This document shows positions 1 through 64,000 of a stretch of 64,000 bases of DNA, piece by piece. The notes under the pieces are model-generated. The model saw only the letters and a list, made by a program, of their open reading frames with translations, did no database searches and was not told where the DNA came from. A program made the position numbers and the translations under genes. Positions within the stretch are counted from its first letter, which is position 1, and each line of letters opens with the position of its first letter. The DNA is taken from assembly GCA_973895155.1 (NCBI GenBank), contig OZ316892.1, positions 10,210,283 through 10,274,282 of the forward strand. The letters are read 5' to 3'. This stretch comes from Marsupella aquatica (lineage: Eukaryota > Plantae > Marchantiophyta).

Positions 1-1775
1 CTGATTTTGGTCCAAGCTCGACAAGGGCTTTGATTTCAATGCCACACATCAGCACACCGTTTCTCCTGTTCATCGACAGGCCTGTTCACGATAAAGAAGG
101 AGCCATCAGCTCCAGCCAAGTCCATACTGGTCAGCTCAATCAGCCCCCTTTGCCTTGATTTTCAGGATCACCTGTCCCTCCGATGCCACTTCGACAACCT
201 TACCCTCAGGTCCATTCCTTGCCACGAACAAATTCCCATCCATGTCTGATCTCGCCTGTCTACATCATGAAGGACCAATGTATGGTGGAAGCATAGGATA
301 TTGTAAGGACCATCATTTGGTGGAAGGGGTGGTGCAGTATTTGACCAGCAGAGGTGAAACACTTTGTTTAATTTGAGGTATTGTATAATGCAAGCAAACA
401 GGACTTTTGTTAGCGATGAGAGTGTTGTTAGCAAGACACTAGTAAGTTTAAATTTCTTTTGCCTTTTGCTGCCTTTTATATTTTTTGTGGTTTTAATGAA
501 TCGAGATGGCTAGTGAGTTTGCTATCAAAAAGAGGAGTCCCCAAAATGTATGTTATCAACCAGGTGCTTGTTAGCGAGGCAATTGGAGAGAAAAATTAGG
601 GGTCATGTGAGGAAATTTAATTGGAGATAGAAAAACTAGGGGTCATGTGAGGAAATTTTTACTGTTTCCTTGCACATCACGATGACCCAATCCACAAAAC
701 TGGACAAAGGTCCTTGACTGAGGGTAGAAAGAGGTTAGAATCTTCATTCATGGGTAGAGTGGTTTAGGGTAGACAAATAATGGCAGAGTGGTTTAGAACA
801 ACTCACAATCATCAGCTGATTTTGCTACTTACAGGTAAAGGGGGAATTTGTCAACTGACTTTTGTAAGTAGTTTTGTGCAAAAGCAGCGAGGTTTTCATC
901 ATCACATCCAAGCAGGAAAATCCTACAAGGGCATACTTCAAAACGCATCAAAACGCAAAACTGGCTGTTCAATTGCGACGAGACTGGACACGAGGTTGAC
1001 AGAGGGTAGAACAACTAGTGATCATCAGTTGGTTTTGGTAGTCCTCGATCAAAAGGGGATTTCTCAAGTGATTGTGTGATTAGTATTGTCCAAGCAAGCA
1101 GTAAGGTTTGATCTGAATATGTACAAGTAAATCATAGAACCAGAAGACAATAGTCCCAAAGAGTAATGTCGAACTCCCATGTCTTCTCACTTACTAGAGG
1201 AAGATGGTCCCATAGCTGGTTACCAAAAAAACCTCGGTGCTCACTTATCGACAATCCCACTCTGTTCTTGGGATCACTGGGCTGATTAACATATAGATGT
1301 AGTGGTGATGTCAAGAACGTTGACCTCTCTCTATGAAAGAGGCAACTCTGAGTCCTTGCAAGAAGAGATTCTCTGCCCTATCTCAAGATCAGACACCAAT
1401 ATTAGACAAGGGCTTCCATATAAGCTTCATGACCTTGGTTGGGAAAGGAAAGATGGATTGTAAAGTGGGATTTAAAAGACTTTTAGAACGGCCCGTTGCG
1501 TGACTCAAAGCTCAACTATGTACTGGTAACGGTCACTCCAGATGTCTTTCATTCTAAATATATATTTTGCCTTGGATTTCTGCAATAGCAACAGTGAACA
1601 TCTTTCTTTCCGTTTAGCATGGACCAAGCTAGATGATAGCATGTCCAGGGAAGTGAAGTTGTGTAAACAGATATATTAAGAAACTATACATAAATCAATC
1701 GCCCACAGTGGAATTGGAGAAAAGTAAAAGAATGATCATCATACACATATTACGAAACAAATGCTGGAAGAGAGT

Positions 1776-3782
1776 TCAGGCAAATCCAAATTTGAAACCT
1801 CCAGCTTTCGTATCAGCAACTGCTTCCCAAAATGAACTGTTCTGTTGTAACATTTTTCTTCTTTCATCGGCTATACGTTGCATTTCAGCTATAGATCCTG
1901 GAAATTCTTCCTCAAATTTAGTCTTGAACTTATCAAACAAGCTCACGCGATCTGTAGTTCCTGAAACCAATTCTTTTGAATTGGGTTTGCTTAAGAATTC
2001 CAACACGTTCAGCAGATTCCTCCTAGCCACAGAGACGGCCAAAAAGCTCCAGTTAGATTGAAAGCATGTAACGAAATGAAAAAAAGGCTTCCACCACCTA
2101 ACGATAATCTACTCTCTAAGGTCTAAGAAACAGGCTGTGAGAATTCTCTCGACCTCCATATGCCTACGTTGACAGAAATGTGAAAAAGGTACCTGCTAAC
2201 GTAGTTTTGAGTAATTGCTATTGAGTCCTCCAAGTTGATGACAATATGCCACCATCCGTTGGGGACAAACAGCACCTCCCCCGCTCTGCAAATACACTCT
2301 ACAGGCTTCTCCTTCTGCCAACGAGTTTGCTCATAAAAATTCATGAACCATTCTGTAAGAGAAACAGGGGATGCGACTTCTGCTCCGTCTGGACTAGGAT
2401 GGACTCCTGGAGGAACCACATGCGGTGGATACAGCACCCATTTCTTCGCTCCTCTTATGACAGCATTCCAGGCAGAAGTGCTGTTAGGGTCAATGTGAAA
2501 GGAAGAGCCCGATCGCGCTGGGCCACAAATCAACCACCTGTAATCAGGTCTGGCACTTCCTAGTAACGAAAAAAGGTCTTCTCTGAAATATTTTGGCACA
2601 TCATAGTCTAAAGCCAGCTGAGGAGACTTTTCCGCAAATTTAGAATCAAATATATACAGGGGCCTCTCTTCTTCCACCAAGTCAGCATATGAGTAGTAGT
2701 TCTTGAGTTTCAAGTCAACTGGACCAGCTGCGAACGTAACTTCGCCAGCGTGTTGCAATAAATACTCCCGGTCCCAATTTGCAAGTGCAGGCCAGTGATC
2801 TATTGCCCCAGAGATGAGTACAGGTTTATTAGGCTCTTCAAATTCCTTGACGAACTCTTCAACAGACAAATTTGACCGGCGCTCAATATTGTCTGTACTC
2901 AACCAATCTTTCTTCAATTCTAAACTGGCACACAGCCAGCTTTGGAAGAAAAAATCGGAGTAAAAGTTCCGTATCTGCACCATGAAACGATTTTGTCATT
3001 AATCCTTGCTATTTTCACTGTTCAACGCAAAGAAATGGCCTTGTCATGATTGTACATCAACAGCTGAAACATTTCAAAAAATTGAGGCTCGGTACATATA
3101 ACAGGTTTAGTTAGAAAAATATTATTAGAATAAGTTCGGTGTCAATCGATCTGCAAAGCTGGGCCGTTTGACTGATTGTTCATTTCATGCCGCGTGGTAT
3201 CAGCACATAATATTTGGAGCCAACACATGTTCACTTGAAAACTGAAACATATGTATTGTGAGTGATTATGAATGCAAGGACGAAGAGGTAGACAGGTGAC
3301 GGATATCTCACCTTGAGAGGAACATGAGCAGGACCAGCGAACTGGGGATATCGTGTGGCAATATAGGAATTCTTCCAGCGGCCTGTGAAAGAGAAATTCC
3401 CCTTGAACTCATCCAGAACTAGATTCCTCCAGAGCGAATCCTGATGAACGACCACGTAGAATGCCTTGCTCACGACAGCCAGTCGGCCCAAGTCCTTGGC
3501 TTCCAGAAGACCCAGGATGTCCAATAAAAGCTCATCCGTAAGGGAGGACAGATTCCCTAACCCTACATTCCTGACGTTAGAAACAGAAGCTTCAAAGAGG
3601 AGGTTCCCCAACGGCTCCACACCGTAGCTGTTGGCTCCCCTCTGCAGGCGAAACGCTGGGTCATTAGTTGCAAGAGCTTGTGGAGTTCTTGAGCTGGCCT
3701 TCTTCGCAATCTTCTTCTTGGCTGAGGTTTTCTTTCCCTGCTTCTGGACGGCAGCCCCTCCAGCAGGTTTCATCTTCCCCAT
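1776..3782 (-). CDS. JMJ22: F-box and JmjC domain protein (JMJD6 class; Arabidopsis JMJ22/At5g06550-like). 3 exons: 3782-3312, 2974-2193, 2022-1776 (~499 aa)
   Basis: F-box motif LSSLTDELLLDILGLLEAKDLGRLAVVSKAFY. JmjC core RPDYRWLICGPARSGSSFHIDPNSTSAWNAVIRGAKKW...GEVLFVPNGWWHIVINL carries the HxD...H iron ligands. GT-AG junctions join the three ORF segments in frame (471+782+247 = 1500 nt). Confidence 0.92.
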
Positions 3783-4015
3783 CGTGCTGTCTGGTTGCTC
3801 CAATTCTGGGTTCTGTTGCCTCTGAAGAACTACTTCCTCGCCATCGCACCCAGTTCCCTCAGGAAGTGTAGAAAAATCGCAGAAAACCAGCGGAGCATGG
3901 ATCTCAGAGACGGTAAACCGCAGTTCTTTTCTACTGTCGAAGGTATTTGGATGTCTTCACTCCAGTCTTGACATCAAGAGTTCCGGGAAATCACTTGACA
4001 GTGTTAATGTGGATC

Positions 4016-4033
4016 AGGGTTTAGGGTTTAGGG
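4016..4033. promoter_or_regulatory. Telo-box-like short telomeric repeat (AGGGTTTAGGGTTTAGGG) upstream of the JmjC gene
   Basis: Sequence seen directly ~240 bp upstream of the ATG. Telo-boxes (AAACCCTA) are known plant promoter elements; function at this site is inference. Confidence 0.4.
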
Positions 4034-5090
4034 AGTTACGCACTCTTTCAGAAAACTAAAATTATCGACATGGGGTGATCACAGTGAGGACTTCTCCAAT
4101 CTTTAGAGAATGTTAACTCCTCACATGCTAGAGAGTAGAGATTGAATTGTCGGGTGGTTCAAAGTACAGTAGGGCTAGTTTGGGTACATTGAATTGTGAG
4201 TGATTTAAAGGCCAGTAGGGCTAATTGTGGGTGGTTTAAAGTGGAGGAGGGCTGGGTGACACGGCCCAACAATGGAAGTCACGTCTTTTAGAATTCAATT
4301 TGCAAATGATTTGTTTTTTTTATAATTGTGCAAATGACGAGAGAACAAGTTTTTCCTATTATTAGTGGTAATTTTTCATGCAGTTTATGAATATACTTTT
4401 TCTAATTGCCAAGGATAGCAAAAAGCATATGAGATTAATGGAGACAAAATGATTGAATCCATGCACAACATCTATAAATTGCAACTGGGCTATTGCATGG
4501 TGCAATGCAATGTCACCGGCACTTTGGTATTCTAGTGGGGGGTCACATAGCTTTTCCCTGGACAGTGTAGTGTTTGACCTCATGGGGGATGCTCACGGAG
4601 GAGGATGGGGAAGGGTGCAGATTTTTGTAGTACAGGAAGTGAAAAAAACCTATAAAAAAACCCTTGTACACAGTAGTCCTATGGAAAACCTTACTGCCAT
4701 TTCTTTATGCCCAAAAGCCATCCCGTGTACTGATGAGGCTTTAAGACGCCCTTATTCTGCACCTTAGGGGCAGGGAGTACTTACTGAGGAGGAATGGATG
4801 GGAAAAATCATTCCCCCTTATTCTGCACCTTAGGGTTAGTGGCACTGAGTACTCACTGAGGAATGGATGGGAAAAATTTCCCTCAGAATTATGTATACCT
4901 CTCACCTGTTCAGCTATAGGGCATCTAAAAACTGCATTTTCCTGTTTTCTTTGGTCAGCCATTGTGGGAAATTTGCATCCGCAACCCTGACCAAAACCCA
5001 ACTTATCCGCAAACTTTACCAAAGGGGTTTTTGGTTGTCTTTGGTTTGAGATAGGTCACAAAATCCGCCCACATTACCATTGTTTTTTTC

Positions 5091-5235
5091 AAGGGCGTCA
5101 ACTCATTTTCTAGGACCAACTTTCCATGCAAGCTCCAGTGCACTGACCACCCAAGTTAATGGCCGTTCCGTTTAGGTGGTCAGTGTACGGGAGCTTGCAT
5201 GGAAAGTTGGTCCTAGCAAATGAGTCGATGCCCTT
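5091..5235. repeat. Long inverted repeat (MITE-like or hairpin) between divergent genes
   Basis: Left arm aagggcgtcaactcattttctaggaccaactttccatgcaagctcc...ctgaccacc pairs with right arm ggtggtcag...ggagcttgcatggaaagttggtcctagcaaatgagtcgatgccctt. Arms are ~60 bp with a 27 bp perfect core. Confidence 0.8.
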
Positions 5236-5504
5236 TGAACTGACCACCCAAGTTAGTGGAACCGCAGATTTTTGACCCGCAACCAAGTCCAAAGTATTCT
5301 GGTCTCCTTGGAAGAGCTGGTTTGAGACTCCCTATTAAAGGTTTGTGGAAGTATAGATATACACTTTTTATATACAAAGGGACCAATCAGAGTACAAATG
5401 AACAAACAAAAGAGGGCCCAAGTGGACAAAACTAATCGAAAAAGAAGTGAGCAAAAGGGAACCACTAAACACCAAGAAAGAGGAACTAAAAGTAAGAAAT
5501 GAAC

Positions 5505-5647
5505 AATAGGGAACCCCTAAAAACCAAGAAAGAGAGACTAAAACTAACCCAAGCGAACAGCTAATGTGACAAAAAGAATAGGGAACCCCTAAAAACCAAG
5601 AAAGAGAGACTAAAACTAACCAAGCGAACAGCTAATGTGACAAAAAG
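5505..5647. repeat. Tandem duplication of ~72 bp
   Basis: aatagggaacccctaaaaaccaagaaagagagactaaaactaacc...aagcgaacagctaatgtgacaaaaag occurs twice back to back. Confidence 0.85.
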
Positions 5648-5979
5648 CTACCGGTCTACTGGTTTGTGGAAGTGAGGTTTGACTTCCAGCTCAGATGTAA
5701 GCTTGCTCTGAAGATAATGGCACCAAGTGATCGAGGGTGCATTCTCTGCTGCAGAAGATCTTTTCGGTTTCGTCCCCTCTCGTGGGCTTCCCTGTAGGCT
5801 GTTCATCACTATGGAGTAACGTTGAACTTTCAACGCAGGAACGCATCGAGTGCCACACTCATCGGTAAAAGATCTTCTGAGTTTCGTCCCCTTTCTTAGG
5901 CAACGCATCTTTGTCGAGTGAAGTCGAACTTCCCAAGGAAGCAAGAAAGAAAGAAGCGATCGAGTGTCTCGTGAGAACA

Positions 5980-7143
5980 ATGGAGACAGCGCAAACTGAG
6001 AAGCTAGCGGAGGAGAGAGTCATCAAGTTAGTGCTTCTGGGATGCGGAGGGGTTGGACGCCATCTTCTCCAGCGAATTCTCACTACCCGTGCTCTCCACG
6101 CATCCGCAGGATTGCATCTGGCAGTGGTGGCAGTGTCGGACAGCAAGGGCGTGGTTCTGAGTAATAAGGAACTTGTGGATTCGGTTCTGAACAAGATCAT
6201 CTCAGCTAAGACGGTGAATATTTCCCTCTCTCAATGGTATCATTCGTCACCCAACGAAGCACATTGTGAATACAAGGCAGTTGCTGGACATGAGGCCACT
6301 CTTCAGCTCTTGAGGACTTGGGGCTTACCAACTGTTGTGGTGGACTGCACTGCGAGCGAGGAGATTGGAGAACTGCTTGGTGTAGCTGCAGCTGAGGGAT
6401 TTTGCGTTGTGCTTGCCAATAAGAAGCCAATCACTTCTACGCTGGATGTGTATGACCAGATTACTTCTCATGGTCGGCATTTTCGCTGTGAGTCAACTGT
6501 GGGAGCAGGCCTACCGGTCATGGCCACGTTGTCTCGTACATTGGCTGCCGGAGATCCCATCCATCGAATAGTGGGGGCCCTCAGCGGGACGTTGGGGTAT
6601 GTCATGAGTGGGTTGCAGGATGGCCGACTTTACAGTGAAGTTGTGGCCACTGCCAAAAACCTTGGCTATACGGAACCTGATCCAAGAGATGATCTGAGTG
6701 GCTTGGATGTGGCACGGAAGGCCCTCATCATGGCTCGAGCTATTGGATGGCGCCTTGATCTGGAGGATGTGGAGGTGGAGTCTCTGTACCCTGCCGAAAT
6801 GGGACCTCAGAGCATGACTCTTGTAGAATTCTTAACGAAGGGATTATCCTCACTCGACACATCGATGCATCAACGGGTTCAAGGAGCTCAAGATAAGAAA
6901 GCTGTACTACGATATGTTGCCACAATAGAAAACAGTAAGTGCAAGGTAGGCTTTATGGAGGTTTCTCCTGATTCTCCTCTAGGAAGACTTCGTGGGAGTG
7001 ATAACTTGGTGGAGATTTATACGGATTGCTACAGAGAGGCTCCATTGGTAGTTCAAGGGGCAGGGGCTGGCAATGACACCACTGCTGCAGGTGTGCTTGC
7101 GGATATAATTGATCTGCAAGATCTGTCCAAAATTTTGCTTTAA
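5980..7143 (+). CDS. Monofunctional homoserine dehydrogenase (intronless; first ATG at 5980)
   Basis: Rossmann motif LLGCGGVG, plus VVVDCTAS, VVLANKKP, ESTVGAGLPV, SGTLGYV, LGYTEPDPRDDLSGLDVARKALI and QGAGAGNDTTAAGVLADI, all characteristic of homoserine dehydrogenases. Confidence 0.93.
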   Translation: METAQTEKLAEERVIKLVLLGCGGVGRHLLQRILTTRALHASAGLHLAVVAVSDSKGVVLSNKELVDSVLNKIISAKTVNISLSQWYHSSPNEAHCEYKAVAGHEATLQLLRTWGLPTVVVDCTASEEIGELLGVAAAEGFCVVLANKKPITSTLDVYDQITSHGRHFRCESTVGAGLPVMATLSRTLAAGDPIHRIVGALSGTLGYVMSGLQDGRLYSEVVATAKNLGYTEPDPRDDLSGLDVARKALIMARAIGWRLDLEDVEVESLYPAEMGPQSMTLVEFLTKGLSSLDTSMHQRVQGAQDKKAVLRYVATIENSKCKVGFMEVSPDSPLGRLRGSDNLVEIYTDCYREAPLVVQGAGAGNDTTAAGVLADIIDLQDLSKILL

Positions 7144-7596
7144 GATGAAAAGAAATGGGCAAGAAAAGTGAACCTTCTAGTGTGACGGACGACAGTGCAT
7201 TTCATGGGATTCATGTAGCCAAGCTGTAACTGTCACTAAGGTAAGGCATGTGAGCCATTTAGTTTGGTGGTGGATAGTGGATGTTCTGATGTCAACATTT
7301 ACTAAACTAGCTCTTCAACTGTTGAGATGGAGATACCTAATCCCTAGCAGCTCAACATCTCTTCAACTCAACGTTTGCAAAGGGTTCGTCAGCAAGAGAC
7401 TTTTGGGATCTCGAAATTCACACTATGCAGACACTAAAGCTGAAATGAGTCACAGCAGAATGCCCTGGTCAGCGTAGGACAGTGCTCAACGTAAGATAAC
7501 GCTCTCCATAGGTGGAGATCTCCTGAATGAAAGCCCTGGGGAGAACTTTCCTCCTCGCCGGGGCTGAACCAACACAGAAACCAAAGTCATCTGGCT

Positions 7597-10151
7597 TTAT
7601 TTGGCCAATTCCTGAGCTGGATGAATGTAATCATGCTCTGAAGGTTGTGAAAAGTCTTCCGGCATGGACTTCCAATGCAAAGAAGGTACCCAGTCAATGT
7701 GATTGGCGATCTCGTCCATCAACTCAGAAAGCAGAGCCTTGCTTCCACTGGCACTTAGATGCATGCCATCACTGCAAACAGGTTACAATGCAGCCATTCA
7801 AATATGAGCAAAGATATCCTTAGAGAGTAGCCTCAGGGCTTGCCATTTGCAATAGCATTCAAGATAGCCAAACTCTAAAGCGTCATCCTGCATATTTATT
7901 CAGCAGCAATGATGGAATTGTGCAAAAACCCTGATGAGGGAGACAAGAATGAATTCCACAAATTCTCAATATATCTGTGCTGCTTCTTACGTCAGGCAGG
8001 AACCCCAGTCATCGTTTGATAGCTGAATCGCTGTCCATAAGTCTACAACACCAACCCCTGCTTCTGATGCGGCAGCTTTACATGCAGCAGCATACTGGCC
8101 AGCACGCTCATTCGTTCGATCTGGATATTTTCGTGCGTTCTCGCCATGTTTGGCACTGAAAATAACATAACGACTGAGCATCTAAGACATTGCTCTGAGC
8201 TCCAACATTGGTAAGAAGAGGAATGAATCAGCACATGATAGCTACAAATAGGTCCCCAAAAACCTTAAAAATGCGAAGTGGACCTCAGATGCTTAATTCT
8301 GTTTTCCTCGTGGATGGGTGGCGCTGTAATCAATACGACTCGAGTTGTCTCTGAAAGTCCCTGAACCAGTCAAACACAAAATCATTTAGTAGACAAATCG
8401 GTAAAGCTGTACCAGTTTTTAGCATGTGAATTGCTCAATAAGGTATTTGAACAGAAATCAAAGACCGAGACAAGAGAGACCAACAATAGGAAGTACGGCA
8501 AAGCATTCACAAAACATCCCATCCGAAGCAAAACCTTCAAATAGGAAGCTATTTTGATTAGGTTCCCCTTAAACTCGTCGATAGGCACAGCTTGACCTTT
8601 GCCACTCGGGACAGGAACTGCAGCATCATTTGCACCAAAGAAGACCACTACGAGAGCCGGTTGGGTAGGCAGGTCCTGGAAGAAACGACACAGTGCTATG
8701 TTGAAGCACATATGCATGGTGTGGACAAGCGATAAGCAGAGAAAAATAAAGAACTCAGGCAGCTGTCTAAGCAGAACTCGGCAAACACCAATTGATATCA
8801 GGAGGGCTGCAATGAACATTAACATTGTTGTCAAGAGTACAGATGGAACCAAATATAAGTTACCTTCGCCCACATAGAATGCACATCTCTGGTGTACTAT
8901 ATCATTAGAGATATCATCACTTCGTCATGCATTGTGATAGAAACACAAAGAGCGAAGCTGCATGGAAAATTCGTCTAAAACTTATTGCTCCTCAATACGT
9001 AGGTTCTTGCTAACTAACATAGAATACAGTTCGTCGACTTGTCATCGGGGTTTCTCTGGAAGTTATATTCCTTCAATTGAAACACCTAAAAGTAATATGA
9101 TGACACAGGCTATCTGGTTGACGACATCTCCGACTGTTATCTCAGCGGGAGCACCATCAGAGCTCAGGTTATCTGTCTGTGAGAACAGCAATTACAATAT
9201 CAAGGATAGCATCTACATATTTCTTGTTCGTGGCTCGCTATAAAACGCCGTTTGCCACAAGAAAACGAACTTAGATTTTTCTTACCTTCGGGAAAATCTG
9301 AGGTAGCACAGAAAGAGCCCTACGAGTGTTCCATCCACTATAACCCCTGAGTAAGAAGTCCGCCTGCGCATTCCAAAGATAGGGTGTGAAAGACGGTAAA
9401 TGAATTCTGAGGAAACGAAGCCGCGGGTATCTGGTAGAAATGCACTCTAACTCACAGCTTCGGTGCACTCAGTTTATAATTTGTTTTGATAAAACCGTAG
9501 TAAACTTGCTGTGTCACTCTGTCCTTCAATGACAAATGTAGGGTCTTGCTCTGGAGGGATTGCATGATGCTCAAACAAGAAGATTGTCATTCAAATTTTC
9601 CTCCAGAAAATAATCCGGTGCTACTGATCCGGTGGCCCGATACCGTTTTGTGTGCACTGACGAAGATCAGGGCTCATCATTACTCACACTACTGAGAACT
9701 AGCCTCACATTAGATTTGTTCATACGAATTGCAGTCTTGCTATAATGATTCGGGAACCCATCTTCAGGTCGCCCCAGGACTTCAGTAGGAAAGAACTCAA
9801 ATATGATCACCAACGATGGGCTCATTGTGATCAATATGACCTACCTTCAGGTCTGATTTCTGAACGACCCGACGAAGGCATCTCTCGTCGGGTGCATTTT
9901 CTAGCTCTTAAGCTCGTAACAGGGGGAGGACGATCCACGAGGAGAGCCAGAGAAACACGATTTGGACTAGACTTCAGATCAGCAAAATCGCTGGAATCGA
10001 AAACAAAAGGAACAGAGGGCAAAAGAGTATGACTATGTACCTTCCGTTGATAGAGATCCTGAAACGCAGCTCCCCATCCACCCAGCTCATACGAGAATTG
10101 GGTCATGGAAGCCCCGAACAGCACAAACAAGGGCCTCTGATGCGCTGCCAT
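7597..10151 (-). CDS. SGNH/GDSL esterase (CPRD49/IAH1-like). 6 exons: 10151-10041, 9363-9286, 8675-8535, 8360-8284, 8155-7991, 7771-7597
   Basis: Block I LFGASMTQFSY..GGWGA, block II RGYSGWNTR, block III VFFGANDA, LITAPP and block V DGMHLS. All junctions are GT-AG and phase-compatible. Confidence 0.9.
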
Positions 10152-10429
10152 AGTCACCCACAACAGAAAGCTTTGGGCAAAGCGTCCTGAGCATTGGCCA
10201 GAGTCTGTCAAAATGAGCGAGAGTCCAGCCCAGGATTAGCTAACAATAGTTTCTTAGAGTCCCAGCTCCCATGCGAGTTCCTAGATGTGGAGGCTGGCAA
10301 GCTGCAAGCGTCAAGCACAATCGAATTCAGTGCAATTGCGATCATTGCACATCGGCACCGACGACATCATGATGGGGAGATCAGAGGACTAGTACACAGA
10401 CTCCTGCATTTCCGACCATTGTACATGGC

Positions 10430-11370
10430 GCTCTGCCCAAGTGCACCCTCCATAATTGCAGATTCTGGTTTACTGGGTGATCTTTCTTTCTACAGAAAAC
10501 TCCCATAGACGCAAAGGTTGATTGGCTAGACACTCTCTGCCCAAATGTACCCTCCATGAGTGCAAATCCTGCTTTACTGGCAGGGCTGTCGTTCTTCCAA
10601 AGAATGCTCCCTCCACATGCAACTGTTATGGAGGGTATCTATGTGTTCGTGTCTGGGGTGGAGTCCTGGTTTCTCCTCAGCCCCCTGGCTGATCAGCTTT
10701 AGGGACTCTCATTCAACTCTCTCTCCCTCCTGGTCTAGGTCCCTCTTGGATCCTTGGGTATGACCCCCTTGTGGGCTACCCTACAGAGGCGCATGCTCCG
10801 GGGTTGGTTGTCTATCCTCTGTTGGATGGGTCAGCTGTTGGTTTCAAGGCAAAAAAGACAAACCATGTACACCTTGGTTGGTTGATGGGAACAGGCTCCG
10901 CCGTAGTGCACCCTTCATAGCTTACTGCAAGGGTGATCCTTTTTAGAAAGAAAAAGCCCCAAAGAAATAAGGCTGGTTGGTGAGAAAAGTCTCTGCCCCA
11001 GTGCACTGTCCATAAGTGAAAATTTTGTTTTACTGCAAGGGTGATCCTACTTCAAAAGAAAAGCCCCCATAGACAGAAAGATTGGTGTGCAAGACACTCT
11101 CTTCCCAAAGGCACCTTCCATAAGTGCATAATCTGGTTTACTGCAAGGGCAATCGCTCTTTGAAAGAAAAAGTCCCCTTACACACAAAGGTTGGTTTACA
11201 AGACACTCTGTGCCCAAGGGCACCCTCCATAAGTACAACATCTCATTTACTGCAAGGGTCAGTTTTCAAATGAAAAGCCCGGGCCCTTGGACCCAGAGGT
11301 TGGTTTGCAAGACACTCTCTGCCCAAGTGACTCCCATAAGTGAGAAATCTGGTTAACTGCAAGGGCGATC
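10430..11370. repeat. Degenerate ~108 bp tandem repeat (about 6 copies, interrupted at ~10590-10900)
   Basis: Unit ctctgcccaa..gcaccctccataagtgca..atctggtttactgcaagggtgatc recurs at ~10431, 10533, 10991, 11098, 11207 and 11318. Confidence 0.75.
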
Positions 11371-12199
11371 TTTTGCATGAGCATGTGCATTTCATTCTAT
11401 GTGGTCCTTGTATGAAGCATTGGTGCAGTTCAATTTCTTAAGATAAAATTTTCATCCTGCACAGATCCTTATTCTTTATGGCCCTTTTGTGAAGCATTGG
11501 TGCAGTCCAATTTCATAAAATCAAATGTGCACCATAAACCACAACTCAATTCTGAGCCAACCAATTGGCTCATGGAGTGTGGTCAAGATAATCTATATGT
11601 CCACAAGGTGGCACCTGAGAAATGATCATATGAGAAATTTTGTTGATCTTATTTAAAAATAATGTATACACTTAAAGTTAGTGTACAAGATCCTTAGGTT
11701 AGAATATTCTTAGTTTTTCTTCTCGTAGATCCAAAAAGGGGCACCCTAGGTGAAGGAACCCATTTAGCATGACCATTTTTACTAGACATTGAAGCGTCAT
11801 CCGCTCTCCAGAGGGGGGGGGGGGGGGGGGGGTTCACTCATGGAGGGCCACACACCATATCCAAGTCTGGGGCTGTGTTGTTTGGTGCCGGATGGGCACG
11901 TAGAGTCCGCCAGTGCCTTGTTGGTTTGCTCCTGCGGTCATGCTCTTTGTCTCCAGCTGGTAGTTGCCCCGTTTCCATGGAACATCTAATTGATGAGTAC
12001 ACTCATTGAATGGAACAACAGTCTAATGTGAGAATATCCTTAACATTTACATCACAACACCCTATACAGTGTTCACAAGCATTCTACATTATTTTATCAG
12101 TCTAGTCTAAAATTTTAATAATTATTATTTATTGTACCTAACAAGGATGACACTACTTAAGGTGTCACTAAGGCTTGACTTCCAATAGAATGCTTTATT

Positions 12200-12630
12200 G
12201 AAGTGTGGGGTAGACCAGGGAGTGGAGCCCAACAAAGAGAACCCACCAACGGGAGAGAAGAGAAACACTACAGAAATGGCTCCTAAGGTTGAGGCGCAGG
12301 TAAGCAATTGCTACATTTTGCCTTGGAAACCCAAAGTGGACCCATCCAAATGAGGGTAGACATCCTACTTAGGAGTATGCACCACTCTAGGCTAAGGTAG
12401 CCCACAAGGGGGGGACGACATCCAGGGACTCATACCAGGAAGGCCGGAGAGGAGAGTTGGACAAGGATCACAAAGCGGCCAATCAGAGACGAACAGAAAC
12501 CAATACTCCCACCACTACACCCCACCAACACTTTCCCCTCCACATCCCCCCTGTGTGGAGGGGGGATTGAACCTGGGACCTGTGGGTTCTAGGCTAATCC
12601 CTTATAAAACTGACCATTTATTACCCATAT
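12200..12630 (-). mobile_element. Possible tRNA-derived SINE remnant
   Basis: Minus strand reads ...aacccacaggtcccaggttcaatccccccc, a Pol III B-box-like GGTTCAATCCC, preceded by only a weak A-box-like segment. Boundaries are approximate. Confidence 0.35.
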
Positions 12631-14648
12631 ACTTAGGGTGTGTAGCCAAAAGATCCCACACACTGTATGTGTCGGAATTGGTGCTCTCCATAGATCGATC
12701 AGAACGTCAAATACAAAGGTAACGACCACAGGAGTTTGCCCATATGGCAGATTTGTCTTGCATACAAAGCTTTTATATGCAGGATGAATATCCTCAGTCC
12801 GTGAAACTCTTGATTGCATTCGGACAGAAGCAGAGAATTTGAGTACATCAACTCACAAGCCACCCAAGATATTTGAGAGACGTGAAGCACCGATCCAACG
12901 AATTTCAGGAGAAGTTTGAAGTTTGAAGTGTGAGGCCCATTATAATGTGTCTAATTATTTCAGGTGTACAGTAAGGAGAAGAGAACAACCTGCACCTGTG
13001 GCAAGGCGGAGATTGCTTGCTAGCTCCGAATAAGAAGCTTTATGAAATGTTTGGGGAAACAGCCGGGGACATTGAAAAGGCAACTGGTTGGTTTAGGGTT
13101 GGCATGGCATGGTCATTCCTCCTTCAGAACTGTACAATTCATCGTCAACATCCTGTCTTGCGTCGGGACGCCCCGCTCTAAGAAGAAAGTCATTAAACCC
13201 CTGCATTGAATAATAATTACACGAAAAATCAACCATAAGAACAGATTCAAGAAATTTGCTTGAACGAAACTGCCTCCAACTGATCAATACTCGAAAGATA
13301 GACTACGGGACGATTTCAGCTCGTAGTTAGATTAATTCATATTGACATAATTTGAGATAGAAACTGTTTCAGTTTGAGAAATCATGTTTTGGGAGACTCA
13401 CCAAATCCTTCACCGGAAGTGCCTCCCCAAGCCCGCATGTCCGTATAATTTTGCTTCAAAGATCTCCGCCGTAGAGCATCGTTTACAGTGATTGAGTGTT
13501 AAGACATTTTAGAAGTCCTACTCGTGTATACTAATGGGCTTCTAACGCAAGATTTCTATTGCCTGAGGGAATCTATTGCCTGAGGGAACTTAGAATAATG
13601 CTCCTGTAAAGTTTCAAGGAAATTCGCGAATTCTTGTGTGTTCCGTCGCTTGTCGACTGGGTTGCATGAATCAGATGTAACTACTCTAATTATACAGTTC
13701 ATGGAATGATGGACATCTACTTATATCCCTGGATATGAGATCTTGGATCAGATCTTCTGCGAAGGACGAGGACAAGCTAACCTGTTGTGCAACCTTGGAA
13801 TCTAGATGCAATAGAACTATGAGACACTGATATTAGATCCTTGCAAACGTTACGAAGTTGATCTCCGGGGTAAACCTTCGGCCAGATGATCTGCCTGTGT
13901 CCCCTGGCCAACCAAGGAGTACTCCAAAACGCGTCTCCTAACTCAACGCTGAACTGAAGTCGGACATGAAAAATATAATGCCCGTACCGTATGGACGGTT
14001 CCTTTGGGAGAGTAGAATTCCCAAACAAAGTCGTTGATCTTCGCACCCAAACACCAAATAAAAGCCAGGTTGTGATAGTTTTGATGTAAATGTGACGATC
14101 AATGCAACAATGACTTCACGACGAAAAACTTATAGTCACCATTAATTGCCAGAACTGTGAAATTGATCTGGGCAATGCCTAAGAAATCATCCCAATGGAA
14201 AAGATATCACATAGTTTATCCAGACTAATTAACATTTGAAAATTGTAATCAACCATGATCGGGGACACGGATCATTGATCATCGTGCTCCAGGCCGTTAC
14301 GATGACTACTAACAGTAGTTACGTACCTGCACCATACCAGGAAGCCTCTGCACCATACCAGGAAGCCTGGGAGGGCGATCACCACCCGTGACCTTAGAGC
14401 CTGCAGAGAACAGAACATCTAATATGGATGCCATTCAGACGCTATAACTGTTCAAATTTCTCAACTAATATTTTTATTTTTCGATCATGCTCAAGAGCCT
14501 GGCAAGAAGCTATGGGTGTACAAATTAATACTCGTGCTAGAGGCTGGTGAATCTCGCCTCAGTTATGTGTCTAGTTCCGAGCGACAAAGTAAACATATGA
14601 ATTCATGCGACTGGGTCCGGAGCATCGAAGACATCGAGCGTGTTACTT

Positions 14649-15908
14649 TCAATGGACCAAAGCGAATAAGAGGTGGAAAAATGTAGGGTCCTTCTTACTT
14701 AAATTACGCTGTCTAAGCTGTCGACCATCCACGTTCACGTTATCCTTCAAAAATGTCGTCACGTCGGGCGGTGGTGGCGTTGGTGGGCTGCGTATTTCTT
14801 CTGCAATAGAAGGATCTGCACCGAGTAGTATTAATTAGCCGGAGCCCTCCAAATTTCTGAAACTGATTAATATATAACGTATAGCATCAATATAAACCCT
14901 GGAGCAACAGCAAATTGAAACTAAAAAGCATTGATACTGTGAGGTTGAGGAGATATGTAAGTTTCTTCCTCTCTTGCTCTGTGCCTCCATTGCAGTTTCT
15001 TCACACTTACGAGGTAAAGTTGACAGTTCTAGTCCGGGGCACAGATATGATCGTTCGATAAGACGCAGGATCATATCTCGTGCTTCATCACCAGCGATCC
15101 CAGCCCCTCGATGCTTGCGCCAGCATTCCATGGCAGTCTTGACCTTTTCATAATCTTCATCTTCCCAACCTTGTACCAATGTCTGGAAGTACTTGAACAT
15201 CTTTAGGTTTATTTTGCGCTTGCCAAATACACAAAACGTTCCTGACATTGTTGCCTGTACTAGAGCTGGCACCAAATAAGCCAAGACCCACACCCAAGAA
15301 CCTTTTTGTCGAAATGAATTCGACATGTCGCTACAGAGGATATTAATTGCAAATGCCGCTGGAGATGTGGCAAGGAGAGCAAGTGCGGGTTTGTCCATGA
15401 AGTCTACTATAGAGCGAAAAGCTCTACATGATCGTGGAATATCGTTGCCTTCACTTCTATAATTTATGCGGACCAGCAGATTTCTGTACCGGAGAACTCT
15501 CATCCTCCAAGCTCTATTCGCAATGTCAGTCAAAGCCTCAGCGCTACGTGGGGTTACTCCGTGTCTATCTCTACGCCAGGTTTTCATGGTCTCCTTGACT
15601 TTTTCATAATCTTCGTCTGTACAACAATACAAGAATAGCTGCAAGTACTGACTTAACACCTCACGGATGACAATTTGTTGGTCTATTGCTATAGCTATTC
15701 CCCCTGCTACGATAGCTATCTGAAGTATGGATGGTATAACATAAGCCAGGACATTCTTAACGGAGAAAACGCTGTCAGTTGAATATCGATTGGAGATGTA
15801 ATTAGCTAACAAATTCAAGAAGAAATTTCCACAAAGTGTCTCGATTAAAACGAGTTGGGACTCAGGAACTGTCAAAATACAAAACAGTGAAGGTGTAGGA
15901 ATTGACAT
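14649..15908 (-). CDS. Unknown putative membrane protein with two internal repeats. Predicted exons 15908-15011 and 14815-14649
   Basis: Long ORF with hydrophobic segments and a duplicated motif LAY(V/L)(I/V)P..(L/V)Q...DEDYEKVK..M..WR. The GTAAGT donor at 15010 and CAG acceptor before 14815 give an in-frame Pro-rich second exon. Confidence 0.6.
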
Positions 15909-18009
15909 CTTGTTCTCACTGCATGTTTGGGGACGGTTCTCCTTAGTTTACTACGTACTGCTTCAGAGCTCGCTTCAGAGCTCACTTCAGAGCTCACGTC
16001 AGAGCTAGGCCACACCGAGGACCACAGCGATCGACTTCTAATTGACTGTGACCTCGTGCCAGTCAAAGTTATTGTTTCGTAGAGAAATAGTCCAACTGAG
16101 ACTGGGTTCTCAGTGTGTGGCCCCTAATGATGCATGGCTCGCATGCAGCCGGCCCCCAACCGCTGCCTTACTTCAATTCCTCCTTCAGTTCACGTGCTTG
16201 ATTCCTTATTTGTGTTCTTTGGGAGCGGAACTTCCTAAGCTGAAATTGCAAATTGCAAAATTTTCCCTTCCCCATCTTCTTCGTTCTTTCTTGGGTGAGG
16301 GTACTGTCCCGGGATTTCCGGGAGTTAAGGGTTTAGGGTTTGTACCCTAACGTTCTGGAACCTGGTGCACTATTGACTCGTTGATGGAGTAAGTAAAATT
16401 AGGTTGCAAGGACTTGTGAGGGATATACTTGATGGGACCCTAAATTGAAAAGTGCTCCTTGAGGGACCCCATGAGGCCCCATCCATGAGGTTTTTGGGTA
16501 CACTGATTAAGGTCCATCAAAGGTCTGGATCACTGATGGGGTCCATTAATACCTTCCATGTTGGGAATCCATCAAATATATCTGTGAGTGACTTAATTAT
16601 TGATTGAAAGAAGTGAAGTTCGATTTGGTTGTGATGGGATCTCAGCTGGAACCTGTATCCCAAGGTATGCTATTTCAATTCAAAGTATCGTTACCAGATT
16701 TTAGGCTACTTAATTGTTGATGTAAAGAAGTTAATTGCCAGGTTGATTGAAAGTCTCTTATCAACAAAGTAAGACTGTAAGGTAACTCTAGTGGGGAGAG
16801 TTTTGGCAAGAGTATTGTGTATAGCTAGACAGTGTTCTTGGCTTATAGCAGCTAAATGCTCAATGTGGTGACCTTGTAGCCTTTGTCCAAAAAGTTTCCT
16901 TCGTTAAGGTAGCAAATCCAACTGCAGCTAATGGCAACTTTTGTTTAGTATTTCTTTTCCTTACATTCTTTCTATAATTTTGTCATGAGCTGGAGAGAGA
17001 AGCATTTAGCTGATAAAAAATCACTGCAAACAACAATTACTATCGTAGTGCCATCCACTTGTGCAAAAAATGATTAAGTATTGAAAATTTGTGTCTGACT
17101 AACAAAATATTTTTTTCCAGTGCTTATAAAACCTCAAAAGAATTTTGATTATAAACACTGACTTTGCAGTGTATGTATTATATTTAGAATTAAAAACACT
17201 AGTAGAAAATGGGGCCTTTTATGACTATGACACATATGACTTATGTGCTCAAATGACAAAATATGTAAATGACATAACATAAATGACATTGAAATGACTG
17301 TCCAAAATGACGGGGTGCAAAAAATGACTAATACTTGCAATAGTGTCATTTAAACCAATGAGCCAAATGACTTTGACTGCTATAATGACAACAATCATGA
17401 GTTGTAGTCATTTTGGACAGTCTTTGTGAATGACACAATTAACAAAAACTCTGTCATATCAGTGTTTCACATATGGGAAGTCATTTCAGACGACGGTGAC
17501 TAATGACTAATAAATCAAATATGCAAATATCAGTGTTTAAAAATGTTAGTAGTCATTTAAACCAAAAGTGATAAATGACATGATAAACAACATATGACTA
17601 TTTTGAGGTTTATGGTTTAGTATATGTTTTAGGGTTTAGGGTATGATTAGTCATCCAAAATGTATGGTAGTATATATAAAGACTAGTGGCACTCACATAT
17701 TAGATTTGAAATACATTTAGAGACCTAACAAGCCTTCTTTTGTTGTGAGTCTCATCATTAAATTGATGTACAACTTAAAGGCTTGATAATCTCTAATAAG
17801 TATGTACATTTATATATACTTGCACCCATTTATTACATCTTTCCTATATATGTCAAGGACTCCTGAAGTGTTTACATTCCTTAAGCTGTATTCACATTTC
17901 ACATGTTGGAGTATATATGGGGGCATGCAAGGTTGCCAAATAACACTCTCGGGCATAGGTCTAGGGTTTAAGGTTTAGAATTTAGCTACTACATGCCTAT
18001 ATTTGCTCA

Positions 18010-20290
18010 TGTCATTTTTTTCAATATATTATTCATGTTATTTGCAAAGGATTCCCAATCATTTTTGCTCTCACTCAACTTTCTAGTCATTTGACAAGTG
18101 CCGCTAGATGTCATTTATGCAAATGTCATTTGGGATGTCAATGTTGTGGTCATGTATGCCATGCAGAATATGACTCTTAAGAGCCTTTGGTGCCTGATTG
18201 ACCCCATTGGTGATAGGGGCCGGCCATTAAGGATGATACCCACTTCACATGGTGCAGGATAGGGTACTTGACAACCCTGGGCCACTGGTTATACCATTTG
18301 GCCTCCACAACACTTTTTAAAATACACATTTTGCATCATGGAAGGGCATCACCCAACTTTGGGCAAAACACTCCCAAGTTTTTATGACTTTGGAGTCATT
18401 TGCCCAAAGGGGTGCAAATCATTCTAATTTGGTTATTTGCAAGGGATCTTGAGTCATTTGTGCATCTGACTAAAGGTTTTTGTCATTTGTGGAGTGCCGA
18501 GGGGTGTCATTTAAGTAAATGACATAAATATGAGTCATTGATGATGTCAATGCGGCAGTCAAGCATGCCATGGACAATATGACTCCTTGGGGCCTTTGGG
18601 GGCTTATTCGCAATATCTGTGATCGCAGCTGGCCATAAGGGATGCTACCCACTCCACATGGTGCGGGATGGGGTACTTGTACACCCTGAGCCACTAGTTA
18701 TGCCACTTGGCCTCCACAACACTTTTTTAAGCACACATTTTACATCATGGAAGGGCATCACCCAACTTTGGGCAAAACACTCCCAAGTTGTATGACTTTG
18801 GAGTCATTTGCCCAAAGGGGTGCAAATCATTCTAATTTGGTCATTTGCAAGGGATCTTGAGTCATTTGTGCACGTGACTAAGGGTTTGTGTCATTTAGGG
18901 AGTGTTGGGAGACGTCATTCATGTAAATGACACAAAAATAGGTCATTCATGATGTCAATGTTGCAGTCATGCATGCCATGGACAATATGACTCTTTGGGG
19001 CCTCCGCAGGTTGACTGGCCATATCCATGATTGTAGCCCACCATTAGGGATGCTACCCACTCCACATGGTGTGGGATAGGGTACTCGACAACCCTGGGCC
19101 ACTAGTTATACCACTTGGGCTCCACAAAGCTTTTTAAAACACACATTTTGCACCTTGGAAGAGCATCACCCAACTTTGGACAAAACACTCCCAAGTTGTA
19201 TGACTTTGGAGCCATTTTCTTGAAGGGGTGCAAACCACTATTGCTTGGTCATTTGGAAAGGATTTAGAGTCATTTGTGCGCATGACTAAGGGTTTTTGTC
19301 ATTTTGGGAGTGCCGAGAGACGTCATTCGTGCAAATGACACAAAACTCAGTCATTCATGATGTCAATGTTGCAGTCATGCATGCCATGGGTAATATGACT
19401 CTTTGAGGCCTCCGGGGGTCGACTGGCCATATCCATGATTGTAGCCCACCATTAGGGATGCTACCCACTCCACATGGTGTGGGATAGGGTACTCGACAAC
19501 CCTGGGCCACTAGTTATACCACTTGGCCTCCACCAAGCTTTTTAAAACACACATTTTGCACCTTGGAAGAGCATCACCCAACTTTGGACAAAACACTCCC
19601 AAGTTGTATGACTTTGGAGTCATTTGCTTGAAGGGGTGCAAACCACTATTGCTTGGTCATTTGGAAAGGATTTAGAGTCATTTGTGTGCATGACTAAGGG
19701 TTTTTGTCATTTTGGGAGTGCCGAGAGACGTCATTCGTGCAAATGACACAAAACTCAGTCATTCATGATGTCAATGTTGCAGTCATGCATGCCATGGGTA
19801 ATATGATTTGTTTGGGCCTTTGGGGGCTGATTGACAATATTTGTGATTGTAGCCGGCCATTAGGGATGCTACCCACTCCACATGGTGCGGGATAGGATAT
19901 TCTTCAACCCTCGACCACTAGTTATGCCACTTTGTCTCCTAAAGGTTTTTTGTAGCCAACTTTTTGCACCAAGGAAGGACTATGAGATTCTTTGGGCAAA
20001 ACACTCCCACGTTGTACGACTCAGTAGTCATTTAGCTAAAGTGGTCCATATCACTCCCATTTGATCATTCCCAAGGGATTCCGAGTCATTTTGAAAGTGA
20101 GTGCACTTTTTGGTCATTTGTGGAGTCCTATAATACGTCATTTATGCATTTGACATGAAAATGAGTCATTATTGATGTCAATGCGGCAGTCACGCATGCC
20201 ATGGACAATATGACTCTTTGGGGGCTTGGACGCTGATTGGTCATATTGGTAATAGGAACCCACCATTAAGGATGCTTCCCGCAAAGAATG
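18010..20290. repeat. ~408 bp tandem repeat, about 5.5 copies, inside CACTA element 1
   Basis: Anchor motif gggatgctacccactccacatggtg at ~18230, 18639, 19047, 19455, 19863 and (partial) 20269. Units are rich in GTCAT/ATGAC. Confidence 0.9.
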
Positions 20291-20984
20291 TATTGCATTT
20301 GGCAATTATGGAGTGCCGTGAGTTTAGGTTTTGGGCAATGACATCAAAACAAGTCATTTATGTTGTCAATCCTAGGAGTGAGGACTATGAGATTAGTGAT
20401 TTAATATGTGAGTGACTAATTTTATGAGAATGTCCACCAAATGACTTCCTCACTTAGGTAATTGCAACGTCATTTGGTGGGTCAATGAGGATGTACATCC
20501 TAAACCTATGCGCGCATATGTTTGTAATTTATTTTGTGTTATATACTATTTGGGAATTTTGGCACCTAGGTTTCCACATCAATGGGTTTCAAAGGCCACC
20601 AGTAAATTAAGTTTTTGAGTCACTGGTTATTGTAGATGGTAATACATACTTGTGACAAGTATTTGTGTCATCAAAAAAACATTTGCCCCCAAACTTCCTC
20701 CATCTCCTAAAATTGATTGGCGAGGGGAAACATCCTAGTAAAATTGACGGCAACGGGAAACATCCTAGTAAAATTCCCGTTGCCGTCCCAAAGCCTTATT
20801 TGCTGACCATGTGTCATCTTGTCATGCCCCGGCCCTATCTTCCTTGGATCCCACGAAACAACGCCCGGCCACATGGATCCCATTTTCCCATAAGAAATTC
20901 AGACCTGGGTTTAGGGTCGCCTGTTCAGTCACACCGGTCACACAAGTCACAAGTTCACGTTGGGAGTTAAGGTATTCTCGTGAA

Positions 20985-21200
20985 GTTGAGCAGCGAGTGG
21001 AGGTGCGAGGTCACTGCTGCGAGTTGAGGTGCGAGGTCGCTGCTGCAAGATCGGTGCTGAGCGGTGAGTTGAAGTACGAGATTGCTGCTGCGCGCAACCT
21101 CGGTGCTGAGCAGTGAGTTGAGGTGCAAGGGCACTACTGTGAGGTCGCTACTGTGAGATTGCTACTGTGAGGTCGCTGTGAGGTCGGTGCTGCGTTTTAG
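20985..21200 (+). repeat. GC-rich short direct repeats, probably in the non-coding leader exon of element 1
   Basis: Recurrent gagttgaggtgcgaggtcgctgctgc and actgtgaggtcgct units in a CpG-rich island within an otherwise CpG-poor element. Confidence 0.6.
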
Positions 21201-23223
21201 GGTGAAGGAGCTGAGGTCCGCTGCGCCTAATTTTCTGATCACATTGTGAGTTCCCTTACGGACTTGGAACTCCTCACAGGTGCCCTTACTTACTGCCACC
21301 ATTCAGTTCATGAGCTCGAGTCGTGGTGACAATTTTTGAGCCCATTTCTGAGTAGAGGATCAAACATTGGGTTACGAAGTGGGTGCATTGAAGCTCCGTT
21401 TGAGGTGTGGTTGTGTTGGAGTTGGAGCTACAGACAAAGATTAGGTCCTGAGCAGCAGTCGCAAACAATTGAGGAGCACTGGACGTGATACGAGGTGGGG
21501 GCCGCTTCATTTCATTGCTGTGGTAGTTGGCATATTACTTGCACCTTGGCTACCTCGTTTTTCTTTTTGGCATCGATTGTTATTGCTCTGAGTTCTCTCT
21601 CTGTTTTGCTTCAAAACTCTGTCCATTTTGTGGTGCCTCGCTTGTACAGCAGGAGAGTTCCTTGTATAGCAGGCTCAGGGACTTCGACTGTCTTTCATTG
21701 TGTGTTGTGTTATGGGCTGCAAGGTGAGAACTGCGCTCCACATTGGCGAGGACGGGATCCCTTTCTTTCAGTTTCAGTGAAGGGCCGAGCTACGACTGAA
21801 ACGCCTTTACCTGCTGCCATTTAAACCGCTCTGAGCTCCTTGAAGCTTGGGTTATCAGGTAAGAGTATGGATCTACATTGCCCTTATTTGTTGTCCTCTT
21901 TGAATATGTACATAGCTCTACCTGATGGGGAGTATGTCTGTACACTCAGCTAGAACCAAGGCAAGTGGTTGCAATAGTGAATGAATGCTACTATCGGCCA
22001 CACAAATGAATTCATTCAAGTTGAATGTTTGAGACATTCTCTAAAGTTTTACGGACTTTGCTTATATATAACCCGGCGTTTGCTCTTCCGTAAGCTTTGA
22101 CTATTTATTATTGTGCGACGTGAGATTGTATGAAGGTGGGAGCTGCACTCCACACTGGCAAGGACAGGAAGGTTTTTTTTCTGTTTCCAGTGAACGACAG
22201 AGCTGCAACTAAGGTAGAGCTGTGCTACGTTCTACCAAGGCAGACATTGGACCTGCAAGTTTCAGTTCGAGTGAAGGACAGAGCAACTCAGGTACAAGCA
22301 AGCTGCTAGTTCGATTAACTGAGTTGCAAGCGACTTCCAACATTCAGTGAGACTGCGAGTGATTGGAGCTACGACAAGAGCTGCAATCAACATGGGCGGA
22401 CATTGGACCTACATTGGACATTGTGTCCCCATCAGTAGAGTGCACAAATCCTGCTTAATTTGCATTTTGGTCCTGGCCTGGCTTGCTTTGTGGTCCTATG
22501 CACTGTGCATCCTTTGTGTCTCCATGGAATATCAAATAGTTACATAGTCTCTGCTCTGAGTACAGTGTTGTGCATTATTGTTTCATCGAGCTCCTCAAGA
22601 CAGTACCAATTTGTAGAGCAGCATGTAATGCTAGGTTTGAACACCAAGGACCAAGTAGTTTTTACAGAGTCTCGGGTACAGAGCCTATGTATGAAGAGGT
22701 CAAAGGCATGAGGATTTTTCTTTAGTACAGAGTTCCTGGGATCTACAAATAATTCTTGTACATGGACAAAGTATTTCTCTGTAGATTTGTTTTTAGTCTG
22801 CCTGACTGCAGCCACTTTGCTGTCCTTCCATTCCACTCCAATGTTTGTAATTTTCTCAATCTATTGAGCCCGTCAACTCAATCGCTGCTACTTTGTTTAT
22901 TTTCAACAACTTTGATAGAACACAAATTAAATAGATAGCCAGTGTGAGTCAACAAATTTTCAGAGAGTAAATCCATCCCTGGATTTTATCTCAAAGAACC
23001 ATGTTTAACTTTTTGCTCTTTGTGCAGAGCACGCAAGAAGCATTGCCAAGTTATTGTACTCTGTGAAACTTAGGTGGGCAGGACATCTGTTGATTTGGAC
23101 TTTTTGCTCTCTCACGGTAAGTACACTACACACACGCTCTTCTTGTTTGTGTCTTGCCCCTCTCCATAAACTTCTTGTAATATTCACTTAGGTAATTGTG
23201 CAGATCCACACATCACATCGGGC

Positions 23224-23922
23224 ATGGCACGGGCTGCTGCTGCCTGGCTGGATCCAAAGTTTGCCCATAAAGAGCACCTTCGCATGGATCCCCCTTGTTG
23301 TTTTGAATGTGATGAGGGAGGTACTGTGTTGTTTTGCGATGGGCCTTGCAGTCGTCATTTCCATTACTTAGTTGATGGGCAGAATCCTGAGGACCCTGAT
23401 GGCCATGGGCCTGAGTGCACACTCGTTGCCATTTCTAGAGGGCATGATTGGGCCAAGGAGTGGCTCTGTGACCTATGTCAGCAGAAGCGAGGTCGTTGCT
23501 TTGCTTGTGGGCTGCTTGGCCGAATTTTGAATCCCACTACAGATGAGCCCCTTGTGGTCCAGTGTGCACAGGATGACTGCTATTCCTTTTATCATGTGGG
23601 TTGTCTGCGGACTATACTGAAGGCGAGGGAGTTGCCTCTGATAGGGTACCCAGAGAACCCAATTGCACATCCCGCTGCTCTGATATGCCCAAGGCATTAT
23701 TGTGATGTTTGCAAGGAGTATCGGGATGGCATCTGGGAATTTATCCAGTGCCGTAGGTGCCCTCGTGCATGGTGCAGGGATGAGGGACCAGAGGCAGACA
23801 AACACCTGAAGAGAGGGGTGAAGGGTAGAGAAATGTGGGATATTGGTCCATGGCGTATGGTGTACTGCAATCACCATGTCATTCCAGAGGGTCCTGATGT
23901 GCCACCTCATGATTTCAAATAG
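23224..23922 (+). CDS. Multi-PHD zinc-finger protein (EDM2/NSD-like composite PHD) carried by CACTA element 1
   Basis: Intact 232 aa ORF: CFECDEGGTVLFCDGPCSRHFH...C...WLCDLCQQKRGRCFACGLLG...QCAQDDCYSFYHVGC...ICPRHYCDVC...QCRRCPRAW. The Cys/His spacing matches the tandem PHD cassette of plant EDM2 and animal NSD proteins, recognised by eye. Confidence 0.8.
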   Translation: MARAAAAWLDPKFAHKEHLRMDPPCCFECDEGGTVLFCDGPCSRHFHYLVDGQNPEDPDGHGPECTLVAISRGHDWAKEWLCDLCQQKRGRCFACGLLGRILNPTTDEPLVVQCAQDDCYSFYHVGCLRTILKARELPLIGYPENPIAHPAALICPRHYCDVCKEYRDGIWEFIQCRRCPRAWCRDEGPEADKHLKRGVKGREMWDIGPWRMVYCNHHVIPEGPDVPPHDFK

Positions 23923-24253
23923 ACCATAAGCCTTCAATTGTGTAGGAAACACTGCATAGTACAAAGTATACTAAACATAAAAGGGGCTAAGGACTTATGG
24001 AAGTATACAGGTTTTAAAATGGACTAAAGGACTACAGTGGAACACCAGACCTTTTGGTTTGATGAAAATGGAGTGAAGTGTCAAGTTGGATTGAATGGAC
24101 TAAACTGTGAGATTGTATGAAATGGGGTAAATTGTCTGATGGACTAAACTCAAATGGACTAAACTATCTGATTGTATGAAACATTTGGTTGAATGTTAAA
24201 GTGTTTGCATGGGTTCCCGGATAAAATTTTGGCTTTTTGTATTTGTCACAGTA

Positions 24254-24700
24254 ATGCCAAGAACACTCAGCAGCTTGGAAGCTGACCTTGAAGGCAGAGC
24301 TGAGAGGCTACTCCTGAAGCAGAGTGGAATGAGGTTGGTCCCTGGCAGCTCTGCTGTGAAATGGGAGTTTTTGCCTGTACAGAGAGACACGCACAGTCGG
24401 CCCATTACTCTAGATGCTCCACCCTTGCCCATAGGTTTTTGTATTGTGGCAGTCAAAAATGGAGTGGTACAACCAGAGCAGATATGCTACTCTGCCTGTA
24501 TCCACAGTTGTGAGGATTTTTGCCCAAAATGTCGAGTGCGCCCAGGGGATATATATAGGCGAGATGGACATAGTAGAGTGCAGAGGAGGTGTGCCTGTAT
24601 AATGTTTCACCATGATGAGCCGGTCTTGGGACCAGGAGTTGAGACTGTTTGCCCAAGAGTAGAGCAGCACTTAGTGGAGAAAGACCAGTATCAATTCTGA
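24254..24700 (+). CDS. Small Cys/His-rich protein of unknown function in element 1 (148 aa)
   Basis: Open frame starting just after a ttgtcacAG acceptor. The C-terminal half has CYSACIHSCEDFCPKC...RRCACIMFHH...CP. Confidence 0.5.
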   Translation: MPRTLSSLEADLEGRAERLLLKQSGMRLVPGSSAVKWEFLPVQRDTHSRPITLDAPPLPIGFCIVAVKNGVVQPEQICYSACIHSCEDFCPKCRVRPGDIYRRDGHSRVQRRCACIMFHHDEPVLGPGVETVCPRVEQHLVEKDQYQF

Positions 24701-25691
24701 TTGTATGATGACTGTTAGAGTGTGGCAAACATATGAAGAGCCTTAATGGAGTTACATAACAAAAAAACTAAAAAACATCACACTGACATCTGAGGCAAGA
24801 CCTAAAATCCACCCAAGGTCTGTAAAATTGTGTTGTCTCTTTGAGGGATCTGGCCATAAGAAGGCAAACTTCACTTAATGTCTCTAGTTTTGTAGTACTG
24901 CCTTTGTAAACCCACAGCCTTAAGAAGGAGTTGAACCTGGGTCTATGAACTTTATTATTTTTTATAATTTTGAACATTGAGTGTGTATTTCATTCTTACT
25001 ACTGCACAAAAACACTATATGTTAAATTATGTACATTACATGACACCCTTTCAGGCCCTTGTCCATATGTATCCTAGTTTTGTGTGGCGATGATGAAACA
25101 TTGTGATCATTCTGCCTGTTTGAAGAGGATCATTTCAACAAATGAATTCAAAAGTCAAAGAATATATGAAGGAGGCTGGGGATTGTTGGACATTATGATT
25201 AATGTTTGTATTGTACTCATTGTTTTGAAGGGTCTGAGATTGCTGACTACTGTGAACACCCTTGGCGTAAATCTGGTTCAGGTAGGCCTTTATTTTGTCT
25301 TGTAAACTTATGACATTTTGCTTTGTACAATTCAAGTCTCCTTCAAATAACCATTGCCACTTACTATTAATATGAAATGAGATTAGGTGACGTACCCAAG
25401 TAAATAATTTCTGATCAAATTGCTAGTATGTCATATGTTTACCTGTTGTTGGCATGCATGTACTATTCTATTGGCAATGAAGGGTAAAGTGGGAGCTGCC
25501 TTTACCTCAGTTGGAGTATTGTACCTCAATTGTATGTCTATTCTTCACTTGTGCACACATTTGCTTCACATGACGGTCTAGAGGATGGTATGGAAGAGTT
25601 TTGGAGTTGTCTAAAACAAATTCATATGCTCTACAAGATATCACAGAAGGTAGATGTGCAACTGTGTTTTTGATTAGGTAGTGCTGCAATC

Positions 25692-28600
25692 ATGGCTTCT
25701 TCTAGCCAGGCTGGATCACATAACACTGCACATACAACAGAGGCAGACAACCTAAGAACTTTACCTCTTTCCCATCCTAGTCGAATACAACATCGTGATG
25801 ATAACTTATGGGCTCGGGAACAGATAGCTTGCTCTGGTAGTGCTGATCATAGAATGTATTGCTCTTGCATGCAATGCAAAGGGATTGTTAAGACTACTCA
25901 AAAGACCAGTCGACAACATCTTCTTAAGAATGGCCGCTACCCTGCCTGTCGAGTGTGGGTAGGAGAGGGTGAAGATTCTTCTGATGAGGAGTGGAGATCC
26001 AATTACATCCGTAACTCTGGTCCAGAGGCACTGAGGGCAGGAATGTCTCGAGAGGCATTCCACTCAGGCCAACCAGCAATAGACATTGAAGAGCAGGTCA
26101 AAGTTTTGCTTCAAGAGACATTGGCAAGAGCTTCTGAAGAGTCTGACAAATTTGTGGATAATGATCCTCCTTTTGATATGGATTCAATGTTTCAAAATGA
26201 TGAGATTGAGGTAGATCCACCCTCTGCTGAGACCAGTCATGAGGACACACCTACAGAAGGGCGTCCTATGAATCCTGTCCCTTTGCAAGGGTCTTTAGAA
26301 GAAGCCATGAGACCATTATTTCCAGGCAGTAAGACAGATGTAGTTTCCTTCATGTTGTTGTTTTTAAACATCTATCACAACAATAGGTTCTCAAACACGG
26401 GAGTGAATGCTATGCTGTCTTTGTTGACTGAGCATGGAATGCCAACAGAGCACACTCTCCCTAAGAACCTATATGCTGCAAAACAATTAGTGAGAAAATT
26501 GGGTTTAGACTATGAGAGAATCTCAGTCAGTGAGAATGGATGTATGTTATTTAGAAATGAGACTGCAGAGTTGGACAATTGTTCCAAGTGTAATCAGCCA
26601 AAGATGAAGTTAGTGGGGAATTCTTTACAGCCTGTGAAGGTCTTGAGATATTTCCCTATAATCCCTCGGTTGAAGAGATTGTATGCCACTAAGGGTACAT
26701 CTAAGCTAATAACTTGGCATCATGAGAACAAGAGCAAGGACAACATGGTCCGACATCCAGCAGATTCAAAGGCATGGAAGCATGTGGACACAGAGATCGA
26801 CCCTACTTTTGCTGCTGAGCCAAGGAATGTGCGAATGGGATTGGCACTTGATGGGGTAAATCCATTTGGGAATAATTCTACTGCCTGGTCTACATGGCCA
26901 ATCCTGCTGTTGAATTATAATATCCCTCCTTGGCTTTCCACAAAGAAGTTCTTTGTCATGCTGGCTCTTCTAATTCCAGGTCCTGTGTCTGTAAGCGAGG
27001 AATAATTTGATGTATACATGGCTCCACTTGTGGATGATCTTGAGACATTATAGTCAGAAGGAGTAGACTGTTTTGATGTTCTACCAAGGCTAGGATTGCA
27101 GCAACAATTCAAGCTAAGGGCTTCAATATTGTGGACAATCAATGATTATTCTGCATATGGATTAGTCTCTGGACAACAACATGCAGGTACAAAGGATGTG
27201 TGGTTTGTGGGCCAAATTGTGTGGCACATGGTTCAAAACAGTTGGGCAAGTTACTGTTTGCTGGCCATCGTTGTTGGTTACCATAGAGACACTATTTTTG
27301 CAAAGAGGAAGTGGCAAAATACTTTAATGGTGAGGTAGAGGCACGAGCTGCACCGTGTAGAGTGTCCAACTCTGATAGGAAACGTTGGGGAGAAAAGGCC
27401 GCTAAATATGTGGAGAAGAAACTAGGGAATGCACTGGATGATGAAAACTCTCCAGTAAAGAAGAATGGAGTGAAGAGGGTTACTGGATTATACAAGCTGC
27501 CGTACTGGAGTGTAAGTATCTGGTTCCCCATACTGCTTCCCTCAGTGTGTAATGTTAAGTAGCAAAGAGTAACATTTCTTATTCTAATTTAGTTTGTACT
27601 GAACTGTGCGTCCAATGCAGAAACTTCTCATCAACCATTGTTTGGATCCCATGCACTGTGAGAAGAATCTTGCACACAACATTGTGCACACTATTTTGGG
27701 GATAAAGGATACTCCTTCTGTTCGAGAAGACATGAAGTCATGGACGTGCGGGAACACCTGTGGCTGGTTTCAAATCCAGATCCAAAAAAAGATTCAAAGA
27801 TCATGCCGCCAGCCCCATACTGCCTCAGTAAGACAGAGAAGACTAAGTTCTTAGAGGTATTGTTGACCTTTAAAGGGCCCACTGGTTTCAGCAATTCTCT
27901 GGCTAAATGTGTCACAGTTAAGAAGAAGTTATCAGGGCTGAAATCTCACGATTTCCATCACCTCATGCAACAAATCCTTCCATTGGCAACAATGGGATTA
28001 CTTGATGAAGGTGTTCGGTTGGCCATAGCAAGAGTGAGCAATGTGTGGCATACCATCTGTGCCAAGGTTTGGGATCCCTCACAGTACGACTCTGTGATGA
28101 TGGATGTTGCATTCACACTCTGCCTTATGGAAATTCATTTCCCACCAAGCTTCTTTGATGTCATGACCCATCTATTGATTCATCTGGTTCAGGAACTAGA
28201 CATCTGTGGTCCAGTGAACATTAGATGGATGTACCCAATAGAAAGATATCTAAAGACCTTGAAGGGTTATGTTCGAAACAAGGCACGTCCAGAGGCTTCT
28301 ATGCTGAAGGCTACCTTCTGGATGAATCTTTAGGATTCCTTTCTGAATACATGATCGATGTTAAGGGGACAGGAATGAGAACGTGGGACTTGGAGGAGAA
28401 TCCTGGTGTTGCAAGCATTGTCTTGGAAGGAGCTGGAAAACAGATCACCTTGGAGTGGAATGATATGATAGCTATGCATCATTACATACTAGAGAATGAA
28501 GAGTTGGTGGAACCATGGTATAGGTATGAGCATGGTTTATATTGTTAAGTTCTCGATCTGTTGTTTTTTTAAAACAGAATTGAGTTTTGAGCAGAAATTG

Positions 28601-29479
28601 TGTGGGCCTAGGAGCTGACTATCATTATTGCCATGCAGGGTTTATGATGATCAAAAGGAGGCAGTTACCAAGCACAGAGCAGATTTCCGGAAAGAATGGA
28701 TGAAGAATCCAGGAAATCGGAGGAATCCTGTGCCTTATCCCTCTGATTTGGATGAGTTACCTCCTTTTAGAGAATGGTTTGAAGTGACAATTAGAAGGCA
28801 TAATTTTGTGAATGAGTTTGAACGAATGGTGTTGGCAGCATATAGTGTACCACCTAGTCTGAAGGCACTACGGTATAGGGCCTGCAGAGCCTATGGGCAC
28901 CATTGGAGGACCATTCCATCACTAGGTTCCTTGATTGATTGTGACTCATCTGGGTTCAAGACTTTTGATTCTGGGATGGCTTGTACATTCACTGAGAAGC
29001 GGGTCATTAGGTTAGGGGCAACAGTAGATGAATCTGTACAATATGTGGGGGTGTTGACAGACATCTTAGTATTGAACTATGGGCCTCTGATAAAGGAAGT
29101 GGTCCTTTTCAAAGGAAGGTGGGCAAACTCATCTTGGACTCCCAAAGCCACTGCAAGTATGAGATATGATGCGTCTGGATTGTGGCAAGTAAATTTTCAG
29201 AAGGAGCTAGGTGCTTCCAAGAAAATGGACTATGTATTGCCATGACAGATAGAACAAGTGTTTTTTTACCCAAATGATAAGGGGATTGCATGGAGGACAA
29301 TCCTCCACAAAGAATCCAGGTCTACAAGGGTGTTGGGTGATTACATGGAAGTTGATTTCCATGATACTATGGATGACAATGCTAAGTTTCACATAGAGTT
29401 GGCAGAAGCCTGTACAACTAGACAGGAGCCTGGACCAAGTACTACAGACAAAGAAAAAAGAAAGTATAAAAGGAAATGA
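25692..29479 (+). pseudogene. TnpD/Tnp2-type CACTA transposase (transposase-associated, Transposase_21, DUF4218 and DUF4216 regions), disrupted
   Basis: MYCSCMQC..HLLKNG; LRYFPIIPRLKRLY; RHPADSKAWKH; PRNVRMGLALDGVNPF; LDPMHCEKN; GLKSHDFH; FPPSFFDVMTHLLIHLV; GPVNIRWMYPIERYLKTLKGYVRNKARPE. In-frame stops (e.g. 27003, 29243), frameshifts (~27190, ~27740, ~28300) and introns at ~27512-27620 and ~28523-28638. Confidence 0.9.
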
Positions 29480-29563
29480 ATGGTTTGAAGATACTGTACA
29501 GTCCGGTTTTATTTAGTTGGGAGTGGGATCATACTAACATGGCATGTCATGGTCTAGCAGTGA

Positions 29564-32549
29564 ATGGAGCGAATACCTCCATATGAGGAGGAACGAAATC
29601 AGAAGGTAGCAGCCAAGAATAGAAAATTCAGGGAGATATTTGGATCAAATTTCAATTTCATGTGAGTATAATCTTGCATGTTGTTTTGAATGTGCAAAGA
29701 TGTGTTAACATTGCTCATCAGCAATATTAGATGATTTTTGGTACTTGTCATTCATGAATTGATATTCTCTGATATAGATTGGGTGCAACACAGACCGTAG
29801 GGCGCAAGAAGGAAACAAGTGCACGTCAAACTCCTAGAAGTGAGGTTACCACACAGAGGAGACAGAGTTCCAGACTGTAAAGAATTGCCTCAGTGAGTAT
29901 GGCAGAGTCTGGTGATGAGGGCTCTGAATCAGATTATGACACTGATGTTGAGTACAGTGAAGATGAGAAACCAGAAAGTTCATCCAAGGTGAGATTCCTA
30001 TTACATTTCACCAACATTATGAGGAAACTATAGACATTGGTAGTGATTTTGTTTAATAACATTGGTTTTAACTTGATCTGGACAGGAACATCTGCAACCT
30101 CCATCTAAGAGCTTGGTAGATGCAAAAGAAACCCCTACAAAGGTTGGACCTTCAATGAGTGGCATGGTGCAATGTTACAAAGACCCTATGACTGGCCAGC
30201 TATTTGAATGTAAGTAATTTCAAAGATTTTCAATGTATTTTTCAATGTTGATCTATATGAATGTTGGACTCATAACTTCAGTGGTTTGCATGTGTATAGT
30301 GGTGGTTCCATCAACATCGATTGGAAAATCTGGACACTTTGCAGTAGTGACATCCAGTCAGGGTTAAGGTAAGTCAATTTCAATGAAGCCTCCTAGGTAT
30401 TATATTGTAATATTTATTGTCCCTCATTTTGCAATTGTGGATGATCAATATTGGATGCTCATTGTGTATGTAGAGGGAAGAAAGACTGCAACAGAGCAAC
30501 GTAGGGAATCTAGGCAAGCCAAGAAACAATTTCAGAGAACCGGTAGTGCAAGAAGGGCTGACAATAAGAAGGGAAAATTGATAACGGTAAGATTTTCATT
30601 GCACATTTCACATTGTGGCCTATAATTTGTGTACTCAGAAACAATTGGGTGTTTGTTTCATTCCCAATGTTGATGACTATCATTTGTGGTGTTTTTTTTC
30701 AGATTCATGACAATGATATTGATGATTCTCATCCTAATAAACCATATTGGATGGAGGAGCTACGTGCCAATGTCTTGAGGCTTTTTGATGTATCAAAACC
30801 TGATTGGAACAAACAAGATCCAAACATAATTGAGGATATGCAGAAATTGATGGAGGCAGATTGGGAGTATCCAGATAAGCAGTCAGTGTCTGACAAGAAA
30901 TTTATTAGTCACTGTCGGACGTTATTGAAAAGAGAACGTCACAAACTAAATACTTATTGGAAGGATGTATGTAAACGTGATCGCTCCAAACCAGGACCTC
31001 AATATGTTGACCCATTGAAATGGGCACGACTGGTGGATCATTTTGATAGTCCTGCTTTGCTTGCAAGGAGTGCTGTGATGAAAGCAGAAGTGGTGAACAA
31101 AGAGCATTTTGGAAGAGGGGGGGCTGCTGGAGCAGAAACAAGATTGGTAAGAATCTTCAGATGGTCCATCTCACTGCAGGTCTAGATTGTCATTTGAATT
31201 GAAGTGTTTATCTAGTATAGGAATAAACAATGACATGATGAGTTCTCATTAATATTCCAATTGCTTTGAATGTGATTATGTGTTTCCAGAAAGCAAAAGG
31301 AATGATGAGCCCTGTTATATCAAAACTTGTGTCTAGTAGTCCAGTCCCCTCAGTGCAGATCAGTCCATCTATGGGCAGTGGTGAACATCGAGGCAGTAGT
31401 TTTGTTGGAATTGGATCTGCACATGGATCAGCGGTATGTAATGAAAACCTGTGTATATATTCAATTTTGATTATCAGTTATCCATGATGTTCAAATTATC
31501 ATTGATGATTAACATTGTATGGTGTGTTTGTGTATGTAGACTCCATTGTCTAGGGAAACTACAATTGAGGAACCAGCTCGATTACTCAAGCTTGAACAGT
31601 TTGTGGAGAATTTAACCAAGCTTGAGTTCAAAGTAGACAATTTGACATCTATGATGACCTCTTTCATTGCACAAAATCAACAGAATCAGTTTCATATGCA
31701 ATTATCAAATGCAATTGTTACTAAGGTGGTGGTTGAGCCTAAAGGTAGTAGCAGGAAACGTTCTCTTACTTTCTCAGGTGATGGTAAGAACATACAAACT
31801 TATACTCTAAATATATTACATATGCAATAGTTTATTTTTCAATTTAGTATGAAGTTTTCTAAGCATTCATTGTTTGGTTTTGTGGTAGCTTCTTCAGGGG
31901 AGAATCTTGTATCACAGCGAGAGAAATCAGATACTTTAACAAGGCAAAAGCCAAAGCCAAGTATGGGAGAAGCAAATTTGGGAGCACTGCAGGAACCTTG
32001 CATTGTACAAAACAACATTGGTAATGGTGAGAGTGATGAGATTGCTATCACAGATGAACAGATAGTGTCAAATGCAATTCAGGAACAAGAGGCTACCTAG
32101 GCCTTCAAAGAGATTCAAGAAATCAACCCCTATCACTATCTCACCTAGTGAACGAGGACCAGTTCTCTCCCCAAATCCAGCAGCAAAGGTGAATTTGTTT
32201 TCAGTTGGCTTATGTTCTTAAATTGATGATATGCCCAAATTAGTACTACAAGACAGTATTTTGTCCTAACAATTTTGTGTGGCAGTTTTCAAAAGGAGAT
32301 GCTGTAAAAGTACGAAGCGTTGTGGATCGCTCTACAGTTGTTGCTAGAGGTGAAGTGACAGGGTTACCAGGAGAGGATAAATTTCATTGTGTCATGATTG
32401 AGAGTCCTTGGGTGCGAGTATCAGTTAAGGCAGTGTATTGTGGTGATGCAGCATTGCCAATGCCCAACAAAGAAGAGAAACAACTCTGTTTACGGAATGT
32501 GTTAGGAATGAATACATTGTGGAATGCTAGGTTTCTTCGGAAGTGTTGA
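29564..32549 (+). pseudogene. Multi-exon TnpA/ORF2-like gene of element 1, probably disrupted
   Basis: N-terminal PYEEERNQKVAAKNRKF. Transposase_24-like exon (RTLLKRERHKL...PQYVDPLKWARLVDHFDS...HFGRGGAAG). C-terminal VARGEV...HCVMIESPWVRVSVKAVYCGDAALPMP resembles En/Spm ORF2 C-termini. Exon boundaries are only approximately resolved. Confidence 0.7.
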
Positions 32550-32657
32550 ACATTTTCTCTGATCATGTAGAACAGAGAATTTTTGAATATTTTGGTTACC
32601 ATTGTTTCACTCATGCGAGTGAAAAATGTGTACTTTCTATCACTTCATCATAAAGAC

Positions 32658-32800
32658 TTCTGTTTTTTCAATTGTTCTATACTAGAGCTTGTGAATGTTG
32701 GAATGTGAATTTCTGAATACAATGATGATTTCTGTTTTTTCAATTATTCTATATTAGAGCTTGTGAATGTTGGAGTGTGAATTTCTGAATACAATGATGA
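32658..32800. repeat. Tandem duplication of ~72 bp
   Basis: ttctgttttttcaatt.ttctata.tagagcttgtgaatgttgga.tgtgaatttctgaatacaatgatgat occurs twice. Confidence 0.8.
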
Positions 32801-32908
32801 TGCGCAAAGTGATGTCTTTGTTTAGGGTTTTAAGTGGATTCATTGTATGTGATTTTGAATATAACTATGAGCTCTTCTTAGATACATCCCAAATGACATT
32901 ACTTAAAA

Positions 32909-33195
32909 ACACCCTGTATGACACCCTCAATGATACCCTCAATGACACCCTGTATGACACCCTCAATGACACCCTATATGACACCCTCAATGACACCCTG
33001 TATGACACCCTATATGACACCCTGTATGACACCCTGTATGACACCCTCAATGACACCTTGTATGACACCCTCAATGACTCTCAATGACACCCTATATGAT
33101 ACCCTCAATGACACCTTGTATGACACCTTGTATGACATTTTTAATGACACCATGTACGACACCTTCAATGACACACTAAATGACACCTTAAATGA
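32909..33195. repeat. 12-bp minisatellite (ATGACACCCTGT / ATGACACCCTCA), ~23 copies, subterminal in element 1
   Basis: Seen directly. It explains the spurious DTLY, TPSM and RVSY ORFs. Confidence 0.92.
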
Positions 33196-35936
33196 TTTAT
33201 TATTGTGTCATTTATGACATGTCTGAAATGACATATAATGACAACCGTGCGTAGTTGCCACGTGTTGTAATATGATTTGTTTAAATATGTGTCATTAAAG
33301 ACATGCCTAAATGACTGACGGCCGTTCATTCAGTCATTTAGGACAATATGTCATTTCAAAAATATTGTGTCATTTAGGACTACCATAAATGACTGGTGAG
33401 AGTTTTAGTCATTTGTCTTAATTGACTGTCCTAAAAGACGAAGCAGGTATGACAGAAAAGCTCTAGTCATATATTGGTACATATGACTCGTTTTTCAGTC
33501 CTCATTCTAGTCATTAAGGACACTATTTTCCACTAGTGAAAGTAACAAGAACAGGCAAATATGTTTAAGCTTACTTACAAGCATTTTAAGGACCACAAAC
33601 CATTTGACTTGGAAAGTAGGATTAATGGCATCTGAATCTGAGAGTGCAAAAGTTGGAGCGGGTTTAGGGTTTAGGGTACCAGAAAACTCTGGTGAGTCTG
33701 GTTCCTGGCTTCCTGGGATCAGGTTTGCTCAAATAGTACTTATTTATTGAAGATTACATTCCCTAGGACAAGACTTTTCTGGGAGTTTTTAATGCATTTT
33801 AATATTCTGCCTTACTTTAGAGCAAAAGGTAACACTATGCCCATCATGTTCACAGACTGGACTCAACATGGAGTCCTCGTCAACCTGGAGAGACCCAAAC
33901 AAGATTGAAGGCTCATATATCACCCCAAACTGTGAACCTAAATATGACCGAGAAGAATATATCTAGGGTTAGTTGCTGGATTTTCAAGATTTCAATCTAG
34001 GGTAGCCGGATGTTGATACATATTGTTTAGGGATATGACCGAGATTTTTTGCATTTTCTTGATTGGGTTTGGTCAACACCCCCTTACACTAACAAAACCC
34101 AATTTCAGTAACAAAACCCAGCTGGGTTGGAGATGCAATAACTCTAGACTGGACTGGCAAACACAATTGCCACAAGTCATGGGACCCATCTTATACACAA
34201 CTAACCCAAACCATTTATTTCTTGAAGCCAAAGGCAAACAGGCAAATATGGGCAAGGAAGCATTCAACCACCTTCCTTGCCCATGGATCACACTAAAATT
34301 GATCCATGCATTCACTGGTCTGTTCTTTGTCAATTACTCTTTTGCCCTTAGTTACCATACAAGTGTGCTTTGTGCCTGGAGGAAAGGGGGACCCCATTCC
34401 ATACAAATTATTTTGCCTCCAAGAACACAAGTCTAAAGTAGAATTTGTGTTGGTCCTTAACCTTAATTAAGGCCTGCTCATTCCTCCCTAGGCCACAATA
34501 TCGAAAGAATCTGGTGTAGCATAAAGAAACGCAAAGAATGCATAAAACTTCAGGAGTGTTTTTGGAACTTGAGAAGTTTCACATGGTGCGCATTTTAGTG
34601 ATATTCTAAGTAACTTGCTGTAGAGCACTGATTTATCATTACCAAAAAATTTATAATGCATATTTTACATGCCGTTAGCTCAGGGCATAGCTGATCGCTA
34701 CAACTGTAGACTGCTAGTGCGAGTACCGTCAGATATCACCACTCCTTGCCCGTCAGAAACTGGCATGTCTCTTTGGCAGCTTTGTCATGCTCCCTCACGT
34801 CAGTAGAATAGGCAGCGAGCACTAAAAAACAATTACCAAATATTTTAAAAAATAGCAGACAGTAAGCACACTCTAATACCTATGTGTCCTGTGAGTCAGC
34901 AGAATGAGCGTATGGCTGCTGATGAGTGAGGGTCAATGGTCAATGGTCAATGTGTCCTTCAGTCTTCTATGGCAGCTAGAACTAAGACAATTTAAACGGG
35001 TAGCTGGAAATATGAAAGAAACCAGACCTGAGACACTATGCTGATCACTATGCTGTTTGTGACAAATATTCCTTTGAAAATATGGTGTACAATAATGTGC
35101 AGTTTGGAGCCATTTTCTTGCCCCCATCACAACTGAACTAAAAAGTTTAGTCAATTACAATTTATGTAGGGTTGTTTACATCCAATTTCACATGATAATA
35201 GTTCAAAGGAAAGACCTCCATTATACAAGTCAGAACTGAAGTAATTAACTACATAGAAAAATGCCCATGATGAGCAGTTCCACATTAAAGTGTCATAGCT
35301 ATGAGGGGATATCCACAAATTTATGATGTGTAGGCTATAATGATAGTTACATCATATAGTGATGTACCGAGTCTACGTGGAGTAGAGGCAATGGTAGCCC
35401 TTTCCCTGGGAACAATCAAAGGCTTAATAATTCTCCTAAAAGTAGGATGATGATAAAGTAGCCAATTTTGTCCATGGAACGGTCCTGAGCAGTTTTGGAG
35501 ATTGAACAGTTAGATTCTCTAGCCCTGTTGTTGTTGTTGTGTTTCCTTGGAAGCAGCTGCCAGACTGTTAGGGAGAAGGAATCCAGACTGAAGGGCAAAA
35601 ACATTAAAAAATCACAAATGATTATTATTGATGAGCCCCAACTACCCGTTTTTTGAATGTGAATAGTGAAGAGAATAATAAAAAAATTATCAAAATATTT
35701 ATTTATTTATTAATACATTAATATTCTTTAAAATTAATGAAATGATAATATATTATTTTCCTGTATGTGCACATCAATATTTTTGTGTGCACATTTATCT
35801 TCTATGCACATATGAATGTTGTTGTGAGGCCATAATGCTTGTATTTTTGAATATAATAATTAAATTTTTTTATAAAAATTATACATCATATTCATGTCAT
35901 GAGTTTTTCTCATGCACATGGTGACATAGAGTTACC

Positions 35937-36098
35937 GTCTAGAGGCTTCATTCTAGATAAGCCTCTAAACTTAGACTCTTAATTATAAACTTCAGTTGTC
36001 TCTTTTATATTGAGATGTCTAGAGGCTTCACTCTAGAGAAGCCTCTAGACTTAGACTCTTAATTATAAACTTCAGTTGTCTCTTTTATATTGAGATGT
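35937..36098. repeat. 80-bp tandem duplication containing a palindrome
   Basis: gtctagaggcttca.tctaga.aagcctcta.acttagactcttaattataaacttcagttgtctcttttatattgagat occurs twice. Confidence 0.85.
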
Positions 36099-37234
36099 CA
36101 CGGGGGAAATTCTCATCCATCGTTCAGGATTCATTTGATTTGTGACCCACTCAGACAAATTGATAATCGGAGTTCACACAAACGATAAAAATATCCAAAA
36201 AGTAATGATCCTCTTCTTGTCCTAAAAGTGGAATTAGCTTCAATTCCAGAATTTGGATGTATTGCCTAGCTAATATCCGAATGGTAGCATCAGGATCAGC
36301 ACAATCTGACCGACTGGGTTTCTGCTAAGTGAACCATTCTGCTGAATGATGAACTGACATCCTCAGTAATGATACTCTGCCACAGTCTGGTGGTTCTACT
36401 AATCAGAATGGGCAAAACTTTCCGACGGACATCTTGTCTGCCTTCTCGACGAGCTTTGAAAAGAATCAAGAATGCCCAGATCGTCATCTAAAACAATCTA
36501 AACGTGTCTGTTCGATTACCGGAGACAAGCTAGACCACGATGATGTGCTCCATCTGAGCTGCATCGATTCGATGTCGCACAGCTCGGACGGCGTTGGTAC
36601 TGATGTCCCGTATTTTCGTCGAATTTGATGTGCAAACTTAGTTAAGACATTAAAGTCCCACTTCTTCATGTTTGCCCACGTAGAAAATTCTATTCCGCAA
36701 GCCGGTCCTGGATCATGTTAAAACAGCACTGACTATCGGTACACATCCTCACCAGCCCAAGACCTGTCCCGTTTCTTGGAAAAACAGCCTCAGCCTTTTG
36801 GATCTCAGTTCACATCTCCCGAATTAATACCGAGTGCGCGTACAAGGCATTCCAAGACGTCAACCAGGTGATCATTTATGCGTGAGCGTGAGCGGCCTTT
36901 GCGAATTTTCGTTGCAGAGAAATAAATATTCAAGGTGAAGCAATCGAATTCGTTGGCATCTCTGCAAAGGAAAGACCTCCGGAGATGGGGTGGACACCGG
37001 TGCATAGATCGGTCTCGCTGAATCATAGATCCGTGTCGATGTGGACTTTGACTGTCCGACGACAATGGAAGGGACTTGTGGTATTCTTCCTCAAGTCCAA
37101 CCCTGCCCCAAAATAAACCCTGTTCAAACAGTATCAGCAAAATTGCAGACTGCAACCGGGGAGAGGCCTATACACTCGAGAAGAGTGATTCAAGCAATAA
37201 CTCCAGCATGTCAGAATGCCTCGATCTCCTCAGC

Positions 37235-37822
37235 TTAATCTTCAGAAATCTTGTAGAGGTCTGGAGTCCAGGCGCACGGTTCCACTGCAGCAGTATCAGC
37301 TTCCACTTCCTTATCTTTCTTAGACTCCGTCTGCTCCAGCTCTTCATTCTCCAAATCTAACAGGCGAAGACACTCTGCTGGAGCCTTTCGACCAATCGCA
37401 GGACCCATCAGAGTCCGACTCAAGCTGTTCTGCAGCTCTTCAGTAGTAACAGGCCCCTCCAGTTGCCCACTCCCGGTCTTAGTCTTCATTTCGCTAGCCG
37501 CCTCCGGAACCGAGGAAGGATCTGGCTTAGGCGCACTGTCGCTGGCCGCTGAAACGTGGAAGCTGTCATTGAAGCTCTTGGGAATGGGGTAAAGAATGTA
37601 CGCCTGACCAGGAACTAGGAGTTCGTCCATTTTCATGATAATCACGGCACGGAATTGCCCCAGAGACGGTTTCGATGTGGAGCAGTGAACTACGGCGTAA
37701 TTTGGATACGTGGCCACCAACTCCGCCACTTGAATAGCATGATCATACGTCTCTATCGTCGCGTCCGGCAGCATCACTTTCACCACCGGACCTCCAGCCA
37801 AACATTTTACCGCATTTCCCAT
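37235..37822 (-). CDS. PADRE/DUF4228 family protein
   Basis: N-terminal MGNAVKC (myristoylation-like), VKVMLPDATIETYDHAIQVAELV...P.Y.V, DELLVPGQAYILYP and C-terminal WTPDLYKISE. Confidence 0.85.
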   Translation of the reverse strand: MGNAVKCLAGGPVVKVMLPDATIETYDHAIQVAELVATYPNYAVVHCSTSKPSLGQFRAVIIMKMDELLVPGQAYILYPIPKSFNDSFHVSAASDSAPKPDPSSVPEAASEMKTKTGSGQLEGPVTTEELQNSLSRTLMGPAIGRKAPAECLRLLDLENEELEQTESKKDKEVEADTAAVEPCAWTPDLYKISED

Positions 37823-38331
37823 CCCAACAACAACAACAGACTCTCCGAATCACTCCTCCAGTCCCTCCTACTTGATCAAGCACAAATTACTCCACATGAA
37901 TGTCCAATATTGTGACTCGTCTATCTGCAAATCAATCCATCTATCTATTCTGTTGAGAGCGGTTCAGTCATACGAATCACCGCCTCTCCTCATTCCAGTT
38001 CTCTAACAATGCGAGAACGAATAGGCAAGCCAGACCCTGGGCCAGACCTGCCTCTTTCTTGGAATGATATAAGTAGTCTCTAGAGATGCACAGAACTGGA
38101 TTTGCTGTTACCAACGTGATAACTTACGGATCATCTCGATGATGAATCGTGTGTCAGCCAGGCCCATGCTCGAGGTGAGTTGCCAATCAATTAAATCATC
38201 AGCCCCTTTCTCCATCATAATTCAGCCAGTCCGTGATGGTGGTCCTCTTATTAGCGTCCTGGCTTTTGCAGCATCACCCTATGACTGCAGGCAGCATCTG
38301 ATTGTACAGGACCTGGACGAATCCAGGACAC

Positions 38332-38459
38332 TCAGTGCCTGGACTGGGGACAGAAGTAGACTGTTCCTGCATCACTGTGTGCTGGGGGACAGATCCAAAG
38401 TAGGTCATCATAACGCTGACTTTTAGATATGAAATGACTGTCCCCAGTCCAGGCACTGA
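38332..38459. repeat. Perfect 22-bp inverted repeat with an 84-nt spacer
   Basis: tcagtgcctggactggggacag (38332-38353) is the reverse complement of ctgtccccagtccaggcactga (38438-38459). Confidence 0.8.
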
Positions 38460-41379
38460 TTTTAATGTATGAAATGATGAAAGGAACAAAAGGCGCCAAA
38501 CCTGTAGACAGGATACCATGGAGACAGGATACCGAATGGGCGAAGACAAGGAAAACCCAGCCAGGTCCACAGTGCAAAAAAGCCCGTTCGTTTCAAGAAG
38601 GGTGGAAGAACTAAAACCCTACTCAGCAACAACCTAAGACCCTGCATACTGAAAGCTCAGGAGAATCGCATAAGACGGTTGGACTTGAGGGACAATACCA
38701 CTAGTCCAATTCGCCCTCTATTTCCCGTACGACTTGCAGCATGCCGCCAGCGTGCATCCATATCCAGTGCACAGCCATCACTCTGCCGCCCATCACCTCT
38801 TTGTCCCAAATGACGAAGTCGTCGTTTTGCAGTTTCTCACCAGAGCTTCCCCGGCGTATGCGTATCTCCGGATCTAGAAGTTTCCTGTAATCCTGTCAAT
38901 GTTGTAGTGGAGATTAGCTCGACGGAGTATATCTGGAGCATAGTCTGGTGCAGTCTGTGTAGGTGTCCTGAATGAGCAGATATTATCTGCAGCTATGGGC
39001 CGCCTCGAACAAGAGCTTTCTCGAATTCCGCTTGGACTTGCTGATTTCCTCGGAAGGAAAAGCTGTCCGATTAAAAAAACTCACCAAAGGCAAAAAGAGA
39101 GCATGGGATTCACCGTTCCACATTCTGAGGACCCCCATGGCCGACAAGGATGGAGAAGAGAATTGGAACCTGTGTGGCACTTTTATCTGAGGATTTTAGA
39201 GCCTGGGCCCCAGGCTTGCTTGCTTGCTGGGCCAGGCATAGGGCAACTCCATAGGCAATTGGTCCCATCATGAAAACGTACCGGGGATGGAGTAAGACCA
39301 GAGGATCTAAGAGATGATGTTGTAGATCTAAGAGATGATGCTGGTTACAATTTTATTTGTTTCGGACGGACCACCCTTATGGGGTATTTTGGTAACCCAT
39401 AAGGATTGTGTCCTGGAAGTAATGAGTTTTATGTCCTGAGCCCTAGCTCAAGTACAATTGTGCTTTGACACCCTCTAAATAAATTGTTCCCTTTCTTGGG
39501 CCCCCATGATAGCTCCATGGTATGTCTTTTCAAAAGGAATTTAAGTTGCACAATAGGTGGGGAAACCCCTAGCTTGTTCAATGTTTTCAATATGCAACTA
39601 CTGTAGCTAGGAACACCCTACTGTTCTATATTTTTGGTATGTAACTAACTCAGTGCCCCAATGCCCATGCAATCCATAACTGTAGTCGTGGTCATGTGTC
39701 GGGCCAGGGTGGTCATATGTTGTTATTGTGGCCTGTTGTCTTTGCAAAAGTGTTGTTGTTGCCATCAATCATGATAATTATATACGTAGAGTAAGCTTGT
39801 TGTTAGACAAAAATGTCCTTGTCTTCTTCCCTTTGACATAACTAGTGATGTCGAGGTTGCTATATGGTGAATCCACCTTTCAGATTTTGTCTCATTCATA
39901 TTTTGTGTCAAGTATTTTGATTTTAATGTGCCTTAACAAGATAAATCATTTGTAATAATTTGATTTTGAATTAATTTTAGGACCCCTCTTAATTTTAGTG
40001 AACTTAGAGTATTTTGAATGTATTTGGCTCCCCTCATCAAGGTTTAATCTTTCCTTTTCAATCACTCCTTAGTGAATTCTCTTTCTTCTCATGAGAGTGT
40101 ATGAAATGAATTTGATCAATGTGAACATCTGGTGTATTAAGTTCCCCTCATGGTTTATTTTGCAAAATTTATGGTTTAATTGAGTTGAATGTCATTACCT
40201 AGAAGCAAGTGAAAATCTGTACTGTATGTGCACAACTCAACTCTTTAGTATCTTTGTACTTTCTTGGTCATAATGTGATTTTATGGGCATATATATATAT
40301 ATATATATTTTACATGTCCCTACTTAAATGAATTACATATCACTAGAAGACAAAAAAAGAGACATGTTCCACGATGAACATGCTATATGCTATATGATGT
40401 CAAACACTAAATGATGTGGAGGAAACATACAAACACAAAAAACAACCCTCAATAAATGTAAGGTACAGTTATAATAAATTAATTATCACCATCTGACCAC
40501 ATCTGCCTATCTCAAAGATCTGAGGGGGCTTGCACCTTGCCTCCCGACAGTTGTGTATCATCCTCGTTGCCAAAATGCTTCATCCTAAGCATCTATCCAT
40601 AGATCTACCAGCTACATAGCATTTCAAGTAATAAACACCTTGAAACTTAAGAAAATAAGGTAGATTTAAAAACCCTAAATTGATGGAATCTTTTAGGAAT
40701 ATTCTCACTTTTTGAATGAAAAACCCTTATAGTTCTTGTATTTCTCAAAAGACTAAAACGTACTCCCTTATATTCTTCAACAAATTTGTTTAGGTCTCCC
40801 GCACAATTGAATTTAAAAACCCTTAACTTCTTCGCGCGCGATGGGTTGAAAGAAAGGAATTGAGGACCTCGGGCTAAAGGGCCTAAGTATGTAACATAAC
40901 CCACAGGTTTACATATACTAGAGTACTACCCCGAGTAAGCCATATAGTACTCATTTCACGTACAGTACCATGGTGTATACTAAAAAACATATCTTAATTA
41001 CGGACCCCCACTAGGGGTCTCTTGCAAATTCTCTGCCATGAGGTTGCGCCACATCACCACAACTAGCCACAAACAGGAATGATCATACTTTTAACAATAA
41101 CAAACATGCACATTCCTGTTTGTGGCAAAAGCAAAGTAATTTTTGGGACGCCATGCCGTAAATATTAAACGTAAAAAAAAACCAAAATACAAATGAAGAG
41201 ATGTCATTTAGTAAAACAAAGTTACCATTTTGATGTTTGTCAAAGATATATCAGTGTGTTATATCAAAATGCTCATATTTTTTAGTTTTTGCAAATTTGA
41301 AAAAAACAATCGATAGAAATGTACATAGTTAAGACCCCTTTGGCTTCACATTGTAAAACTAAATAATAAATCTCCTTTG

Positions 41380-41860
41380 TACTTGATAAAATCGATCTGC
41401 CAATGTTTGATTCATTGGAAAATTCAAGATCACTATTTAGAAACTTGTGATCTCTTTAGTAATGTTTGACTTGATAAAATCTCTCAATGTCACACTCATT
41501 GGAAAGCTAGAGTAAAATTAAAAACTCATAATCTCCTTAGTACTTGACAAAATGTATCAATGTTAGGTTCATTGGAAAGCTAGAGAAATTTAGATACTCA
41601 TAATCTCTCTATTTCTTGACAAATAATCTCAATGTCACACATTAGAAAGCTAAAGAGATTGAAAACCTCCTGATCTCTTGAGTACCGTGACAAAATTTGA
41701 CATGAAATTTGTCAATGTCGGACTCAATGTTAGAAAGCTAGAAGAATTCATGAACTCATGATCAAAAGTTTTTATACTCACACTCATTGGAAAGGCAAAG
41801 AAATTCAAAAACTCATATGGAACTTGACAAAATTTGTCAATTTGAGGCTCATTGGAAACC
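41380..41860. repeat. Degenerate ~70 bp tandem repeat
   Basis: cattggaaagctagag...aaactcat.atctc...acttgacaaaat..tcaatgt recurs about 7 times. Confidence 0.65.
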
Positions 41861-42555
41861 CTTTCTCGATTAAGAGATATCACAATCTCGTCACCGTCAC
41901 AAGCTTAGCCGCTACAAATTGATTTCTTTGATTACGTTGCCATCGCTTAACCACAATGCTTGCTTCCCGGCTTGAATTGTTCGCAACTCTTAGATAGTCT
42001 TCAACTAAAGTTCACTCGAAACACAGGTTGACGCCAAATGCAGCCTCTATGTCAAAGAAGTTACAATTGTTGGTCTTCCCCTCACACCATAGCCCTCCTA
42101 AATAAAAATAACTATAAATCCTTTTTCTAAGTGATGGCTCGTTCGTTTTGTGTGTTCTTCCCACCGAATCGACAAGCGCTCTTTTGCCAACAGCTAGGTG
42201 TTGTGCTCCAATCTGTCTTGTGGCGGTAATGCTCAAATAATGTAACTCACAAACAATCAATCAAGAATGGTTGAAAGATGATTTCTCCAATGTGTAAACA
42301 AAACCTATAAGAAAACTCAATTCCTCCACATTCAACCTTCCGTTTGATAAATCTCTATCTTTTGAGCATTTGTTTTTGTACGAGCACACACTAACACCAT
42401 CGGGAGACTCAAAACCATTGGTTAACGCCTTGATGAAAATTGATTTCACTTAATCACATGCACATTCCTTGGATGAACATGGGGGTCCACGGATTAATTC
42501 TTGAGCATTTTTTAGTGTCAATGTCATCTCCCTAGTTCACTAGAGTGGATAATAC

Positions 42556-44560
42556 TGTGATGGGGCCAATGCCCCAAAGAATGATTTTAAGGGGTATTAG
42601 TGATGCGCAAATGTAAACAGGTAGATTTGTGTCATGTTTGTTTTTGCTTTTGTTCTCTTACAACCTCGCTGGAGATAGTTTACGCAAAATAGATGTGGGG
42701 AGCTGTTGCTGTCTTTTTTATGTCCTCTTGAGTTCAGTTATTGGCCAGGCCTCAGGGAAAGAAGATCGGCCGCTGGCCGGTGCAAGACAAGGCACATAGC
42801 CTAGTGCCGCCCTTTGGGGACTTGCCTAATTTTTGATTTGTATCCATTTGTAAGCGGCCTTAGTATTAAGATAATGATGGGCCGGGTCGAAATGTGTGAG
42901 TGGCCAAACACCACTTTGACCCTGGCCAGGAAGTGATAGAGAAAAGGAGCTTTAGAGTGGGCCGGACACAAAAGTACTAAAAAACTAATAAATTTAAAAG
43001 AGCCTTGGCCATTCCCGGCCAGGAGTATCCTTGTACCTGGGGGAAGACCCAAAAGAGCCCTGGCCATCGGAGGGCAAGCCCAAGGAGACCCCGACCAGGA
43101 TGACAATGAGGGTTCCAATGGCCAATCCGTAGATGAGGATCTTACTACAAGTAAGCAGTCTGATGAAGGTTAGTACGCGAGCCGTACGAACTTTGGCCAC
43201 ACAAAAGTTGAATTTTCAATCTTCTCAGAATCAAGAACTTATAGGCTTATTGGAAGGAGCTCGCCGAGCTGAATGCAACAAGGTAAGACACGCCCCAAAC
43301 GGAGTTAAAATGAGGGAGATACGAACTAGAGCATTTTTGTGAAAAGTTGGGGTCCGATATCGTACGGACGTCCGTACAGACTTCAGGAGAGTGAGCCTGG
43401 CCAACTCCCGGTAGGCGGCCTTGGCCAGGGTACCTCATATGATGTCGTGATAGGAGGCCGGGACCGTACGGACGACCTGGACGTGACGGTGGTCAAGGTA
43501 GAACCCAAGACTCGGTAAGCCATATCTCGGACGTCTGATGTCCGGTTTGGGAGCTGTTTTTAGGGTACGATCGGGATGGCAGTGGCTATCCAAAAAATTT
43601 CTCAGGACCAGATCTCAAGAAACTTGTAGTTTCGACAATTTTCATGGCCAAGGTAGTGGGAGGCGGTGGCCACCACGTAGTAGGAAGGCAGACCATGGCC
43701 TACATAGGACTTAGTCTAGTTTTTGTTTAGTTGATGTGGTGGCCGACGAAGGCACCGTTGGCCGCCCATAGGTAGCAATAGGGTTAGGAGTGCATGTGTA
43801 TAAAACTTTTAGGTTAGAGGCGCCGCCAGCAGATGGCGGCCAGCCAGGGCAGTGGCCGCCGCCACACCCCTAGGGCTTGTGTGTTCACATATTGTTGTTT
43901 TTGGTATTTAATCAACAGCCCCAAGTAGGAGCAAGGGGGGAACTCAGTCTAGTGTTGTTGGTGTGAGGATTAGCCTTCAATAAGAATAGGGAATTGATCC
44001 AAAGTATTGAGGTGGAGAGGTGCTCATTGTCCCGTGAGGCAGGAGTTGGGCAGACGGCAGGAGGCCAGGTTGCCCATGCAATGTGTTACCTTGGCCACTA
44101 AAAGATATAGATTTAGTTGGATTTTCCTGAATTCTTGTGTGGTGTTCTCTCTCTTTGTTGCACGATTGTGTTCTTCCCCTAGCATGAATGTTTAGAGAAA
44201 CTTAGTACATGGTTTGGTTGACCTTGTGAGTGAGAAAGTGGTGACAGCACTTTGCCAAAGGCCAGGAGGAGTAGGAACAAGATAGTCCACGGGACTTGAT
44301 CAAAAGCGGAGTACACGTATAGTTGGTAGACTTGATCAAAAAATACATTTCCGGGAGCGGAAACAAATCTACTCATCCTTAGTAGGAAATTAATCCATAT
44401 AGCGTCCCTCCATGTCCCCATCATACGATACAAACGATTCTTAGTGGAAACCAAGCAGTATTTGTTGTGTTAATCATTTGAAAAGCAGGTGACAAATACA
44501 TAGTTGAGAAAGTAGATCTCACCACATCTATCTCAGTGAGATTTCCATTGATATCTCACA
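42556..44560 (+). mobile_element. Possible LTR (solo, or 3' LTR remnant) of a retrotransposon
   Basis: ~2 kb block of distinct composition bounded by TGTGA...TCACA, preceded by purine-rich tagagtggataatac, with a TATA-like ggtatttaat at ~43903. No matching TSD found. Confidence 0.4.
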
Positions 44561-47500
44561 AAAAAATGCATCTAAAATGATTTAAAAACATAAGAAGTTA
44601 TCAACTCAGTAATCAATTATTTAATTTTTTTGGTTCTGTGGTGTGCTATGATATTAAGAAGTAAGTGGGAAAGCCTAGACAACATAGCTCTACTTTTCAC
44701 CTAGTATGCAAATGAACACTTGAATAAACACGACCATATATGGATCAAGGCACTTGTCATAGTTCTTTTGCTGCCCAACAGGCATTGCTGTCCCCTTCAG
44801 TGGGGGCCATGGGGTTGTTGTTCATTGGCAGTGGCTATTGCTTCGTGAATTTGCATACCCTGGTTGTTAGGCGCATGGACTTCCTGCCCTACCTTCCCGC
44901 TTCATTGTGGACCTTCAGTCTATCTTCTCATACAATGTCATGAGAGTGAAGAATGGAGTTCTCCCGTTTCAGGCCATGCTTTGACATGCTCAGTCCCATT
45001 TTCCCAAGGATGCGCGGAGCATGGTTCTTACTTGCAAGGGGGTTATTTTGGACAGCCTGGACCAAGTTCAGCAAGTTAGTAATTTCAAACCACGTGCATA
45101 GACAGTCACACCTCTTCTAGCATGCTTTCAGACTAACCTCTGGAGCCAGACATGGGCACTGGTCCCTTCTATATGATTGAGTTCTTTCATCTTTACCATA
45201 TATGTCTATGCTCCTCTGGCCTGGTCTTCACCAATTATGCTTGGGCCAACCTACATGTTTTTGCAGGGCAAGTTTAGATAGGGACTAGGGCATCCATATT
45301 CTTATGATTATGTGGTCATGGTAGTGAGAGGACTATGACATTTGGGACATGGTGGAGGCTATTTCCCAACACTCAAGTTATAATGTCACATTGAAGTAGT
45401 GACATGTCCCAGAACAAAGTTCTTGACTCAGAGGTCTCACTATATATATTGACGTTTTTAATGCCTCTGACCCCATAAAATGTAAGAAGTTTTTTTAATT
45501 TTTGAACCCCTACAAATTTAGAATATTCTTGTAATATTCCAAAATTATGATTAAAATGACCCTAAAGTTCTTATAACTCTCAAAATTGGATTTAAAATAC
45601 CATAATGTTCTTATCAGAAAAAATTTCATTGAAGTCTTCCCCTAAAACCAGTAAAACAACATTATCATAAATTGTCGCACTTGATGTGCCATTGTTTTGG
45701 AAGTGAAACTCTCGAGGTTCCTAATTAGCGTCATGTTGATCTGGTCTTCTCTCATGCTGGAGTGAGGGCCCTCAGGGATGTGGTTGTTGCTAACCCTACC
45801 AGCTAGTGGCTCCAATGGTTGTGACATTGGAATGCACTGGTAGGCGGGCTGGTAGGGTTAGTGGCAACCACATCTCGGAGTTGTTGGCAAACAGAGCATG
45901 GCTGCTCATATCCCAGCCACACTCCTGGGAGAGGGCTGCAACGCTCCTGGGAGAGGGCTACATGGCTTAACCATGCAAGACGAGCGTTTACCCATTTTCT
46001 ACCCATTTTTTGTGAAGGTCTTTGGGTTCAACATCAAACTTGGATTGTTCTATATATGATCTTGCATAGTTTACTATGTAGAACATAGCTCATATCCTCC
46101 AGTGCGTCATTGCAACCTCTTTTAGACAATGCGTGTCGATGTTCAAATGGCCCATGCATTCACTGTTCTTTGTGGGGGCGAGAAGTAAGTGTACACCTTA
46201 GAGCCGTGTTCCATCAGCCCTCAAACCAGGCTGATGGTAAAACCCTCAAGCTTCCACTAACTTCTTTTGGAGCCAATGAGAAGCACAAAAAAATTCAGGG
46301 TGACCCTCAAGTCGATGTACAGCCAGGGTGGAAGGCCATCCGGGCCTTCCACTCTTCTTTCATGGCCCTGAAGGTGACCGGGAACTGGTGTTGGCAGGTG
46401 ATAGCCACCGTGCCAACTTGTTATGTCCGGTCGCAACTAGGTCGCAACAACAATTCTCGATGGTGTGGATTGACAATGGCATTACTGAACAAGGGGCCCA
46501 GGCAGCATCCATTCAAGCTCAGAAATTCATTCTAGTGTGATTGTGACTCAGAAAGCTCGGACAGTTGTAGAGATCGGAGTTTGTGCCATGAATCAAAACA
46601 CACTGGGAGATGGCGACAAGGTGGTGGTAATGGAAAATCTGACTGCCACAAGTTTTGGTGAGGTGCATTCCCATTGTAATCAACATAGATTGTTAGCAGG
46701 AAGATGAGAAGCTTGCCGGTGGCAAAAGAACTCCAGAAAGAAGATGATAGGGAGCAGATCGAAATAGCTTCCCAACAGTTTGTAGCTTATTAATTAAAAT
46801 ATGGGTGGCCAAGAAGTTCCAGAACAAATGTTGCATTGGTCTAATCAAGTTTGCGGCGATCAAGGAAGCTCGACTGTGATAGCCAAAGCGAACTCCGAAG
46901 GGGACAGACTGATGGACACAAGAATGGCATAGATTGATGTACACGGAAGTAAATGCTGGCTAGCTTTGGAAATCTGGAGACTTGTGAGAAGTGGGATGTG
47001 TTGTTGTCGAAGAGGAGAAGTTCTGCTTCCAGAAGATCTCAATTGGAATCGAGCGATACGGCTGAATTTCAAGCCACTATGAACAAAAGCAGAGTATGAT
47101 CAATGTCTTGGCTAGGTAACCAAAGTTGTCGAGGCCAGCTACATGAAGATAAATTTTTATGAACGATCTTTTATGACTCCTTAAGTAAACAAATTAATTC
47201 TTTTGAATTGGTTGAGCAATACAGTATGAGCCCTGCTGAATGAGACGTTCTCTATGGCAAACTGCCGATCTCATGTGGCTTGATCAGTTGATCAAAGCTC
47301 TTCAATCTGCCTGCTTTGCATTCTGCATCCTGGCTGTTGGATTCCGTTGTCCAAATCGTCAAGACCAGATTATTCAACTTACAACAATTGTTGATCAGCA
47401 AAATTCTGCTGTCTGATTTGGACAGCGGAATTCCAATGCAATTGGACAGCTCTATGCATAACTAGAGAGATTACAAGTTCTCAAAATAAGGACAAGAACT

Positions 47501-49130
47501 CAGAGTCATGGGATCCGATTAATGCTGAGGACTTGAAGCGCATCCTCACAGTCCTATCGACAATCTGGGAGGCGAGATGTTGTCTCGATTGATTTCTTAA
47601 CAAACCCAAGGTGCATTGGGAACTCCAAAACATATTGAGTTGATGCAAATCAGCAAAAAGAATTGACACCTATTCCGGGCACAAAATTCAAATCAGACAA
47701 GTTAGAGGGAAACAAGCACCCGCGCAAGGCAACAAAGGTGAACGCACAATATTCAGCATTCAGGAGAGAATGTAGAAAAAGAATGGATCGACGGTCACTC
47801 AGACCGTCGTTCAAATTTGCCGGTACACCGTCTACGCTGCTGCCTGGGAAAGGTTCTGAAGGGGCCCATGGAAGAGAAGTGATCAAGCTCCTCACATGCC
47901 TACTTCAGGGCAGGGCCAGAATAGGGTGAGGGCCCTTTTGAGGGCTGATGGAACAATGCTCTTAGGCTTTTGCCTGGGTCCCTTGAATGTGCTCTGACTT
48001 GCGTTGCCTCTCCTTGATTGGATGCTTCTTGGTATTGGCAGTTTGATCGACACAAGTACAATGCAGAAAACAACTATGATTGTATCTTGTACACAATATG
48101 CTCTAAAGCCACAATCCTAAAGCCCAATATACAATTGCAGTGTATTGTTTTGCCATCCCTCCCTCACGCAATGCCTCCCATAAACTTGGGATTATACTCT
48201 TTCTTTTCTTTTGGATGTGGGAAATCTAGTTTCACTGAAAACAGTCCTTGGCCATTGCTGCTCTCTTTGCTTTCCAGATTTGAAAATGCTGCAGGGTGTC
48301 CAAATGACCAAGATTGATGCGCTCTTTGTTTTGGCAAGATTGCACTCCCCCAGTGCAATCCCACGCGGGATCCCACAATATCATTGTCCTCTGAGATGAT
48401 AGACTGAGGTCGGCTCACCCTGTACCTTTAACTGAACCCACACTACATAGAAGGAGACTAACTTAATAGCTATAACCAATGCAGAAGTGAGTTCACAATC
48501 ACAACCAATCATGGCAGTGAGCATAGAATTGTAGAACGAGAAACACTCGTACACTCAAAAGGCTTTTCCATTCCAAAGGGGCATCCACCGGAACAATAAA
48601 CAGGTTTATTGGTACCAGCCGAAAGTTTACTGTTACTAGGCAAATTTTACTATTACTAGTAAAAAAGATGATCTAAACCCATTTAAAGTCTCATTTTTCC
48701 AGATAATTAAAATCATGACATTTTTTTGTGAGCACCAAACACTGCCCGGGCGCTAGCAATATGATGATCCAAAATAAAAATTCCAAAAAAATTACCATCC
48801 ACTTTCCTGTTATAAGTAACTATTTTTTGTTATTGTTTCCTGTCGTTTGTAAATACCCCTTCCAAAGTACACATAACAACAACCATATTGATGCAAGGTC
48901 CTGTGCACACTCTGTCCCACTGCCAGGTTCCGCCTGCATTGTTAAGTGATCATTAGATAAATCCAGTTAGCAAATCAGAATGATATTCTAGAATCAGGCA
49001 TAGTCACAACAAAGGAGGTGGAGATAATAGTGATAATATTATCTCTACGTTAGATCTGAATATTCAGCTGTGCAGGCTTTGGTACTCAAAATCCATTAAC
49101 AAATACTAGACGAATCCTGTGCACAAGGTT

Positions 49131-49244
49131 GAGTACATATAAGTGCCTTTCGGGATGGCTGGGAAAATGAGTACATATAAGTGCCTTTCGGGATGGCTGG
49201 GAAAATGAGTACACATAAGTGCCTTTCGGGATGGCTGGGAAAAT
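49131..49244. repeat. 38-bp tandem repeat, 3 copies
   Basis: gagtacatataagtgcctttcgggatggctgggaaaat three times, with no spacers. Confidence 0.9.
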
Positions 49245-52200
49245 GTAGTACCCTACTCCTAGTCTACTGAATCAGCAGTTTTCTTTCTTTCTCCAACATC
49301 TTTTGGGCGAGACAGCGAGAGCAACTCGCGTCCCAAACTAATCTACGCTCCTACAGACTGTTATAAATTGTGAAGTGCTCTGCCTTTTGCTACTTCTTTG
49401 ATTTCAGAGTCTTCCATTGTGCGATGCTCTTTTGAGGATAGTGTAGTATGAACTTCAAACGAGATAAACGATTGTTCAATATCTTATTGTGTCATCCACC
49501 ACACTTTTGATGTTGAAACTTATTTTTTATTTCTCCTTCTTCACATTGCGTTTGATGAACGTTTGAATGCACTTTGAGTTGACCAATAGGGACTACAAGA
49601 TTTGAGTAATTGCCCAAATTCCACGCAAGATCGATCAAGGATGCTGATTATGTTTTCGTGCTCGATAATAAAGAACAGATAGAGATCTCAATTGGAGGGT
49701 CTCCGTCGCGTGCAATCTACTCTTATAACAAACGACCCCAAACGAAATCAATTGACACTGTCACAGCTCACACTCCTGAGTCAAAGGTCACACTCAATCC
49801 CTGGCCAGCTCGAGGCTTCGGGCCCACTGAGAGGCAAATTCAGTGAGCGAAAGCCATAGCCCATAGAGGTATTCACTAGACAACGTGTGAATTTTTAGGA
49901 AATATACAAAAATCTAAAACCGGGGGTTTTCCTGCCGGCAAGATAGTTGCATTTAGGTGAGATACATCCCAGACAAATCCTTGAAGGTGGCATGATAGTC
50001 GTAGCCAGCTGGAACGAGAACTCAATGACAGTACAGCGGTGTACACGAAAGACGATAGAAAAAGTCGCTCTCTACTATTGGGAATGATGCAACTACGAGC
50101 AATTTATGTAATTTAACTATAATAAATGTTGTTATGCAATGCAAAGGTCACTAGCCAAATCCTAATCCGAAGGCTGGCAGTAAAATTGACACCGATTTCG
50201 AAAAGCAAAATCCTGATCATAAGAGTGACAGTCTTTGGGTCTACGTTAGGATTAGGTTCTGTGAGTGTAGGTAGTGGGATATGTGGAAGTTTGCTGTTCG
50301 GAAACTACTGAGTTCCCTTGAGTGGAAGAAACATATTTGAGAACGTTATGAGCACGACAACTTAAGTCACTCTGTGGAACCGGTAGAAAATGACACAAAA
50401 TACGTGAGAAAGTGGACATTGTGGGGGTAGTTAGTTTGCGCTGAAACCCATGACAAGAATTTACTGTGTCTTGCTAGTAAACAGACTTACAAGCAGTACC
50501 AGTTGGAGTTCAAGAGACTTTCTATCTGCGGATTCATGCCTGAATTACGGTATGAGAATTAGATATATTCACTTTGTACAGGACTAGGGTTTAGGGTACT
50601 GTCTCTTGAAGAGTAGCGAGGTCAATTTCTTCGTAATCATCTGGGCCCAACACGGATTGTTTGTTTCAATTGGCACAGCCAGGAGTTGTCTGTTCGGTCA
50701 CAAAGTGCTTGATAATAGAGCACCCTTTCGGTTTCTATACTCCATAGCTCCTTCAGACCTTACTTGACACGATTCAACTCACCACAAGAGATAACAACTG
50801 ACACACGGGGATGTCAGTTTGGTAATGTAGTTCATCGATAGGATGCTTTAGCCAAATACCTCCGTACAAGTACGATAAGACCGAAGCTTTTCATTTTCTT
50901 TACAGAAACTTACCACATGTATCAATCCAAGTAGAGAATCCTTACAATTGGGAGTTCATGGGGATTGATGACTTTCACGAAGGGAGATCTAAGAGGCACC
51001 TCCAACCCACATATATAGCAGCGAACAAAATGCAACGATTCACGAGAAGTTACACTCCTTGACGTTTGCTTCGTACCTTTCGTCTGCGACTGAGGCGAGC
51101 AAGGATTAAACGATCTGAAGAAACCAGCTTACAAGATGATCGATCCTCTGCTTCAGGAAATACGATCAGCATTTCATTAAAATAACAATACATGCCTAGA
51201 TGCGTGATCTGGTGAGCTTCGCGTAAGAAAATTCGTACTTTTTGGCAATTTCTCAAGAGCTCAGGCAATCACGGATCGATTGACGCATGTACTGATCACA
51301 AAAACCCAACAGGAAAGAGTCTGTATGACATTTGGCACATCCAAACAATTTTTGTCATCCTTATCTGAAGAATCTCAAAGGTCAGAGATTTCAAAGTTGA
51401 GTTTTCACTTGGATTTAACAGCATTTCGATGTTCATACTATCTATGTGAAGGCTGCTGCGTTCGAGAAAATCTGCCAACGTTCCTCCAGACTTGGCTTAA
51501 TTCCCTCCATTCTCCAGTGCAGCTTACCAAACACTCGAGGGAAATGACACTCCACCATGGGGTCTATGCCTGACATAATAATACCTATCAGAGGGTCTCA
51601 TTGAGCTCTAGAGTCCTCTTTATTGCAAAAACTTTAGCTCCTCTTAAGTGACATACCATGGGGTCTCACTGAACTCTAAGGCCTCTTACATAACCTTAGC
51701 CCCACTCAACCCAAGGTGGCAAACAGGTTGTGAGGCTTGCATTATTGGGTGAGGTTTTCCTTCCACCTTCTCTTGCGTTTGTGTATAATTATGTTTCTGA
51801 TCACCACCCGTCCTGTAATAGAATATAGAGCCAGGTGCTTGTGGGGGGCCCTTTGCGACTAGCCATCATGGCCACCACCATTTGGGCAATGAATACAAAA
51901 TTACTCATTATGGGCAGGGGTAAGATCAAAGGCACCTAAAAGGGCAATAAGTGTCTCAATAGTTAAGATTCAAGATGGGCATGAAGCAATGGAGAAGATT
52001 CAATTGCGTTCAGCCAGTGCAAGAACTTGGAGCCAAGCTTGCACTCACAATCCATCTCACCATAAATTAGGGTGTCTCAAAGTTCCAAGGTTCACAGGTG
52101 TTGGCTTGAATGTGACTTGTGGGTTGTGGATATAGCATGTTCAATCATCCTAATACGTGCCTATTCTGATTTATCCAAAAAAATAAAAACAATCATCATA

Positions 52201-54674
52201 AGAGTTCATGTGTGACTAGTTATCAAAAACAAGTATTGAAAGAATGATTATAAGAAAGTTAATCGAAAAACTGCACACCTTTTTAAAAGTTAGAGAATTA
52301 CAATACTTTAAGGCATATAAGATGCACTCATCAATTATCAGAATACTAGTTCTGCAAGTAAGGAAATATGCCACTCAAAATTATATGTAAAATATAGTGA
52401 ACCTGATCAAGACCAAGGAATTGAAAAAAATTTAAGGGGCTGCCCAAAATGACTAAATTCTATATAGTACATGGCTAATGCATGGACTAGGCCAGATTAA
52501 CATAATAATCCATTTCAATCAACTTGAATAAGACAAGATAGCCAAAGAGTGTCCCGCCATATAGCAATATAGCAACCTCCAAAAAATAATGGATAAATCC
52601 TCTATGGACTTTAAAATAAGTGTTCCACAACTGATCTGAATAGACATCCATAGGACAACATTTGGCTGAAAGGAAGCTTCATTGGCTAGGAACAAGAAAA
52701 AACAAAATCCACCTGAAAATTATAATTGTTATGGTCAGATTCTCTGAGCAGAACTTTTTTTCAGTATCATTGCTCAAGGATTGTGTTGCCCTATTTGATG
52801 ACAACATGAAAGTTCTTTATGCAATGGAATCAAGCCAGTATATGTGTAATTAACAATTTCCAAAGTGAATGAGACAACGCTACTGCCAAGACTCTCCTTC
52901 AGCCCCCACTTCATCGTTCTTGTGACCCAATGGTCCTTTTCCCCTTAGGCTTTTGACAAGCTGGGTTTCCTCTCCTTCACATGGGGCCCCACGTTCTGGT
53001 ATGATGGGCTGTGTTGTGATCTTCTACCTCTCTTTGCCTTCCCCGTAGTCTTTGCTGGTAGGTATACCCTAACTTTAACCGAACATTAAGTACCAGCCAA
53101 GCCTAAACTACCCTAATTAGCTAATGTTCCTTTGCCTAAGTGAACAGGAGATCTACTCTAGAGGCTCATCCCATCATAAGACTCTCATTGTAACTCTAAA
53201 AAGTTGGTGCTTTCTTAAGAAATATGAACTAGGTAGATACCCGGGTAGATACAGTTTTTTGTGAAGGGGACATGTATTCTTATGTCATGGAATTGGAGTT
53301 GTGATAAATTAATTAGATGATACTCAAACTCTTAAATTCACAACAATACAACAGTTTTGCTGTACACCATTTTGACTGTATTAGCCACCTGAGTAGCCCA
53401 ATGTCCATGCTTCCATAAATATATCAAGGTGACAAGCAAAAAAAAAATGTAGGTATGCCAAGGCAATTCCTGAGTAGTTTTTTGTGCCGCTGCACTCTGT
53501 TCTTGTTGCTACTACGTGCGATTGTCCATACAATGATGTCCTTGCACCATATAGTGCCATCATGGCGGAGATTGCATGTTCTTGTTGCTACTGCCATGCA
53601 ATCGTTGCCGCCATGTGGTCAATCCTCTGTGTTGCACACTTGTCAGAACCACCATGGTTTTGTGGCAGTCATGAGGTGGTTGCAACCATGTTGTTGTTGT
53701 GAAAGTGATGGAACAAGGGTGAGACAGCCCCTATAGGACAGAGGCAGGCGTGGTCACTTGGCACTAGGTGGACGAAGACCTTCCCCCTCCCCTGCCCTTC
53801 CTCTCCCTCTCCTCTCACTCCTGTCCTCACTCCGGTGCCCGCCCTCCCTTGTGTTCTTGTTGCGTACAGTGAGTCATTGTAAAGAAAGTTGTCATTCACT
53901 ACAACACTATGCACCTCTTTTGCGAACCACCACCCTTCGCATCATACAAAGGAAACAAAATCCGAAATACCCAATTTGCGAATTTACTCGCATCGCAACG
54001 TCTTCGCTACTTCCCATCTCAAATTCTTCGCAAACGGCCCTTCGCAACTACTTCGCAACTTGCGATTCTAAATACGTCGCAACATCTCCGCAACGTTGCG
54101 ACGGCACTGTCCTTGCAAATATTGAGAAACGACAAATTTCATTATTTTGCGAGAACAAATGAATCGCTCGCGTTGCGATAACATTTACATCGCAATTTCC
54201 GATGTTAAATTTCTCTATAACTTGCGATGCAAACAAACTCGTAAGATTGCGAGAAGTGGATGACCGCTTTGTTGCGAAGGCATTTAACTCGCAAACGTGT
54301 GGAGAGGAAGTCTTCGCTAGGGTTGTGATTTAGACAACATCGCAAGTGTTGCGATGCGTTTCTCCTCGGAATGGTTGCGATACGTTCACCGTGGCTCTTT
54401 GAGATGGGGGTTGGTTCTCAAAAGCTTCGCAAAATGTATATTTCATGGGTTTTTGTGTATTTGGGTTACGGTGAGGGTGAGGGAGACCATTCATGGGTTT
54501 TGAAGGAGGGAGGAAAGTGATGTTGACCCAGTCTGCCGCAATTAAAATGACATTACTGAAAAAGTACAAAAGTTACAAAATGGAAGGGTAAAAACCCTTA
54601 GGTAAAGTGCCACGGCCATGCATGCTGATCGCTATACATGTGAACTCGATGTAAGTGCTCTAGCTACAACTTGT

Positions 54675-56755
54675 CTACATTGAGCTAGAAAGGAGTGTTC
54701 CTGCCCCTCCTTGCCTTCTTCCCCTTGGCCTTCTCCTTGCCCTTGTGTGCTCTTGGGGGGGTGCAACCTGGACTTCCTCCTCCTCTTGGTCACCCTCGGG
54801 GTCACCCTCATCCTCATCCTCATCCTCATCCCCACCTCCACCGCCCTGGCTTGCCGCGCTACCACCCCCAGCACCACTGGAACGTGCTGATGCAAATGAC
54901 TGGTCTCCAGTGCTAGTTGGCCTGGCTTGAGTAGCAGGAGCTGTGCTCCCCTCCCCTGTCCCCTCCACATCCTCATCACTACTATCGGTGCCACCCTCGG
55001 TATGGGAGTCACCATCCTCCCCTCCCTGCTTCCATTAGCAAACCAGGGTGTCTGTTAGTCTCATATTCTTTACAAGTGTGAACAAAAGAGATATTCATTC
55101 AAAATTGCAATGAATGTAATAACCTAAAAATTCTCACCAATAATTCATCAACTTGCTGAAAGAGATGCTCCTTCCCATGTTTCTGGCCCACCTCCATCTC
55201 AGCCGCCGTAATCTTCCTCTTGTACCTCTTGTACTAAGCCAAAACAAAACCAGCACAATTGGGTTAACACCAACCCATAACCCGATTCACATGGCTTCTA
55301 AAAATTAGGGGGTTTGTTGGGGCTGGTGGGGTGGTGCATCAAGGTTTTGGGGTTATGGAGGGTGGCATATATGGGGAAGACCCTCAAAGAACACTTAAAC
55401 GATCGGAAAATTTAAAAATTCAAATTTTTGAAATTTTGCGAAGGTGCCAGCTTCGCAATCATAAGGACAATTACGTTTGCGAAGCTGGTTGCGATGCGAA
55501 CGTCTTCGCAACGCCTTCGCAAACGTAAGCAAAAAAAGGGCATAATAAGGTTTGCGAAGGATTTGCGAAGCTACCCGCATCGCAAATGTATCGCAAACTC
55601 TGTCATGGCAAAAACCCGAGAGGGAAGCAACTGTACGTGACCTAATCTGACACAACAAGTCTAATTGTAACTACTTGGTGGAAATGCAAGAAAGAGTTGG
55701 CTCATTGCAGGTGTGTTGGAATAGGAATTGGAGTAGCAAGAAGTCAAGGGAGGAGAGGGAGGTGCACTCACGAATGCTGCTTTGAGGCCGGGGAGGCCAC
55801 CTTGACCCAGCCTGTGGGTGATGTTGGGCTTGTCTCGGACTCGCTCAGCTGCCTTCAGGAACTTGTTGGGTGGATCGCCTACTTCTGCTACAACCTGCTG
55901 GAGCTGGGCTACCTTCTGCTCCATCACCTTCAGGTCCCGGTCAGACTTCCCGGCCTCCTTTGCCCTTCGAGCCTTTGCCAGCTTCTTTGTGAAATCATTG
56001 AGGAGCCTGGCTGCTTTCAACTTCACCTCTGTCTGGTAGAAGGCCTGCTAGATATCTTCTGAGAATTGCAGCGGCCTTTGCAAATTCCTATACTCCTCCA
56101 AATCTCTAAGGTGAGACCTGATCTTCATTCTATCATGGTATCTAGCTTGTGACATGGAGTTTGAAATTTTGTCAGCAAGCCACTGTGAATCCATCTCTCC
56201 TCCATTTCGAAATGCATCTTTCACCTGATTGATGACTTGCTTCTGCTCTGCCTTTGAGCGAGTGCCCCACTTGACTCCTCTTGCAAAATTTGTGGATACA
56301 ATGTGCCTGATTGTGCTCTTGGCCCCATTGTAAGCAAGCTCGGTGGGAATCCCCTCATCCTCTAAAGTAATCAGAGGCAGCTTCCTCCTTGCTGCCTCCT
56401 TCTTTCTTTGCTCCTCCCTCTGTTTCCTGATCAGGTCTCTCTCATCTTTCCTCCTCTTCTTTTCCAATGCTTGAGGCGAGAGCACTCCAGCCTGAGCTCT
56501 CTCGTCCCTCTTTCGCTTCCTCTCAGCAGCCGCCTGCTCTGCTGCCTTCCTTGCATCCTCCTCCACTGCTGCTTGCCCTGCAGTGAGACCTGCTTGCAAG
56601 GCTTGGCCCAGAAGGGCACTCAATGATGCCAGCCCTGCTGGACTGGTGAAATCAATTTGACTCAACTGTGCAACCAAAAAATGCTCATCCACAATCGCCT
56701 TCAATCGATCCCCCCCCCCCTCGGTTGCCTCCGCTGCTGCCAGAAGCTCCTCCAT
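54675..56755 (-). pseudogene. TnpA/Transposase_24-like gene of element 2. Exons 56755-55772, 55233-55138, 55025-54675; premature stop at 56048-56050
   Basis: VKWGTRSKAEQKQVINQVKDAF...QRPLQFSEDI*QAFY...THRLGQGGLPGL resembles the En/Spm ORF2 core. Phase-0 GT-AG junctions join the three exons, ending in an acidic tail. Family assignment is by resemblance only. Confidence 0.65.
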
Positions 56756-57539
56756 CACCACCAGTCCCCTCTTCGCTCGCCATCGCTCCGCCCTTGCCCT
56801 CGTTGCTCTCCTCAGGCCTGAATGAACTGAATCCGCCTTGTCCGCACTCGGCAATCCATAAGGATTCAAAATATTGGGCTTTGCGATTCGTTTCGCATCG
56901 CAGTTTGCGATGCATCGGCCTTCGCAAAAAGCTTCGCAAATTCTATCTTTGCGAAGCTTCAAGATTCGCAAAAGCCTTCGCTATTTGGTTTTGCCATAAC
57001 CCCCGTCTCGCATGCGTATTTGATGTGTTGTTAGGGATACTAAGGGGGCTTATGAACATTAAATGGGGTAGATGTAGAGGATTATGTTGCATTTTAGTGG
57101 GATGTGATGAGATAAGGATTGGGGGGGTTAGAAAATTGAAGGAGTTATATTGCAGGGTAAGAGGAGGGGGTTTGGCCTGGTTAGGGGAGGGTTTCTTTTG
57201 TGAAGGTTGGGCTTAGATTGGCTTAGATACGAGGGGTTTTATGTTTTGGGTTTGCAGGGGGGTTTTATTTATGAAGGTTGGGGTTATATGTATTGGAGGG
57301 TAAGAGCTAGGAGGGGTTTTATGTTTTGGGTTTTGGGGTTTAGGCCAACTTAGGAGGGTTTGAAAGAGAGGTTTCAGTTTTATAGTATCTTGGGTTACTT
57401 TTATGGTATCTTAGGAGGGTAACCAAGAGGGGTGGCATATAATTATGGTAGAGAGAAGCATAGGATGGTTGAAGGGAATTGACCATTTAGGTTTTTGCTA
57501 ACTTCATTGGCTTATGCTTTTAGAGTTCCCAAGGGTCTA

Positions 57540-58510
57540 TGGTGGGTTTTTATTGCATGACACTCACCTTTCACTTGAAGCGGGATGAGGTTTTGGTTTT
57601 TATGCTAACAATTGAGGGAAATCCCATGTAATCATGATCCAGTGCAGGACCATCACTGCTTCCTCAACTTTTGTCTAATGCATATGCATTGTGGGAACCC
57701 GGACATCTAAAAGGTATATTTAAACATGTATGTTAGCAGGGTTTGATAAAGAGATTGTTCATAAACCTTGCCCTTCTTTGTTGTGCAAGAATATCTATAT
57801 GCACATGTTTGGGGGTCTACAACTTGAGAGAAGCTAATGGCTATCCAAACTTACTTTTTTGTTTCCAGTATTTTCCTCGTGCTTCTAGATTCAGCTCATG
57901 TTCAATGAGCCACACGACCTACAGGCACTATTGAGTCCGGATCTCATTCAGGTAATTATTGTCCAACTTCATTCTGGGCTTAGGCCTTTAGAGTTTTCCC
58001 AGGGGTCTAGGGTGGGTTTTTATTGCATGACACTCACCTTTCACTCGAGGGGGGATAAGGGTTTAGGGTTTAGGGTTTTATGCTAACAATTGAGGGGAAA
58101 ACCCATGTAATCATGATACAACGCAGGGCCAACACTACTACCTCAACTTTTGTCTAATGCATATGCATTGTGGGAACCCGGGCATCTAAAAGGTATAACA
58201 TCATGTATACAGTCAATGTTGTTAGTACAGATTTTTATGCTTGCCCTTCTTTGTTGTGCCATGATATATGTGGGTAAATGTCTAAGATTCCACAACTTGA
58301 CGGCTGCTAATTACCATCCAAACTTACATTTTGTTTCCAGTATTTTCCTCCTACTTCTAGATTTGGCAAATGTTCCAAAAGCCACGTGACCTATAGGCAC
58401 TGTTGAGCCCGGGTCTCATTCAGGTAATAATCTAACCTCACTTAGGACATAGGGTATTACAATTTTCCCAAAGGTTATAATGTGGTTTCTTCTTGCATGA
58501 CACTCACCTT
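57540..58510. repeat. ~470 bp tandem repeat (2+ copies) between the divergent genes of element 2
   Basis: ggtgggtttttattgcatgacactcacctt at ~57541, 58011 and (variant) 58482, with collinear downstream sequence. Confidence 0.85.
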
Positions 58511-58666
58511 AATTTGGGTTTCATGCTAACAAATATAAAAGGGTAATAAAACCCCATGTATAAACCAACCTAATTGTTTTTTGAGTTCATTTTTTTTTAA
58601 ATCGCTTTATATATGGCCTAATTTTTCCTAATCATGCCCTACATGCAATGTAATGTGGCAGTGGAT

Positions 58667-58891
58667 ATGTCCTCTTCCTCTGAACTATCCAGTAGTGAGC
58701 ACTCCTCCGATGACGATATACCCCCTCCTCCTCAGCCCGAGGTTACTGGTCCTCGTGGTCCACCCCGAAGACTTTGTGACTGCACCAGATGTGTGGGCCA
58801 AATTTCTCAAAAATCTTATGTGTGTGCTCAACATATTGAGAGATATGGACGTCATAGAGGTCTTACTCCCGGGGCTTCTTCATCCCATATG
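58667..58891 (+). CDS. First coding exon of the element 2 transposase locus (transposase-associated Cys/His domain)
   Basis: MSSSSELSSSEHSSDDD...RLCDCTRCVGQISQKSYVCAQHIERYG, a CxCxxC...H motif homologous to the N-terminus of the element 1 transposase. Ends at a phase-0 GTAAGT donor (58892). Confidence 0.7.
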
Positions 58892-59002
58892 GTAAGTTTG
58901 TTTCAATTGATTGTCGTTCTTTACTGTTATTTTTAGAGGTGAATCAATGTTTACACATATGGTTTACACATTTGGTTGTTTGTGGGTGTTTGCATGGAAT
59001 AG

Positions 59003-59833
59003 GGATCCAGTATGCGTAGATTGGTGACACCACCACCCTATGTCCCATCACAAGGAGTTTTAGATGCTATAGGCAATGCACTTTCACAAGCCTTGGGTTT
59101 GGGAATTAGTACCAGTCATGGGACAGAAGGGGAACACCCTCATGTGCCCACTGAGACACGAAGACCCCGGTCCAGGCCCCAATCCAACAGGAGGCCACGA
59201 GCACCCAATGACCCATCCAGAACACTAGTTCAGGGTAGGTGGGGTGTTTGTTCATTCACTGGCAAGTGTGCCTCTATCATCAAGGATTGGGAACCTATCA
59301 CTCTTGGCTTGCCTTATTTTACAGATTTTGATGAGGAGATTGTGGTTTGGGGTAGACGTTGGATTGTGAAAACTTCCACACTTGGAGAGAGACATGGATA
59401 TGGAGTATTTGCTTGTGAGGATATCATCATGGATGAGGAGGGTGGGTCAAGTGTTCGTGGTAGAGAGGGTCCTACTTTGTTCCCATACGGTGGACCCATC
59501 TACAAGAGAAGACATTGGAACATGATCCTTGCACAACATCCTGAGTGGAAAACATATGCTCTAGAGATGGATACTTTTGATGGTAGCACTAGAAGGTATA
59601 GTGAGCAGCGGGTGATAGATGGTGATCCCATACGTAATGGGAATATTGCTGGTTTCATAAATAGTACTGTGGGGACTCGGCCCAAGCGTAGGGCCAATTG
59701 TGAGTGGGTTTTTACTGATGGTCCAATGCCGGCACCATATGGCACGACATATCATAAGGACCATTGCTTAGTTCTTGCTACTAGGACCATTAGAGCAGGA
59801 GATGAGTTATTCACACACTATGAGTGGGATTAG
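59003..59833 (+). CDS. SET-domain protein (putative lysine methyltransferase) exon inside CACTA element 2
   Basis: VKTSTLGERHGYGVFACEDI (motif I), FPYGG (YxG), YALEM..IDGDP..GNIAGFINS...ANC (motif III) and VLATRTIRAGDELFTHY (motif IV). Uninterrupted frame; no post-SET cysteines. Confidence 0.85.
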   Translation, partial: GSSMRRLVTPPPYVPSQGVLDAIGNALSQALGLGISTSHGTEGEHPHVPTETRRPRSRPQSNRRPRAPNDPSRTLVQGRWGVCSFTGKCASIIKDWEPITLGLPYFTDFDEEIVVWGRRWIVKTSTLGERHGYGVFACEDIIMDEEGGSSVRGREGPTLFPYGGPIYKRRHWNMILAQHPEWKTYALEMDTFDGSTRRYSEQRVIDGDPIRNGNIAGFINSTVGTRPKRRANCEWVFTDGPMPAPYGTTYHKDHCLVLATRTIRAGDELFTHYEWD

Positions 59834-60044
59834 GAAATCATGTCCTTTATCCTCTTGCACCTATTTTGGACTTCCCATTTACTATTATATATATGGCCTT
59901 TGGGCTCATTTTGGAGTAATAAGGTTTTAGCCCATGCATTTACTTTAATTCTTAATGTCTTGAATGAATGGTGTTAAGTCTATTTTAATTTGTTGTACTT
60001 GGTCAAATATACATGAGGAGGTTTTTTGGTTGTAATGTGCATAG

Positions 60045-63000
60045 AATGCGCAACCATCTCAACAAATGTTACCACGAAGGTTGAGAGCAACATATCGGGA
60101 GATGGGTATGCCAGAAGAGGGAGAACCATCAGAGGGTGATTCCTCATCAAGTAATGATGTAGGTGGTGCTGATGAGGAAGCCGCACCTCGGACTGATGAC
60201 CAGGTCATGCATGATCAAGATAGAGCCATGGATGACTTCATGGTTGATTGGTTTGGTGCCGATGTTGAGGATGATGTGCCTCACATTGGTCATGAGGTTG
60301 GCCCTTCAAATGACCCACGGCCACAACATACTCCAGAGGGACAACAACAATGGAAAGAGGCAGAGGAACATGCTCGAACACCTATTTTTGAGGGTGCTCG
60401 GTTGAGCCGTCTTTCTGCCATATTGGGGCTCTTGAACATTCAAGCCAAACACAAGACAAGCAATTCTATGTTATCAGACATATTTGAATATTGTCATGAC
60501 TTGATGTTACCCTCGGAGAATGTGTTGCCAGGGACCTGGAAGGATGCAAAGAAGGTTCTCTCATCCATTGGTATGGATTACCATATTATTCATGCTTGTG
60601 TGAATGATTGCATGTTATTTCACGGGGATACAGCCCATATCACAGAATGCACAGTGTGTCATGAGCCACGGTATGAGCCAAACATGCTAACCCAGAAGGT
60701 ACCAAGGAAAGCAGTTCGTTGGTTCCCCATAATTCCTCGCTTGTTGCACATGTATAGATGTTCTGACTTGGCCGAGTTGATGGTATGGCACAAGAAACAT
60801 CGTTCGGAGCCCGGTGTCATGCGATTACCAGTTGACTCTCCTGCTCATAAACATGTGGAATCAACATGGCCAGATTTTGAGCGTGACCCTCGGCATGTGC
60901 GACTGGGGTTGGCATCAGATGGAGTTAGCCCTCATTCACTTGGAGGGAAGGGGAGACCTACATCGGTCTGGCCTGTGGTTCTCATGAATTACAACCTTCC
61001 ACCATGGTTGTCCATGAAAAAGGGTTTTTTGTTGCTATCTTTGATTATCCCAGGGCCAAAGAAGGTGAAGAACATGGACACCTATTTGACATTACTGGTT
61101 CAGGAACTCCAGAAATTATGGGAAGGAGTATGGGCATATGATGGTCGAAAGACTACAGGGGGTACCCCACGGGTTTTCAAACTCAAAGGGGTTTGTATGT
61201 GGACCATGCATGACTACCCAGGTAAGAACTTTGTTGTTTAAATGCATCATATTCTAATGCATGGTATCCCCTCATTTCCATGTGCTAATCCTAACATAAT
61301 GTGTGTTTATATGACCAGGATTTGGCTTTGTGAGTGGGTTGCAAACCCAAGGCTACAAGGCTTGCTCCACTTGTGGCCCAAGCCTTGGTGATGTAGACAA
61401 GTATTCATCACATCTTCGCAAGATTGTTTATCTTGGGCATACAAAGTTTCTTCCAATGGGACATCAGATGAGGCGTGACCCACTACTATTTTCCTCTATT
61501 GATATGCCCTTTGGTGACGAGCGTGATGTACCTGAGCCAACAACTTTTACACACTGGAAAGACATGGCTGCAAGAGTGGCAGACCCAGAGGATCCCATGC
61601 AATTTGACGGTAGTGGCTTGACAAGGTGGAGTATATTAACCACTTTGCCCTATTGGGGTGAGTTGAAGATCCGCCATCTATTAGACCCCATGCACATTGA
61701 GGGAAATGTGGGAAAGGCTTTGATAAAGGCTTTCTATGGAGAGAAAGACACTAACTTCAGGGAGGCTTGTGAGGATCTTGAGATGCATCCAGACGTGTGG
61801 GTCATAAGTGATCCTATCACAGGGATCGAGCATCGACCTTCAGCTCCATGGGTGCTTCCTATTGGCCAGAGAAGGGAGTTTCAGAATCGCATAGGAGACA
61901 TGCGGTTTCCTACTGGTTATGGTGCCAATCTCCGAAAGGCCTTTGGGATGGAGGACAATCATAAGTGGCCAAGGTATCTCAAGACACATGACTACCATAG
62001 GTTATTGCAGCACATATTGCCTATGGCCATAATAGGTTTGGCAAGTGAAGAAGTGCAAGATGCCCTTTGGTCATTGGGAAAACTATTGAGATGGGTATGC
62101 TCTAAGGAGATATATACTGATGAGATCCCTGGGATGGAGGTTTTGGCAGCAGAGGTGGTATGCAAGTTGGAGAAGGCCCTTCCTCCTTCCTTTTTTGACT
62201 ATCAAGTGCATTTACTTGTTCATCTTGTTCATGAGGTGGCCATTGCAGGTCCTGTGCATTGTCGGTGGATGTATTGGCTAGAATGATACATGGCAGTGTT
62301 AAAAGGTTATGTACGTAACCGTGCACGGGTTGAGGGAAGCATGGCTACAGGATACTTAGCAGCTGAGAGTATGTTCTATTGTAGTAACATATTGGCCACA
62401 ATTGATTGTACCTCTCCCCGTACTTGGGTAGAGGAGAGGGAAGATGAAGAGGATCGTTTAACAGGTGCTAGGAAAACTCGCATGTTGACACCAGTGGAGG
62501 TGAAACAACTGACCACATTCATGTTGAGTAACAGCACTATCATGGAAGAATGGAGGGATTTCTATGAGGATGCCAAAAGTAACAGCACAAGACCAAGGAT
62601 TTTTCCAAAGTACCTTGACTATATGAAGGAGAAGTTAGTTGAGGTGGATGACATGGTGGTCAGGGGAGAGAGTGTATTACATTTTCCGGCTATCACAGAT
62701 GATGTTCGTACCATTGTTCATGGTCCCTTGAGAGTGGTTACAACAAGGACAGCAATGTGGACACAAGGAAGACATTTCAGGTGATCTCCATCTACCTTAG
62801 TAACCTTTGATTTGAATCACTTGGTTTAATTTAATTCATTTGTAATACAAGCACGTATATTGAAGAGGCAGATTCTTGGTGTGTTCAATTAATTGGAATA
62901 TGTTTTTGTCTATTTTTGTGTAACATATCCTTATGGTTTGATGGATTTTAGGATTTCTTCCCTTGATGAGAAGAGGGTCGTACCTTTGATTGTGGAGTTC

Positions 63001-63437
63001 AAGGACAATTCTCTCAAGATTCCCGCAGCAGTCGCCATGACACAAATATTATTCGAGATGTTGTGCCACATTATGGAAAGGTAGAAGAGATTCTAGTGAT
63101 ATCTTATGATGCACAATCAAAGTTTGAAGAGTATGTCTTCAAGTGCAAGTGGTTCAAAGTGAACCTTGCAGGTAACAATCCTACTGTGGTTCAAGATGAG
63201 TGTGGATTTACACGACTGAAGACGTCTGCCACTAGTTTCCAGCCATCTCATTGGCAAACATCAGAGCCGTTCACTTTTCCAAGTCATGTGGAACAATGTT
63301 TCTATATTCCATACCCCCCAAACCCAGAGGAATGGTCACTTGTCATCACATATGTGCCACGGTCTCGTTCAATCGTTGGGGAAAAGCCTGATATTCTGGT
63401 TGTGTCCCAACCTGAAGATGATGAGGACCAAGTTTGA
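60045..63437 (+). pseudogene. TnpD/Tnp2-type CACTA transposase core of element 2. Exons ~60045-61221, 61319-62780, 62952-63437
   Basis: IHACVNDCMLF; VRWFPIIPRLLHMY; PRHVRLGLASDGVSP; WTMHDYPG; LDPMHIEGN; LKTHDYH; GPVHCRWMYWLE*YMAVLKGYVRNRARVEGS; FKCKWF..EPFTFPSHVEQCFY. One TGA stop at 62284 (probably CGA>TGA) and one frameshift near 62975. Confidence 0.92.
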
Positions 63438-64000
63438 GGGGTCTGTGTTTGTGGATATATAGCTACACGGATATATAGTTAGATTTGATGATATGAAGAT
63501 TTCTCTTCTCGGTAGAATGGAGAAATATGCGCTTCTCAATTATCAATAAACTTATGTTTTGTAAGTATATCATTTTCAAATGTTGTTTTCTATATCTCCC
63601 ATCCCTACCCCACACTCACCACACCTTTTGGTAGACTTTATGCAAAGAAAACTCATGTTGCTTGTAGTCCTCTATCCTCCATGCTTTCCTAATCCCCCCC
63701 TAGCTGTTCTCCTTATTACTTATACCCACCTCCCTCCTCCTTTCTTTCATTGTCTGTCCCTCTTATTAAACCCTCCTTCCTCCTTCCTCTCCTTGTCCCA
63801 ACCCCTGGCTTTCTATTTCAACCCTATACTTTCCTTACTTTCCACCCCTGTCCCCCACTCTTACCTATACAACCTAGCTTCTCTCCTCCCTCCTAAACCT
63901 ATACCCTTAAACCTCCCTCATTTCCTTGTCCCTCTCTAAACCAATACCCTCCCTCCTTTCCTTGTCCTTCTCTAAACCCTAAACTCCCTCCTTTTTATTT

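Follow-up and report, generated by a model that had tools for sequence, protein, structure and literature searches.

Does a pair of neighboring transposons, each with a chromatin-type gene, form one system in which reader and writer domains fill a common cargo slot, or are these separate elements? This question is raised by a stretch of 64,000 nt from Marsupella aquatica (contig OZ316892.1, positions 10,210,283–10,274,282 of the forward strand), the whole of which we analyzed and call the window; all coordinates below are positions within it. The window holds two CACTA elements with a gap of 20.4 kb between them, in line with the spacing of about 20 kb given in the original prediction. Pfam matches to both chromatin-type domains, PHD_NSD in element 1 and SET in element 2, exceed the curated cut-off and the two transposases are 28–36% identical, which bears out the claim that these are diverged families with different chromatin-type ORFs.

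Anatomy and repeated motifs of the two elements

Element 1 (17197–33538, plus strand; 16.3 kb) is complete but decayed. It has the features that define CACTA (En/Spm) elements: CACTAG termini, with 13 of the 15 terminal bases matching, a 3-bp target duplication (AAA on both sides), a TnpD transposase with Transposase_21, and subterminal repeats. The motif ATGAC occurs at 22–49 per kb in the ends and the tandem array versus 2.2–2.3 per kb elsewhere: 25 per kb in the left subterminal region (17197–18100), 22 per kb (47 copies) in an array of 5.2 units of 408 bp (18134–20246), which multiplies this family motif tenfold, and 49 per kb in the right subterminal region (32800–33538), which also contains a 12-bp repeat. 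The observed/expected (o/e) CpG ratio is 0.68–0.73 in the bins spanning 20501–21500 versus 0.05–0.46 in the body from 22501, and the CpG-richer, repeat-containing region with a GTAAG donor at its end (20650–21860, plus strand) is likely the promoter and non-coding first exon. Downstream of the PHD-finger ORF discussed below lies an intact 148-aa Cys/His-rich ORF (24254–24700, plus strand), preceded by a splice-acceptor-like site, for which Pfam gave no match and the Atlas weak leads only. The TnpD gene (25692–29480, plus strand) has its zinc-finger region (25851–25940) and core in one exon and carries at least five stops or frameshifts. It is followed by a broken multi-exon gene (29551–32549, plus strand; at least one stop), which had no match in a Pfam search and which, from its motifs, we take to be TnpA-like.

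Element 2 (53898–64000, plus strand) begins with the left terminus CACTACAAC and has its right end beyond the window. The same terminus was found at two other loci (L017 and L005), and there is a depth step at this left end. The sister copy L017 extends from 6153 to ~16045 and is flanked by ACA at either end; its right end matches, as judged by eye, at 8 of 10 bases. The core exons of TnpD (60045–63437, plus strand), with a phase-0 acceptor at 60044 and a stop at 62284, encode a protein with the Pfam domains Transposase_21, DUF4218 and DUF4216. The repeated motif, as predicted, differs from that of element 1: TCGCAA occurs 37 times in element 2 versus 12 times in the remaining 53.9 kb of the window. 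Twenty copies lie in the CpG-rich left subterminal cluster (53898–54450) and others in internal clusters (55436–55591 and 56881–56966), which are conserved. The CpG o/e of the bin at 54001–54500 is 1.49, and 1.13 after motif masking. Like element 1, element 2 has a tandem duplication upstream of its chromatin-type ORF (57524–58510; ~470 bp, 2.1 copies), so the predicted arrays of 400–470 bp are present in both; the second, however, contains no TCGCAA and is not repeated in 4/4 of the sister-family copies examined.

A conserved gene is found on the minus strand of element 2 (54678–56760; main exon at about 55760–56760, stop at 56048). It is present in four sister loci with dN/dS of 0.09–0.28 and gave neither a Pfam match nor a BLAST match to the TnpA-like exon of element 1. 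Given its position, the motif clusters and an H-x-G-x-GG motif that we presume to be of TnpA type, it is likely this family's TnpA-like gene. Both copies are damaged, with stops or frameshifts in the transposase and in the TnpA-like (candidate) gene of each element. The coding bodies, cargo ORFs as well as transposases, are depleted in CpG (o/e 0.23–0.33), so the element bodies have long been methylated; long-term demethylation of whole elements would have left a different trace.

A SET exon in the first intron of a transposase gene

Exon 1 of element 2 (58667–58891, plus strand) encodes an acidic stretch and a CxCxxC...H zinc-finger-like motif and ends at a phase-0 GT donor. It has no Pfam match of its own but resembles the N-terminus of the element 1 TnpD (30% identity, E 0.001), and is predicted to be the common first exon of a SET protein and of TnpD. 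The intact SET exon (59003–59833, plus strand) consists of a phase-0 AG acceptor, a low-complexity linker, the SET domain (Pfam E 5.7e-6 at 59003–59830) and a stop, and is located in intron 1 of the transposase gene, with the zinc-finger exon before it and the core after it. The splice phases are compatible with both products, exon 1–SET and exon 1–TnpD core.

This arrangement is shared by relatives, which fall into 99 clusters, the named ones in Sphagnum (a cluster of 360 members), Calypogeia and Riccia. We compared 26 SET loci, 17 close and 9 distant. Exon 1 was found upstream of SET in 8 close loci, and the TnpD core downstream in all 13 close loci, from one sister family, that have at least 300 bases of downstream sequence. 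Although the introns have diverged, the splice signals are kept: the donor in 8/8 loci, the SET acceptor in 9/11, the SET stop in 14/14 and the TnpD acceptor in 12/13. A transposase follows SET in one of the nine distant loci (L019, 31% identity), which has the same three-part order of exon 1, SET and TnpD; in three others (L023, L025 and L026) no transposase match was found in the 1.2–4.0 kb downstream. Predicted gene models in Riccia and Sphagnum fuse SET and transposase sequence (P0052, P0097 and P0164), and other predicted models (P0127, P0128 and P0178) join exon 1 to SET at the same predicted junction. Both splice products are very probably made. Of the 13 runs listed, none is recorded as RNA.

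Estimates of dN/dS against the 17 close loci were 0.19–0.30 for SET and 0.08–0.20 for TnpD, and amount to two independent comparisons, since 16 of the 17 belong to one family whose members are 91–100% identical. An origin of SET as a random host fragment is ruled out by the 99 clusters of relatives, the linkage to a transposase, this dN/dS and the fold. Within one CACTA clade, SET is an inherited and fixed exon rather than something that fills a variable slot.

The SET domain was modeled with a pLDDT of 89.8, and in most fold comparisons Z was 10.6–11.8 with an rmsd of 2.2–4.2 over 117–139 residues. SET8, EZH2, Set1 and SET7/9 lie equally near in fold, and the comparison therefore points to no particular substrate. 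The SAM-binding G-x-G and Asn, and the lysine-channel and catalytic-type tyrosines, are present. Among 46 aligned relatives the two G-x-G residues are kept in 44 and 45, Y/F-x-G in 46, the Asn in 42 and the ends of E-x-x-x-x-Y in 46 and 44. The His of the NH(S) motif is Ser in 43 of the 46, and the chain ends three residues past the catalytic-type Tyr, at the position that corresponds to residue 339 of SET8, with no post-SET segment.

The closest solved sequence (E 5e-5), and the top Foldseek match, is Legionella RomA/LegAS4. The two share a minimal SET fold, G-x-G, Y-x-G, Y-I-N without His and a terminal Tyr, at 24–28% identity; the SET exon has neither the ankyrin nor the post-SET region of LegAS4, and we saw no sign of a common origin or substrate. 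In a mapping by hand, four of the six LegAS4 active-site residues have counterparts in the SET exon; the sixth, Tyr231, has none because the SET protein ends without a post-SET segment. LegAS4 is an active enzyme although it, too, has no His following the Asn, and the missing His and post-SET segment of the SET protein thus lower but do not exclude activity. We predict, with somewhat better than even confidence, SAM-dependent lysine methyltransferase activity for the SET protein. A histone substrate is predicted more tentatively, at somewhat under even chances, and a net effect that favors expression of the element is more doubtful still.

Two other readings of the domain can be weighed here. 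One is that it is a catalytically weak or dead module, such as a histone-tail-binding or SAM-binding decoy, selected for binding. The absent post-SET segment, the substitution of the His and the higher dN/dS of SET than of TnpD would fit this reading, yet relatives down to 23–40% identity retain the two tyrosines, the Asn and the glycine motif, and LegAS4 is active without that His; we consider a dead module quite improbable. An active enzyme that dampens the element through a repressive mark, or that methylates a non-histone target, for instance the transposase or TnpA-like protein of the element or a silencing factor of the host, is only slightly less so. The shared first exon could bring the SET protein into the transposition complex, the fold ties with SET7/9 and SET8, both of which have non-histone substrates, and element 2 has a lower CHG o/e in SET and TnpD (0.54 and 0.71) than element 1 has in its ORFs (1.15 and 1.17). 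However, the nearest match by sequence is a methyltransferase for H3K14, and the high amplification in Sphagnum fits a benefit to spread.

The PHD-finger ORF of element 1

The original prediction placed each cargo just upstream of the transposase core. The two ORFs do not share a slot, however: the PHD-finger ORF (23224–23922, plus strand; 232 aa, intact and intronless) lies 3.0 kb past the array and 1.8 kb ahead of the beginning of TnpD, from which a further ORF separates it. It matches PHD_NSD (E 1e-8 at 23170–23919) and consists of an EDM2/NSD-type PHD module alone: a set of two and a half atypical PHD fingers that share the cysteine pattern of EDM2 and of which PHD1 is poorly modeled in the structure prediction. 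EDM2 and EDM2-like proteins, as described (PMC7529245, PMC3632883), have the same two and a half fingers, but are 747–1635 aa long with methyltransferase-like and RFD domains. The ORF stops after the PHD module, with no methyltransferase-like (ELP) domain and no acidic regions, and we rejected its identification as EDM2 proper on these grounds. An acidic stretch ahead of PHD1, absent here, is found in 12/12 host EDM2-like proteins, and PF22908 and PF26055 are both present in all 12 of the longer matches in the PHD alignment.

Three relatives of the ORF (including P0001 and P0002) are stand-alone ORFs of equal length on short contigs, 56–68% identical and with the zinc ligands kept. In a tree this clade, here inside a transposon, is separate from the 12 host EDM2-like proteins with 100/100 support. 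Identity to the host proteins is 25–31%, versus 33–52% among host proteins of different lineages, which argues against a recent fragment of host EDM2.

The PHD ORF is probably a regular gene of element 1's family. It could instead be a passenger of one copy, a captured host gene or mobile-element remnant, given that its linkage to a CACTA element is from a single copy and that its intact frame is not significant (the chance of zero lesions at the TnpD lesion rate is 0.25–0.38). We consider this unlikely in view of the low identity to host proteins, the intronless ORF with its own start, stop and acceptor-like site, a CpG o/e (0.33) that matches TnpD (0.24) rather than host exons (0.58–0.83), the equal-length stand-alone relatives, and the fact that no nested-element ends were seen around it. 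More speculatively, it may mimic EDM2 without the methyltransferase part, reading H3 tails in the heterochromatin of the element or competing with host EDM2.

Two separate elements compared with known systems

The two cargo ORFs occupy non-equivalent positions, PHD upstream and SET downstream of the N-terminal zinc-finger region of TnpD. The PHD ORF found no match in any of the 26 SET loci, and we saw no link between the elements, so the proposed reader–writer pair finds no support; the elements are likely separate, not one system, and adjacent by chance. The original prediction had also named an outcome that would count against it, that cargo ORFs are random host fragments without purifying selection. 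This is not what we found for SET, given its relatives and dN/dS, and probably does not apply to PHD; both thus look like genuine element-borne chromatin-type genes.

The system originally proposed, with a variable slot 5' of TnpD, VANC-like effectors acting on arrayed motifs, and possible cooperation of reader and writer, we regard as very improbable. As described in PMC5735166, VANC acts on motifs that are repeated in tandem within non-coding regions; it binds the motif and demethylates whole elements. A chromatin-type ORF in both families, an accessory gene under selection, the ATGAC array of element 1 and the conserved internal motif clusters of element 2 resemble this. VANDAL elements, however, belong to the Mutator-like superfamily, the cargo domains here are of histone type and neither resembles a sequence-specific DNA-binding protein, SET is fixed in its clade, the element 2 array is motif-free and unrepeated in sister copies, the element bodies are CpG-depleted, and TnpA accounts for the motifs. 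For Arabidopsis Spm1, sequence-specific terminal demethylation by TnpA has been reported, with CCVTCGCAAA as target (bioRxiv 10.64898/2026.08.24.746577); in that paper's set, TnpA-like proteins were restricted to flowering plants. Since TCGCAA is the core of that target and the element 2 array lacks it, motif-based anti-silencing is better assigned to TnpA than to the cargo genes.

We give an even chance to the following reading, which is based on the anatomy, splice phases, conservation, selection and fold: two distantly related CACTA elements each carry a conserved chromatin-type gene that would act on its own family, and TnpA-like genes likely demethylate the ends. One zinc-finger exon of element 2 would be joined by splicing to one of two partners, the transposase core or the SET exon, the latter product being a predicted small lysine methyltransferase; the PHD module of element 1 is predicted to bind histone tails; each cargo protein would act on the chromatin or transcripts of its own family; and motif-based demethylation of the ends would fall to the TnpA-like genes. 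A bolder version, which we find improbable, is histone-level counter-silencing by bryophyte CACTA elements, in which an old clade, spread horizontally between mosses and liverworts, splices a writer to the zinc finger of the transposase and marks its own copies, while the stripped-down EDM2 reader of another hijacks or blocks host transcription through heterochromatin.

Such cargo genes would let elements influence their own silencing. The plant anti-silencing factors VANC (PMC5735166) and TnpA (bioRxiv 10.64898/2026.08.24.746577) are described as DNA-binding and acting via DNA methylation. If a transposon of land plants really brings along a lysine methyltransferase or an EDM2 mimic, it would work at the histone layer and offer a way to test directly if transposons themselves write or read chromatin marks. 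Hundreds of gene models annotated as 'SET domain-containing' in Sphagnum and other bryophytes are flagged as transposon exons, not host regulators, and the SET-carrying clade is a candidate case of a transposon transferred between mosses and liverworts.

As described for En/Spm of maize and Arabidopsis, the elements have a Transposase_21 TnpD, clustered subterminal motifs and, by prediction here, several proteins per unit through alternative splicing; element 1 also has both CACTA termini and a 3-bp duplication, and element 2 a CACTA left terminus. The left end of element 2 is CpG-rich, as terminal demethylation of the reported kind would leave it, although the full 10-base Spm1 motif does not occur in element 2. 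Unlike En/Spm, the alternative product of element 2 is a predicted zinc-finger–SET protein and its likely TnpA-like gene lies upstream on the opposite strand. Transposons that carry SET are already known outside bryophytes: HarbingerS and MuDR families of Phytophthora (as reported in PMC12730594), Helitrons, and, in the EnSpm superfamily, Plavaka elements of red algae, whose accessory gene PAG2 is described as carrying SET (bioRxiv 10.1101/2025.02.11.637652). Our literature search found no paper on a bryophyte CACTA element with a SET exon. In the known carriers, as in element 2, the SET gene is a regular part of the transposon. PAG2 is reported to be a separate gene with an additional DNA methylase domain, whereas in element 2, a land-plant CACTA element of TnpD type, SET is an alternative exon that shares the first exon of the transposase.

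Two CACTA families with chromatin-type domains

Element 1 is a CACTA transposon bounded at 17197-33538 by CACTAG ends and an AAA target duplication, and element 2 starts at 53898 and continues past the window edge. As originally noted, the two represent different families with diverged transposases: their motifs are ATGAC (element 1) and TCGCAA (element 2), each about 10-fold or more over background, and their transposases (TnpD) share 28-36% identity. The observation that each element carries a chromatin-type domain and a tandem array was also borne out, with arrays present in both and with PHD_NSD (23170-23919, element 1) and SET (59003-59830, element 2) passing the curated Pfam cut-off. TnpD contains stops in both copies, and both cargo ORFs, PHD (23224-23922) and SET (59003-59833), are intact and open. 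For both cargo genes, the closest named relatives belong to mosses and liverworts.

The common cargo slot that had been proposed for the two families is rejected. The headline of a paired reader and writer, in which SET and PHD would form a joint system, found no support, and we consider such a system very improbable. Pfam further identified an F-box and JmjC host gene (1776-3956, minus strand), which is not cargo because it lies outside both elements, as well as an uninterrupted homoserine dehydrogenase ORF (5881-7143, plus strand), a GDSL-type esterase gene (8382-10235, minus strand) and a PADRE-domain gene (37235-37849, minus strand), all of the host. The window also holds a 109-bp tandem array (10431-11370) and a 370-codon minus-strand ORF with an internal repeat (14835-15947) and no confident Pfam family.

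In sequencing run X1, read depth was ~500-3400 for element 2 versus 23 in the flank bin, which only hints at many copies since contig depth is not copy number. A contig from run X3, whose organism label differs from that of X1, spans the left junction of element 2 (53500-53925) with zero mismatched letters, so that either the insertion is common to both labels or the labels are one taxon. RNA is recorded for 0 of the 13 sequencing runs listed, which carries no information on expression.

The SET exon of element 2

Judged from gene anatomy, the SET of element 2 is an exon within the transposase gene. It is preceded by exon 1 (58667-58891), which codes for a CxCxxC...H motif and resembles the N-terminus of element 1 TnpD (30% identity, E 0.001), a region with a Transpos_assoc match below the Pfam cut-off. 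A phase-0 donor closes exon 1; the SET exon (59003) and the TnpD core (60045) each begin after a phase-0 acceptor, as read directly from the sequence. A scan of metagenome contigs yielded 26 SET loci, 17 close and 9 distant; 16 of the close loci form one sister family whose sequence matches Sphagnum gene models. The TnpD core lies about 150 bases past the SET stop in all 13 close loci with at least 300 bases downstream, and exon 1 is visible in 8 of the 17; one locus (L015) has 3.3 kb upstream, yet SET is represented by its 3' part only. Introns of the close loci have diverged from those of the window, though the signals are kept: the donor in 8/8, the SET acceptor in 9/11, the SET stop in 14/14 and the TnpD acceptor in 12/13. 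A probably complete 9.9-kb sister copy (L017) reads terminus, minus-strand gene, exon 1, SET, TnpD, terminus. In contigs from X1 and X3, too, the end of SET is joined to the start of TnpD, with differing letters in between. Among the 9 distant loci, the order exon 1, SET, TnpD recurs in L019 (31% identity), L020 shows exon 1 and SET, and no transposase was found in three others that have more than 1 kb of downstream sequence.

Exon 1 is joined to SET at the predicted junction in database gene models, which are themselves predictions, and element 2 very probably gives rise to two splice products. A direct SET-TnpD fusion is ruled out as the main form because the stop after SET is kept in 14/14 close loci; the fused models in the databases, judged as a group, are likewise predicted and either omit a portion of SET or belong to decayed copies. 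Six distant loci (L021-L026, 25-32% identity) form a SET group for which no transposase was found in flanks of up to 4 kb (L026), and which may be part of host genes or of a different kind of element. The sister copy L017 also contains a MITE-like insertion of ~670 bp with long inverted repeats (L017:14581-15257).

The SET family is large and old, with relatives in 99 clusters at 50% identity and 81 matches by profile search. Among the named relatives, identity is 80% for Calypogeia (in the core), 72-79% for Sphagnum and 32-41% for Riccia. Nei-Gojobori dN/dS, calculated for the window against each locus and covering two independent families, was 0.19-0.30 in the SET core and 0.20-0.29 in exon 1; the corresponding ranges for TnpD and the minus-strand gene were 0.08-0.20 and 0.09-0.28. 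The SET cores of gene models from the liverwort Calypogeia fissa (P0127) and the moss Sphagnum jensenii (P0128) are 76% identical to each other and 79-80% identical to the window (59219-59830); for the EDM2-like PHD region, by comparison, identity of Sphagnum to Marchantia or Riccia is 49-51%. The higher similarity of the SET core suggests horizontal movement of this type of element between moss and liverwort.

The predicted protein model has a SET fold (pLDDT 89.8), with scores tied for EZH2, Set1, SET7/9 and SET8 (Z 10.6-11.8), so that the fold points to no particular substrate. A PDB search with the single SET sequence returned nothing useful; the closest solved sequence is LegAS4 (E 5e-5). 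Nearly all of the 46 aligned rows keep the glycine motif, the two tyrosines and the Asn; where a His is usual, 43 of them have Ser, and LegAS4 likewise lacks this His. Of the six residues that the available text of bioRxiv 10.64898/2026.05.29.728679 names for the LegAS4 active site, four have counterparts in element 2 SET and one is variable; for the post-SET Tyr there is no counterpart. These counterparts and their conservation make methyltransferase activity plausible, and we lean toward an active lysine methyltransferase; a histone substrate is a tentative prediction, and an effect that favors the element a doubtful one. The obvious candidate for targeting such a protein to its own family would be the shared zinc finger. 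The SET part is solid as sequence anatomy, with a predicted function.

The PHD ORF of element 1

Of 65 candidates, three proved to be stand-alone relatives of the PHD ORF (57-68% identity). Longer relatives numbered 12 out of 2648, and each of them carries PF22908 and PF26055; a transposase domain is listed for 0/12 of these, which is weak evidence. The PHD alignment, used to scan viral contigs, retained 0/24 candidates, and a PDB search with the single PHD sequence gave nothing useful. A low-confidence model (pLDDT 58.6) matches PZP and NSD PHD-C5HCH domains. In the available text of PMC7529245 and PMC3632883, EDM2 carries 2.5 atypical PHD fingers; it binds chromatin marked with H3K9me2 and promotes transcription to full length across heterochromatin in introns. 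Unlike EDM2, the ORF has neither a methyltransferase-like domain nor an acidic stretch before PHD1.

The ORF groups with two full-length relatives (support 100/100) apart from host proteins, sharing 25-31% identity with host EDM2-like proteins, versus 33-52% among host proteins of different lineages. Its zinc ligands are retained, its CpG o/e of 0.33 is transposase-like and unlike host exons, and no nested-element ends were seen flanking it. Together these point to an old, conserved, truncated module. The link to CACTA rests on the one copy in the window, and the open frame may be due to chance with a probability of 0.25-0.38; we consider the ORF probably a regular gene of the element 1 family. 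That its protein acts as an EDM2 mimic or competitor is predicted as an unlikely option. The PHD part is newer and less secure than the SET part.

Element 1 has a second intact ORF (24254-24700, plus strand), Cys/His-rich, of 148 aa and without a Pfam family, for which an Atlas look-up gave low-recognition leads only (Plavaka in 45% and Transposase_21 in 43% of members). A 106-codon minus-strand open frame (22540-22860) also reads as protein-like, with no Pfam match.

Family motifs and known systems

VANC, as described in the available text of PMC5735166, binds short motifs that tandem repeats have multiplied, and removes methylation from entire elements. The parallel drawn with it is not supported overall: the element 1 array does multiply ATGAC, but the element 2 array contains 0 TCGCAA, and its unit is single in 4/4 sister copies. 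TCGCAA is instead clustered at the end of element 2 (53898-54450) and on both sides (55436-55591, 56881-56966) of the main exon of a conserved minus-strand gene (54678-56760), with the same clustering in the sister family (L017, L005). Since L017 has no space for a TnpA gene after TnpD, this gene likely fills the TnpA role, in a divergent layout; we infer TnpA-like genes for both elements.

Arabidopsis Spm1 TnpA, which removes methylation from element ends only according to the available text of bioRxiv 10.64898/2026.08.24.746577, targets CCVTCGCAAA, a motif with TCGCAA at its core. The full motif is absent from the part of element 2 within the window, and C[CT]TCGCAA occurs 16 times in element 2 versus once elsewhere. 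The left end of element 2 is rich in CpG (o/e 1.49, or 1.13 after masking of the motif) and the body of the element CpG-depleted, the pattern that terminal demethylation of the Spm1 TnpA kind would be expected to leave. By analogy, the motif match and the CpG pattern suggest that the action of the family motifs is best attributed to the putative TnpA-like genes rather than to the cargo.

Neither a SET exon nor an EDM2-type PHD gene in a bryophyte CACTA was described in any paper that our literature search found; outside its scope were Repbase Reports, subscription journals and the closed supplements of the bioRxiv papers on Spm1 TnpA (962 Spm protein structures) and on Plavaka (tables), and these supplements may list such elements. 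In other transposons, SET genes are described for HarbingerS and oomycete MuDR elements in the available text of PMC12730594, and for Helitrons and red-algal Plavaka, of the EnSpm lineage, in that of bioRxiv 10.1101/2025.02.11.637652.

Follow-up and report, generated by a model that had tools for sequence, protein, structure and literature searches.

Results

A CACTA element with two cargo ORFs

The 64,000-nt window (the whole stretch of DNA that was analysed) contains a complete CACTA transposon, here element 1, whose features are collected in Table 1. Its terminal inverted repeats, at 17197 and 33538, match over 31 nt with 80.6% identity, and AAA flanks both sides as the 3-bp target duplication, a match easily obtained in the A run of the left flank. 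ATGAC/GTCAT motifs occur at 14-30 per kb at both ends of the element versus 0-9 elsewhere. The transposase gene is recognized by Transposase_21 (E 4e-32), DUF4218 (E 7e-29) and Transpos_assoc (E 1e-4) and has 570 homologs at E ≤ 1e-40; in this copy it is disrupted by stops and frameshifts, and homologs continue beyond residue 437. The frame of the last gene continues from ATG 29564 across eight GT-AG introns. Three of its exons gave no Pfam match in support of a TnpA identity and the gene has weak pairwise matches only, and we call it TnpA-like by position only. An in-frame TGA immediately ahead of ATG 29564 rules out an in-frame TnpD-TnpA fusion.

Table 1. Features of element 1, in window coordinates
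Feature	Position	Strand	Remarks
Complete CACTA (En/Spm) element 1	17197..33538	+	16,342 bp; CACTAG...CTAGTG ends
Subterminal tandem array	18134..20246	.	408-bp unit, 5.2 copies; ATGAC/GTCAT-rich
GC-rich, ATG-poor 5´ leader region	20985..21858	+	Short internal repeats; candidate donors 21064, 21246, 21724, 21859; acceptor 21649
Inferred leader intron, 1,169 nt	21859..23027	+	Donor percentile 99.8; acceptor 23027 percentile 99.95
ATG-free non-coding exon, 89 nt	23028..23116	+	Strong donor 23117; motif kept in diverged copies
Inferred 87-nt intron closing at PHD acceptor	23117..23203	+	Donor 23117, acceptor 23203
NSD-type PHD-finger ORF, intact, 232 aa	23224..23922	+	Pfam PHD_NSD, E 9e-9
Cys-rich acceptor AG	24250..24251	+	Percentile 98.7-99.4; 2 nt from ATG
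Cys/His-rich ORF, no known family, intact, 148 aa	24254..24700	+	6 true homologs
Candidate ATG-free 51-nt exon before TnpD	25231..25281	+	Acceptor percentile 97-98, donor 94
Tandem acceptors before TnpD start	25676..25681	+	25677 and 25681; 25681 scores better
TnpD transposase gene	25692..29479	+	Introns 27512-27620, 28524-28638; Pfam Transpos_assoc, Transposase_21, DUF4218
TnpA-like branch point TACTAAC (29532-29538) and acceptor	29532..29560	+	About 80 nt past TnpD stop
Ten-exon gene in TnpA (ORF2) position	29564..32549	+	Broken in element 1 copy

Two further ORFs lie upstream of TnpD. The first matches PHD_NSD at 35.9 bits, against a curated cut-off of 23.9, and its Cys and His residues are kept in its three homologs (57-68% identity). 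Its best PDB sequence match is NSD2 (E 0.84), a PDB profile search returned no match, and its structure model is unusable (pLDDT 32). Metagenome and viral scans found no loci of this family. The ORF may have a host parent among proteins longer than those searched. The second, Cys-rich ORF has seven matches, six of them true homologs (31-55% identity) that share an invariant C-x-H-S-C-x3-C-x2-C-R; the seventh, P0130, was set aside as a repeat artefact. The protein has no Pfam family and weak atlas matches; its structure model (pLDDT 59; best VIA Z 4.4) found no Foldseek match at E ≤ 0.001, and the viral scan found no loci of the family. Marine bacterial matches in the cargo-family locus scans (L081 and L082, E 5e-4) were set aside as chance. 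The in-frame ATG at 24209 was rejected as the Cys-rich start: it lies 5´ of the acceptor, and the methionine of 24254 is where homologs P0125 and P0126 start.

Both cargo ORFs are intronless, and they remain intact in homologs that are of equal length and as low as 31% in identity. No named host protein appeared among their matches. They are whole ORFs rather than the gene fragments of passive capture, and the proposal in the sequence-only reading that they are genes is borne out. Neither a PHD nor a Cys-rich homolog lies beside TnpD in 80 TnpD loci at E ≤ 1e-3, many of which have little upstream sequence. Downstream of the PHD and Cys-rich stops there is no AATAAA; ATGAAA/AACAAA and TGTA motifs are present there, and also in the leader intron.

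A leader-like region upstream of the PHD ORF

The GC-rich region upstream of the PHD ORF contains 2 ATGs versus 14 CATs; shuffled versions average 11.7 ATGs, and none of 2,000 was as low. Its count shares the lowest place in a scan of 2,526 windows, which found no window with four or fewer ATGs elsewhere on either strand. The density is 2.3 ATG per kb, as against 36 and 31 ATG per kb in the gaps that precede the Cys-rich ORF and TnpD, respectively, where GC content is 36%. Because of this ATG depletion we read the region as leader-like: it acts as a sense-strand 5´ leader would. Spm also has a GC-rich, repeat-containing first exon.

The region is probably more than one exon. The strong donor that closes it (CAG/GTAAGA at 21859, correctly located in the sequence-only reading) is equalled in score by the donor at 21724. 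The predicted intron that follows has the same ATG count as its shuffles and ends at the region's best acceptor, which opens a short exon, absent from the sequence-only reading, that is likely the final leader exon. The leader is thus likely composed of several exons, and in the modelled leaders every ORF is preceded by just one or two short upstream ORFs. Summed contig depth across 20424-23193 is far below the depth over the ORFs.

Splice acceptors ahead of the four starts

Each of the four starts has an AG just upstream, at the coordinates originally proposed: GTGCAG ends at 23203 before the PHD ATG at 23224, GTCACAG at 24251 before the Cys-rich ATG at 24254, TTGATTAG at 25677 before the TnpD ATG at 25692, and CTAGCAG at 29560 before the TnpA-like ATG at 29564. 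As in En/Spm, an acceptor therefore stands immediately 5´ of both the TnpD and the TnpA-like starts. A bare YAG near an ATG is weak evidence, because 1,303 of 2,875 ATGs (45%) have one within 23 nt, which leaves a chance of about 4% for all four. Such frequencies, and the choice of sites with the ORFs already in view, would suit chance AGs. The AGs could also be passive relics of captured host exons that are spliced randomly; captured fragments in the soybean CACTA element Tgm-Express1 retain splice sites and are spliced indiscriminately, according to the available part of that report (PMC1947982).

Scores from an acceptor matrix, for which 13 other introns from the window's two elements served as the training set, argue against this reading. 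The four acceptors stand at percentiles 99.3, 98.7, 95.7 and 92.6 among 8,135 AGs, while leave-one-out scores of the training acceptors span percentiles 86-100. An equally good acceptor lies within 25 nt of 0.9%, 1.8%, 5.2% and 8.3% of the 2,875 ATGs, for a combined Fisher p of 4e-4, or 2e-4 with five extra training sites. The four acceptors exceed chance. The matrix is not specific, because better AGs sit within ORFs and introns (22190, 22730, 24382 and 24452). Given also that the splice sites of the PHD intron are spared among copies (see below) and that the cargo ORFs are whole and conserved, we regard chance or relic AGs as very improbable.

Acceptors also directly precede the TnpD and TnpA starts in the grass-type loci L029, L031, L032 and L049, and 8 of 12 hand-picked related TnpD starts, some of which are kin, have an acceptor scoring at least 4 within 40 nt, versus 23.5% of window ATGs; the other four lack a good acceptor. 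Homolog P0124 of the Cys-rich protein retains V-T-V-M over the acceptor site.

Every acceptor also has a candidate local donor: 23117 (87 nt upstream) for PHD, 24107 (145 nt, percentile 98.8) for the Cys-rich ORF, 25282 (about 400 nt, percentile 94.4) for TnpD and 29483 (78 nt, percentile 91.0) for the TnpA-like gene. An acceptor ahead of an ATG is therefore no proof of a common donor.

A probable local intron before the PHD ORF

Diverged copies of the element were compared as contigs of four runs, which continue through introns and past the termini. Of 35 variable positions listed in 40 of 64 rows, none falls on the 24 splice-site positions of the 87-nt intron (p about 0.006). The acceptor, whose conservation among copies was a check set by the sequence-only reading, thus shows no listed change, and neither does the donor at 23117. 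A subfamily with an unalignable spacer keeps ...AATTGTGCAG 17 nt upstream of the PHD ATG, and one copy variant has the intron reduced to about 38 nt. Homolog P0001 reads VILHIH upstream where the other frame of the element 1 copy reads VIVQIH; judging from these residues, its AG at the acceptor position has probably been lost or moved. No GT..AG ends were found among 15 listed of 131 contig joints, nor at four further joints. Because donor 23117 and acceptor 23203 are unchanged among the listed copy differences, the PHD acceptor most likely closes this local intron, and for this site an origin by chance or as a relic is largely refuted.

Discussion

A proposed single promoter for four ORFs

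We suggest that a single promoter serves all four ORFs by alternative entry, extending the tnpA/tnpD scheme of En/Spm; the junctions are deduced from DNA, and our confidence in this reading is about even. A promoter near 20.9 kb would drive a multi-exon, non-coding leader that starts with 20985-21858, a segment probably interrupted by one intron, and ends with 23028-23116. Donor 23117 (or 21859) would then join 23203 for the PHD ORF, or skip to 24251, to 25230, 25677 or 25681, or to 29560, such that, depending on the 3´ splice site chosen, each ORF would head a separate mRNA as its first long ORF. These mRNAs could each stop at a poly(A) site behind the ORF in question, or continue through downstream exons like the long maize tnpD transcript.

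A shared leader, and with it an inferred promoter common to the four ORFs, is favoured because only one leader-like region exists. The TnpA-like gene would have little room for a promoter and first exon of its own, because its acceptor lies so close to the TnpD stop. A sigma-70 promoter scan was disregarded as irrelevant to a plant host. The sequence-only reading had envisaged one promoter and one leader exon for the four proteins. The leader-like region and the above-chance acceptors are in keeping with that proposal; a single leader exon with donor 21859 for every acceptor is not retained, since the PHD acceptor most likely uses donor 23117.

The ORFs could instead be separate head-to-tail genes, with the GC-rich leader belonging only to PHD and each of the other three equipped with a short promoter, a first exon and a 5´ UTR intron of its own. 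The plausible local donors would fit such an arrangement, as would the local intron that already accounts for the PHD acceptor, and Arabidopsis En/Spm families commonly have split tnpD and tnpA genes that start independently, as far as the available portion of that study goes (PMC13547354). However, the gaps contain no leader-like stretch and are rich in both AT and ATGs, use of donor 24107 would entail three upstream ATGs no farther than 45 nt from that donor, and a TnpA-like promoter would have to sit inside TnpD coding sequence. We consider separate genes rather unlikely.

Sharing might also be partial, with the leader serving PHD, TnpD and the TnpA-like gene while one ORF, the Cys-rich one or another, has separate transcription or is merely carried in a 3´ region. 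The high score of local donor 24107 would agree with this, and the scans retrieved no locus of the cargo homologs that would link them physically to CACTA elements. Yet the Cys-rich acceptor is in the top two of the four and abuts its ATG, in a context kept in P0124, and we judge partial sharing to be distinctly unlikely.

Possible accessory exons in a second element

Element 2, the neighbouring CACTA element in the window, offers an analogy: it has a zinc-motif coding exon, at 58634-58891, whose phase-0 donor faces two top-scoring phase-0 acceptors, one leading to a stop-ended SET exon and one to the TnpD body, with predicted joins at 59003 and 60045. The order of zinc exon, SET exon and transposase body is identical in the metagenome contig L007, where the transposase-body acceptor scores poorly (best 2.8, phase-0 site 1.7). 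A tentative idea, which we hold to be somewhat unlikely, is that, in this plant lineage, the transposase unit of CACTA elements doubles as an expression cassette that takes up accessory genes, each as an alternative exon following a common 5´ exon. Element 1 would in this way encode a PHD reader and a zinc protein, and element 2 and L007 a zinc-finger-SET writer in place of transposase; jointly these would be an anti-silencing kit encoded by the elements. It is speculative that the PHD protein recognizes histone marks on its element and so aids expression of that element.

Published descriptions give CACTA elements two genes, and recent long-read work sorts their coding plans into two-way splicing on the one hand and split genes on the other. 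If true, a four-way unit would mean that accessory genes can be gained without new promoters and that splice choice couples accessory output to transposase output. Cargo consisting of a PHD reader and a SET writer hints at chromatin counter-measures, which the available sources report for MuDR (VANC) and fungal elements and which our searches did not turn up for plant CACTA elements. The predicted splice junctions are open to RT-PCR testing.

Comparison with known systems

Other DNA transposons also encode chromatin-related accessory proteins: VANC in VANDAL elements, SET in HarbingerS and MuDR, and TET/JBP in fungal EnSpm (PMC12730594). In the literature examined, as far as available, we found neither a plant CACTA element that carries PHD or SET cargo nor one that expresses such cargo through an alternative exon of its transposase unit (PMC12730594). 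Like soybean Tgm-Express1, element 1 has extra coding sequence with splice sites inside CACTA ends; in the portion of that report at hand, Tgm-Express1 has five host gene fragments spliced randomly into a host transcript (PMC1947982), whereas element 1 has whole conserved ORFs and its own transposase gene. Non-overlapping, head-to-tail ORFs on one strand are shared with Arabidopsis EN/SPM2, 5, 6 and 9. Those families have independent transcription starts, while element 1 has no second visible leader-like region and leaves about 80 nt between TnpD and the next acceptor.

The closest resemblance is to maize Spm/En and Arabidopsis EN/SPM3 and EN/SPM7, which produce TnpA and TnpD by alternative splicing according to the accessible parts of the reports (PMC2613891, PMC13547354). 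Element 1 shares with them CACTA ends, a 3-bp target duplication, subterminal repeats, and a multi-exon second gene after TnpD, with an acceptor just ahead of each start. It differs from Spm/En in that its TnpA is identified by position only, its leader probably has several exons, and two extra intact ORFs, each with an acceptor, lie between the leader and TnpD, for four predicted products versus two.

Results

The two cargo ORFs of element 1, one encoding a PHD protein and the other a Cys-rich protein, are both intact in the present copy, and TnpD and the last gene, for which Pfam gave no match, carry stops and frameshifts. Host genes in the window are an F-box plus JmjC gene (2123-3782), an intronless homoserine dehydrogenase gene (5980-7143), and a gene for a protein with the plant-specific PADRE domain (37235-37822), which points to a plant as the host.

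Features of the two CACTA elements in window coordinates
Feature	Position	Strand	Remarks
Complete CACTA element (element 1)	17197-33538		CACTAG...CTAGTG ends, AAA duplication, ATGAC-rich subterminal regions
Tandem array in element 1	18134-20246		408-bp unit
PHD ORF	ATG 23224	+	232 aa; Pfam PHD_NSD, E 9e-9
Cys-rich ORF	ATG 24254	+	148 aa; no assigned family
TnpD	ATG 25692	+	Pfam Transpos_assoc, Transposase_21, DUF4218
Ten-exon gene in TnpA position	29564-32549	+	Frame continues across eight GT-AG introns from ATG 29564
Element 2	from ~53897
Zinc-motif coding exon, element 2	58634-58891		C-x-C-x2-C...H; phase-0 donor at end
SET exon, element 2	59003-59833		Phase-0 acceptor 59002; stop-ended
TnpD body, element 2	60045 on (described region to 62800)		Phase-0 acceptor 60044; frame opens exactly at 60045

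The sequence-only reading proposed that one promoter and one leader exon with a donor at ~21859 serve the four ORFs of element 1, each through an acceptor just before its ATG (23203, 24251, 25677, and 29560), and all the splice sites it claimed are present. A bare YAG close to an ATG is frequent (1,303 of the 2,875 window ATGs). With an acceptor matrix trained on 13 other introns from both elements, which is small and non-specific such that several AGs within ORFs and introns outscore the four, these acceptors fell at percentiles 99.3, 98.7, 95.7, and 92.6 among 8,135 AGs, inside the 86-100 range of the training acceptors themselves (leave-one-out). Equally good acceptors lie within 25 nt of 0.9, 1.8, 5.2, and 8.3% of ATGs (Fisher p = 4e-4, or 2e-4 once five acceptors of related loci join the training set), and it is very unlikely that we are looking at chance AGs or passive capture. 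The TnpA-like acceptor, with a TACTAAC match, is ~80 nt past the TnpD stop. A TnpD/TnpA-like fusion is excluded by a TGA preceding the TnpA-like ATG.

Since the GC-rich region 20985-21858 had been chosen as a leader on its GC content, its ATG count is an independent test. The region holds 2 ATGs on the plus strand versus 14 on the minus strand; dinucleotide shuffles averaged 11.7, and none of 2,000 was as low. When overlapping windows of 874 nt were counted along both strands (2,526 in all), only 9 had four ATGs or fewer; these overlap one another and all lie over this region, as would fit a leader. The stretches in front of the Cys-rich ORF (12 ATGs in 329 nt) and TnpD (30 ATGs in 977 nt) do not resemble a leader. 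The modelled leaders retain one or two short upstream ORFs; the one at 21712-21780 (22 codons, or 16 with donor 21724) is kept in every model.

The leader region was supported, the single leader exon was not. The top acceptor of the region, 23027, opens an ATG-free exon (23028-23116) that had been missed, and the donor closing it matches 21859 in strength. We compared copies at 80% likeness on contigs from four public runs of two studies. Donor 23117 and acceptor 23203 together occupy 24 positions, and none of the 35 variable positions listed between 23033 and 23220 (40 of 64 rows) coincides with them (hypergeometric p 0.006 for the same rows), in line with conservation of the PHD acceptor; the listed differences include a 3-nt deletion at 23187. 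Even in a subfamily whose spacer cannot be aligned, ...AATTGTGCAG is present 17 nt upstream of the PHD ATG. From this sparing and the subfamily match, the PHD acceptor most likely closes an 87-nt intron, and the leader most likely comprises at least two exons. Against this intron, one copy variant shortens it to ~38 nt, and the upstream residues of the PHD homolog P0001 suggest, by back-translation only, that the AG was lost or moved.

In the mechanism we favor, one promoter would feed all four ORFs, and choice among 3´ splice sites would select which ORF is expressed. With all junctions predicted from DNA, we give this an even chance. For every acceptor there is also a nearby donor that might pair with it (23117, 24107, 25282, and 29483), which is compatible with separate genes that each have 5´ UTR introns, a doubtful but not negligible reading, and with a unit shared in part only, which we regard as improbable. 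Long isoforms retaining downstream exons fit these donors as well.

For the PHD ORF, 3 homologs with 57-68% identity were found among 65 candidates (lengths of 127-406 aa searched). The Cys-rich ORF, without matches in a prior search, had 7 in a full HMMER search, comprising 6 true homologs (31-55%) and one set aside as a repeat artefact. V-T-V-M across the Cys-rich acceptor position is retained in one homolog, P0124, which would fit a conserved acceptor, the AG itself not being proven by it. Scans for either family retrieved no genomic loci.

Among 12 recognizable TnpD starts from 80 metagenome TnpD loci, hand-chosen and some of them kin, 8 have an acceptor scoring at least 4 within 40 nt, versus 23.5% of window ATGs, and in grass-type loci an acceptor precedes the second gene's ATG by 9 nt. 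Acceptors in front of TnpD and TnpA are therefore ordinary En/Spm anatomy, and the novelty lies in the pair of cargo ORFs.

Element 2 may offer a parallel to the arrangement of element 1, by analogy. Its zinc-motif exon shows a weak alignment to the N-terminus of TnpD (E 5e-4). The metagenome locus L007 (4092-7005) has the same order (Transpos_assoc, E 0.001; SET, E 7e-10), with a SET domain 29% identical to that of element 2, a clear SET acceptor (7.1, phase 0), and a weak one for the TnpD body. Under this layout, a zinc-SET isoform and a transposase isoform would be expected to exclude each other. Upstream of the point where coding begins in element 2 are two copies of a ~460-bp unit (57500-58510, 78% identity), each ending CAG|GTAAT, possibly duplicated non-coding exons. 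Also within element 2, a charged 235-aa ORF without a Pfam match (56048-56755, minus strand) is oriented away from TnpD.

L007 (3647-3877) and a second locus, L001 (2947-3180), share a 76-77-aa Cys/Lys-rich ORF without a Pfam match (91% identical at the DNA level across 325 nt). TTTGTAG immediately precedes its ATG, and the TnpD that follows is of a different type in each locus. In L001, two copies of a 430-nt repeat flank the ORF.

Discussion

Titles and abstracts, outside Repbase and subscription journals, yielded no description of a four-way spliced CACTA unit and no PHD or SET cargo in plant CACTA elements. A preprint on 962 Spm proteins includes various accessory proteins and describes TnpA-like proteins as apparently confined to flowering plants; "PHD" is absent from the main text, and the supplements may list such domains (bioRxiv 10.64898/2026.08.24.746577). 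Elsewhere, SET is reported in HarbingerS and MuDR, and TET in fungal EnSpm (PMC12730594), and poly(A) choice at intragenic heterochromatin is described as under control of the EDM2 complex (PMC9292364).

The feature is real: an En/Spm unit to which two conserved accessory genes have been added, with a shared leader of several exons as the probable means. The standard CACTA plan is given as two ORFs (PMC4158355), and captured fragments are reported to be spliced at random (PMC1947982). EN/SPM3 and 7 are described as single spliced genes and SPM2, 5, 6, and 9 as split (PMC13547354), and maize tnpA and tnpD as products of alternative splicing (PMC2613891).
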